From Haplodiscus bocki (taxonomy: Eukaryota), in contig OZ296650.1 of assembly GCA_965655095.1 (NCBI GenBank), forward strand, positions 50,654,001-50,718,000: a stretch of 64,000 bases of DNA. The letters are read 5' to 3'. The translations under genes and the position numbers were made by a program. A model generated the notes under the pieces. The model was not told the DNA's origin, made no database searches, and saw nothing but the letters and a program-made list of their open reading frames with translations. The stretch's first letter is position 1. Each line of letters opens with the position of its first letter. This document shows, in pieces, positions 1-64,000 of this stretch.

Positions 1-607
1 CACAGGTTATCAAACTGTGTCAAAATTATCTCGGCAGATAAATCAAAGTTAGTAAATTATTGTCATCCAATTGTAAAATATTTTCAACTTCAATTATCAC
101 ACATCGGAATGGAACTTAGTATGTCGATCAACGAATTAAACCAAAGCATCTGGAATTCACATGTCTCGATCCTTGACACAACTAGACATTTCTCAACAAA
201 AAGCCCGAAAGTATGTTGAGTTCGAGGTACCAGTTAGTTTTGCCGCCGTTTGCCTTTGATTAATTTTTGCGCAACATTTCATTGCAATGCAGCAGCACTT
301 GTCATAAAATTATAAAATGACTGCTTTTCGAGCATTGAGCCATTAAAGCACTGCAGTCGAGCTCGCAAAAAGCAGTTATTATTTTCCGTCGTAATATATT
401 ATAAGAAGAAAATCATTTCCTCAGTATATTACCTTTTTCTCCGAATATTTCCCAATTCTGGCAACTTCAAGTGCAAAATTTTCAAATAAAACTGCTCAAA
501 AGGATCCCCTGGACAAGCAGAATGCAGTTTTGACTACACCAGCCAAAAAAAATTCGCTTTTTTCTCTGCTCGTTCGCCAAATGTATGTTACAAATCTCAC
601 TCAAGTA

Positions 608-1525
608 AATTCTCGTTTCAGTTTATCGACCTCCAACCTGATTTCTTTAGTGTAATGGTTATTGGTAAAGACGGCCGGCCCCGAACCCCATCACCAGAAG
701 ACTTATTTAAGCGACTTTCGCGTTCCTATCAACTTTTATGAGGAAATTTTCTAACCTCAGAGTTTTTCGGCTTTTCAGAGATTTTCTTCAACAAGACAAT
801 TTTTTGAAACGAATTTTTTCGAGCGTTGTCGAGTCCGCTGGCTTGATTTTCCAACTTTTTCCAATTATTCTGAAAGATACAGAATAAAATTAAATCAATA
901 TCAATACATCAAGTCAATGAAAAATATGATACAATTTTTACGCTCAACTTTTTCGAGCATTATCCAGTACTATAGCTCAAAAATCAAGTTTCTTCTAAAA
1001 ATTCTAGAAATGCCGGAAGAAATCAAATATCTTCATTTTATAATGATTTTGATTTAAAAAATCATAAACTAGAAAAGCCTTTGATTTCACGGTTAATACA
1101 TATACTAATTATCTTCTCGTTTCAGTTTACCAACGTCCAACGTGACTTCTATAGTGTAGTGTTTATTCCCAATAGACGACATTCGGACAATAAAAGTCAG
1201 GGTTCCAGCCCCACTACCTGCTGACGTTTCTAAATCAACTTCAACGAGGAGAAAAATGTTTTTGAACCGCAGAGTATACCTTTTACTATTTTCGGCTTTT
1301 CGAAGACTTTTTTGATCAAAACTCTTGAAACTTGAACTCTTTTGAGTATTGTCGAGTACTCTGACGCGATTTCCGAATTTTGCTTAAGGTATTCCGAAAA
1401 AAAATCAGAATTAAACTAATACTAATACAATAGATTTTCAGAATACAAATTACAAAACTGAAATGAAAAATCGAGAATTGCAAAAACTTTGATTTCACGT
1501 TCAAATACACACTCATAACTATTAT
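608..1525. repeat. Degenerate tandem duplication (~0.4-0.5 kb units)
   Basis: ttctcgtttcagtttatcgacctccaacctgatttctttagtgtaatgg (~611) vs ttctcgtttcagtttaccaacgtccaacgtgacttctatagtgtagtg (~1113); ttgatttcacg.t..atac at ~1081 and ~1489. Confidence 0.7.
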
Positions 1526-1537
1526 TTATTGCATAAG

Positions 1538-1592
1538 TGCGGTGGTGTCGCTGTAAAGTAGCCCACAGGTAGCTGGTTCGAAATTCTCTGCA
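1538..1592 (+). mobile_element. tRNA-derived SINE-head remnant
   Basis: A-box-like gtggtgtcgctg followed by acaggtagctGGTTCGAAA (B-box-like); a related sequence lies at 19810-19842 (minus). No complete cloverleaf. Confidence 0.35.
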
Positions 1593-2074
1593 ATCTCTAT
1601 TCTATGTAAATGTTCATTCGCTTGCATTCCTTCATCTTTTTTTTTCCGAAAACCGATAAAGGTTTTTCTTCGGGAACAATCCAAACGTTGCAAAAAATTG
1701 ATTATTTTCACGAAAATCTACTTTCCCCACCCAACTCAAAAAAATCGTTGTATTTTCAAAAGTTTCTTTCGAAAATAATTTAAAGTGTTTCGATAATCAG
1801 AAAAGGTGCGAAACTTCATGTATTATTCATTAAAGAGTTTATATTAAATGAACACGAAACTTTTTTCCAATTTTTGGCAACAAGGTTTTTCATAATTCTG
1901 GCTCGTCAGGAACGTAACAGAAAAAAACTTCAAAACTAACAATGCTGGAACACCTCGTTGTGATACCCACATGCCAAACGAGCAAAAAATGCAGATTTTT
2001 GAATGATGTTGAAACGCATAATTCTCCAAAACTACATGATTCGACAATTTCATCGAAGTCTCAGTCGACAACGT

Positions 2075-2980
2075 TTCACATCAAAGGACTGTCAAAAAAA
2101 CCATAGTTTTTTCTATCCAATTTCTGACAGGCTGAAAATGCTATTAGTTAGTTACCGATCTCGGTTTTCAGACTCGAAAATTCTCCAAAACTACCTGTTT
2201 AACATTTTTGCATCAAGGATTTAATCGAAATCTCTTTACTTGAGGATGTCTACTCGGTAGGAAAACAAACTATCTTCTTCCTTCTCTCAGACACCAGAAA
2301 CTCTAAATTAGCCACAAAGTAATGATAAGTTTGAGACATCTTGACAATCAATTTCATCGTTTTCCGACATGACTTGCTTCAATCCCCGGGCTTAGTTTTT
2401 CAGCCCTGCAGGACTTTCGCGAAAAAATCGTCATATTTCTCGTTGCGTCCGAGTCCTGACGTCCGAATCTGTCGAAAAACTATCAATATTTACACATATC
2501 GGTCCTCGGACTCATAATTCTCGAAATACTCAGATCAAATTCCACATGAAGGCTTCGATCGACAGTCCTATAATTGAGGAAGGCTATTCAATAAAAAACA
2601 AACGATTGTGTTCCCTCCCTGTCATTTCTGGCACTGCAAAGCAGCGAAGCAAAGCCCTTACTTTTGACACACCTCGTTTTTCAAATTCATATCTCTTCAA
2701 AACTAACGGTAGGACTTCTTCCATCAAGGTTTAATCCAACAGCTTTCTACTTGCGGAGCACTGTGACAAAAACTTGAAAAAAAAAACAATTTTTTTTCAG
2801 TCAGTACCCTGATACGAGAACGCTAAAAAGTGCCGAAAATAATGGCATATCTCGACATTCAAATTCATATTTCAACACCACCTCAATACTCCTGGAACAA
2901 TTTTAAACAAAACTTCTTTTGGAAGAAGTCTTTTTGAAGAAAGTCATCAATTCCTTCCTGTGCACCCGAATCTTAATAGA
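2075..2980. repeat. Degenerate tandem duplication (~0.5 kb period)
   Basis: catcaaggatttaatc...tttacttgagg (~2212) vs catcaaggtttaatcc...tctacttgcgg (~2722); collinear downstream motifs. Confidence 0.5.
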
Positions 2981-3164
2981 CTGAAACTTCCATGGTTCAA
3001 AGTGGAGTCCAAAAAAATAGTTCGAAATCGTCCATCACGGTTTTGATCGACAGCTCTTTATATTGGATGTTCATCTTTTCCCAGTAAACATCATAGTGCA
3101 AAAAAGACTGATGTTCAGGTATACCGATTCTACTTCAGATTTCTCCACCGAGAGGAAAGGGTGG

Positions 3165-3555
3165 GCTTCGCAACACTTGCGCCAACTGAATACTAGTGAC
3201 CAAATCGAACAAATAAAACTGACTTTTGAAGGCATCACGCTGAAACGAAAACAAATGGGTAAACAAAAGTGTTATCCTATTAATTCTAGTTAACTTCACC
3301 AAACCACAGGACCACTAGGTTCCGGAAATTTAAGTAGCTCCGGACCCACTCGAACTTAAATTCAGGAATCTCAGACAAATGAACAATTTTCTGCAACTGA
3401 CCGAGAACGCAAAAGCTTCACTACGGAGCGAGAGCGTATCAAATATTCAAGGCAACAGAACGTAGGCACAGATGAGAGTCGCGAACGGATCGGAGAAAAA
3501 GTCCGCAGAAGCCTGTGGTAAACACGCTTGCGCAAGTGTGATAACTATTGGCCTG
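3165..3555 (+). repeat. Dispersed repeat family B, copy 1 (copy 2 at ~11675-12045)
   Basis: Shared collinear motifs tgcgccaac.gaa..a.tagtga.caaatcgaacaa, gatcgga.aaaa and gcttgcgcaagtgt. Confidence 0.65.
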
Positions 3556-3877
3556 ACTTCTTCCATCAAGGTGACATATGAAAACTTTCTATCTGTTGAA
3601 GCGTCTTCGAATTTCAATTCTTTGATTTCTGCACAATTTTCATGATAGGCTGAAAAGGCCGAAAGGTGCATTTTATATTTTGTCGATATTCAAACTCGAT
3701 ATTTTCTGAAGCTCCGGGTTTGAAGCCTTCCGTCAAGGTCTCAATCGACTACTTTGTTTTGTCAAAAAATTTGAAAATATTTCGATGTATGTTCGATGAA
3801 TCACTTCTATATCCTTTGACGGAAAATATCGCAGTGTGGCTGCGCCTCTTGTTATTTGCTGCCCATAATCATACTCT

Positions 3878-4280
3878 GGAAGGAAAATCATTCGCTCGAA
3901 GCGGTGCGTTTTTTACGCCTACTTGCCAATTGACAACGTCCGATATTGAAAATGTCCGATGTTCGACGGTCCTAAATTTCCTTCAAAATTTTATCACCGA
4001 CTTAAAGCAAATTTTCCGTAGAATGTGACTGAAGAAGAATTTCCCAAAGACGAACGAAATTTAGTATTTTTGCAAATTTGTTATAGAATGCGTATCAAAT
4101 TATATTACTTCATAAAATTTTCATTTTTCTATCTGAATTGAAGGCTTCTTCGCGGAAATTAGAAAAATGTTAAATTTGGAAAAATTATCGAAATTTGCTG
4201 CAGATAATTTTTCGAGAAAACGTTTTCATCCTTCAAAAATGTATCTTTAACAAAGTTAAAGGGCAGAACATATGCCGATG
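3878..4280 (+). repeat. Dispersed repeat family C, copy 1 (copy 2 at ~15768-16205)
   Basis: Shared aaggaaaatc, tacttgccaattga, aagcaaa.ttt.cgtag, aatgcgta.caaat.atatta and gggcagaa. Confidence 0.7.
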
Positions 4281-4677
4281 TTATATACTCAACATCTGAG
4301 AAAGACCAAGACAAACGTTGGTCATCTAGCATAAAAACGATCTGATGGATTTTTCGTTTTGCCGTCTTGTTTACCATATTTTCGAAACATTTCTGAAAAA
4401 CACTTCTACTACACCAGTCAGTGTCTCATCCTCAAGCATTTGACTTGTCAAGCATTATCTTTTCCGGTTACGCCAATTCACAGCCCAACCTATAATAAAT
4501 GCGCATATTTTACAAAGGAAAAAAACCACTACCTGCCACACTTCCATTGAAGATGTTGATATGCCAAACATGACCTTCCAGGATTGTTGCTCTGTTGTTC
4601 ATTTTTTCACACCATTTTTCAGAAAATTAGCATTTAATATGACTCTACTCTTTCATGACCTTAATGACAGGCGAAAT

Positions 4678-5200
4678 GAACTTCGCAACACATTCCGACG
4701 TGTCAGTTGAGCTCACGGCTCCCAAAAGAAATTTGAAACCAAGACTGGAGATGTTATTGACAATTTTAGAAATACTACACTAGCAGTCGATCAAAAATTT
4801 GTACGAAAAAGTCAAAATGAGACAAGTACCTGTCACATTGTCTCATACTCGAAAAGTTGATCTGTCAATCGTCTTTCCAGGTTATGCCATTTCGCTGCCC
4901 AATGTTTAATAAGTCTTCACAGTAAACAACGGGAAAATAAACAAGTACCTGCAAAACTGTCTCATTCAAAAAAATTGATATGTTAATCATGTCTTTTCGG
5001 GTAACGCCATTTTTCTGCCCAGTGTTTCATAGACTTGTACACTAAACAACGCGAACATGAACAAGTTCCGGCCAGAAAGAGGCTGTTTACACTAGATGGC
5101 TACTCTGATGACGTCAAAAATGCAAGTTTCGATCAAGATAAAAAAAAGCTTGGAATAGGCCAGTTCAATATATATTTTTTTCAGTGAGAATGTGTATTAA
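4678..5200 (+). mobile_element. Non-autonomous repeat family A with internal ~118-bp tandem subunits (2 subunits)
   Basis: Head aacttcgca.cacatt...tgtcagttg; subunits start acaagtacc at ~4822, 4941 and 5061; tail ctctgatgacgtca...gaatgtgta. Confidence 0.8.
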
Positions 5201-6711
5201 TAAAAAATCTTGGCAAGAAAATGGAAAAAAATGTGCATCACTTTTTGCTTGCTCCGAAATTCGTTTTTTTAGCTCTGGCGCCCTGTTGGGTGTAACGCCG
5301 CAGTGAGATAAAAAAGTTTTCTTTTGTCTAATCCCAGTGTCTTCCGGAAGTTCCCTGTTGTAACTCCCTGCCCCAAGGCTACTTTGGTTGAAGCATTCTT
5401 CAAAAATGAAAACTTATCGAAATGTTCTACTAAATACTTCTTAATCCTAGAGATAGAAAGTGAAACGAAAATTCAGTTCGGGCAAAAAACCGGCAGTTTA
5501 CATAGATACTCCAAAAAATCGAAAGCTTTCAGATGTCTTATGAAAACGAGTAACCCTTCTTCGATCTGCGTTATCTTGGCTGAGATAGGAAAATGTTTTT
5601 GCTATACCTCTTAAACTTTTCTCAAGTCCGATTACTCGAATCGGCAGTTTGACTGTCATTACTCACCTTAGTGAAAACCAAGATTAAGGAACATGTAATT
5701 GTGAAAGGGAACAAATTTAAATTCGAAGTAAATGTAATAGATAATAACAATTTCAAAAAAGTGAAGAGGAGAATTTTTTGCATTTGTGCCAATGTCATCT
5801 CTTGATGATTGCGTTATTGAATGTATTAAATTACTACTAATGCAGATTTCATTTGAATTGTAAAGTATTGCTAAAAGTGTTTGCTCGAGTTGATTGAATA
5901 AAAAACGAAAACTACAAAGTAAGGTTACGTGGCCAAAATAGCAGTTCTAGGTCAAGGTGATGTACTGCCTCTGCTGCTTCGGAGATTGATTTTTAATTTG
6001 CACGTTAGCTTGAAAAGGGAGGAGAGGAGAGAAAAAGAAATATAAACTGTAGCTAAAACGGTCTGTGAAGATGCCGAAATAAAGCCAGGAAATTCGAGCT
6101 AGTTATATGGGAAAATATGAAGGCTGCTTTTCTTGTTTTCCCCATCAGACATGTCTTTCTACGTAGTGAATAGATCAGATTGGTGGTCACTAGGCGATGG
6201 CACTTTAAGGTATAAACAACTCATCGAATGAATAACAGGGATGAATCGGTGGGGGTGCGGGGGGCTACTCAGATTAGGTCAGATGAGACTTCTCAGCATT
6301 CATTCATCGAATTTTTCACGGAGATGGTTTAGTTCACTGAACCGCCTCTTCTTGCACATTGAATTTATCTTATCGTGTTTTTTCTATTTTCTGATCACGC
6401 ATTTCACTTCTCCTTATTGAAATGATTTCAACCCAATCTAGTGCCAAGAAATGTTAGTAATGAGCCAGCGCCAAAAACCGACGTCACTTCCACTAAATTT
6501 CTTTTTCATCTACATTCAAGGCCTACAGTTGCCACATGCCAAGGTGACACAAGTAGCAGAAGACACTCTCGTCCATATGTTTCAAACTCACCTTCAGCTT
6601 TAATCCTGTATTAGCCGTTCTTTGAATTTTCATTCACAGAAATGTTTTATAGATTGCTGATACCAGGCATGGAGATCCAGATCTAGTTTTTAAGTTATTC
6701 ATCGAACAGTA

Positions 6712-6717
6712 TTTATT
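6712..6717 (-). terminator. Candidate polyadenylation signal (AATAAA) for GNB5
   Basis: Plus-strand tttatt about 1 kb downstream of the stop, in non-repetitive-looking sequence; not verified. Confidence 0.3.
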
Positions 6718-7760
6718 GCACCAAAATGGAATTACTGCACAGGAAAATGCACTATAGTATCCATTCATAGCTCAGAGCCGAAAGTTGCACGCCATTCAAA
6801 ATTAAATGTAAATTGCACAAAATATTAGAGGAGGGTTCCGGTTAGAATACCAAACAAAACAGAACAGGTGCAACAATGGAATGGAAAGCACAACACAAAA
6901 TGCTGTACTTCAAGTCAATTCATCCATCTTAGCTTCCATTTCATCAAGTAGTTTGACACCGCTTTTCAGCCATTTAGCGAAATAGAAACCGGCGGCAAAC
7001 AATTCGGCGGTTCAAATTAGCAGCTGCGAAACAGGTACAAAATGTTTCCGGATTACGCCTTCAATAGACACAAGTTTTTCCGAAAATTATTTTCAAAATA
7101 CTTCACCTGAAACGAGCACTACTGAAAACGTTTTTTTTTCTACAGCGAAACGTTTCTATTATTATTGTTTTCCCATTATAAAAATCTATGATTTACAAAG
7201 TGAATTGAATTTTTTTAGCGAATTAGAAATTTCGAATAATGGTTTGGCAAATAAAATCAGCTGAGTCAAAACCCTGATTCCATAACTTTAAACTGATACA
7301 GACAGTTGCAAAGATTTCTTTGGTGGTATTACTATTGAAATCGGGGACTGCCGAAAAATTTAGCCACACTACATATTCAACTGTTGAAACGATTAAATTT
7401 TCATCAAATTAACCCATACTTGAGCCGCAACTTTTCTGATTAGGCCAGATGGAAGTGAGCTGAAAGAAAAAAATGAAAGGGTCCCAATGAACGAACAAGC
7501 GATGGTTTGTGAAAAATCTTCTTTTGCTTCTGCTACAAATAAGAGACTTGTTAGAACTTGTTAAGTGTTGATGGTCTCTTGAGAGATTTATCGTCTGTGG
7601 TTCGGTGACCCAGCAGCAACAGATGTGAATGAGTAGGATGGAGGGTTGGAGAGTAGAGAGGCTCTGTGAGCAGTGGGAATGAGAGAATTGCGCCGACCTA
7701 TTTTGAGGGGTTGAGCAGAGCAAGCAGTCAAAAAATAGACGACCACGACACTTACAACAG

Positions 7761-7772
7761 CTAGGCCCACAC
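7761..7772 (-). CDS. GNB5: GNB5 terminal coding exon (VWA-stop), followed by the 3' UTR
   Basis: TATTTCAG|GTG TGG GCC TAG supplies exactly the conserved Gbeta5 C-terminus VWA* after a ~5 kb intron. Confidence 0.9.
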   Translation of the reverse strand: MWA

Positions 7773-10700
7773 CTGAAATATTCAAACTATATCCCAGAAA
7801 AGCTTCTAGTTTGTTGTTACGGATTAAGTTCACAATCTCCTCCCCAAAATGCAATGAGGCGGAGATAATAAACTAGCAATATAAAAACTGGCTTAAAGAT
7901 GGGCTGGTATGTAAATTGCCTCTACTTCTTCCATTTGATTGGCTCAACTGCTTGTTGCGCAGGCTGAGGTGGAAATTATGAACTATGTGCATGCGGGAGG
8001 GGAGGGGGGGACTATGGCTTTGATCCGTTGTTACTGCCAAACTACTAATTGCATGCACTCAACGAAAACTCGTTTTTTTTTCATCGCAACATTCTCACTT
8101 TAGTCCACTGTGATAATCTAAGCTGAAATCAGCGCCGATTCGTAGGTTTTGAGATTATTAATACCACTTATTGACATAAGTAATGTACTACGAGAAATAC
8201 GGTCCTGGCGCGACTCGAACATCGAAGCATTTGAATTTACTCAGATGCGAAGGGTAACTTCACAGCACATTCAGACTTTTCAGTTGAAATCAAAGATCTT
8301 GAGAAATTTGAAGCTATGATAGGAGACGAGATTGGCACTTTGAGAATTACTGAACCAGCTGTCAATCAAAGTTTGAGTCAAAAAAGTTGAATTGAGCCAA
8401 GTACTGTCACAGTGTCTCATACTTGATAAATTGATCTGTCAATCTTGTCTTTTAAGGTTACGCCATTTTGCTGCCCAAGGATTTAAGAAATAGGCACAGT
8501 AAAGAAAAGGCAAATGAACAATTTACCACCAACGCGGCTTCATTCAAAACACTAATTTGTGAAAATTGACTTTTTTGTTCATTTTCTAGCCCAATGTTTA
8601 AAAATTAGCACTTTTTAGAACGCCAAAATAAACAAGTACTCGCCAAATGTCTTGAGATAGTTCATTCATTTTTCACCGTTTACTCTGGATGATTACGACT
8701 CTCTGATAAATTCAAAAAATGCAAGTTTTGAACAGTTTACATAAGTGAGTATAGGCCGTTTTCAATACACATTCATCCTTCCGGTCAGAATGTGTAAAAA
8801 GTCATTTAAAAATGAAAATCAAAGTGTAAAAATGACATTAACATCAACTCTAAGAGAGAAGTCTTTCCAGGTAATTTCGAAAAAATTATCATAGAAAATG
8901 AATAACGAAATTGTGTTCCAATAGACTATTTCTCAATATAGCTGGCTTTAAATCAAGCGGCTGATGAACAAAGTTGTATGGATAGAAAATTATTTCCGGA
9001 AAAAGGAAAACACAGAAGCGAAAACGCATCTTGTCATTTGACATCAAGGTTACCAGAAGACATTTGAAACCATGATCCAAGATGAGATTGCCACTTTTAG
9101 AAATTCTACAGCACCTGTTAATCAAAAGTTTGTTCGATAAATTCAAATTGACACAGGTACCTGTCACAGGGTCTCATACTCGAAAATTTGTAATGTCAAT
9201 CAAGTCTTTTCAGTTAACGCCAATTTGCTGCCTGCCCAATCTTCAAGAACTTTGCACAGTAAAAAAGAGAAATGAACAAGTACCGGCCAAACTGTTTATA
9301 TTCAAGAAATGACATGCCATGATCATGTTTTTTCAAGTTACGCAGCCCAATGTTAAGAAGTTTGCACACTAAAAAACGCGAAATTCAATAAGTAGCAACC
9401 AAACTATCTCAATCAAAAAATTCATGCGCCAATCATGTCCTTCCAGGTTACACCATCATACTGCCCCATGCTTGAGAAGTTTTGATCCTAAACAACTAAA
9501 AAATGAACAATCTGCAAAAAGAGGCCATTTTTGACCATTTACACTGGATGACTAGGCTCCCTGATGACGTCACAAAAAGCAAGTTTTGGACAGGCTACAA
9601 AAACCTATGCATGGGCCGGTTTCAACTACACATTCTTCCTTTCAGTCAGAATGTGTAAATACACAAATAATGTGTTTTCAGGCAATTCGAGTCATTTTCT
9701 CTTATCCAATAGCGGTGTTCATGTTTCGAAAATTTTGGATATATGCAAAAGGTAGCATCAAGAAAATCTGGACTTTCCGGTTCGATAAACTTCGGACACT
9801 TCAAAGTTAAGTATCACGTTGGTTGCTGCTTTTGAGACTCTCCAGCTTGTCCCTCCAATGATGAAGAAATAAAATCCACTGAGTAATATTGCTTCAGAAG
9901 TTGTGGCCACGTGAATTATTTTGCAACAGACCATCCATTGCCTAACGGAATTCTCCAAATGGCGGGTTGATTAATGTGCTATGGATGCCTCCAATCCAAC
10001 AGATATTCTCTGAGAATAATAGATTTGGAAAAAAACGGCATAGAAAAGTTTTCCAGATTCAAGTTGCAAAAAAGGATTTTCCTGGCAATAAGCATCCAAT
10101 TTTTTCGGAGAAAATGAGATTTGAGTAAAACGAGCTCAAGAAGAATTACGCATTACACGCAATAAATGCGAGTTGTGATCATCGCGGCAAAAAAAGTGCG
10201 TCGATCGTAATAATATGGCAGTTTGCCAGCTTAAATATTCTCACACTTTGTAAACGAGGCCGATATCGGGAAATATTCTGCAAAATTCGACGTCCACAAT
10301 GAAAATAGAAGTGATACGTTGTAAGATAGTCAGAAATTCGTAGAATTGAAAGCTTTTTTCAACTTCTGATGAAAATTCAGAGCAACGCCATACTGTTTCC
10401 ATACTTTCTCCTGGTAGATTTTCACCAACTATCGAATTTCCTATGCCTGCCTAAATTTTTGATTTTTGAGTAGGCCTTGTAAACGTATATTGTTATATTG
10501 TTTACGCCTATCTAGTTGTATATAGTATAACGTGTACAACACAGTGCTCTGGAAACTGTCAAACATACCGAGCTCTGTTACCTACGATCCGTTCTCAAAA
10601 TCAAATTCGGCAGCCCTGAACTTTTTGGAAATTTTTCACGGTTCGGATTGCTACACATTATTTCTGTCCGGTAGATTTATTTTGAATAGGAATAATTTGT

Positions 10701-13700
10701 AGTTAGTAGCAATGTATCGCGCTTTTGCCTTCTACACTTATTTTAAATAAAAGTCTACTAGAGAAGTCACAATCCACTAAGCAATTAATTCATATTCATT
10801 CGAAAAGTCCAAAAATTGCCTCACCAAGTGAGAAAGAATTTGAGATAGATATTACGAAAAGAATAGGAGAAAAAAATCAATCACAACTTTGGCAAAAACC
10901 CCATGAAAATCCAGGGCAAGATTCAACGCTATTTCTTTAACTATTTTCAAGTCAATTTTGGAAAAGGTTTTTTCCAACAGAGAGGCGAAGCTGCGCTTCG
11001 TAAACACTTGCGGCGGAAGTGAGCGAGGGCATCGACTAATTGCCAACCGATGAAAAAGTGTAAGGATTGTCGTGGTTTCCAATGAAGAGGAAATGGAAAA
11101 AACATCGACATGAATTCGGACTATCCGGATCGTAAAACGATTTCCTATATTGCGGGATTTGCAATGAGCATTGGTTGGCTGCAATGTAATCAGTATCCCT
11201 CGAGAAAAACAATTTTGAAAAAAAGCAAATGAAAAGGATTCTCGAAAAACAAGCCTAAACGTTCAATGCGAGGACTATGATATGTAAAATAAGGGCCGCA
11301 TCTGCCTCTTAGAATCGCCAATAAGGTGAGCTTCTGAAAGAGCATTGGATGGACGCAATCCTACCAGAAGTCTTCGAGAGAATCAACTTTGAAAAAAAAG
11401 CAAATGAAATATTTTGACTTTGAAGCTACAATTGGAAATACCCAATTTATCACACGGATTTGCCAAGAAAAATGAATAGGGTGAATTCAGGAAATCAATT
11501 TGCGACTAACAGTCAAAGCGTAGAAGACTCCCGAGAATTTTGAAAATTGAAAATATTGGACGCTTTGAAATTTGCAATTTTTCGACGCTTTCAGAATCAA
11601 CCAATTTTCCAACGCAATAAATGTCAATAAGTTGAAGCATCTAAAAATGGAATAAGATGTGAACACACAGGTGAAGCTGCGCCAACGGAATAATAGTGAA
11701 CAAATCGAACAATATTGACCGGTTTTTCGTGATTCTATGACAAAAATTGCAGGCTAAGAAAATTACCGACGAAAAAATTAAACAGAAATTCAATTGACTA
11801 AGTTAATTCTTTCATATTTATTTATATACAAGTGTAACAAGTACGAACGGCTATAGCAGTTAAATATTCGATTTATACTTAGCACGCTAACTGTAAAATA
11901 TGACATACGAACAAAATTTTGCAAGAAAGCGAGAGCGCAGAAACAGAATCCGGGAGCATTAGAATCTAGGGACGAAATACCACTTGTCAACCGATCGGAA
12001 AAATGCTTGTAATATAACACTTGCTTGCGCAAGTGTAATCAATTGCGAGTTTGTACCGAACGAAAAACAAAAGTCCGGTGTAAAGAACTTGCTTCGCTTG
12101 CCACTTTTAAATACTCGCTCATTTAGGTTTAGAGCATTGCTTTTTTTTCTTAATCGTGTCTCATTTTTATATGACCGAGTATCATTACTTTAAATAAAAC
12201 TCTGGTAATCAAAATTTTCAAGAAAATAATGTTCCTATTTTTCTGAGATAAATTTTCCCAAAATAACTTTCGGGCTTTTAAGGTGTTCCACACCAACTTA
12301 TTGCCACATAATTTTTTGAATAATAAATTTTTGATTGTGGAACTTCTGAAATCGGCATGTTTACTGAAACTCTGTAAGCGGCTGGTGAACGATGCTCCTG
12401 CTCAATATGGCGGAGTAACGAAAAAGGAGAGAATCGAAATTCTAGAATAGTTTGCTTTTCAGTCGCCACTTTTCAATACCGGACTATCAGTGGCTACTTT
12501 TAATTTTTATCAAGTACAAGGCGCAGCTGAAGAGTGATTTCGTTTCTTACTGCCATCAAGTGCAGAAATACTTATGAATTTTGAAAACACTAGAGTCCAC
12601 CCTACGAAGGCTTTCAGCATTGCGAGACAAAAAAAATCGGCCAAAAACAGCGTAAACCTCCTTTTTACAGCGAAATTTTCAAGAAAAAACCAAAAAAGGC
12701 CCCCTTTAAATATATTGAGCCTTATGGGCGGCGCAGACTTGTGCCTTTCCCTTCTCATTAGTGGCTGTCCCATGATATGTAGTACTACTGACCCTGAGTG
12801 TGTAATCCCAGGACCCAGTCATGAGCGCACATCCGTCAGGGGAAACTCCCAAACAAGAGACACGGTTGTCATGTCCGAACAGAATGGCGATGCGAGACGC
12901 CTTCAACGTGTCCCACACATTCACAGTGTAATCGTTGTAACCAGCAAAGATGACACGCCCACTGAGAGAAAAGTCCAGACAAGTTGCCGGGAAGATGATG
13001 CTATCTTTGGCGAAACAATTCACTTCACGATCCGCCCTCAGGTCAAACAGTCTGTAATCACAACACAAAATAGAGACAATCAATTCATCCGTTAAATACT
13101 ATTCCGTGGACGTTTACAAAATCATGCTATTAACAAAAGCCATTCATGAGAACTTTCATAAATGAATTTTTTTTGATTTCATAAATGTAAGCGTGATAAT
13201 AGGTTCTCATCATTAATTTTGAATTATGGTGTTGTCACCCATTTGAACACTGCCTTTTTAATAGAATATTACTCGCTATCAAATTTAAATTGTTTTTTAA
13301 TCTTCGTGGTTTAAAATATTTCGTCCGTCGCATGCAAACTTAAGAGCCTTGCTTTCTTGGAAAATTTCCTAACATATTAGGATGGCCTGAAAATAATGCA
13401 GAAGCAAAAACGCCTCTAAATTTGACAGAAAACAGAAGAAATAAAAGGAAGGTTTGAGACCTCGACACAGCGCAGTTTTCAACTTTTTATACCTGCAGGT
13501 GGCATCGTCTGAGGCAGCTGCGAAAGCGTCTCCACTGGGGTAAAATTTGACGCAGTTGATGTCTGCCTCAGGTCCGTCAAATGTCTGCACTGGCTGTCCA
13601 GAGCGCACATCCCACACGATGGCCATTTTGTCTGCACCCCCAGAGACGAACGTGAACCCAGTCTCGGCAGGTGAAATGTTGACACTGGTGACGTCAGCCT

Positions 13701-16700
13701 GATGACTGTTGAACACTTGGATCTGTTTACAACTCTCTACATCCCACAGAGCTAGAGTGCTGTCCCCACTGCCAGTGAGAATCTACACAATAATATATAT
13801 TTAATGGCAAGAAAATGAACACAGCAAACAAACACTTTTTCCCGGATTATTACACGCAAGAAAGATTTGATTGGAAAAATTGGTTTCCATTTGACTTCCA
13901 TAAACCTAACTAAAATGGAGCTAGTGAACCGTGTCTTGACTCATCAAAACTTTCCTGACGTCATTGTCGAAAGACGAAGGAAACAAGAAAATAGCGAGCC
14001 AATAAAAAAGCGAGTTAAACTCAGCTAGAGCTTTTCGGCAATGGTGTCATGATGATCATGCCGAATGAATAAAGCGAGTGAGTTCATCAAGTCGTCCCAC
14101 ATTGACTTTCTTTCACACCTTTTCATTCATTCAGCGTGATAAAAAAAACTTTGAAGCGGAAAAGACGTGAACTGATATTTAGGAAGACTTGGACCGCTTG
14201 AAATTTTAATCTCCCAATGCGGCATAAGGGTTTGCTAGTATTGGACATCGGGAAATCACTGGCCAAACTCCAACAAGCCAGGACGGCTCAGTTTGGCGCT
14301 GCCAGTACGACACAAAATATGTACAGGTAATCACAAAATTTTCTGTACTTAATTTTGGGGAAAAATGGATTTTTGTATCCTTGTGCGTAATATATTAAAT
14401 TTCCAGGTTTTGGGTTGTCCTTTCTAGGAGGGCCGGAGGTCTAGGACTGCAATACTAAACTATACAAAAATTTGGAGAATTTTGTTGATTGTGATGGTCT
14501 CAACACAAGAGAAGCATAACTTCGCATCACATTTTCACTTGTCAGTTAGATCACAGATCCCGAAAGACATTTGAAACCAAGATCGGAAATGTGATTTGAC
14601 ACTTTTCGAAATACTAGAAAAATTACACCAGCTGTCAATCAAGAGTCAAATTGAGGCAAAAACCTGTCACTTGGTCTCATACTCGAAAAGTCGATGAGTC
14701 AATCATATTTTTTCAGGCAACGCCATTTTGCTGCCGAAGAAGTTTGCACAGTAAACAGCACGAAAATAAACAAGTACCTGCCACGATTTTTCTTATTCAA
14801 AAAATGATATGCCAATCATGTCGTTTCAGTTTACGCTATTTATATGTTGAAATTTTGATTTAGAAAGAAGCAAATCCTATAATAAGCGCATACAAACAGA
14901 CCGATTTATGGAATGGAGGCCAGCAGAGTGTTATGCTAAAGACAAAATGCGGAAATGAGGGAGTGAATGGTGGAAGGAGGCGAGTCTTTAGAAGGTGAAC
15001 TGAGCCGACTACTGACCTGATTGTCAGAGTGGTCGAACTGGCAACAAGACATGTATCCAGTGTGAACTGCTACAGTCCTCTTTGTCGCCGAAACATCCTC
15101 CTCCATACTCAACTTGTACACATGGCACTTATTGTCCAGTCCCCTGTTACAGCAGGCACAGACATACATTTACATTCACAGAAAACGGATGACGTATATG
15201 ATGAAAATGTCAAAGTGAGGCCTCAACTAACCCGCATGAAACGAGAGCTCCCGATGGAGAGTACGCACATGCCATCACCCATGTAGTTGGCATGGTCACT
15301 GCATGTTTCTAAAGAGAAAACAAGGCCATCTTTGTTTCCTTCGCAGAATAGACATCAGAAAGACCATGAAATCGGACCATAATAGCTAGTTCAAATGTTT
15401 CAAGTTCGGTAACAGCGCACTTTGTTGTTAAACATGTTAGTATGGTCTATATATTTTCGTCCGTCTATTACTGAGTGTTATACCAATCCTCACTTTATTC
15501 GTGGTAAATGCGTCCCACACTAGCATCTTTCCATCTTGAGAAGTGCTCACACAATGTCTTCTGTCTGTGCTCCAGTCCATGCTCAAAACTTTACCTTGAT
15601 GACCCTTCAGTAGTCTACGGACTTTCATGTTCAAATTAGCAACCACATCCAACTTTGCCGCTGCTGTCGTCACTACACACAAACTTCATAATGTCAATGC
15701 GATGCTCTTGGCTGTCCTATTTCAATTGCTCCTGCCTAGAGCGGTCAGCGATTATTTTATAATATGAAAGGAAAATCGTCCACTCAACGTCAACGCGTGC
15801 GATTTTTAACATTTACTTGCCAATTGAAATTGTCCGAATTCCTAATAAGAGGACGATTCCAATTTTGGAAACTTTTCATCAAACAATTGAAGCAAAATTT
15901 TCGTAGTATGCAACTGAAATAGTAAGACTTCTCAAAGAAGTAAGTACGAAAGAAATTTGGTTTTTTTTTGAAAAATGGGACTTTTTCAGCATCCGCAAAT
16001 GTGGCAAATTTGCCGTTGAATGCGTACCAAATGATATTATCTCTTTACAATGTTTCCATCACTTTATTTGCGAGGTTTTTAAAAAAAATCAGAAAATTTT
16101 TACCTCTGGAAAAGTTAGAAAATTTGAAGAATTATTTTAAAAAACGTTTAGATCCTTTCAAAACGCATCTTCAACAAAAATGGAGGGCAGAAAAAATGTC
16201 GGTGGTAGCCGGCCGTCTTGTTTCTCAAGCAGTAAACCTTTGAAAAATTAAACGGTTAATCGGTTAAACCGGAGCGGTCCTGTAATTTGATGACTATAAA
16301 CTGAACTTGTTTGAAAGACAGGAGATATCACAATTTTTAGGCGAACGGAGCGGAGCCTAATCGCAAAGACACGTCAAAATGATTTCATTTTTTTCTCGTC
16401 CGTGACGTGACATCCCTCCGCGTTTCATCTCTTCAAATCTACTTTTCTTGACACCTATTGTTCGGATTTGTCCGATTTTTGTAGGAACACAACGACGGGT
16501 TCACGATCTATCATAGTCCTATTTTTCGGCGAGTTATTTGCGAAAAAAAATCAATCTTTGGATTTTCTTAGAGGTCAGAGGGTATATTTTTGCGTCCTGT
16601 CTCTACAATAAGCTTGGATATGCTTATGCTGTTGAACTAATCAATGGAACTAATTCAGCTGAGTGGCGTGCTGTGATACCTTTGCCAATTTCTTTAGGCC

Positions 16701-19369
16701 ACTTTCCCTCGAAAAAACGAAAAATTTTGAATTTTTCGAAACAGATTTGATATTCCCCATTGCACAGTGCGTTTCTTAACGTTGACGCTCATTTTCCACA
16801 TACACATTTCTAGGATCCGTTTGCTTATTGTTTAGCTGCATTGGCAAGGTCGTAATTGACAGGGACCAAAATTTTCGGTGACCGAAAGTATTTTGCCGTC
16901 GAGTTTTTGGCGAAAAAAATGAAAACGCAGGTTTTCCAGAGGGCAGGTGTTACTTTGTCGCACTTCTCTGGCCTAATATCCCAGGTATGGCATCTCAATG
17001 CTGACTAGGCCATGGAATAGGAACCGTTACTTGCATTCACTTTTTCGGGCGACAGTTTTTGACTTTTCTGAAAACTTCGAAAAAATTTTCCAATGAATTT
17101 CTGCAATATCTAAAGCTTAGCATGTTCAGCTTCCTCAAAAGGTTGCATAACACTTGAATTGAAGAACAGATTAAGCAATGTGTACAACAGAAGGGTTTTG
17201 ATGCAAGTTTCGATTCACAGCGAACTTTTTCATAGATTCATTGCCAGAAATTGTCAAAAAATAGGTTTCCTTAAGACTTGTCAATTCTTCTGAAGATTTT
17301 TTATTCTGTTGCACAAACAATAAAAGTAAAATCGGATTGATGACGCCGACTGCATTACTGGAGAAGCAGTCGAGAGCTTTTCAGGGTACGCTCGGTCAAA
17401 GATAGGTGGTCTGACCACAGTACTCTTTTAGATGTAGAGCAATCGTTTTTGCCCTTTGCCATAATTTACTGCGACTCTCATAGCCTGGCAAATTGCCTCG
17501 AGTGTCTGTCTCACAACTTTCAGCGTCTCTTAGTATTCATGTAACCTTCGGGTTGCGCGAAAAATCTTTAGTCGAGTTTTCGCGGCTTTTTGGGAAGATT
17601 TTTTGTTTCGCGATTCGTATTTTTTACTCAACGCCCTAGTTGCCAACTTTTGCAACCTTGCTGCTCTGAGATGGCAATTCCCAAACAGCGGCTGGCTTTC
17701 GCTGACTTCTGTGATGACAAAATTTTCTTTTTCAGCTAAACTTTGTTTGAAGTTAGGATAGTTACCTTGAATCTCCGGTGTTTTCTCTATTGGATGTTCT
17801 ATGCATAATCTCTCCGGATTTTGCTACATGCTCTATGACATTTCATAAGCATGTGGTCAGCGATGTAATCAAGAGGTTAGTACCTTCGCGAGCCTTGCGC
17901 TAAGCAGCTATGTTTTTCAAATGTAGCACACGCGAAGCGGAACTTTGCAACACACCGTGACTTGTCAGTAGGGATAATAGATAAGAAGTACAGATCAAAG
18001 ATCCTGAGAAACATGTGAGAACATGATTGGAGAGATGATTCACACTTTAATTACTACACCGACTGTGGATTGAAAGTTTGATCGAAAAGGTGGAATTGAG
18101 ACAAGCACCTGTCACAGTTCCTCATACTCAAAAATTTAATCTGTCAATCATGCCTTTTCAGGTTTTGCCATTTTGCAGCCCAGTTTAGGATTTGAAGAGT
18201 AAACAACGCAGAAACGAAATGTTTTATTTTCAAGAAATTGAAGACATCGATAAGTAAAGCAATACTTTTTGGGGGTCTGTTGCTCATTTGTTCAGACAAT
18301 ATGTTAGCCAAATTTGCACTTTTTGCAAACGGAAAGTAAACTACCTGATAAAAGTTTCAAGAAGGTCATTTATGATCGTTTTCACTAGACCCCTAGACTC
18401 TCTGATGATGTCATAAAATGCAAATTTGGGACAAGATAAAAATAACCGGGCACAATGGGCTATCCCTTCTGTGTTGCACCTAAAAAACTTGTAATGAGTT
18501 TGAAAAACAGATGGTCACGGTGGTTAGCAAGTACCGCGTTACATCGTTACATTGTTCGTTACGACATTAATTCGTTACGACGAAAGTGCCGCGTTAATTT
18601 CAACATTTAACTGAACCGACTGTTCTTCAATAAAAACTGACAATGTATTCCCCTCTCGCTTAAATACCCAACAGGTGTTCCAGTGACCGGTCGGTTGAAA
18701 AATTTATTACCGTATGGCTTTTTCTGGGCCCACGGGCATTCATGCCCTACCTAAGGCAGTTCCTGACCTCGTTGAAGCCCAAGAATGCCCCAGGGCCTAG
18801 AACAAACATGCCGTAATATATACGAACAGTATCAGAATAGCAGGTTTCATTTCATCGATGACAAGTTTGGCAACCCTTTAAATTTTTGTCCTGTTTACTG
18901 TTTAATCGCTGATGGCTCTACTCCGGTCACAATCGCAATGATCAATACAAGGAGAATTTCGAACATTTTTAAACTTTCACAATATTCCTTATGAACCTTA
19001 TATTCCAATTACCGAGATACAACAAAAAACAAGGATAAAAACCACCCTGCGTCAAGTTGAGCTTTTTCAAGACATGCTTGAAATCGATAATAATTAGGAT
19101 GTTTTGCTCTCACACGGCCCTCCGTCCGACTAAAACCCAAAAACATCCCTATAAACTAAAGTCGGCTCCACTTCTAATGTGCTTTCAATATACGCCAGTT
19201 GAAATATGAGAATGGAACGATTCAAAAAAATTATAACCCTAGTTCGCGTACATTCTATATCATTCAACTTCTGTTTTTCTTCCGACAACTTCTCCTTTAG
19301 AGTCTCAATTTCTCTTCTTAATTCAGCTACTGACTCTTCATCATTGGCAGAAGGACTGCCTTTGGCCAT
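7761..19369 (-). CDS. GNB5: Guanine nucleotide-binding protein subunit beta-5 (WD40 propeller), spliced CDS join(19252..19369,15494..15672,15232..15308,15017..15143,13493..13782,12793..13051,7761..7772), 353 aa
   Basis: Exons sum to 1062 nt (353 aa + stop); all six introns are GT..AG with matching phases. Gbeta5-diagnostic peptides: [86 protein letters not shown]-terminal TLRVWA*. Confidence 0.96.
8255..8800 (+). mobile_element. Family A copy (GNB5 intron 6; 2 subunits)
   Basis: Same head, ctgtcaca..gtctcatact core and gtcagaatgtgtaaa tail. Confidence 0.78.
9030..9665 (+). mobile_element. Family A copy (GNB5 intron 6; 3 subunits)
   Basis: Same core and tail; subunit starts near 9153, 9276, 9388 and 9507. 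Confidence 0.78.
11675..12045 (+). repeat. Dispersed repeat family B, copy 2 (GNB5 intron 6)
   Basis: Collinear similarity to 3165-3555. Confidence 0.65.
12793..13051 (-). CDS. GNB5: GNB5 coding exon 6
   Basis: Acceptor TTACAG|A; [10 protein letters not shown]...GSWDYTLR; donor AGG|GTCAGT. Confidence 0.95.
13493..13782 (-). CDS. GNB5: GNB5 coding exon 5
   Basis: Acceptor GTGTAG|; [17 protein letters not shown]...SDDATCR; donor AG|GTATAA. Confidence 0.95.
14517..14840 (+). mobile_element. Family A copy, 3'-truncated (GNB5 intron 4)
   Basis: Head plus about 1.5 subunits. Confidence 0.75.
15017..15143 (-). CDS. GNB5: GNB5 coding exon 4
   Basis: Acceptor TAACAG|G; [11 protein letters not shown]...[16 protein letters not shown]; donor CAG|GTCAGT. 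Confidence 0.95.
15232..15308 (-). CDS. GNB5: GNB5 coding exon 3 (not in the ORF track)
   Basis: Acceptor TTTTCTCTTTAG|; [26 protein letters not shown]; donor GG|GTTAGT. Confidence 0.95.
15494..15672 (-). CDS. GNB5: GNB5 coding exon 2
   Basis: Acceptor GTGTAG|TG; encodes ...[20 protein letters not shown]...WDAFTTNK; donor AAA|GTGAGG. Confidence 0.95.
15768..16205 (+). repeat. Dispersed repeat family C, copy 2 (GNB5 intron 1)
   Basis: Collinear similarity to 3878-4280. Confidence 0.7.
17940..18445 (+). mobile_element. Family A copy (GNB5 intron 1)
   Basis: Head aactttgcaacaca..gacttgtcag, core gagacaagcacctgtcaca, tail ctctgatgatgtcat. Confidence 0.72.
18516..18600 (+). repeat. Cluster of CGTTAC hexamers (DNA-transposon subterminal-repeat-like)
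   Basis: cgttac at 18537, 18545, 18557 and 18573, plus gcgtta at 18591. Confidence 0.4.
18705..18818. mobile_element. Small MITE-like inverted repeat (~36-bp imperfect arms)
   Basis: tattaccgtatggctttttctgggcccacgggcattc vs reverse complement of gaatgccccagggcctagaacaaacatgccgtaata. Confidence 0.6.
19252..19369 (-). CDS. GNB5: GNB5 coding exon 1 (N-terminal coiled coil MAKGSPS...KLNDIE)
   Basis: ATG at 19369; donor GAAT|GTACGC (phase 1); resembles Gbeta5 ...EERAKLHDVEL. Confidence 0.88.
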
Positions 19370-19377
19370 GATTAGAT

Positions 19378-19410
19378 CTGGAAAACAACGTGAACTTCCT
19401 TGAAAATAAA
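19378..19410 (-). promoter_or_regulatory. Splice acceptor 8 nt upstream of the GNB5 ATG (5' UTR intron or trans-splice site)
   Basis: Minus strand reads TTTATTTTCAAGGAAGTTCACGTTGTTTTCCAG|ATCTAATCATGG. Confidence 0.5.
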
Positions 19411-19809
19411 CCGTTTCAGATATTAGTAGTAAAAGACTTCATTCGAAAACAAACTGGAAGCAAAATAACGAAATCAAGATAAAAACAAAATCTATAAAAT
19501 TATTAACAAAAAAGAAAATCAACTTCGACAATTAGTACAACAATTGTCTGGTTATCTCACTGCCCTCACTTGGTCGCGAGCTCCGTGATCTTTTTTCCCG
19601 CGGACACTGGTCAGTACGCGCTGTCCTTATCAATCTGTTTTGAAGATGGAAGGCAACAGATCAAAAAGGGAAATACTAACAAAAAGAAATTTCAACAAGC
19701 CATGAAGGCCCGGCGCCGCTCGTAAGGCTCATAATACTCATGGGACGGAGCTGACATTGATGGTAGGAAAAATATGCGCTTCGGAGTAAAGTGCAAGAAA
19801 TATAGCTTA

Positions 19810-19842
19810 TGCTGTGAATCGAACCCGCCACCTGTAGATTCC
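19810..19842 (-). mobile_element. tRNA-derived SINE remnant (B-box)
   Basis: Minus strand GGAATCTACAGGTGGCGGGTTCGATTCACAGC; similar to 1563-1592. Confidence 0.4.
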
Positions 19843-19870
19843 TTACACATCGAAAGGGGTATCTAATATT

Positions 19871-20268
19871 TGTACTTCTACTTCTAGTTTGCTTCTTTTC
19901 TGCCAGAACAGGTTTTTAGTATCTTCTGAGCTTTGAGGTTGAATACGTTTCAGAGGGATGCGAGGTCCCCACGATTTGACTTTTTACAAGTTTCAACTCA
20001 ACAGGTCGTCTTTATTTATTTGGTAAGAAAAGTCAACTTGCTTCTACAGCGTTCAAATCTGCTTGTGTCAGATAATAAAAAGTACAGATTTTAAAATGGT
20101 TTCAATATTGATAAAGGCGACTAGTTTATCTTGAACAAAAGGCCGTTGACTCCTGAAAAAGCAAATTTCAAGTTTTTTTTCACATTTCCGTTGAACAAAA
20201 GTTTTGATGAGCACATTCCATAGATAAGTCTTTCCTGCTTCAGTTGCAACATGACATGCAATGATAGA
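19871..20268 (-). repeat. Candidate 3' LTR
   Basis: 19871-20208 is a diverged copy of the ~340-nt inter-gag spacer of every array unit (e.g. ggatgcgaggtcccc.cgatt.gactttttacaagtttcaactcaacag). On the minus strand it begins TCTA (TGTA-like) just after a purine tract and ends ...AGTACA. Confidence 0.6.
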
Positions 20269-20282
20269 CTACCCTCCTTTTT
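20269..20282 (-). promoter_or_regulatory. Candidate polypurine tract
   Basis: Minus strand AAAAAGGAGGGTAG directly abutting the candidate LTR, downstream of env. Confidence 0.5.
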
Positions 20283-20573
20283 GACTTCGCTGCTGGTTCT
20301 TCATCATGAGGGACCCTTAGGGGAAGGCTATGGGTTCCAGAAAAAGAACAGTCATCTCCAGAATAGCTTAGTATGGAGTGGAATTCGGAAACCAAAAGGT
20401 GCAAATCGATCCAAAATGTCTTTGAAGGGTTCAGAATTGTTCCCCCAAAAGATTCGTTATCGAAAATCATTAAACACAATCCAAAATTAATATCGTTGCA
20501 TTACCAGGACACAGTCGTCTAGTCCCAAAAAGTTCGAAACCCCGCACGGTCACGAACTTCATGTGTTTTTCGT

Positions 20574-22751
20574 TCACGGGGATTGCTGAACAAAAGGCGT
20601 TGAAAAATCTCTTGAAATACTTCCGGGATTTTCAACAATCTCAACCGGCGGCGCAGTTGAACTGACTTCATTATGCGAAGCTAGATTCGAGTTGGATATC
20701 GTGCGGAGACTTTTCTGTGATCGAGCTCGACTGGGTTTTCGAACTTTTGCTGAGTAGCCAGGTCCAGGTACTTTTAATGTGATCAACTTATCACTGTACG
20801 CCGGGGCTGCTTCGGAGCAGCTGTTTCGTGTCGTTGCTTTGGGCTTTCTATGGCATAAGATTCCACACCAAAGTGGAGTATTGGCGTGGCGATGTTTTCA
20901 GCGGTGATACAGCAAAGCAACAGGTACTTGACGTAGCATAAAACCAGTGAATGAAATCACACTAATGATCAAGTAGTTTTTGATCGAAAGATGGAAGTCA
21001 AACATTTTGGAGGAGGAAGGTGTCAGCTGTGTCTTTTCGGAAGTACTAGGGCGTGCTATATCTAAGAGTTTTGTCGGGTCGCGCATTTTAGGACTTTCAA
21101 GTAAGCGTTCGAGACTTTCTTCGAGTAAAGCAACTCCTGCTTCTGTCTTTGTAGAGTAATGGGGAACATCATCAACTGCTGGTAAGTCTCTCCACATCTG
21201 TTTCCAAGTATCAGGAAACTTAACATTTACTTTTCTGGCTGGAAGTTGTTCGCAAGTACTGAGGTGCATTTTTAACTCAATGTGACAACCAAGCAGTTGC
21301 CTTCCACACTTCAAGGTGACTTTATAGATTCCACATCTTGGATTCTTGTTAATTGCGGAAGGTATGGTAGATTCGGTATCAGATTCATTTAAAGTGGAGG
21401 CGATTGTACTCGAAGTAATGAGTTAATCCCCATAGCCTGAATATCTGCTTTTTTCCGTCGAAAGTATTTTATTCCTTAAGTTTCGCAAGTTTGGAGAGCT
21501 TCAACGCTATCTTTGAGCTAGAGAGTTACTAGGCCAGACTCGTGCTTTGCGTTAGTTGCAATCATATCTACGCATGCCTGAGAGCGTGGAGATCCGAGAC
21601 ATTGTGAGACATCACACCCAGTTTGGAAAACTTTATCATCCTTTTTTGTTAGATTGCTATTTAAGGCGTTTTTATTTTCCATTTAATAGCCATGTTATTT
21701 CCCGGTTGAAGTATTGGGGCTGCTTTAGCTCGAAAGACTGTACATGCTGATTCCTTCGTTGCTCGTGGAAAAATTACGCACATGATAAGTCCTTGCTCGA
21801 CGGAGATAACATCACGCAACAGATTCAAATCGTATTGGGCTAATGTTTCATCAAAAAGAAGTGCTAATCTAAGTCTGTCCGATACTTGTGAATGTTCCAA
21901 TGCGAAATTGCCTAGGGTCTTCCGGAGCAATTGTCGGGGAAGTAGCGACAAATGAAGGTAATGATTGAGCATGGGATGTATTGAACTCATCATGTTAATA
22001 TGATAAATGTAAAGAGCGTTTCTATTACTTACAATATTTGCAAAATTAACTGCCATCATTGACGAAAAAGTGTCTTATTTGGATTTTTTCCAGTCAAGAG
22101 AACAGCATCTGGTCACAGTCAATTAAAACATGAATAATATGCTCAAAGAGTTCAAAATGTTCTTTGTTATAGTTCCAGTTATAGTTATGGATTCGAAGCA
22201 TTTCCTTCTGAACGAATTTATGTGCAGCAAGATCCGTCGTAACCTAGAAAAATTTGTCGTTAACGTCACTTCTTAATTTGAAAACGTCTTCAGCTGGGGA
22301 TTCCATGAACTTTCCTATTTGTTCTACTTTCGCAGGGTGATTTTGCGCTTTTTTGACAAGATCCAAAAATTTATCCAATTCTGCCTTCGCCGGTTCCATG
22401 GTCAATTCGTGACCCGAATAACCCAACAAAATAATCCAACGAAATTCAAAGGTGTCTAGGTTGGCACTCACGTTCACGTCGAAATGCGGAGAGGAAACAA
22501 AAAAATTTAAAATTTTTAAACTTTTCAGCTAACAGATTTTTTGTAACGTGGTTCAAAATCATGCGATTTGCCAGTATTGCGCCAAAATCGTAGTCCGCAA
22601 TGAAATCAGATTTCCCTTTTTTCAGGGCAGCAGTTGCGGCCAGAAGGAAGGAAACCACTGAAAAAGTGTCGCGTAGAAATTGTTTGCACGTTAGGAGACA
22701 AGGAGAAACAGAACGTCTGGGAAAACCATTTAGGGTGTGATGTTTTTCCAT
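20574..22751 (-). pseudogene. env-like membrane glycoprotein of the Gypsy element (stops and frameshifts)
   Basis: Signal-peptide-like VVSFLLAATAA; helical region (KFMESPAEDVFKLRSDVNDKFF..., HVLIDCDQMLFS); LLRDVISVEQGLIM...TVFRAKAAPILQP; Cys-rich CLGSPRSQAC...EALQTC...RCGIYKVTLKCG...STC; C-terminal hydrophobic YLIISVISFTGFML; position after pol and before the PPT. Confidence 0.75.
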
Positions 22752-23799
22752 TAGCTGAAATGAGCCGTTTTAGGGAGAACTTGTGTTTTGGCGGCCGGTT
22801 TGTTTTTGTTTTGCAAAAGTTTCTAAAAATTATTCCAAGTTTTCAGATCTCAAAAAACTGTGCTTCGGGAAAGAAATCAAGAGCCAAAAAACTGTCTTGT
22901 GTCTGGACGAGTCTTTCCGGTGGTCTCTTCAACGATTCAGTCATTGAAACATGCCGAAATGCAGTGAGAGAGGCAACTACCGTGCAAGACCTATCATGAG
23001 TAAAGCTACTGATCCCAGCATTTTCATCATTTTTCTCGTTATTTAGAGAAGTTACAAGTATTTAACCTACATCGGCCAAAAGCAGAGATAAGGAAATATA
23101 AATTTGTTCTCCTAACGTTGTGTGAGATGTAGTACACATGGTTTTAGATTTTTGATTTTACGCGCTGTTTGGAGAAAAATTTGTTTTGAAGGAGCCGTGC
23201 GTTTTTTCTCAGAGTTTGTAATAAATGAGACTTGTTGTAACTTCATGAACCTATAAATCACAGTGATCAGAGTTCGAGTGATGTACCTCAGATAATTGGG
23301 GTTTGACTTCTAAAGATGGAATCGTCAAATAGCAGTTTCAATGCGAACGAAACAGAGTTAGTAGAAATGTTTTGCTAGTTTTACCTCACTCATGAAAGTC
23401 TTTGCCTTTACAGTTGTTATGTAGTATCAGGTTGCGAGGTATGAGGGTTGGGATAATGATAAGGTGACTGTTTTACATTTATTGTAGCGTTTTAATGTCA
23501 AAAACGTTCTGACTCTATGTTTTCCTTTGAGTGCCTTGAGATCAACGAGGTGGAGTAAATTCTTGCACAACGTCAACCTGGATCATTTACTAAGTGCAGA
23601 AACATTGTCGATTTAGTGTGGCTGCCTGTATCAACTATTGATGAAAGTGGATTCTGCACCTGGAAACAAATAGTTACCAAAGCAAACAAAGTGCCATGAA
23701 ACTGGGCATTTAATTGGTTGAGCGGACGTGCCCATTGGTCCTAAAAATCCACAGTTTTTTACCATTTGTCCGGAATTGTGCTACAAAGTAAAAGGTATA

Positions 23800-24585
23800 G
23801 TGTCTGGATTTCACTTCAGTTGGAATGTCAATAAAACTTTTAGTAACTCTTGGGAAAAAACAGTGTGGAAAACTTTCAAGCCCCGATAATAAGTACGCAG
23901 GAAAACTGACTGCTTCTTCATTCATTCTAGAAGAGCTGATCAAAATGTAAGTGTCCGAAGCGTTAACGCTCAATAAATGGATTGTATTGTATCATATGGG
24001 CCCTGGTTTACTGCAGGACATATTGACACACGTGGGGATGACAGTATCACTCATGCAACCTATGGGGGAAAACTGTGTTTCCTGCTAAGCGCGAAAAGTC
24101 AGCGCGGTGGCTGGGGTCGCATTTTACCTCCTTGAAGGCATTGGTGAACTGTCTATCAAAAGCTTCGTCAAAAGAATTGAGGCATAAAGTCCGAATCGAC
24201 ATACCGAATCCTTCATCACAAAGGATTCAACCGGCCTTAAGATCGTATGCTGTGATCACTTTATCCCCCGGGCCTGCGTTTATTTTTGCTTTTGAAGGAT
24301 ATTGAACTCACGACAACAGGAGACAGCAATTTTTGTCATATTAATCAACTGGCGACGATCGAAACAGAAGGAAAGTGCGTTTGAAAAACGTATGTCAGAA
24401 AACTCAAGAAGAAACTGCTGTGGCAGAGCAACTGGAATGCATACAGTTTGATGAACAACCCACCAAGACATTTCCCAGGCCACGGTCTATTTGCATTCCA
24501 AAAACACAACAAAAATTGCTTGCTGTGAGTCTTTTTAGGAAAAAACTGCAACAAAAACGCGGACTGAAAAAAGGTCAGTATAGGT
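23800..24585 (+). pseudogene. JmjC-domain 2-oxoglutarate/Fe(II) dioxygenase relic (KDM2/KDM7-like), antisense to gag-pol-env
   Basis: From 23977: MDCIVSYGPWFTAGHIDTRGDDSITHATYGGK, with the same T-x2-H-x-D-x8-H-x3-GGK spacing as KDM2A [22 protein letters not shown]; after a frameshift, QPALRSYAVIT matches IPSGWIHAVYT. Confidence 0.75.
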
Positions 24586-27500
24586 CTTACTATTGTTTAT
24601 GACAACTGAATGTTTTTTCTTCAGTTCGTTTTTGAAAAATCTGTGTGAGGACCTATATTAAAGGGTATTCCGTTTAATTAAAAGGGGCACAATGGCTGGC
24701 CGTAGCTCTTCAAAAATGTAGAAAGGTACTTATTGGACACATGCACTCCAATTGATAAACAATGATCTTTGGGGTCATGCTGTTTGTTTTGTTTCTCCAA
24801 TTGTTTCACCACTGCAAGGTGGAAGTAGCGAGAACGTGAGTAATGGGAAGGTGAGTAGATACCAAATCATGTGTTGTTCGTGTGAAATATCTTTGAAACT
24901 TCAAATTGTCGACAAGTCAGTAGGGGCCACACCTCAGGAAAAGTGGTCGTATTTTTACCAAATTAGTAGAAACCTGTTAGATTCACTAAGAATCAATGCC
25001 AATAGACCAATTCAGCCTCATATGTTGGGGAATTGTAGATTTTCACCGAAAACTGGCAAAATCGCCTTTAAAATAGTTCGAACTTGGAGACTGTCCAAAT
25101 TTGAATCCCCAAAAGGTGTGACCAAAAGGGGTCGTGTTTCTCCAGTCTAGGTAAGAAGGCCAGCAAAAAACCATATTTCGATGCCGCAGAGAAGTTTTCT
25201 TGTCACTATTGTGACTGATTTGCAAAAAAAACCGTAAACGTAAGAGAAATTGAAAAAAGTTCCACAAATAAAATCGGGATGAGGCATGTCCAGCTAAGGT
25301 GTCTACGGATAGAATGGTCATGTTTTTCTTCCAGGCAGCGAGGTGTGAACACATTTACTGAAATTCGAACTAGTACAGATGACTGCCGGGACATATTGTG
25401 GCGGTTTTCTGTCTTCCTAAAGAAAAACTGGCAAAAACTTGAAGAAAAAGAGGAATGAATAAAACGTCATGCAAGCGCCTTTGTTGGCTGAGCTCAAGGA
25501 CAAGGAATACAAGTCATTTAGGCAGGCTCAAAAAAGACTTGGAAAGCATACAGGCTCACATTGCATATGCAGGACGAGAAAAGTTTCTTGTGGAAAGTTT
25601 TTTTCCGTTTCTTCCACTTTCAACAAAAAACAAAGTGAAAGAATTCACAGAAACAAGTCTTACAAAAAGGTAGCTAGTACCCAGACGTGCAAAATGGGAG
25701 ATCAATTGCTGATATGGAAAAACGCAGTTTTTCACACGGAGGAGTCAAACAGAAGTGGGTTCTTTTGGGAACTTGGCAAACTTTAACCGAAATCAAGGTG
25801 TTTCTCGGACACGCGGTGTCTAGGTAAAGCATCATTAAAAAGTCTACAGTTGAATGGATCAAGTTTAAAAATCAACGGCTCTTTATAACTGGGCAAAACA
25901 GTCTTCTTTTCTGGCTTGGGTTCCTTTGAACATAGCGCAAACCAGTTTGAAAGAGAAGTTGGTATCTTGGACTTAAATTGAGGACAAACAAGCCAGTGAA
26001 ATGGGACTTAAAAAATATCACTATGAAGTGAATGTGCGGTCGAAAGAAGTGAGGCTGCTCAACGTAAACTTTTGATTGTCGGAAATGGCATGGCTTGTCT
26101 GGTTCGTTTGAGAAGGTGTCACTTAAGGGAGATTGGCCTCCCGATTGTTCAAAACTTGGGACGACGGCGTCAATCTCCTATCATCCGTTTGGGAAACCGG
26201 GAGAGTATACATGTTCAAGCAGCGTGCGATTGACAGTACCATAATCCCGCCAGCTTGCTCGTACTGTTGTTGGACTGTTCTTTAAGAGAATTTGTTCTCG
26301 TTCGTTCTGGCAGTAGATCAGTTTCTACTGTTTGACATTTTTGTGTTAATTGTGTTTTTATACGCAAGTGTGTTCGTTTGTAGGACTTCACTAACTGAAA
26401 CAAAGGGCCTCCGTGACTTATGTTGCTCCTAGAAAGTTGTTCAAGCGGTGCGAGCCAGCCAGCGAATGATTTTGCTCAAAATTCAGCGGTTCAGAGGTGT
26501 CTGGACATGTGTACGAGGCAAAAAAGAAGGCTAAGGAAGAAGTTCAGGAGATTTCGAGGCCTTGGCGCAATTGCAAAAAAACTATATGGCTCCAGAAGAA
26601 GAAGCAAAAAACCTAAAGAAATCGAGATTGCAAAACTGTGAGACAAAAATTGCCGTGTCGTTGAGAGGTTGGTGCTGCTTTTTGTGTGTGTTTAGTTAGT
26701 TAGGAAAATTTAGTTTCTCTTCCCATCATAATCAGTCTCAAGAACCGTCGCTCTAGCTGCCTGTGCTAGGAAAAAATGAAAATGAATGTTAATTTAAATG
26801 TCTTGCAAAAGGAAGAAAGTCTTCAGTGAGAGTTATGACTAGTATAAAGTGTTCTTGTTTAAACTTCAGTCATGCTGATTGTGCCAAACCATTGATTGTA
26901 TCGCAAAAATTTCAAGACGATCAGCCAGTCCACCGGGGAGTCATGGCTGGCTGTTTCAACATTACGGTCGGTGCAGGCGATCAGTTCTTTCCCGGTTGGA
27001 TTGTTAGGGAAAATAGAGTAGCGCAAATGCAGTAAGTGGCCATAGTTCCAAAAGCGAAATGTCAAAATCACTGGGGCGTCAAAATTCGCTGCCAATACCG
27101 ACTAGTTGAACTCTCCCAAATAGGTCGGAACTGTAGTATTCGCGGAAAAACAGCCAGAATAAACGGCGCATTGTCCAAAAGTGAAACCTCACGAATTCAT
27201 TAGTATACGCTCGAGAGAATGCGACAAGGACGGGGGATGTCAATCGCTCTCATATGTTCAAAAAAAACGAACTGCAAGTTAGAATAAGTGTGTATTTACC
27301 TAGAGAACTGATTGCATAGCGAAATTTTGTTCCAACGACTCAACAAAAACGTGCACTCTCTAAACTGGTTTTGGTAACTTAGGTATCGCGATTTAATTGA
27401 AAAACTTTTTTTCTTCAAGTTACCAAAACATAACAACTAAACTACGGAAGTTCAGGGAAAGATAGTTCTTGCTAGAAGAGTGAACAAAATTGTGACATCA

Positions 27501-29149
27501 AAAACTGGAGTTGCCGAAAATCAAAAACGGCACATGAATTGTCTTTCCAACTAGTCAATGAGGTGTTCGGCAAAATTGTAGTCGAGAGGATGGGAAGCTG
27601 CGCCACTCATAAGTGTGCTCTAATTTGGTGAATCTGGTTAGATTTTAAAATCTAAGTATCTGAGGGTTATTTGACTCCAGTAGCGAATTGTGAAAACCAC
27701 TCGAGGGGGTATGTTTGAAGGGGTTATTCTCCGGACGGAAGAAGCACCATGAATTTCACATGTGGATCCAGTGATTGGAGTTTTCCAAAAGAAACGACTC
27801 ATGGTTTGAGCAAGCGTTGAATATCTGATGTAAGACTGAGGATAGAGGTGGAAAATCTGTGTTTCTATAGAAGCTGATAAGAAAACTGTTGATTACACAA
27901 AATTATCACGCAACAACAGGTGTCAAGTCACATGACTATAAAGAATATCTTGCACCTTTGTGGCTGCTCGATTGTGATAAGCCAGTTAGCAAAATCTTCC
28001 AGCTCCTCCGTATCACCATATGACTAGCAAGTTCAATCAATGCACTTCATTCAAATGTATGCGGTAACACATCAAAGTCATCAAACACCATCAGTTGGTG
28101 GTGCCACCACTGTGTATAAAGTCGAAGACATGGTACAGTAAGTTTGCGATATCCATATCATCTATACGTGATATTTTGGAAAATCTCTCTCGTCAAAGTA
28201 TGGTGCTGATGGTGCCATAAAAGATTACTCAATTTCGTTGTTGCTTGTAGTTTATTTGCAATAAAACAATGTGTGAATTTTTGTTAGTCCATTTTTAAAG
28301 TTCTTGCCAATAAGAAATGATTGACACATGGTACTTAAAACGTTTACTATAACCATATTAGTCGGATTGAATAACGCCAAAAGTCTGATAAGACCAACTG
28401 ATAAGCATTTTATCGTTTGTGACAATTCTCAGTGTGATGTGTCACAGTTGTAACGGTTTTTCGTGGGAGAGTGTTCGAGCAAATCTTTCAGAGCTAAATT
28501 CCCAGCCTCACTCATTTCTCGACTATTTGTTCATGTTTCTTCATCTAAGGAATTAATTCTCTGCAATCAATTTTTTTTCGGAGCTAGTGGAATTTGAGTC
28601 TTTCGATAGGATAAGTTCAACGGAACAACTTGTACATTTAAAATATGTTACCAGTTTATTTAAAACGTTTTTCCATTACAATTTATGGCTCCCCATCCAA
28701 TTACAAGTCTGTCAAATTTTATGTTTTTAATTTGAAACAAATGACTTTTCATGCGACAAAGTAAGTCAGAAAAAGACCGTTTGCCAGAAAAGTGTCTTTT
28801 TGTCATTGAATTTTATATCCAGTTGTTACCTGATGCATTAAAATGAGCTATCAGTGAACCTGGTTTTAAGTTAATGTGAGTTTCCGGTAATTAAGACAAT
28901 TCTGGAAATATTAGAGCAAATTGCGTCGCAATTCCACCTGACATTGCCAAGTCAGAAGAAACGCAGTAAGCAAAATTCGCTTGTGGAGAGCTATAAAGCT
29001 CGCTTTCAGAATTGGTAAGGTCATGCGATAACTCTGTGCTTTCTTTCTGAATCGTGTCATATGTATTTTATTGAAATTGCGCTGGACAAAAAACATTAGA
29101 AGAGTCAACTTGTTCTCGATTGGAATTTTTTGTAAAGCGCTGCTTCAAA

Positions 29150-32100
29150 AAAAGTTTTGAGGGCGAACGACCATTTTGGGGCTCAATATTTTTAGATTTT
29201 GAGAGCTGTTGTTGAGTCGACTGTGCACTTCGCTTGTAAGTGAACATGCTCTTCAGCGCGTCCAGGCGGTTTTTTCATCTGCTTAGCTAAATTAGCATCA
29301 TTAACAACCTCTTTCGATTGTTTTCGACTAGAGATCTGTCCTATAAGATAGTATTTGTCAAAGTTGATGCAAGAAGTCTGCCACTCGGCCCTTGATTTGG
29401 TCACTAGACTTTCTGTGGGGATAGGCGACCGTGCCTTGGTCCTCGATAAGTGACTCGCAAAGTTAGGAACCTGTACGTTACGGATACGTGATAAGGTGTT
29501 TTGGCTGATAACTGTTGGGTATCTCAGTCGCAACCACGTCTAGGTTGGGTTCCACACAGGTTAGGTATTTCAATTCTACCAGTACGTGCGACTCAGGTGC
29601 TGGTGGTGGGAGAATATAGGTGAAGGGACTATAGTGGACTGTCGGGATCCTTGAAGAACAGATGGAGCATCAACTTGCGCTGATGCTACGACGTGTGCAA
29701 CAGCTGGGGCCAAGACTGTGTTTCCAGCCAATGCACCTCGTATTGAATGCCATACTTCAATATGACTTTTTTGCAATGTAACAGGAGTTTGATGAAAGGT
29801 CGTGTGCTCAAAAGATGGCTCTAGGGCAGAGTCAAGTATGTCATGCTCGGAACGATGTTTTCCCAAACTAAGTTTGGGTCGGAAACCATCCATTGTTACA
29901 GAAAAGTCATCAACTTCGTAGTTAGGCGTTATCGGCCGACACTGAACGCGATGAAGTCATTGTGAACAAGGTGTATGGATTTTTCGTATCAAGTAGGTAG
30001 ACTTTGTCAGAACTTTTCCATTTTTATACAGACAGAGCCAAATTGTTAATGATTTATCAGCAAAGTCACTCTGCGTAAGCAAAGAAGGAATCAAAAGCAA
30101 GCACGACTGTCGATTCATCAACGGTTTTGCTGCTGCTTTTTTGTCGTAGTAGATACGATATTTGTGATATTCATCCAAAACTCTAGATTTTGGGTGTGAA
30201 AAAAGTTTCAAAATTGAAGCTTGCAAATTCACCAGATAATCTGATTCAAGCTCTCTTCTTGCTCGAACGTGGTCTTGAAATCTCAAACCTATCAGTTCCA
30301 TCGGCTTTTTACCATGGGATTCTGACCTTGGAGCTGATCCAAGTGAAAAATGATAAAAAGTGTCATAAGCAAACGTAGCTAGGTTGACGTACCGATACCA
30401 AGTATTCCTCTTTTTGTTCGTATTAAGTTAGAAATTTCGTTTTATCGCTGAATGTAGTCTTCCAACAACTCCAGTTGTTTGTGGATGCTTCAAAAAAGCG
30501 TGTTGTAACTGAGATTTAGGTGAATCAGTCACTTCAATTTGTAAATTTGCTATGGAACTTGTTTCCAAATCAAACAGAAATGTCGTTAGTATGTAGCTGC
30601 GTTGAAAATATATTGAAACTGAGGCCTTTGCTAGAATTGTGTTGTAATTCGATGTTAGCGGAACGGAAAACATTCATTTAGATGCTAAATCAATGCCTGA
30701 GAGAGCATAATAGTAAATCAGTGAATGGAATGAACCAACCAAGTCAATTCGCATCATACCTTGTTCGGATGAGAGAAAGATGATCGGATGAGATTGGCTG
30801 CAAAGAAGGCTTCAATTGCTTCTTGCTAACTCTGTTCAATGTCGAACATGAGCGTCAAATTTTTGATGTATTCCGCGAAGATTTCAGTCAAACCTGAGAA
30901 GTAGAACGTTTTCCGAAAAGCTTGAGTTCTTCCGACGATTCTGAGGTGACTACTTGTCGGCGAGTTGTGAACTCTATAGACTACTTCTTGTCGCAAGTGC
31001 ATTGGAACGCACACCTGTTATTGCGATACTTTTCCAGCATCATCAGGAAAATGAAGAGTGGAGAATCCAATTGGAATCTGCCAACGGAAATGCGCGTGTG
31101 ATAAATGTCCAACTCAAATGAAGCATATGTAATATATTATTTGTGCATCTTCTTGAATCCAGGCCATAACTTTTCGTAAAACTGGATCTTTTTTCTGCTC
31201 TATCTGAATATCTACCACTCGTGTGTTCGAATTTGAAGTTTCAAAAGATTTCAAAAGGGCATGTGCTTGAAAGGAATTAAGTTCAAACGCTTGTTTTAGA
31301 GCAGAAAGTTCAGTTGTCTCTTTGGAAGAAACTGATTCAACAATTTCGTTTAAGTTAAGAAATATTTTTTGTAAAGCACGGTACAATTGCAGCTGTTCCG
31401 TCAGTTTTTGTGATTTTTGTGGTTGCCTGGTGTCATTTGATATGCTACTCGATTCAACTGGCAACATAGATGCATCTGATGTTTTGGCTTTCATATCTGA
31501 TTCAGTTTGTTTTCTTGGAACTGAGTCGACGAAATTGAGTTTTAACCTTTGATTCGATATACTTTGCTTTCGCGACAGAAGATCCGCCACTCATTTAGCT
31601 CGACCAGGTTTATGCTCTCAATTTCCCTTATATGCGATCAGTTTATCCAAAAATTCCCAAAAGATGGACGAAGCGAGAATAACTGAGAAAAGTTAGAGAG
31701 ACTTTTATTATCCCTCAAAACAATCTCAACCTTTCCTGCACCCTAAAAGAAAAGGGAAAAACAAATTGAGGCAAACTAAAATGCTATAAGTTTTTTACAA
31801 TCCGTAAACTTTTTAAATTGACACGTCTTGAAATTTACGATCCAGACAATACTCGTGTGAATGCTTGTTTTATCAATGCGTGTTTGAGTTCAAAGTAGTC
31901 CTCTATCATGAGAACAAAACCATTACTGTAATAACTTGCGTCACATAAGTGTACATACTGTTGTCCAGGCCTAACTAGTCTGAGAGTCGTTGTGGTACCT
32001 TGTAAAAGGTCTTTCTTTTTGGTTTCGAAACCATTCTAATGGTCACCATTCAAGAAAAAATCAGCATCTTTCCGAAATAATTGATACCAAAGCATCAAAT

Positions 32101-34030
32101 TTTGAGCTAGATTTGACTAAAAAGAGCGACAAAGTAGGTGAAAACGAACCAATCAAATGACTTGTGTACATGTAGCTGGTAATTTCCTTGTCTTTAGAAA
32201 AGTCTCTACTTTCCCAGATTTCAGGTTAAGTCCTGTAGGTGTGATTGTTTTACCAAGAACATTTATTGAGGCCATGCCAAATTCACATTTGCGGTTTGTC
32301 AATGTAAGTACTGATTTACGCAAACAGTCCAATATTCGTCTGAGAGTGGGGAGCATTTGTTCTAGTGTCTCCAATCCACATCCGATTTTGTCCACCAATT
32401 GGGTACATAAGTTAGCCGTGAGGCAAGAATCATAATAGGATCTGTCAAATGAGATAAAATCGGGTCACTGATTTGTTTAATCTTTAAACTAATCACTTGT
32501 AGGCGTATGTTCTCGACGCCAAGTTGAATGATAAGAGTTGGCTTGGTAAAGGGTCAGTAATTTGTACACAGTGCAAAGTGAACAATCTATTTTGGTGAAC
32601 AAAGTCCTTTTTGCAAATTGATGGACGGCATCTGTCAGGTTCGAAAGTAGGAATTGTTATCCTTGTAATCACTCCGAAGGATTTGATTAACACGCGTCAA
32701 GTCATTCGCTGTTCTCCGTTTCCCTGACGGTTTCAATTGTTCAAAACTTCGATTTCTATAGTTATAATTCGATAGAAGTATGACAAAGCCATAATATTGC
32801 ATCGGAACTTTGTCAATTAAGACTTCAATTCTCAACTGATTTGGAATGGGAAGACCTTGTAAGTACACTCGTAAATCAAACCCCGCTGTCAGTTTAACTT
32901 TCATCTCAGTATTGTATCCAGCAACAAATCTATGTTTCGCAAAAAGTCGAAAAAATCAACTAAAAGTTTCTGCATTGCGGAATTTTGATCGTGATCCAAG
33001 ACTGAACGTGTCCAACGAAATTGTGTTTAAAAACGTTTTCGTGTCGTCTTTGTTGTTTTGTGGCGCTGAAAGATCATGTTTTTGCAACTCGGCTATGTTA
33101 TCGAAAACTTTTGTCAGTAAGCTAGTTGTGTTATCGGGATTTTGACATACTTCTGGTGCGGAAAACAAAAGTTTTTAATTTTCGAGAAGAGGACGTTTAG
33201 ATTGCTTTCCCCCTGTTCTTTCCACTCGCATAAATTAAACAAGTACTCGGAAAAATTCCCCATCTATCTTTTTGAACAGTGCCAGAGTTTTTACTCCAAT
33301 TTCATTGATTATCTCTTCTGTTTGCGGAGAGAGACAATGGAAAACTGCTATTCGTTTGTTTTTTTTGTGAGAGATAGAGCGTGATCTTTTGAATTGACTG
33401 CTAAATTTGGAACTGTGTCGTATTTTGCAACTGTGACAACAGATGATTACTGTCCTAATTTGGTGCAGACTTCAAAATCTTCATCTTGGAATATCTTTCC
33501 CAGACGTCCTTCAAAGTTTTCCCTGAAATCTACTTTTATTTGTAGAATTTCTTGATGCTGCGGTTCAGTTATGTCCTTCTGGCTCATCGCAACTGTTTAA
33601 CGTCCTTTGGGAAAGGTTTTAATTCCTTCATTGGGAGTTTTTATTTCACTCATTTCGTTCTGGGAGTTCGAGTACTTTTCTCTTGGGTTAAATTCCATAC
33701 TCTACGTGCAAAGTAATGGGTTGCCTAAGAAAACACTGATCAATGAAGGAAGCATAAGGAAACTCTATTCAAACCTATGCTCAATTTTTTTGAATTGAAC
33801 GTCAATTTGACCAAGAAGTTTCAAATGGTGTCCTTTTACGTTAAAAAGTCAAGCTTGCTTCAAATCTGAGAAGGAATTTGTCAACCTTTCTCGCACTTTT
33901 TTTTAAAAAATGGCCGGCATGGCTTTACCAAACACTCCTGTGAAATTTAATAGTTCTCTATGACATCATTGTCAAAGTCAAAAGCCAAATATATCACATT
34001 TTCTCCTTCAAGTGGACTGACCGCGTTGAT
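29150..34030 (-). pseudogene. Ty3/Gypsy pol (PR-RT-RNase H-IN plus C-terminal extension), heavily disrupted
   Basis: PR: LLNFTGVFGKAM (degenerate DTG), LGQIDVQF...VFLGNP (~33620-33990). RT: LKPSGKRRTANDLTRVN, LLSFNLASRTYAYK, CTQLVDKIG (YVDD-like), KCEFG (~32150-32910). RH: HLCDASYYSNGFVL (~31950). IN: VHNSPTSSHL, RIDLVG, HPQTTGVVGRLH, KVLTKSTYLIRK (~29940-31020). RT-RH-IN order indicates Gypsy. Confidence 0.92.
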
Positions 34031-35026
34031 CAAAAATCCTACTTTTTGATTTGTTTGGATTTCTCTAACAACAACTATACTTCGAAGCAAGGACTCAAAG
34101 TCAGTTCAGTTGTCCCTTTTAAACCCTTCGTATTTTGGAAAAAAAGTTACTTGACTGCGCGAGCGCTGCCGTTTCACTTGTATCTGGTGGGCGAGAAAAG
34201 TTGAAATGATGGAATCCTAATGAACTGAATCAGTTTCAGAAGCTTATGAGTGAGAGTAAACGAAAAATCACTACTACTGTCTTATGATCAATTTAGGCCA
34301 TGAAGTGCTCTCAATGAAATCTGCGGTTTAAAGAAGAATGGTGAAAACAATCTTTTCGAGAACATTGGGAGCGCAAATATGAATTTTCTGCATCTACATT
34401 AGACCTAGGTTAGGATTAAGAAAAGGGCCAACAAAAAATGCGGTTTTCTTCATTCTAGGATTAGAGTTGCTCCAGCTAGGTGTCTTCTTCTGCTAGGTTA
34501 GCCTTTCGTGTAGAGGGTTTAGGGTTTTCTTTGCATGGCAAGATCGCGCTGCCCCCCTTGTACTCTTTAGAGCGCCCATTGTATCCGGATGTCTTGACCG
34601 GTTGCTGGTCTTCAGTCTGTAGCTTGTCGTCACTCCTGAACCGTCACCATCCGCTGTTTGTAATTCTAGTTCTAGATTGCGTCGTTTATGCCAGAGAAGG
34701 TTTCTAGTATCTTCTGACCTTTGCGGTAGAGTATGATTCTGATGGATGCGAGGTGCCCCGGATTAAACTTTTTACAAGCTTCAAATCAACAGCTCGCCTA
34801 GAGAACAGAGATATGTTTGTCAAAATAAGTCAATTTTTTTGAGAGCGTTTAAATCTGATTGTCTCAGATATTAAAGAGTCAAGATTATTTCAAAAATTAA
34901 TGTTAAAACTATTGATGAGCGAGTGTATCTTATCTGAATGTTAGCGCTGTTTAGATTCCCGGAAGGCAAAATTTGAAGTTTAGTTCAAATTCGCTTGGAA
35001 GATCAATTTTGACGTGTATTGCGTTA

Positions 35027-36654
35027 TTAGTTTTTTGACTGCGAGTTGAGCAGGACTGGCCCCCCTCTTAATCTGCTTCTGCCTCTTGTTTCATATTGTT
35101 CTGATGCGTGATTAGAGTAACCACACGAAAACCAAACCTTTTGTGAAAATGCTGTTGTCTCAGTGTGTCCTTTCGGATGTGCTGTGGTTAATGACCTTTC
35201 AGAACAGTGATTATTATAAATTGAAGGGTTTTATGTCTGTTGTCATCGTTTGAATAATTTCTACGATAGTTCCCTTGTAATTGTCTCTTCTATTTATATT
35301 TTTTCTGTGAAAGTTTCCTCTGAAACTGTTTCCGTACCTTCCCTGAGGTTGAATTTGGTTCTGTGGCTGACCAGTTTTTCCAGTCAAGGCGTTAAGTCTT
35401 TTTTCAGGAGATTTTTGATATTCTGTCTTTTTGGTCAAGACTGCTGGGAGTTTTTCGGAGTTGTCTATACTCATTCCTATAAATTTGTCTTTAGACCAGT
35501 CATCTGTTGGGCATAACTCTCGAAAATCATTTTTTCTCTGGCTTCTGTGCGCGCTTCTTGGATTGTGGTAGCTTTCGGTTTCTGCAAACTTTGATTCGTG
35601 TAAAACTTGGCATTCTTTTTTCGAACAACCTAATTTTGTGTCACTCTCGTTCCATTTGAGCAAAGTTTCTCCTATGAAACTTTCCAGTCGTTTTTGGGTC
35701 AAATATGTCTTTGTCACCTGCTGCAGTACCATCAACCGGTGCTGATCTACAGGTGTTGGCTAAGCTTTCATCGATAAATTTTGGAGTTTTACCAAAAGTT
35801 CTACAGGAGACTCTGTTTTGTGGTTCAATTTCGTGTTTTCTATGTTCATGTGATGAAATTCCCTCGAACTTTGGTGTTAAAAACAGTTTTCCAATGCTGC
35901 GATTGTTAATTCTAAGTCTGCTCTTGTGTTTGCATATAATGTTAGGAAAAAATGTAATGCTGAATGTTTCAAAGGAAGTTCCAAGAACAAAGTATCTTAC
36001 TTTTTGATTTGCTTGGGTTCTTGTAACATCAACTATACTTCGAAACAAGGACTCAAAGTCAGTGCAATTGTCCAATATAAACCCTTCGCATTTTCGAAGA
36101 AAAACATTTGACTACGCGTGCGCTGCCCTTTTAGTTGGATCTCCTTCGCGAGAAATGTCGAAATGATGAAGTTCAAATGAAGTGATTCAGTTTCAGAAAG
36201 TTATGAGTAAGAGTAAACGAAAAATCACTAGTATTGCCTTATGATCAATTTAGGCCATCAGGCGCCCTCATTGAAATCTGTGAATCTGTGGCTTGAATAT
36301 GAATGATGAAAATAATGTTTTTGAGAACAATCGGAGGGCAAATATCAATTTACTGCATCTAAAATAGGCTCGAGTTAGGATTAAGAAAAGGACCAACGGA
36401 AAAGGGGGGTTGCTGTTTTCTTCATTCTAGGATTAGAGTTGTTCCAGTTAGCTTTTTTCTTCTGCTGGTCAGAATTTTCGTCTGGAGTGTTTAGGGTTGT
36501 CTTTGTATGGCAAGACCGCGCTGTCTCTCCTTTACTATTTAGATCAACCAGTGGATCCAGACATCTTGAGCGGCTGCTGGTCTTCATTTTGTAGCTTGAC
36601 GTCACTCCCGGAACATCACCTTCCAAGATTTGTCATTCTACTTCTAGTTTGCAT
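35027..36654 (-). pseudogene. Representative gag copy in the array (13 such full copies)
   Basis: Stitching frames gives MQTRSR..., TDFESLFRSIVDV..QANQKV, LKDSALQFF...ADLELTIAALENHF (capsid-like; clearest in neighbouring copies), RELCPTDDWS, RG/N-rich QGRYGNSFRGNF, degenerate CCHC knuckle (xCGYSN), and ends SQSKN*. Confidence 0.85.
35030..35036 (-). promoter_or_regulatory. -1 ribosomal frameshift slippery heptamer A AAA AAC at the gag stop
   Basis: TCA AAA AAC TAA in the correct X XXY YYZ phase; intact here and at ~60712-60718, mutated in most other units. Confidence 0.55.
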
Positions 36655-39600
36655 CGTTTATGCTAGAGAAGGTTTCTAGTATCTTCTAAGCTTTCCGGTA
36701 GAGTTTGTTTCTATGGATGCGAGGTCCCCTCGATTTGACTTTTTACATGTTTCAACTCAACAGCTCTTCTTGAGAACAGAGAATTGGTTAGTCAAAATAG
36801 GTCAATTTTTTTAGACAGCGTTCAAAGATGGCTGCGTCAGATTTTAATGAGTCTAGATTATTTTAAAAGTTAATGTCTAAAATACTGATCAGCGAGAGTA
36901 GTTTATTTTAATATTAGCGCCGTTGAGATTCCCGAAAGTGAAAAGTTCAAATTTAGCTGTTATTTGCTTTGAAGATGAAATTTGACGTGTGCGGCGTTTT
37001 TAGCTTTTTGACTGCGAGTTGAACGGGACTGGTCCAGCTCGTGATCTGCTTCTGCCCCTTGTTTCACATTTTTTTGATGCGCGATTGGAGTAACCACATG
37101 AATCGAAAACTTTTTGTGAAAATGCCCCTGTCTCAGTGTGTCCTTCCGACTTTCCTGTGTTTAAAGTCCTCTCAGAACTTCGCCTACCAAAACGTTGAAC
37201 AATATTATGTCCGTTGTCATTGTTTGAATAAATTCCACAAATTGGTTTCTCTGTAAATGTCTCCTCTATTTTTATTTTTTCATTGAAAGTTTCCTCTGAA
37301 ACTGTTCCGTATCTTCCTTGATTTTGATTTTGTTTCTGTGGCTGACCAATATTCCAGTCAATGCGTTAATTCTATTTTCCTGAGATTTTTTAACTCTGCT
37401 GTTGTTTTGTTCAGGACCGCTGCGTTTTTTTCAGAGTTTCTTTACCCATTTCAATAAATCTGTCTTTAGGCCAGTCATCTTTTGGGCATCCCTTTCTCAA
37501 AAAAAAACATTTTCCCTAACTTGTGCACGCTTTTCGGATTGTGGAATTCTCGAGTTCTGCAAAATTTTAATTCGTGTAGAAAATGGCATTGTTTTTCTGA
37601 ACAATCTATTTATGTGTTGCTGTCGTTACATTTGAGCAAACTTTCTCCTTCTAACATTGTCTGTCAGTTCTCGATCAAACTTGTCTTTGTCACCTGTTAC
37701 AGTACCATCAGCCGGTGCTGAGCTACTGCTGATCTACTGGTGCTGGATAAAATTCCATCGCTTTATTTTGGAATTTTACCAAACCTGCTACTGGAGATTC
37801 AGTTTTTTTGTTCAATTTCCTGTTTTCAAAGTTGAAAGAGTGAATTTCCCTCAAACTTCGATGGAAAAAAAGGGTTTCCAATGCCGCAATTGTTAAGTCT
37901 AAGTCTGCTCTTGCGTTTGCATATAATGTGAGGAAGAACTGTAAAGCCGAATCTTTCAAAAGAAGTTTCAAGAATCAAGAATCCTACTTTTTGATTTGCT
38001 TGGATTCCTGTAACCTCCACTATACTTCGAAACAAAGACTCAAAGTCAGTGCAGTTGGCAGTTGTCCAATATAAACCCTTCGCATTTTGGAAGAAAAAAT
38101 TTTGACAGCACGCGCGCTGCCGTTTCACTTGGATCTGTTTCGCAAGGAATGTTGAAATGATGAATTTCTAATGAAGTGGTTCAGTTTCAGAAGGCTATGA
38201 GTGAGAGTAAACGAAAAATCACTACTACTGCCTTATGATCAATTTAGGCCAACAAGCGCTCTCAATAAAATCTGTGGTTTATAGATGAATGGTGAATACA
38301 ATCTTTTCGGGAACAATCGGGGGCAAATATTAATTTTCTGCATGTAAATTAGGCTTAGGTTAGGATTAAGAGAAAGACCACCAGAAAAAGAGAATTGCGG
38401 TTTCCTTCATTCTAGGATTACAGTTGTTCCAGTTAGCTCTCTTCTTCTGCTGGTCAGAATTTTTGTCTAGAGGTTTTAGGGTTGTCTTTGTATGGAAAGA
38501 CCGCGCTGTATCTCCTATACTGTTTAGATCAACCAGTGGATCCAGACGTCTTGAGCGGCTGCAGGTCTCCATTGTGTAGCTTGTTGTCACTCCCAAACCA
38601 TCACCTTCCAATGTTTGTACATCTACTTCTAGTTTGCATCGTTTATGCCAGAGAAGGTTTCTAGTAACTTCTAAGCTTTCCGGTAGAGTATGTTTCTATG
38701 GATGCGATGTCCCTTCGATTGAACTTTTTACAAATTTCAACTCAACAGCTCGCCTTGAGAACAGAGAATTGGTTAGTCAAAAAAGGTCAATTTTTTTAGA
38801 CAGCGTTCAAAGATGGCTGCGTCAGATTTTAATGAGTCTAGATTTTTTTAAAAGTTAATGTCTAAAATTTTGATCAGCGAGAGTAGTTTAATTTAAAATT
38901 AGCGCCGTTGAGATTCCCGAAATTGAAAAGTTCAAGTTAGGTTGATATTTGCTTTGAAGATAAATTTTGATTTGTGTGGCGTTTTTAGTTTTTGACTGCG
39001 AGTTGAACGGGACTGGTCCACCTCGTGATCTGCTTCTGCCTCTTGTTTCGCATTTTTTTGATGCGCGATTAGAGTAACCACATGAACAGAAAAACCTTTT
39101 GCGAAAATGCTGCTGTCTCAGTGTGTTCTTCCGCCTTTCCTGTGTTTATTGTCTTTTCAGAACTTCGCTTATCAAAACTTCGAAAAATATTATGTCTGTT
39201 GTCATGGTTTGAATAATTTCCACGATTATTCTCTCTGTAATTGTCTCCTCTCTTTTTAGTTTTTCCTTGAAAGTTTCGTCTGAAACAGTTTCCGTACCTT
39301 CCTTGATTTTGATTTTGTTTCTGTGGCTGACCAATATTCCAGTCAATGCGTTAATTCTATTTTCCTGAGATTTTTCAACTCTGCTGTTGTTTTGTTCAGG
39401 ACCGCTGGGATTTTTCAGAGTTGTCTTTACCCATCTCAAAAAATCTGTCTTTAGGCCAGTCATCTTTTGGGCATCCCTTTCTCAAAAAATATTTTCCCTT
39501 ATTTTTGTGCACGCTTTTCGGATTGTGGAATTCTCGAGTTCTGCAAAATTTTAATTCGTGTAGAAAATGGCATTGTTTTTCTGAACAATCTATTTATGAG

Positions 39601-42600
39601 TTACTGTCGTTACATTTGAGCAAACTTTCTCCTTCTAACATTGTCTGTCGTTTCTCAATCAAACTTGTCTTTGTCACCTGCTACAGTACCATCAACCGGT
39701 GCTCAGCTACTGCTGATTTACTGGTGCTGGATAAAATTCCATCGCTTTATTTTGGAATTTTACCAAACCTGCTACTGGAGATTCAGTTTTTTTGTTCAAT
39801 TTCCTGTTTTCAAAGTTGAAAGAGTGAATTTCCCTCAAACTTCGATGGAAAAAAAGGGTTTCCAATGCCGCAATTGTTAAGTCTAAGTCTGCTCTTGCGT
39901 TTGCATATAATGTGAGGAAGAACTGTAAAGCCGAATCTTTCAAAAGAAGTTTCAAGAATCAAGAATCCTACTTTTTGATTTGCTTGGATTCCTGTAACCT
40001 CCACTATACTTCGAAACAAAGACTCAAAGTCAGTGCAGTTGGCAGTTGTCCAATATAAACCCTTCGCATTTTGGAAGAAAAAATTTTGACAGCACGTGCG
40101 CTGCCGTTTCACTTGGATCTGTTTCGCAAGGAATGTTGAAATGATGAATTTCTAATGAAGTGGTTCAGTTTCAGAAGGCTATGAGTGAGAGTAAACGAAA
40201 AATCACTACTACTGCCTTATGATCAATTTAGGCCAACAAGCGCTCTCAATAAAATCTGTGGTTTATAGATGAATGGTGAATACAATCTTTTCGGGAACAA
40301 TCGGGGGCAAATATTAATTTTCTGCATGTAAATTAGGCTTAGGTTAGGATTAAGAGAAAGACCACCAGAAAAAGAGAATTGCGGTTTCCTTCATTCTAGG
40401 ATTACAGTTGTTCCAGTTAGCTCTCTTCTTCTGCTGGTCAGAATTTTTGTCTAGAGGTTTTAGGGTTGTCTTTGTATGGAAAGACCGCGCTGTATCTCCT
40501 ATACTGTTTAGATCAACCAGTGGATCCAGACGTCTTGAGCGGCTGCAGGTCTCCATTGTGTAGCTTGTTGTCACTCCCAAACCATCACCTTCCAATGTTT
40601 GTACATCTACTTCTAGTTTGCATCGTTTATGCCAGAGAAGGTTTCTAGTAACTTCTAAGCTTTCCGGTAGAGTATGTTTCTATGGATGCGATGTCCCTTC
40701 GATTGAACTTTTTACAAATTTCAACTCAACAGCTCGCCTTGAGAACAGAGAATTGGTTAGTCAAAAAAGGTCAATTTTTTTAGACAGCGTTCAAAGATGG
40801 CTGCGTCAGATTTTAATGAGTCTAGATTTTTTTAAAAGTTAATGTCTAAAATTTTGATCAGCGAGAGTAGTTTAATTTAAAATTAGCGCCGTTGAGATTC
40901 CCGAAATTGAAAAGTTCAAGTTAGGTTGATATTTGCTTTGAAGATAAATTTTGATTTGTGTGGCGTTTTTAGTTTTTGACTGCGAGTTGAACGGGACTGG
41001 TCCACCTCGTGATCTGCTTCTGCCTCTTGTTTCGCATTTTTTTGATGCGCGATTAGAGTAACCACATGAACAGAAAAACCTTTTGCGAAAATGCTGCTGT
41101 CTCAGTGTGTTCTTCCGCCTTTCCTGTGTTTATTGTCTTTTCAGAACTTCGCTTATCAAAACTTTGAAAAATATTATGTCTGTTGTCATTGTCTGAATAA
41201 TTTCCACGATTATTCTCTCTGTAATTGTCTCCTCTCTTTTTAGTTTTTCCTTGAAAGTTTCGTCTGAAACAGTTTCCGTACCTTCCTTGATTTTGATTTT
41301 GTTTCTGTGGCTGACCAATATTCCAGTCAATGCGTTAATTCTATTTTCCTGAGATTTTTCAACTCTGCTGTTGTTTTGTTCAGGACCGCTGGGATTTTTC
41401 AGAGTTGTCTTTACCCATCTCAAAAAATCTGTCTTTAGGCCAGTCATCTTTTGGGCATCCCTTTCTCAAAAAATATTTTCCCTTATTTTTGTGCACGCTT
41501 TTCGGATTGTGGAATTCTCGAGTTCTGCAAAATTTTAATTCGTGTAGAAAATGGCATTGTTTTTCTGAACAATCTATTTATGAGTTACTGTCGTTACATT
41601 TGAGCAAACTTTCTCCTTCTAACATTGTCTGTCGTTTCTCAATCAAACTTGTCTTTGTCACCTGCTACAGTACCATCAACCGGTGCTCAGCTACTGCTGA
41701 TTTACTGGTGCTGGATAAAATTCCATCGCTATATTTTGGAATTTCACCAAACCTGCTACAGGAGATTCAGTTTTTTTGTTCAATTTCCTGTTTTCAAAGT
41801 TGAAAGAGTGAATTTCCCTCAAACTTCGATGGAAAAAAAGGGTTTCCAATGCCGCAATTGTTAAGTCTAAGTCTGCTCTTGCGTTTGCATATAATGTGAG
41901 GAAGAACTGTAAAGCCGAATCTTTCAAAAGAAGTTTCAAGAATCAAGAATCCTACTTTTTGATTTGCTTGGATTCCTGTAACCTCCACTATACTTCGAAA
42001 CAAAGACTCAAAGTCAGTGCAGTTGGCAGTTGTCCAATATAAACCCTTCGCATTTTGGAAGAAAAAATTTTGACAGCACGTGCGCTGCCGTTTCACTTGG
42101 ATCTGTTTCGCAAGGAATGTTGAAATGATGAATTTCTAATGAAGTGGTTCAGTTTCAGAAGGCTATGAGTGAGAGTAAACGAAAAATCACTACTACTGCC
42201 TTATGATCAATTTAGGCCAACAAGCGCTCTCAATAAAATCTGTGGTTTATAGATGAATGGTGAATACAATCTTTTCGGGAACAATCGGGGGCAAATATTA
42301 ATTTTCTGCATGTAAATTAGGCTTAGGTTAGGATTAAGAGAAAGACCACCAGAAAAAGAGAATTGCGGTTTCCTTCATTCTAGGATTACAGTTGTTCCAG
42401 TTAGCTCTCTTCTTCTGCTGGTCAGAATTTTTGTCTAGAGGTTTTAGGGTTGTCTTTGTATGGAAAGACCGCGCTGTATCTCCTATACTGTTTAGATCAA
42501 CCAGTGGATCCAGACGTCTTGAGCGGCTGCAGGTCTCCATTGTGTAGCTTGTTGTCACTCCCAAACCATCACCTTCCAATGTTTGTACATCTACTTCTAG

Positions 42601-45600
42601 TTTGCATCGTTTATGCCAGAGAAGGTTTCTAGTAACTTCTAAGCTTTCCGGTAGAGTATGTTTCTATGGATGCGATGTCCCTTCGATTGAACTTTTTACA
42701 AATTTCAACTCAACAGCTCGCCTTGAGAACAGAGAATTGGTTAGTCAAAAAAGGTCAATTTTTTTAGACAGCGTTCAAAGATGGCTGCGTCAGATTTTAA
42801 TGAGTCTAGATTTTTTTAAAAGTTAATGTCTAAAATTTTGATCAGCGAGAGTAGTTTAATTTAAAATTAGCGCCGTTGAGATTCCCGAAATTGAAAAGTT
42901 CAAGTTAGGTTGATATTTGCTTTGAAGATAAATTTTGATTTGTGTGGCGTTTTTAGTTTTTGACTGCGAGTTGAACGGGACTGGTCCACCTCGTGATCTG
43001 CTTCTGCCTCTTGTTTCGCATTTTTTTGATGCGCGATTAGAGTAACCACATGAACAGAAAAACCTTTTGCGAAAATGCTGCTGCCTCAGTGTGTTCTTCC
43101 GCCTTTCCTGTGTTTATTGTCTTTTCAGAACTTCGCTTATCAAAACTTCGAAAAATATTATGTCTGTTGTCATTGTTTGAATAATTTCCACGATTATTCT
43201 CTCTGTAATTGTCTCCTCTCTTTTTAGTTTTTCCTTGAAAGTTTCGTCTGAAACAGTTTCCGTACCTTCCTTGATTTTGATTTTGTTTCTGTGGCTGACC
43301 AATATTCCAGTCAATGCGTTAATTCTATTTTCCTGAGATTTTTCAACTCTGCTGTTGTTTTGTTCAGGACCGCTGGGATTTTTCAGAGTTGTCTTTACCC
43401 ATCTCAAAAAATCTGTCTTTAGGCCAGTCATCTTTTGGGCATCCCTTTCTCAAAAAATATTTTCCCTTATTTTTGTGCACGCTTTTCGGATTGTGGAATT
43501 CTCGAGTTCTGCAAAATTTTAATTCGTGTAGAAAATGGCATTGTTTTTCTGAACAATCTATTTATGAGTTACTGTCGTTACATTTGAGCAAACTTTCTCC
43601 TTCTAACATTGTCTGTCGTTTCTCAATCAAACTTGTCTTTGTCACCTGCTACAGTACCATCAACCGGTGCTCAGCTACTGCTGATTTACTGGTGCTGGAT
43701 AAAATTCCATCGCTATATTTTGGAATTTCACCAAACCTGCTACAGGAGATTCAGTTTTTTTGTTCAATTTGCTGTCTTCTAAGCTGATATAATGACTTTC
43801 CCTCAAATTTCTTTGGAAAAAATGGTTTTCCATTGCTACGATTGTTAAGTCTAAGTCTGCTCTTGCGTTTGCATAAAATTTGAGGAAAAATTGTAACGCC
43901 GACTCCTCCAAAAGAAGTTTCGAGAATAGAGAATCCTACTTTTTGATTTGCTTGGACACCTGGAACATCAACTATACTTCAAAACAAGGACTCAAAGTCA
44001 GTGCAGTTGTCCAATATGAACTTCGCATTTTAGAATAAAATCTTTTGACTGCCCGTGCGCTGTGTTTTACTTGTATCTGCTTGGCGAGAATTAGTGAAAT
44101 GATGAAATCCTAATGAACTGATTCAGTTTCAGAAAGTTATGAGTGAGAGTAAACGAAAAATCACTATTACTGCCTTATGATCAGTTCAGGCCATGAAGCG
44201 CTCTCAATGAAGTCTGTGGTTTATAGATGAATGGTGAATACATTCTTTTCGGGAACAATCGGGGGCAAATATTAATTTTCTGCATGTAAATTAGGCTTAG
44301 GTTAGGATTAAGAAAAGGGCCAACGAAAAAAATTGCGGTTTTCTCCATTCTAGGATTAGAGTTGCTCCAGCTAGGTGCCTTCTTCTGCTAGGTAGGCTTT
44401 TTGTGTAGAGGGTTTAGGGTTGTCTTTGCATGACATGATCGCGCTGCCCCTCTTATACTGTTTAGATCACCCAGTGTATCCAGACGTCTTGAGCGGCTGC
44501 TGGTCTTCACTGTGTAGCTTGTCGTCACTCCCCAACCGTCACGATCCATTGTTTGTACTTCTAGTTCTAGTTTGCTTCGTTTATGCCAGAGAAGGTCTCT
44601 AGTAACTTCTGAACTTTCCGGTAGAGTATGTTTCTGATGGATTCGAGGTCCCCTCGATTGGACTTTTTACAAGTTTCAGCTCAACAGCTGTTCTTGAGAA
44701 TAGAGAATTGGTTAGTCAAAATAGGTCACCTTTTTTCGAGAGCGTTCAAACCTGGCTGTGTCAGATAATAAAGATTCTAGATTACTTTATATAATAAATG
44801 TCCAAACTATTGATCCGCGAGAGTAGTTTCTCTCAAAGAGAACGCCATTTAGATTCTCGAAGGTGAGAACAATAAGTTTAGTTCATATTTGCTTTCAAGA
44901 CAAATTTTGACGTGTGTGGCGGTAATAGTTCTTTGACTGCGAGTTGAACGGGACTGCTCCACCTCGTGATCTGCTTCTGCCTCTTGTTTCACATTTTTGT
45001 GATGCGCGGTTAGAGTAACCACATGAAAAGAAAACCGTTTGTGAAAAAGCTGTTGTTTCTGTCTGGCCATCCTCATTTCCTGTGCCTAAAGTCCTTTCAG
45101 AACTTTAATTATCATAACTTCGAAAAATATTATGTCTGTTGTCATTGTTTGAAAAAGTTCCACAATTGTTCCCTCTGTAATTGTCTCCTCTATTTATATT
45201 TTTTCATCGTAGGTTTCCTCTGAAGTTGTTTCTGTTTCTTCTTTGATTTTGGTTTTGGTTCTGTGGCTGACCAATTTTGCCAGTCAGTGCGTTAATTCAA
45301 TTTCCAGGGCTTTTTTATACTCTGTCTTTTTGGTCAGGACCGCTGGGAGTATTTTGGAGTTGTTTGTACTCATTTCATTGAATCTGATTTTAAAGCATTC
45401 ATCTATTGGGCGAAACTCCTTCAAAATGGTTTTTTGATTTTTTCTCTAGGTTTTGTGCAGGCTTCATGGATTGTAGCAGTTTTCGATTTGTGTGAAGTTT
45501 TCATTCGTGTAAAAAATGGCTTTGTTTTTCTGAACAATCTAATTTTGTGTCACTCTCGTTCCATTTGAGCAAAGTTTCTCCTATTAACGTTTTCAGTCGT

Positions 45601-48600
45601 TTCTTGATCAAATATGTCTTTGTCACCTGCTACAGGACCATTAACCGGTGTTGATCTACAGGAGTTGGATAAGCTTTCGTCGCTAAACTTTGGTGTTTTG
45701 CCAAAAGTTTTACAAGAGACTCGGTTTTGTGGTTCAACTTCGTGTTTTCTATGTTCATGTGATGAAATTCCTTCAAACTTTGGTGGTAAAAATGGTTTTC
45801 CAATGCTGCGATTGTTAACTCTAAGTCTGCTCTTGTGTTTGCATATAATGTGAGGACAAACTGTAATGCTGAATCTTTCAAAAGAAGTTTCAAGAATGAA
45901 CAATGCTACTTTTTGATTTGCTTGGATTCCTGTAACATCAACTATACTTCGAAACAAGGACTCAAAGTCAGTGCGGTTGTCCAATATAAACCCTTCTTAG
46001 TTTGGAAGAAAAACCTTTGAATGCGCGTGCGCTGTCGTTTTAGTTGGATCTCTTTCGCGAAAAATGTTGAGATGATGAAGTTTAAATGAAGTGATTCAGT
46101 TTGAAAAGATTATGAGTCAGAGTAAACGAAAAGTCACTAGTACTGCCTTATGATCAATTTAGGCCATCAAGCGCCCTCAATGAAACTTTTGGTTTAAAGA
46201 TGAATGACGAAGATAAACTTTTTGAGAACAATTAGAGGGCAAATATGAATTTTTGGCATGCAAATTAGGCTTCGGTTAGGATTACGAAAAAGGCCAACGA
46301 AAAAAATTGCGGTTTTCTTCATTCTAGGATTAGAGTTGGTCCAGCTAGGTGTCTTCTTCTGCTAGGTAAGCTTTTTGTGTAGAAGTTTTAAGGTTGTCTT
46401 TGCATGACATGATCGCGCTGCCCCTCTTATACTGTTTAGATTACCCAGTGTATCCAGACGTCTTGAGCGGCTGCTGGTCTTCACTGTGTAGCTTGTCGTC
46501 ACTCCCCAACCGTCACGATCCATTGTTTGTACTTCTAGTTCTAGTTTGCATCGTTTATGCCAGAGAAGGTTTCTAAAAACTTCTAAGCTTTCCGGTAGAG
46601 TATGTTTCTATGGATGCGATGTCCCCTCGATGGAACTTTTTACAAATTTCAAATCAACAGCTCGCCTTGAGAACAGCGAATTGGTTAGTCAAAATAGGTC
46701 AATTTTCTTAGACAGCGTTCAAAGATGGCTGCGTCAGATTTTAATGCGTCTAGATTGTTTTAAAATTTTTTGTCTAAAATATTGATCAGCGAGAGTAGTT
46801 TATTTTAAAATTAGCGCTGTTGAGATTCCCGAAATTGAAAAGTTCAAGTTAAGTTGATATTTGCTCTGAAGTTAAATTTTGATTTGTGTGGCGTCTTTAG
46901 TTTTTGACTGCGACTTGAACGGGACTGGTTCACCTCGTGATCTGCTTCTGCCTCTTGTTTCGCATTTTTTGATGCGCGATTAGAGTAACCACATGAACAG
47001 AAAAACCTTTTCGAAAATGCTGCTGTCTCAGTGTGTTCTTCCGCCTTTCCTGTGTTTTTTGTCTTTTCAGAACTTCGTTTTTCAAAACTTTGAAAAACAT
47101 TATGTCTGTTGTCATTGTTTGAATAATTTCCACGATTATTCTCTCTGTAATTGTCTCCTCTATTTTTAGTTTTTCCTTGAAAGTTTCGTCTGAAACAGTT
47201 TCCGTACCTTCCTTGATTTTGATTTTGTTTCTGTGGCTGTCCAATATTACAGTCAATGCGTTAATTCTGTTTTCCTGAGATTTTTCAACTCTGCTGTTGT
47301 TTTGTTCAGGACCGCTGGGATTTTTGCAGAGTTGTCTTTACCCATCTCAAAAAATCTGTCCTTAGACCAGTCATCTTTTGGGCATCCCTTTCTCAAAAAA
47401 ATATTTTCCCTAACTTTTGTGCGCGCTTTTCGGATTGTGGAATTCTCGAGTTCTGCAAAATTTTATTTCGTGTAGAAAATGGCATTGTTTTTCTGAACAA
47501 TCTATTTATGTGTTACTGTCGTTACACTTGAGCAAACTTTCTCCTTCTAACATTGTCTGTCGTTTCTCGATCAAACTTGTCTTTGTCACCTGCTACAGTA
47601 CCATCAACCGGTGCTGAGCTACTGCTGATCTACTGGTGCTGGATAAAATTCCATCGCTATATTTTGGAATTTTATCAAGTTTGCTACAGGAGATTCAGTT
47701 TTTTTGTTCAATTTGCTGTCTTCTAAGCTGATATAATGACTTTCTCTCAAATTTCTTTGGGAAAATGGTTTTCCATTGCTGCAATTGTTAAGTCTGAGTC
47801 TGTTCTTGCGTTTACATATAATGTGAGGAAAAAATGTAACGCCGACTCTTTCAAAAGAAGTTTCAAGAATGAAAAGTCCTTCTTTTTGATTTGCTTGCTT
47901 TCCTGTAAAATCCACTATACTTCGAAACAAGGACTCCAAGCCAGTGAAGTTTTCCGTAATAAACCCTTCGTAATTTTGAAAAAACCTTTTGAATGAGCGT
48001 GCATTGCCGTTTTTCTTGTATCTCGTTGACGAAAATTGTTGAAATGATGAAATCCTAATGAACTGATTCAGTTTCAGAAGGTTATGAGTGAGAGTAAACG
48101 AAAAATCACTACTACTGCCTTATGATCAGTTTAGGCCATGAAGCGCTCTCAATGAAGTCTGTGGTTTGTAGATGAATGGTGAAAACAATCTTTTTGAGAA
48201 CAATCGGAGGGCAAATTTGAATTTTCTGCATCTATATTACGCTTAGGTTAGGATTAAGAAAAAGACCAACAAAAGAATAAGTTGCGGTTTCCTTCATTCT
48301 AGGCCTAGAGTTGTTCCAGTTAGCTTTCTTCTTCTGCTGGTCAGAATTTTCGTCTGGAGGGTTTAGGGTTGTCTTTGTATGGCAAGACCGCGCTGTCTCT
48401 CCTTTACTCTTTAGATCAACCAGTGGATCCAGACATCTTGAGCGGCTGCTGGTCTTCATTTTGTAGCTTGACGTCACTCCCGGAACATCACCATCCTAGG
48501 TTTGTACTTCTACTTCTAGTTTGCATCGTTTATGCCAGAGAAGGTTTCTAGTATCTTCTAAGCTTTCCGGTAGAGTTTGTTTCTATGGATGCGAGATCCC

Positions 48601-51600
48601 CTCGATTGGACTTTTTACAAGTTTCAACTCGACAGCTGTTCTTGAGAATAGAGAATTGGTTAGTCAAAATAGGTCACCTTTTTTTTCGAGAGCGTTCAAA
48701 CCTGGTTGTGTCAGATATTAAAGAGTCTAGATTATTTTAAAAATTAAGGTTTAAACTATTGGTAAGCGAGAGTAGTTTATCTTAAAATTAGCGCCGTTTA
48801 GATTCTCGAAAGTGAAAAGAATAAGTTTAGTTCATATTTGCTTCTGAGATAAATTTTGACGTTTGTGGCGGTATTAGTTCTTTGACTGCGAGTTGAACGG
48901 GACTGCTCCACCTCGTGATCTGCTTCTGCCTCTTGTATCACTTTTTTTGATGCGCGGTTAGAGTAACCACATGAATAGAAAACCGTTTGTGAAAATGCTG
49001 TTGTCTCTGTGTGGCCATCCGCATTTCCTGTGTTTATTGTCCTTTCAGTACTTTAATTATCATAACGTTGAAAAATATTATGTCTGTTGTCATTCTTCGA
49101 AAAAATTCTACAAATGTTCCCTCTGTAATTGTCTCCTCTATTCGTATTTTTTCCTTGAAAACTTCCTCTGAAATTGTTTCCGTACCTTCCGTGATTTTGA
49201 TTTTGGTTCTGTGGCTGACCAATTTTGCCAGTCAATGCGTTAAGTCTATTTGCCGGAGATTTTTGATATTCTGTCTTTTTGGTCAAGACTGCTGGGAGTT
49301 TTTCGGAGTTGTCTATACTCATTCCTTCAAATCTGTCTTTAGACCAGTCATCTTTTGGGCATAACTCTCTGAAAATGATCTTTTCTCTAGCTTCTGTGCG
49401 CACCTCTTGGATTGTGACAGCTTTCGGTTTCTGCAAACTTTAATTCGTGTAAAAATTGGCATTGTTTTTCCGAACAATCTAATTTTGTGTCACTCTCGTT
49501 CCATTTGAGCAAAGTTTCTCCTATTAACCTTTTCAGTCGTTTCTTGATCAAATATGTCTTTGTCACCTGCTACAGGACCATCAACCGGTGTTGATCTACA
49601 GGAGTTGGATAAGCTTTCGTCGCTAAATTTTGGGGTTTTGCCAAAAGTTTTACAGGAGACTCGGTTTTGTGGTTCAATTTCGTGTTTTCTATGTTCATAT
49701 GATGAAATTCCCTCAAACTTTGGTGGTAAAAATGGTTTTCCAATGCTGCGATTGTTAACTCTAAGTCTGTTCTTGTGTTTGCATATAATGTGAGGGAGAA
49801 CTGTAATGCTGAATCTTTCAAAAGAAGTTTCAAGAATAAAGAATCTTACTTTTTGATTTGCTTGGACTCCTGGAACATCAACTATACTTCGAAACAAGGA
49901 CTCAAAGTCAGTGCAGTTGTCCAATATGAACTTCGCATTTTGGAAGAAAAACTTCTGACTGCGCGTGGGCTGCCGTTTTACTTGGATCTGTTTCGCGAGA
50001 AATGTTGAAATGATGAAATTCTAATGAAGTGATTCAGTTTCAGAAAGGTATGACTGAGAGTAAACTAAAAATCAATACTACTGCCTTATAATCAATTTAG
50101 GCCATCAAGCGCTCTCAATGAAATCTAAGAATCTGTGGTTTAAAGATGAATGACGAAAATAAACTTTTTGAGAACAATCGGAGGGCAAATATGAATTTTC
50201 TGCATCTAAACTAGGATTAGGTTAGGATTAAGAAACGGACTAGCGAAAAAAAGAATTGCGGTTTTCTGCATTCTAGGATTAGAGTTGCTCCAGTTAGGTG
50301 TCTTCCTCTGCGGGTTAGATCTTTCGTCTAGAGGGTTTAGGGTTGCCTTTGTATGGCAAGACTGCGCTGTCTCTCCTATATTGTTTAGATCAACCAGTGG
50401 ATCCATACATCTTGAGCGGCTGCTGGTTTTCATTGTGTAGCTTGTCGTCACTCCCGAACCGTCACCATCATAGGTTTGTACTTCTACTTCTAGTTTGCAT
50501 CGTTTATGCCAGAGAAGGTTTCTAGTATCTTCTAAGCTTTCCGGTAGAGTTTGTTTCTATGGATGCGAGGTCCCCTCGATTCGACTTTTTACAAGTTTCA
50601 ACTCGACAGCTGTTCTTGAGAATAGAGAATTGGTTAGTCAAAATAGGTCACCTTTCTTTCAAGAGCGTTCAAACCTGGTTGTGTCAGATATTAAAGAGTC
50701 TAGATTATTTTAAAAATTAGTGTTTAAACTATTGGTAAGCGAGAGTAGTTTATCTTAAAATTAGCGCCGTTTAGATTCTCGAAAAAGAAAAGAATAAGTT
50801 TAGTTCATATTTGCTTCTAAGATAAATTTTGACGTTTGTGGCGGTATTAGTTCTTTGACTGCGAGTTGAACGGGACTGCTCCACCTCGTGATCTGCTTCT
50901 GCCTCTTGTTTCACTTTTTTTGATGCGCGGTTAGACTAACCACTTGAATAGAAAACCGTTCGTGAAAATGCTGTTGTCTCTGTGTGGCTATCCGCATTTC
51001 CTGTGTTTAATGTACTTTTAGTACTTTAATTATCATAACGTTGAAAAATATTATGTCTGTTGTCATTCTTCGAAAAAATTCTACAATTGTTCCCTCTGTA
51101 ATTGTCTCCTCTAGTCGTATTTTTTTCCTTGAAAACTTCCTCTGAAATTGTTTCCGTACCTTCCGTGATTTTGATTTTGGTTCTGTGGCTGACCAATTTT
51201 GCCAGTCAATGCGTTAAGTCTATTTTCCGGAGATTTTTGATATTCTGTCTTTTTGGTCAAGACTGCTGGGAGTTTTTCGGAGTTGTCTATACTCATTCCT
51301 TTAAATCTGTCTTTAGACCAGTCATCTGTTGGGCATAACTCTCTGAAAATGACTTTTTCTCTAGCTTCTGTGCACGCCTCTTGGATTGTGACAGCTTTCA
51401 GTTTCTGCAAACTTTAATTCGTGTAAAAATTGGCATTGTTTTTCCGAACAATCTAATTTTGTGTCACTCTCGTTCCATTTGAGCAAAATTTCTCCTATTA
51501 ACCTTTTCAGTCGTTTCTTGATCAAATATGTCTTTGTCACCTGCTACAAGACCATCAACCGGTGTTGATCTACAGGAGTTGGATAAGCTTTCGTCGCTAA

Positions 51601-54600
51601 ATTTTGGGGTTTTGCCAGAAGTTTTACAGGAGACTCGGTTTTGTGGTTCAATTTCGTGTTTTCTATGTTCATATGATGAAGTTCCCTCAAACTTTGGTGG
51701 TAAAAATGGTTTTCCAATGCTGCGATTGTTAATTCTAAGTCTGTTCTTGTGTTTGCATATAATGTGAGGGAAAACTGTAATGCTGAATCTTTCAAAAGAA
51801 GTTTCAAGAATGATGAATCTTACTTTTTGATTTGCTTGGACTCCTGGAACATCAAATATACTTCGAAACAAGGACTCAAAGTCAGTGCAGTTGTCCAATA
51901 TGAACTTCGCATTTTGGAAGAAAAATTTCTGACTGCGCGTGGGCTGCCGTTTTACTTGGATCTGTTTCGCGAGAAATGTTGAAATGATGAAATTCTAATG
52001 AAGTGATTCATTTTCAGAAAGTTATGACTGAGAGTAAACGAAAAATCAATACTACTGCCTTATAATCAATTTAGGCCATCAAGCGCTCTCAATGAAATGT
52101 AAGAATCTGTGGTTTAAAGATGAATGATGAAAATAATCTTTTTGAGAACAATCGGAGAGCAAATATGAATTTTCTGCATCTAAACTAGGATTAGGTTAGG
52201 ATTAAGAAAAGGACAAACAAAAAAATAGAATTGCGGTTTTCTGCATTCTAGGATTAGAGTTGCTCCAGTTAGGTGTCTTCTTCTGCTGGCTAGAACTTTC
52301 GTCTAGAGGGTTTAGAGTTGTCTTTGTATGGCAAGATAGCGCTGTCTCTCCTATACTGTTTAGCTCGCCCATTGTGTCCAGACGTATTGAGCGGTTGCTG
52401 GTCTTCAGGGTGTAGCTTGTCGTCACTCCTGAACCGTCACCATCCTAGGTTTGTACTTCTACTTCTAGTTTGCATCGTTTATGCCAAAGAAGGTTTCTAG
52501 TATCTTCTAAGCTTTCCGGTAGAGTTTGTTTCTATGGATGCGAGGTCCCCTCGATTGGACTTTTTACAAGTTTCAACTCGACAGCTGTTCTTGAGAATAG
52601 AGAATTGGTTAGTCAAAATAGGTCAACTTTTTTTCGAAAGCGTTGAAACCTGGTTGTGTCAGATAATAAGGAATCTAAATTACTTTATATAAAAAATGTC
52701 CAAACTATTGTTCCGCGAGAGTAGTTTCTCTCAAAAATAACGCCATTTAGAATCTCGAAGGTGAAAACAATAGGTTTGGTTCATATTTGCTTTGAAGATA
52801 AATTTTGACGTTTGTGGCAGTATTAGTTCTTTGACTGCGAGTTGAACGGGACTGCTCCACCTCGTGATCTGCTTCTGCCTCTTGTTTCACACTTTTGTGA
52901 TGCGCGGTTAGAGTAACCACATGAAAAGAAAACCGTTTGTGAAAATGCTGTTGTCTCTGTGTGGCCATCCGCATTTCCTGTGTTTAATGTCCTTTCAGTA
53001 CTTTAATTATCATAACGTTGAAAAATATTATGTCTGTTGTCATTCTTCGAAAAATTTCCACAATTGTTCCCTCTGTAATTGTCTCCTCTATACGTATTTT
53101 TTCTTTGAAAACTTCCTCTGAAATTGTTTCCGTACCTTCCGTGATTTTGATTTTGGTTCTGTGGCTGACCAATTTTGCCAGTCAATGCGTTAAGTCTATT
53201 TTCCGGAGATTTTTGATATTCTGTCTTTTTGGTCAAGACTGCTGGGAGTTTTTCGGAGTTGTCTATACACAATCCTTTAAATCTGTCTTTAGACCAGTCA
53301 TCTGTTGGGCATAACTCTCTGAAAATGACTTTTTCTCTAGCTTCTGTGCGCGCCTCTTGGATTGTGACAGCTTTCGGTTTCTGCAAACTTTAATTCGTGT
53401 AAAGATTGGCATTTTGTTTCTGAACAATCTAATTTTGTGTCACTCTCGTTCCATTTGAGCAAAGTTTCTCCTATTAACCTTTTCAGTCGTTTCTTGATCA
53501 AATATGTCTTTGTCACCTGCTACAGGACCAGCAACCGGTGTTGATCTACAGGAGTTGGATAAGCTTTCGTCGCTAAATTTTGGGGTTTTGCCAAAAGTTT
53601 TACAGGAGACTCGGTTTTGTGGTTCAATTTCGTGTTTTCTATGTTCATATGATGAAATTCCCTCAAACTTTGGTGGTAAAAATGGTTTTCCAATGCTGCG
53701 ATTGTTAACTCTAAGTCTGCTCTTGTGTTTGCATATAATGTGAGGAAAAACTGTAATGCTGAATTTTTCAAAAGAAGTTTCAAGAATAAACAATCCTACT
53801 TTTTGATTTGTTTGGTTTCCTGTAATATCAACTATACTTCGAAACAAGGACTCAAAGTCAGTGAAGTTTTCCGTCATAAACCCTTCGTATTTTGGAAAAA
53901 AACTTTTGACTGCGCGTGCACTGCCGTTTTTCTTGTATCTGGTTGGCGAGAATTGTTGAAATGATGAAATCCTAATGAACTGATTCAGTTTCAGAAGGTT
54001 ATGAGTGAGAGTAAACGAAAAATCACTACTACTGCCTTATGATCAGTTTAGGCCATGAAGCGCTCTCAATGAAGTCTGTGGTTTTTAGATGAATGGTGAA
54101 AACAATCCTTTTGAGAACAATCGGAGGGTAAATATGAAATTTCTGCATCTGAATTAGGCTGAGGTTAGGATTAAGAAAAGGGCCAACAAAAGAGAATTGC
54201 AGTTTTCTGCATTCTAGGATTAGAGTAGCTCCAGTTAGGTGTCTTCTTCTGCTGGTTAGAACTTTCGTCTAGAGGGTTTAGAGTTGTCTTTGTATGGCAA
54301 GATAGCGCTGTCTCTCCTATACTATTTAGCTCGCCCATTGTGTCCAGACGTATTGAGCGGTTGCTGGTCTTCAGTGTGTAGCTTGTCGTCACTCCTGAAC
54401 CGTCACCATCCGTTGTTTGTTCTTCTAGTTCTAGCTTGCTTCGTTTATGCCCGAGAAGGTTTCTAGTATCTTCTAAGCTTTCCGGTAGAGTTTGTTTCTA
54501 TGGATGCGAGGTCCCCTCGATTGGACTTTTTACAAGTTTCAACTCGACAGCTGTTCTTGAGAATAGAGAATTGGTTAGTCAAAATAGGTCACCTTTCTTT

Positions 54601-57600
54601 CAAGAGCGTTCAAACCTGGTTGTGTCAGATATTAAAGAGTCTAGATTATTTTAAAAATTAGTGTTTAAACTATTGGTAAGCGAGAGTAGTTTATCTTAAA
54701 ATTAGCGCCGTTTAGATTCCCGAAAAAGAAAAGAATAAGTTTAGTTCATATTTGCTTCTAAGATAAATTTTGACGTTTGTGGCGGTATTAGTTCTTTGAC
54801 TGCGAGTTGAACGGGACTGCTCCACCTCGTGATCTGCTTCTGCCTCTTGTTTCACTTTTTTTGATGCGCGGTTAGACTAACCACTTGAATAGAAAACCGT
54901 TCGTGAAAATGCTGTTGTCTCTGTGTGGCTATCCGCATTTCCTGTGTTTAATGTACTTTTAGTACTTTAATTATCATAACGTTGAAAAATATTATGTCTG
55001 TTGTCATTCTTCGAAAAAATTCTACAATTGTTCCCTCTGTAATTGTCTCCTCTAGTCGTATTTTTTTCCTTGAAAACTTCCTCTGAAATTGTTTCCGTAC
55101 CTTCCGTGATTTTGATTTTGGTTCTGTGGCTGACCAATTTTGCCAGTCAATGCGTTAAGTCTATTTTCCGGAGATTTTTGATATTCTGTCTTTTTGGTCA
55201 AGACTGCTGGGAGTTTTTCGGAGTTGTCTATACTCATTCCTTTAAATCTGTCTTTAGACCAGTCATCTGTTGGGCATAACTCTCTGAAAATGACTTTTTC
55301 TCTAGCTTCTGTGCACGCCTCTTGGATTGTGACAGCTTTCAGTTTCTGCAAACTTTAATTCGTGTAAAAATTGGCATTGTTTTTCCGAACAATCTAATTT
55401 TGTGTCACTCTCGTTCCATTTGAGCAAAATTTCTCCTATTAACCTTTTCAGTCGTTTCTTGATCAAATATGTCTTTGTCACCTGCTACAAGACCATCAAC
55501 CGGTGTTGATCTACAGGAGTTGGATAAGCTTTCGTCGCTAAATTTTGGGGTTTTGCCAGAAGTTTTACAGGAGACTCGGTTTTGTGGTTCAATTTCGTGT
55601 TTTCTATGTCCATATGATGAAGTTCCCTCAAACTTTGGTGGTAAAAATGGTTTTCCAATGCTGCGATTGTTAATTCTAAGTCTGTTCTTGTGTTTGCATA
55701 TAATGTGAGGGAAAACTGTAATGCTGAATCTTTCAAAAGAAGTTTCAAGAATGATGAATCTTACTTTTTGATTTGCTTGGACTCCTGGAACATCAAATAT
55801 ACTTCGAAACAAGGACTCAAAGTCAGTGCAGTTGTCCAATATGAACTTCGCATTTTGGAAGAAAAATTTCTGACTGCGCGTGGGCTGCCGTTTTACTTGG
55901 ATCTGTTTCGCGAGAAATGTTGAAATGATGAAATTCTAATGAAGTGATTCAGTTTCAGAAAGTTATGACTGAGAGTAAACGAAAAATCAATACTACTGCC
56001 TTATAATCAATTTAGGCCATCAAGCGCTCTCAATGAAATGTAAGAATCTGTGGTTTAAAGATGAATGATGAAAATAATCTTTTTGAGAACAATCGGAGAG
56101 CAAATATGAATTTTCTGCATCTAAACTAGGATTAGGTTAGGATTAAGAAAAGGACAAACAAAAAAATAGAATTGCGGTTTTCTGCATTCTAGGATTAGAG
56201 TTGCTCCAGTTAGGTGTCTTCTTCTGCTGGCTAGAACTTTCGTCTAGAGGGTTTAGAGTTGTCTTTGTATGGCAAGATAGCGCTGTCTCTCCTATACTGT
56301 TTAGCTCGCCCATTGTGTCCAGACGTATTGAGCGGTTGCTGGTCTTCAGGGTGTAGCTTGTCGTCACTCCTGAACCGTCACCATCCTAGGTTTGTACTTC
56401 TACTTCTAGTTTGCATCGTTTATGCCAAAGAAGGTTTCTAGTATCTTCTAAGCTTTCCGGTAGAGTTTGTTTCTATGGATGCGAGGTCCCCTCGATTGGA
56501 CTTTTTACAAGTTTCAACTCGACAGCTGTTCTTGAGAATAGAGAATTGGTTAGTCAAAATAGGTCAACTTTTTTTCGAAAGCGTTGAAACCTGGTTGTGT
56601 CAGATAATAAGGAATCTAAATTACTTTATATAAAAAATGTCCAAACTATTGTTCCGCGAGAGTAGTTTCTCTCAAAAATAACGCCATTTAGAATCTCGAA
56701 GGTGAAAACAATAGGTTTGGTTCATATTTGCTTTGAAGATAAATTTTGACGTTTGTGGCAGTATTAGTTCTTTGACTGCGAGTTGAACGGGACTGCTCCA
56801 CCTCGTGATCTGCTTCTGCCTCTTGTTTCACACTTTTGTGATGCGCGGTTAGAGTAACCACATGAAAAGAAAACCGTTTGTGAAAATGCTGTTGTCTCTG
56901 TGTGGCCATCCGCATTTCCTGTGTTTAATGTCCTTTCAGTACTTTAATTATCATAACGTTGAAAAATATTATGTCTGTTGTCATTCTTCGAAAAATTTCC
57001 ACAATTGTTCCCTCTGTAATTGTCTCCTCTATACGTATTTTTTCTTTGAAAACTTCCTCTGAAATTATTTCCGTACCTTCCGTGATTTTGATTTTGGTTC
57101 TGTGGCTGACCAATTTTGCCAGTCAATGCGTTAAGTCTATTTTCCGGAGATTTTTGATATTCTGTCTTTTTGGTCAAGACTGCTGGGAGTTTTTCGGAGT
57201 TGTCTATACTCAATCCTTTAAATCTGTCTTTAGACCAGTCATCTGTTGGGCATAACTCTCTGAAAATGACTTTTTCTCTAGCTTCTGTGCGCGCCTCTTG
57301 GATTGTGACAGCTTTCGGTTTCTGCAAACTTTAATTCGTGTAAAGATTGGCATTTTGTTTCTGAACAATCTAATTTTGTGTCACTCTCGTTCCATTTGAG
57401 CAAAGTTTCTCCTATAAACCCTTTCAGTCGTTCCTTGATCAAATATGTCTTTGTCACCTGCTACAGGACCATCAACCGGTGTTGATCTACAGGAGTTGGA
57501 TAAGTTTCCGTCGCTAAGTTTTGGGGTTTTGCCAAAAGTTTTACAGGAAACTCGGTTTTGTGGTTCAATTTCGTGTTTTCTATGTCCATATGATGAAATT

Positions 57601-60600
57601 CCCTCAAACTTTGGTGGTAAAAATGGTTTTCCAATGCTGCGATTGTTAACTCTAAGTCTGCTCTTGTGTTTGCATATAATGTGAGGAAAAACTGTAATGC
57701 TGAATCTTTCAAAAGAAGTTTCAAGAATAAACAATCCTACTTTTTGATTTGTTTGGTTTCCTGTAATATCAACTATACTTCGAAACAAGGACTCAAAGTC
57801 AGTGAAGTTTTCCGTCATAAACCCTTCGTATTTTGGAAAAAAACTTTTGACTGCGCGTGCACTGCCGTTTTTCTTGTATCTGGTTGGCGAGAATTGTTGA
57901 AATGATGAAATCCTAATGAACTGATTCAGTTTCAGAAGGTTATGAGTGAGAGTAAACGAAAAATCACTACTACTGCCTTATGATCAGTTTAGGCCATGAA
58001 GCGCTCTCAATGAAGTCTGTGGTTTTTAGATGAATGGTGAAAACAATCCTTTTGAGAACAATCGGAGGGTAAATATGAAATTTCTGCATCTGAATTAGGC
58101 TGAGGTTAGGATTAAGAAAAGGGCCAACAAAAGAGAATTGCAGTTTTCTGCATTCTAGGATTAGAGTAGCTCCAGTTAGGTGTCTTCTTCTGCTGGTTAG
58201 AACTTTCGTCTAGAGGGTTTAGAGTTGTCTTTGTATGGCAAGATAGCGCTGTCTCTCCTATACTATTTAGCTCGCCCATTGTGTCCAGACGTATTGAGCG
58301 GTTGCTGGTCTTCAGTGTGTAGCTTGTCGTCACTCCTGAACCGTCACCATCCGTTGTTTGTTCTTCTAGTTCTAGCTTGCTTCGTTTATGCCCGAGAAGG
58401 TTTCTAGTATCTTCTGAACTTTCCGGTAGAGTATGTTTTTGATGGATGCGAGGTCCCCTCGATTGGACTTTTTACAAGTTCCAACTCAACAGCTCGTCTT
58501 GAAAACAAAGAATTATTTAGTCAAAATAATTCACACTTTTTCGAGATCGTTCAAACTTGGTTGTGTCAGATAACAAAGATTCTATATTATTTTATAAAAT
58601 AAATGTCTAAACTATTGATCAGCGAGAGTAGTTTCTCTCAAAAATAGCGCCATTTAGATCCTCGAAGGTGAAAACAATAAGTTTAGTTCATATTTGCTTT
58701 GAAGACAAATTTTGACATGTGTGGCGGTAATAGTTCTTTGACTGCGAGTTGAACGGGACTGCTCCACCTCGTGATCTGCTTCTGCCTCTTGTTTCACACT
58801 TTTGTGATGCGCGGTTAGAGTAACCACATGAAAAGAAAACCGTTTGTGAAAATGCTGTTGTCTCTGTGTGGCCATCCGCATTTCCTGTGTTTAATGTCCT
58901 TTCATTACTTTAATTATCATAACGTTGAAAAATATTATGTCTGTTGTCATTGTTTGAAAAAGTTCCACAATTGTTCCCTCTGTAATTGTCTCCTCTATTT
59001 ATATTTTTTCATCGTAGGTTTCCTCCGAAGTTGTTTCTGTTTCTTCCTTGATTTTGGTTTTGGTTCTGTGGCTGACCAATTTTGCCAGTCAGTGCGTTAA
59101 TTCAATTTCCAGGGATTTTTTATACTCTGTCTTTTTGGTCAGGACCGCTGGGAGTATTTTGGAGTTGTTTGTACTCATTTCATTGAATCTGATTTTAAAG
59201 CGTTCATCTATTGGGCAAAACTCCTTCAAAATGATTTTTTGATTTTTCTCTGGGTTTTGTGCAGGCTTCATGGATTGTGGCAGTTTTTGATTTGTGTAAA
59301 AGTTTCATTCGTGTAAAAATTGGCAATAATTTTCTGAACAATCTAATTTTGTGTCACTCTCGTTCCATTTGAGCAAAGTTTCTCCTATTACCCTTTTCAG
59401 TCGTTTCTTGATCAAATATGTCTTTGTCAACTGCTACAGGACCATCAACCGGTGTTGATCTACAGGAGTTGGATAAGCTTTCGTCGCTAAATTTTGGGGT
59501 TTTGCCGAAAGTTTCAAAGGAGACTCGGTTTTGTGTTTCAATTTCGTGTTTTATATGTTCATATGATGATATTCCCTCAAATTTTGGTGGTAAAAATGGT
59601 TTTCCAATACTGCGATTGTTAACTCTAAGTCTGCTCTTGTGTTTGCATATAACGTGAGGAAAAACTGTAATGCTGAATCTTTCAAAAGAAGTTTCAAGAA
59701 TAAAGAATCCTACTTTTTGATTTGCTTGGACTCCTGGAACATCAACTATACTTCGAAACAAGGACTCAAAGTCAGTGCAGTTGTCCAATATGAACTTCGC
59801 ATTTTAGAAGAAAAACTTCTGACTGCGCGTGAACTGCCGTTTCACTTGTATCTGCTTGGCGAGAATTGTTGAATTGATAAAATCCTAATGAACTTATTCA
59901 GTTTCAGAAGGTTATGAGTGAGAGTAAACGAAAAATCACTACTTCTGCCTTATGATCATTTTAGGCCATAAAGCGTTCTCAATGAAATCTAAGAATCTGT
60001 GGTTTAAAGATGAATGATGAAAATAATCTTTTTGAGAACAATCGGAGGGCAAATATGAATTTTCTGAATCTAAACTAGGATTAGGTTAGGATTAAGAAAA
60101 GAACAAACAAAAAAAAGAATTGCGGTTTTCTGCATTCTAGGATTAGAGTTGCTCCAGGCAGGTGTCTCCTTCTGCTGATTAGAACTTTCGTCTAGAGGGT
60201 TTAGGGTTGCCTTTGTATGGCAAGACTGCGCTGTCTCTCCTATATTGTTTAGATCAACCAGTGGATCCATACATCTTGAGCGGCTGCTGGTTTTCATTGT
60301 GTAGCTTGTCGTCACTCCCGAACCGTCACCATCCTAGGTTTGTACTTCTACTTCTAGTTTGCATCGTTTATGCCAGAGAAGGTTTCTAGTATCTTCTAAG
60401 CTTTCCGGTAGAGTTTGTTTCTATGGATGCGAGGTCCCCTCGATTGGACTTTTTACAAGTTTCAACTCAACAGCCCGCCTTGAGAACAGAGAATTGGTTA
60501 GTCAAAATATTTCAACTTTTCCGAGAGCGTTCAAATCTGGTTGTGTCAGATATTAAAGAGTCTAGATTTTTTTAAAAATTAGTGTTTAAACTATTGGTAA

Positions 60601-62047
60601 GCGAGAGTAGTTTATCTTAAAATTAGCGCCGTTTAGATTCTCGAAAGTGAAAAGAATAAGTTTAGTTCATATTTGCTTCTAAGATAAATTTTGATGTGGG
60701 TGGTGGTATTAGTTTTTTGACTGCGACTTGAACGGGACTGGTCCCCCTCGTGATCTGCTTCTGTCTCTTTTTTTTCGGAAACTGTCAGCATTCTCGGACA
60801 ATGAGATCATGAAAAAAGCAGCAGACTTTATATTATTTTTGAGGCCGTTTTCAATCAGGGTTTGTGTGTTTGGGTCTCTACTTAAAGGAACGATAACTAT
60901 GAAAATCTGGTACCGATGAATACCTGTCCGTTGATTCCAAACCAAAATCAGATTGCTGACCAATCAAAAAAGATGTCCAACTAAGATACATCCGGGTGAG
61001 TCCAAAAGAAAAACGGGTCATCGTTTTCATGCAGATATGGGCCCAATTGATTAATTCTTGTACATTTTCTTGAAATTTGACTCTTCGCTGCTGTATTCTT
61101 TTGTTATCGAAACCTGAACGATTTTTTGTCGGGAAGCGTCAGTGATTTAGGCAAAAAATGTCAATTTTCAACGCATTTGCATTGAGTTGGTAACAGTGGG
61201 GGTTGAGAGTGAGGCCAAACATGTGTTTCGTTCACACTTGTAAAACTTTTCTCGGGGGTTAGCATTAGTCCAGCTTTGTTCAACATTTGGACAATAACTA
61301 TCTCCAACTTCATGTGCAGGAAGACAATTGGTGTGGGGGCAACGTAATAAATGAAACTCAAGGCATAGCTTGATCTTAGCATTGTAGGCCCGTAAAACAT
61401 AACCTACTGGCTTTAGAGCCAACCGACCTGTTGGTTGCTTACTTAACATCTTTTATGTTAGCCATCATCAGTGCCTTCACTATTGAGCCTTGAGCGGTAT
61501 AACTGTAAAGATTCGACGTGTTCAATCCTTACCAGCAAACTGTTGCCCAAAGATTCAGGATCATGAATCTCCAATTGGGTTAATCGTAGGTAAAAGAGAG
61601 GCTCGAAGGTTGAGCTTTTTCCGGGATCGGGTACCCTTAAAGGTATCAATTAAATTGATGTCCAAACTGATTAAGCTAGCCGTTTCTGGTTGATCCAAGA
61701 GACGATTCTCGCAGCAGAAACATGGGTATAGATTGCTCTGAGTCTCGTTTGTACTGGGGGAACATTTTTTAACGCCAATGGCAAGGGTTGCACAAAGGCC
61801 GTGGAAAACTGTAAGTAACGGTCTGAGTCAATCGTGGTAGATGTTGGAGGCGGACTACATATTTTTTGGGCGGAACATCCGTCTCCGTGAACAGTCTTGT
61901 GTCGAACGTGGCTGTTTCTACACCTTACAGACATCTAATTGTGATGTTTGCGAGTATGGCCAGGAGTAGGGGTTTCTGAAACTGCAGTCGTGGAGTCTGA
62001 TTGTTGTGATAAACTTATTAAATAGCTTCCGGTCATACGAAAACTTG

Positions 62048-62871
62048 ATGGTTCTCAAAAAAAGTGCAACAGTCTCTGCTTCCAACAATGGGTCCGATGG
62101 GCCATTTGCAGCGGATGGATCATAGACTCTGTCAACTCTGCCAAGGTTCTCAAAAAACAGCAGGCTGGATAAAATGTGAAAAGTGTTCAATCTGGTTTCA
62201 TTCTCAGTGTCTCAAAATACCAAAGGAAGTAAAAGTTTTCTTCTGAAAATTGTTCCTACTTTTTGATTCTTCTATTAGAATAAACAGTTTTTGACAAGTT
62301 GAATGAATCGTCGAAGGACGTTTTCAAAACACAAAAAAAATTGTTGAAAATGTCTTCGAACAAAAATTTTCGAACAAGTTGCCAATTGGAAACAACATAT
62401 TGAAAAAACAAGCTTCCACAGTCCCGGAGAAGTCTGAGTTTGCAGACAAAATTTATCATTTCAAAGCCAGAATATCTGCACTACCTGAACTACACTCGAA
62501 TTTTTTCATCGATCAACAACTTCGTGATTAGAAAAAAGTTGAAAAAGTTACTCAAGATTTGAATTGCAAAGGGAATGTCATTGAAACTCAGCGCCTTGGT
62601 AAGTTTGACAAAAATTACAAAGGAATAAGAAGTTCACTTGTAACGTTTCAATCTGTCTGAGATGCCCGAAAAATCATCGCAGAAGCTATTGAAAAAAAAA
62701 CTCTTCCTGACTACAAACACTCTGATTAGCTTTGAGTTGTCACCAGAGGATCTTATCTTGGGAAAAAATTTGCTTGCAAAGCGCTACGAATTAATCAAAA
62801 AAGGCATAGATTGCAGCCGTGGGAAAATAAGAAAGCTGAAGCTCTACCAAGATGATGAACTTGTAGAATAG
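62048..62871 (+). pseudogene. LINE ORF1 relic with N-terminal PHD finger
   Basis: LCQLCQGSQKTAGWIKCEKCSIWFHSQCLKI (PHD C4-H-C pattern); downstream QRLGKF...LVTF and ISFELSPED...KLY motifs typical of CR1/L2-type ORF1. Confidence 0.75.
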
Positions 62872-62887
62872 AATTGATTAGAGCATT

Positions 62888-64000
62888 ATGAAAATCTCTG
62901 TCTTATCTATCTTTTTTTGAACGGTCGTAGTAATTTGCCTGTGAGGAAAAGACTGCAATTTTCTTGTATCCTTCAATTAAGCCTACCGGGTGTTCTCCGC
63001 CTAACTGAAGCTTTGTGGGATGAAAATTCCTCAAACAATACATTCCTTTCAGCAACCTCATCAGTACTAGCCAGAGCTTAGCGTCCAAGTAATCAGCATG
63101 GAGGAGTGGCTATCTTAGTTAGAAGAAGTTTTTCAGCTACTGCAATAGAAGCTATGACGTTATTGCTTTTTATAACCCTCCGCATAGCAGTGAACATCGT
63201 GTTTCTGACAACTCTATGTTTGGTTGCTTATCTTCGTTTTTGGCAGTGCATGGGAACAGTGAAAAAGGTGCTTTTAATGGGTGTTTTCAATAAAAAAGAA
63301 GAAGATTGGGCTCAATTTCTTGCCATTAGTGATGAAAAGTTTTCAGAAACGTGGAACAGTTCTTATGCCAACAACTTCGGCCAACCAGTCACCAAGCCAA
63401 CTCAGAAAGATGAAGACATTCTGAACCTGATGTTCATCAAATATGATGATCCTGAAATCCTACGCATTGAAAAACATCCAAACTTTCCGACCATTTTTTT
63501 AAAATTTTGACCGTTTATAGAAACTTCTCAGTTTTCTCCATCGATTCTAATTTCAAACATCACAATCTCTCAGATTCAGAAAAGAAATCACTCGATATCG
63601 AATCATTTACATTTCTTTTTTCGTTTGATCTGTTGGAAAATTCAGACAACCTCACTGATGATTGGCTCAAAACATTCCAAACCATCTTGAACACGCTCCT
63701 GAATTGAAAACGAAAAAGAAGAAACATGCTCCCGAGCTCTCTGAGTTGTCTTAGTACCCATCTCTTTAGTTTTCTCCAAACTGGAATGAAACGTCTCAAT
63801 AGCTTCCAATTGGAAAACTTCTTGATTTACAACAACTTTTGAACGAAGTGGAAACCTCCATCAAACTTGACACAAAAAATAACATTGAAATTTTTGGTAA
63901 CACCAAACCTGATGTAAACTATTGCTATAAAATACTGCTTAACCAGAAGAAATCTGACATTCCCGAGAAAAGGATTGGCCCTAGAAAGCAAACAGTAACT
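62888..64000 (+). pseudogene. LINE ORF2 relic: apurinic-like endonuclease domain, continuing beyond the window
   Basis: LTEALW (TETW-like), RPSNQHGGVAILV, YNPP, LLMGVFN (GDFN), QPVTKPT...ILNLMF (LDL) and a frameshifted SDH-like motif. Confidence 0.8.

What the first reader, a model, noticed from the sequence alone, without database searches (positions are those of the whole stretch)
34031..60768. 27-kb satellite built from an LTR-plus-whole-gag cassette, amplified in place within its parent element
Seen: each ~1.97 kb unit runs from an LTR-like spacer (homologous to 19871-20208) through a complete gag to about 15-20 nt past the gag stop. It excludes pol almost precisely and sits directly upstream of the element's single pol. 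Established: plant TR-GAG elements and tandem-array TRIMs show LTR-gag or LTR-internal tandem structures, and gag-derived restriction exists (Fv1, Ty1 p22). Inference: this is either a retroelement-born macrosatellite or a promoter-plus-gag array acting as a small-RNA source or decoy against the family. The array looks far more homogeneous than the decayed pol, so amplification continued long after the element died.
Basis: partly seen in the sequence, partly recalled or inferred. Interest (0 to 1): 0.8.

Follow-up and report, generated by a model that had tools for sequence, protein, structure and literature searches.

The report
Dead retrotransposon's LTR-gag piece, tandemly amplified
A 2-kb piece of an old, dead Ty3/gypsy-type retrotransposon (most of its LTR, the leader and the whole gag region) was copied head to tail about 14 times where it stood; this is a real and cleanly datable example of a known way that mobile elements seed large tandem repeats, and nothing suggests the copies still make protein.

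Summary
Window 34029-60773 is a tandem array on the element's sense (minus) strand. It holds 13 full units of 1965-1985 bp, one truncated unit and an 81-bp stub. Each unit runs from LTR nucleotide 64 through a PBS-like site, the leader and all of gag to 16 nt past the gag stop. All 14 junctions are identical, so there was one founding event, at a 3-nt microhomology. The junction occurs nowhere else in the 1.5-Gb assembly.

Units are 80-99.9% identical, not uniformly homogeneous. Read-derived contigs bridge the array/pol boundary and show the 1984-bp back-joint, so this is not an assembly artefact.

"Complete gag" is true in extent only. Every unit has at least 4 frameshifts and 2 stops. A 7-nt duplication is shared by all units and absent from 9 dispersed copies. 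Variation within the array is spread evenly over codon positions. A Gag-protein (Fv1/p22-like) role is therefore rejected. A small-RNA role could not be tested because no RNA runs were found.

The best reading is neutral in-place amplification by illegitimate duplication followed by unequal exchange, as for maize CRM1TR/CRM4TR. Earlier notes of this scan list several similar in-place arrays of transposon segments elsewhere in this genome. Interest is low to moderate.

The parts
19870..20268 (-). 3' LTR of the parent element (about 400 bp). It is preceded in sense by a purine-rich tract and followed by non-family flank.
   Evidence: Colinear match to the LTR of family copies. Start and end located.
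20269..34021 (-). Decayed internal region of the parent element downstream of gag. It holds the PR/RT/RNase H/IN remnants (about 29000-34021) and about 9 kb of further family-specific internal sequence.
   Evidence: Colinear at about 70-72% identity with the reference copy C3:10.6 Mb over its positions 6854-19743. Integrase_H2C2 E=7.6e-7 and weak RVT_1 on fragments. No open frame longer than 174 aa.
34029..35010 (-). Truncated last unit (in sense order): LTR nt 64 to gag codon ~47, joined directly to the start of the protease region. About 1.26 kb is missing relative to family copies. The join has a 2-3 nt microhomology.
   Evidence: A read-derived contig spans 33001-34273 without any difference.
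35011..60692 (-). Thirteen full units (N13 to N1) of 1965-1985 bp. Each holds the LTR from nt 64 to its end (about 352 nt), a PBS-like TGG site, a leader of about 480 nt, the gag region (about 1120 nt) and 16 nt past the gag stop.
38969..40952 (-). Example unit N11. LTR part 40952 down to about 40600. PBS-like site about 40589. gag-equivalent 40107 down to 38985 (stop at 38987-38985). 16-nt tail 38984-38969.
60693..60773 (-). 81-bp stub, the last 81 nt of a unit (the end of gag). It is the array's upstream end in sense order.
60774..61993 (.). Flank that is single-copy in the assembly. It shows no remnant of LTR nt 1-63. From about 61994 an unrelated old repeat family begins.

Best explanation
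This is a neutral, retroelement-derived local macrosatellite. An old copy of a roughly 15-kb Ty3/gypsy-type LTR element sits on the minus strand. It suffered one illegitimate, microhomology-mediated (TCA) tandem duplication that joined a point 16 nt past the gag stop to nucleotide 64 of the 5' LTR. The likely route is unequal sister-chromatid exchange or replication template switching. The resulting 2-kb direct repeats then expanded and were partly homogenised by repeated unequal homologous exchange in unit register, including a recent two-unit duplication and a recent triplication. Later deletions trimmed both ends of the array. The gag copies were already broken when amplification began and have since drifted neutrally. 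Shown here: the anatomy, the single founding junction, the single locus, the dead gag and the neutral substitution pattern. Inferred: the recombination mechanism and the absence of function.
For: The junction is identical in 14 places, and a TCA microhomology is seen against 13 family copies. Units form one clade against dispersed copies, with interleaved subclades and near-identical neighbours: N3=N5 99.9%, N2~N4 97.2%, N10=N11 99.7%. A private 7-nt duplication at gag codon ~45 is present in all units and absent in 9 dispersed copies. Every unit has at least 4 frameshifts and at least 2 stops. Variable sites within the array number 140/136/137 at codon positions 1/2/3 (p=0.98), while array versus the related open gag gives 79/84/158 (p=2e-8). 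The array is colinear with pol, the internal region and the 3' LTR of the same family in the same orientation. The junction-spanning 120-mer is found only in this array. Read-derived contigs from 4 runs (2 samples, 1 study) bridge the boundary, carry a 'goes back 1984' joint, and show roughly 3x contig depth on the unit type that the assembly holds three times. The published analogue is CRM1TR/CRM4TR, whose monomers start inside the LTR and end in the internal region and were initiated by illegitimate recombination (PMC3648361).
Against: The array holds a non-integer number of units. The upstream end lacks the first 63 nt of the LTR, and the pol side lacks about 1.26 kb, so the 'in place' reading needs two secondary deletions. 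The 3' LTR is no closer to the unit LTRs (K2P 0.28-0.34) than to other family copies (0.29-0.41), so common descent of the array and the 3' LTR from one insertion is not shown by sequence. One breakpoint falls only 16 nt past the gag stop, a mild coincidence of a few percent by my rough estimate. Absence of function rests on lack of coding constraint only; transcription and small RNAs were not testable.
Confidence: 0.85

Rival explanations
1. The array is a functional locus: a promoter-plus-gag array that acts as a source of piRNA/siRNA, or as a chromatin-nucleating repeat, against the element family.
For: Each unit keeps most of the LTR (nt 64 to the end), so a promoter could be present 14 times. 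The array has persisted and kept duplicating. Maize CRM-derived tandem repeats are reported as transcribed (PMC3648361, section list).
Against: The family is long dead: copies are about 70-75% identical with no open frames, so there is little to defend against. The substitution pattern is neutral. CpG observed/expected is unremarkable (0.79 against 0.72-0.98 nearby). Similar in-place arrays of unrelated transposon segments are noted across this genome, and I saw two more myself, which argues for a general mutational process. No RNA data were available.
Confidence: 0.07
2. The founding junction arose by deletion rather than duplication. Either two adjacent or nested copies of the family were fused, losing everything from the gag end of the first to LTR nt 63 of the second, or an LTR-gag~LTR derivative formed. 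LTR-based unequal exchange then expanded the array (the Sharma et al. model).
For: This model was proposed for CRM1TR/CRM4TR (PMC3648361). It gives the same final layout if the downstream copy kept its pol. The reference family copy carries an LTR-bearing 1535-bp array at its 3' end, so LTR-containing arrays recur in this family.
Against: All units share a private 7-nt duplication and form one clade, which fits descent from one copy more simply, although homogenisation could mimic this. A deletion within a single element would have removed pol, yet pol is present.
Confidence: 0.1
3. The repeats are an assembly artefact: collapsed or inflated repeats, with far fewer units in reality.
For: Units N10/N11/N12 and N3/N5 are 97-99.9% identical, so their exact number could be misjudged.
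Against: Most units differ by 8-20% and so are distinct sequences that an assembler cannot invent. Independent k-mer contigs of 4 runs reproduce U1/U2 variants exactly, bridge the boundary, contain the back-joint, and show about 2.5-3x contig depth for the triplicated type. The tool warns that depth is not a copy number, and the runs may come from the assembled sample.
Confidence: 0.02
4. The array was built off-chromosome from a circular LTR-gag DNA by rolling-circle replication and then reinserted, or it is a TR-GAG-type non-autonomous element array.
For: Both array ends fall at arbitrary phases of the unit, and the upstream flank is unique DNA.
Against: The downstream flank is the same family's pol in the right order and orientation, starting about 170 nt beyond the unit end. 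The junction lacks a polypurine tract and LTR nt 1-63, so the units are not LTR-gag-LTR elements. There is no second locus.
Confidence: 0.03

Closest known systems
CRM1TR / CRM4TR tandem repeats of maize (Sharma, Wolfgruber & Presting 2013, PMC3648361)
   Same: The monomer comes entirely from one Ty3/gypsy element. It starts inside the LTR and ends in the internal region downstream of the LTR. The founding junction arose by illegitimate recombination at very short homology. Growth was local, with locus-specific variants.
   Different: Here the monomer extends through the whole gag (2 kb, against LTR+UTR only). There is a single 27-kb locus with the progenitor's pol still attached. The host is probably an animal (earlier scan notes suggest a coral; not verified by me). 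No centromere link is known.
Rye B-chromosome E3900 satellite and other gag-bearing satellites (as listed in the review PMC9659126)
   Same: A large-monomer tandem repeat that contains a decayed gag-like reading frame of an LTR retrotransposon.
   Different: E3900 is an abundant, chromosome-specific satellite. This array is one small locus, and its unit boundaries can be mapped exactly on the parent element.
Tandem LTR-internal-LTR arrays of Cassandra and Wukong TRIMs (PMC7215508, PMC4528315), and TR-GAG elements
   Same: Alternating LTR and internal (or gag) segments produced or expanded by unequal recombination.
   Different: Those units carry complete LTRs with PBS and PPT, because exchange occurs between whole LTRs of transposed elements. 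Here the LTR lacks its first 63 nt, there is no PPT at the junction, and the junction is one private illegitimate event.
Gag-derived restriction factors (Fv1, Ty1 p22)
   Same: Only the raw material is shared: gag sequence detached from pol.
   Different: Those are intact, expressed, selected reading frames. Every gag copy here is broken and evolves neutrally.

Membership tests
Ty3/gypsy-type LTR retroelement (the parent) | Direct long terminal repeats at both ends | tested here: met
   The reference copy has the about 415-bp repeat at 4537-4955 and again from 20235. Thirteen copies all begin homology at the same LTR start. The window has the 3' copy at 19870-20268, and each unit holds LTR nt 64 to the end.
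Ty3/gypsy-type LTR retroelement (the parent) | PBS next to the 5' LTR and a polypurine tract before the 3' LTR | tested here: inconclusive
   A purine-rich run directly precedes the 3' LTR. A TGG-initiated conserved block lies about 10 nt after the LTR end in the units and family copies. I did not match it to a tRNA.
Ty3/gypsy-type LTR retroelement (the parent) | gag followed by pol in the order PR-RT-RNase H-IN | tested here: met
   A related copy with open frames (L009) gives gag-asp_proteas, RVT_1 (1e-21), RT_RNaseH_2, Integrase_H2C2 and rve in that order. Window fragments give Integrase_H2C2 at 7.6e-7 and weak RVT_1.
Retroelement Gag | Capsid-like domain plus CCHC zinc knuckle, encoded directly upstream of PR | tested here: met
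   Among homologues of the related 427-aa protein, 6 of 11 hit DUF1759, 4 of 11 hit zf-CCHC and 1 hits Retrotrans_gag. Conserved C-C-H-C columns appear in the alignment. The array differs from the related gag mostly at third codon positions, which shows past coding constraint. No fold was predicted.
Satellite / macrosatellite DNA | Head-to-tail units with one recurring junction | tested here: met
   14 identical junctions and unit lengths of 1965-1985 bp.
Satellite / macrosatellite DNA | Abundant or multi-locus family | tested here: not met
   The junction-spanning 120-mer occurs only within this array in the 1.5-Gb assembly. The search scores only the best candidates, so small diverged copies could be missed.
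TR-GAG element / LTR-LTR unequal-exchange array | Units bounded by complete LTRs, with a PPT before each LTR | tested here: not met
   The junction is gag stop + 16 nt joined to LTR nt 64. LTR nt 1-63 and the PPT are absent.
CRM1TR/CRM4TR-type retroelement-derived tandem repeat | Monomer wholly derived from one element, starting inside the LTR and ending in the internal region, with a junction made by illegitimate recombination | tested here: met
   The features of that kind are as described in PMC3648361.
Gag-derived restriction factor (Fv1 / Ty1 p22 type) | Intact gag-derived reading frame under purifying selection | tested here: not met
   Each unit has at least 4 frameshifts and at least 2 stops. 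The start-equivalent codon is not ATG in the 4 units checked. Variation is even over codon positions.
piRNA/siRNA-producing cluster | Small RNAs mapping to the array | not testable with these tools
   The single run search returned no RNA run.

The most novel reading that the evidence does not exclude
The array may be one visible product of a genome-wide, unusually active process that amplifies kb-sized segments of dead mobile elements in place. I saw two further arrays beside copies of this same family, and earlier scan notes list Copia, gypsy, LINE and Maverick cases. Such LTR-bearing arrays might also be transcribed into small RNAs that keep related, still-open family members silent.
Probability: 0.1. 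Interest if true: 0.5.

Novelty: new member of a known kind. Interest (0 to 1): 0.25.

Why it matters
This is a very clean natural record of how a macrosatellite is born from a retrotransposon. The founding breakpoints are mapped to the nucleotide and carry a 3-nt microhomology. The progenitor's pol and 3' LTR are still attached. A private frameshift marks the founder. A unit tree shows old founding followed by recent one-unit and two-unit duplications. That makes it useful as a worked example and for calibrating rates of unequal exchange. It does not reveal a new mechanism or a new function. If the many similar arrays noted in this genome are confirmed, the genome-wide propensity would be the more interesting subject.

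Tried and rejected
1. TRF cannot see periods above 500 bp, so the array was found by self-BLAST instead.

2. Pfam on single broken gag pieces of the units gave nothing. Gag identity had to come from a related open copy and its homologues.

3. I first read the unit as ending a few codons before the gag stop, because the related copy L009 has its own frameshift just before the zinc knuckle.

4. A profile search of solved structures with the gag alignment gave only a marginal nucleocapsid hit (E=0.22). No structure was predicted.

5. I hoped LTR divergence would tie the 3' LTR to the array. It is uninformative because all family copies are about equally diverged.

6. CpG depletion showed nothing distinctive.

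7. The single sequencing-run search found only DNA-like contig sets from one study, so expression could not be examined.

8. The organism was not identified. 'Probably a coral' comes from earlier scan notes and I did not check it.

Full report
**Observation**

Self-comparison of the window shows a single large tandem array at 34029-60773. Its period is about 1975 bp and it holds 13.5 units. TRF could not see it because of its period limit. Pairwise identities among units range from 80% to 99.6-99.9%. The window contains no N. No open reading frame in the array exceeds 173-198 codons.

**Orientation and parent element**

The coding sense is the minus strand. Gag-like and pol-like peptide fragments all read on that strand. 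The genome (1.5 Gb, 6626 contigs) holds many dispersed copies of the same family at about 68-76% identity.

I used one dispersed copy as reference (C3:10.60-10.626 Mb; L004+L005+L008). Its layout is:
- an LTR of about 415 bp;
- a leader and gag;
- a pol-bearing internal region that runs colinear with window 34021 down to about 20300, making an element of about 15 kb;
- the LTR again.

Thirteen fetched copies all begin homology at the same LTR start and run uninterrupted from the LTR through gag into pol. The tandem structure is therefore private to this window.

A related family member with open frames (L009) gives gag (427 aa), then aspartic protease, RVT_1, RT_RNaseH_2, Integrase_H2C2 and rve. 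That is Ty3/gypsy-type order. In the window, pol survives only as fragments (Integrase_H2C2 at 7.6e-7, weak RVT_1).

Six of 11 homologues of the related gag match DUF1759, four match zf-CCHC and one matches Retrotrans_gag.

**Unit anatomy**

Alignment of the 14 junction regions with the LTR start and the gag end of 13 family copies fixes the junction. The sequence runs to 16 nt past the gag stop codon and is then joined to LTR nucleotide 64. The two parental sites share TCA at the breakpoint.

All 14 junctions have the same breakpoints, so there was one founding event. In sense order each unit holds:
- the LTR from nt 64 to its end (about 352 nt);
- a conserved TGG-initiated, PBS-like block;
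- a leader of about 480 nt;
- the whole gag region;
- a 16-nt tail.

I first thought otherwise because L009 carries its own frameshift before the zinc knuckle. The homologue alignment corrected this.

**Array ends**

In sense order the array reads as follows:
- single-copy flank (60774-61993);
- an 81-bp stub, the last 81 nt of a unit (60693-60773);
- 13 full units (60692 down to 35011);
- a truncated unit (35010 down to 34029) that stops at gag codon ~47;
- the start of the protease region at 34021.

Relative to family copies about 1.26 kb is missing at the join between the truncated unit and the protease region. The join shows a 2-3 nt microhomology.

The first 63 nt of a 5' LTR are not present upstream of the array. 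'Amplified in place' is therefore the parsimonious reading, because the array has the same family, order and orientation as pol, the internal region and the 3' LTR at 19870-20268. It does require later trimming at both ends.

**Is it real?**

Most units differ from one another by 8-20%, which an assembler cannot invent. I laid contigs built from the reads of four public runs (two samples, one study) on 33001-39000. They include a piece spanning 33001-34273 with no difference, which bridges the pol/array boundary. They match U1/U2 variants exactly and contain a joint that 'goes back 1984' bases. Per-contig depths on the unit type that the assembly holds three times are roughly 2.5-3 times those on single-copy units. 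The tool warns that depth is not a copy number and that the runs may come from the assembled sample, so this is supportive rather than independent proof.

**Single locus**

A 120-nt probe across the junction matches in full only at the 14 places in this array. Everywhere else only the gag-side half matches. This is a local macrosatellite, not a dispersed satellite family.

**State of gag**

Against the related gag coding sequence, every unit has at least four frame-disrupting indels and at least two in-frame stops. One apparent shared 1-nt change near codon 379 is the related copy's own defect and is not counted. The start-equivalent codon is not ATG in the four units inspected.

A 7-nt tandem duplication at codon ~45 is present in all 13 units and in the truncated unit. 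It is absent from all nine dispersed copies examined. The founder was therefore already out of frame, or the change was spread by homogenisation. In eight units a 7-nt loss about 82 codons downstream restores the frame. This explains the open stretches of up to 198 codons.

Among 1078 aligned sites, positions variable within the array number 140, 136 and 137 at codon positions 1, 2 and 3 (p=0.98). Differences between the array and the related gag number 79, 84 and 158 (p=2e-8). The sequence was once a selected coding gene and has drifted neutrally since amplification. This excludes a Gag-protein decoy or restriction role.

**History**

In a tree with dispersed copies as outgroups, the units form one clade with the truncated edge unit basal. 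Two main subclades are interleaved along the array (N7, N9-N12 against N1-N6, N8). N3 and N5 are 99.9% identical and N2 and N4 are 97.2% identical, which points to a recent two-unit duplication. N10 and N11 are 99.7% identical, with N12 at 97%.

In the LTR part, unit-to-unit K2P distance has a median of 0.14 and a maximum of 0.25. The 3' LTR differs from the units by 0.28-0.34 and from other family copies by 0.29-0.41. Founding is therefore old, close to the age of the insertion, and duplication continued until recently. The 3' LTR comparison cannot by itself prove that the array and the 3' LTR stem from one insertion.

**Mechanism**

The best reading has three steps: a single illegitimate duplication at TCA, then unequal homologous exchange in unit register, then two terminal deletions.

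The alternative is the published CRM1TR/CRM4TR model, in which an internal deletion creates an internal~LTR junction and LTR-based exchange follows (PMC3648361). It would need two adjacent copies, since pol is retained here. I cannot exclude it.

Rolling-circle or TR-GAG origins fit poorly. There is no polypurine tract or LTR start at the junction, there is no second locus, and the same family's pol lies directly downstream.

**Context**

Two other tandem structures turned up beside copies of this family. One is a 1535-bp LTR-containing array (at least 4 units, 96-98% identical) at the 3' end of the reference copy. The other is a 7286-bp triplication at 99.9% identity covering flank, LTR, gag and part of pol at C3:24.82 Mb.

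Earlier notes of this scan on the same genome list further in-place arrays of transposon segments, from Copia pol, gypsy, LINE RT, Maverick and another LTR 5' junction. I did not check those notes. Together they suggest a general mutational tendency of this genome rather than anything specific to gag.

**Comparison with the literature**

Retroelement-derived tandem repeats are well documented. Examples are:
- maize CRM1TR/CRM4TR (LTR+UTR monomers; PMC3648361);
- rye E3900 with a gag-like fragment, and many others listed in the review PMC9659126;
- Cassandra and Wukong LTR-internal arrays (PMC7215508, PMC4528315).

The present case differs in carrying a whole gag and in having its progenitor attached. 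It is a new member of this known kind.

**Not testable here**

Transcription, small RNAs and chromatin could not be examined. CpG observed/expected in the array (0.79) is unremarkable next to its surroundings.

Noticed in passing
L008 (C3:10618001-10626000), positions 20101-26000+ of the joined reference L004+L005+L008: The reference family copy ends in a different tandem array. It has at least 4 units of 1535 bp at 96-98% identity. Each unit contains the family's LTR plus about 1.1 kb that matches nothing else in the element.
   Followed up: partly
L007/L002/L003/L006 (C3:24813001-24853000), joined positions 6784-28639: A 7286-bp segment is present three times in tandem at 99.85-99.9% identity. 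It covers about 3.9 kb of flank plus the LTR, gag and the first part of pol of another family copy. A 200-N gap lies in the fetched region, so an assembly effect is not excluded.
   Followed up: partly
L009:3357-9203 (C3:14492357-14498203): A related family member has much better preserved frames: gag of 427 aa, then PR, RT-RNase H and IN pieces. The genome holds many gag frames of 417-430 codons from this relative. This suggests a younger sister family of the dead one in the window.
   Followed up: partly
window 61994-63150: An unrelated old interspersed repeat of about 1.16 kb, with more than 40 copies at 68-76% identity across the genome, lies just beyond the array's unique flank.
   Followed up: no
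window 22760-28265: The parent element's internal region between pol and the 3' LTR is long (about 9 kb) and colinear with the reference copy. Another first-stage note (s1-423698) reads part of it as an opposite-strand accessory block. I only confirmed that it belongs to the family.
   Followed up: no
window 35011-60692, gag codons ~45 to ~127 of units N1-N6, N8, N13: A 7-nt gain and a 7-nt loss about 82 codons apart cancel each other. The shifted stretch between them stays free of stops, giving open frames of 176-198 codons. Variation is even over codon positions, so I take this as chance.
   Followed up: partly
window 4814-5066 and 9234-9438: Two short tandem repeats (periods 120 and 110 bp, about 2 copies each, 75-77% matches) with related consensus sequences lie in the left flank.
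   Followed up: no
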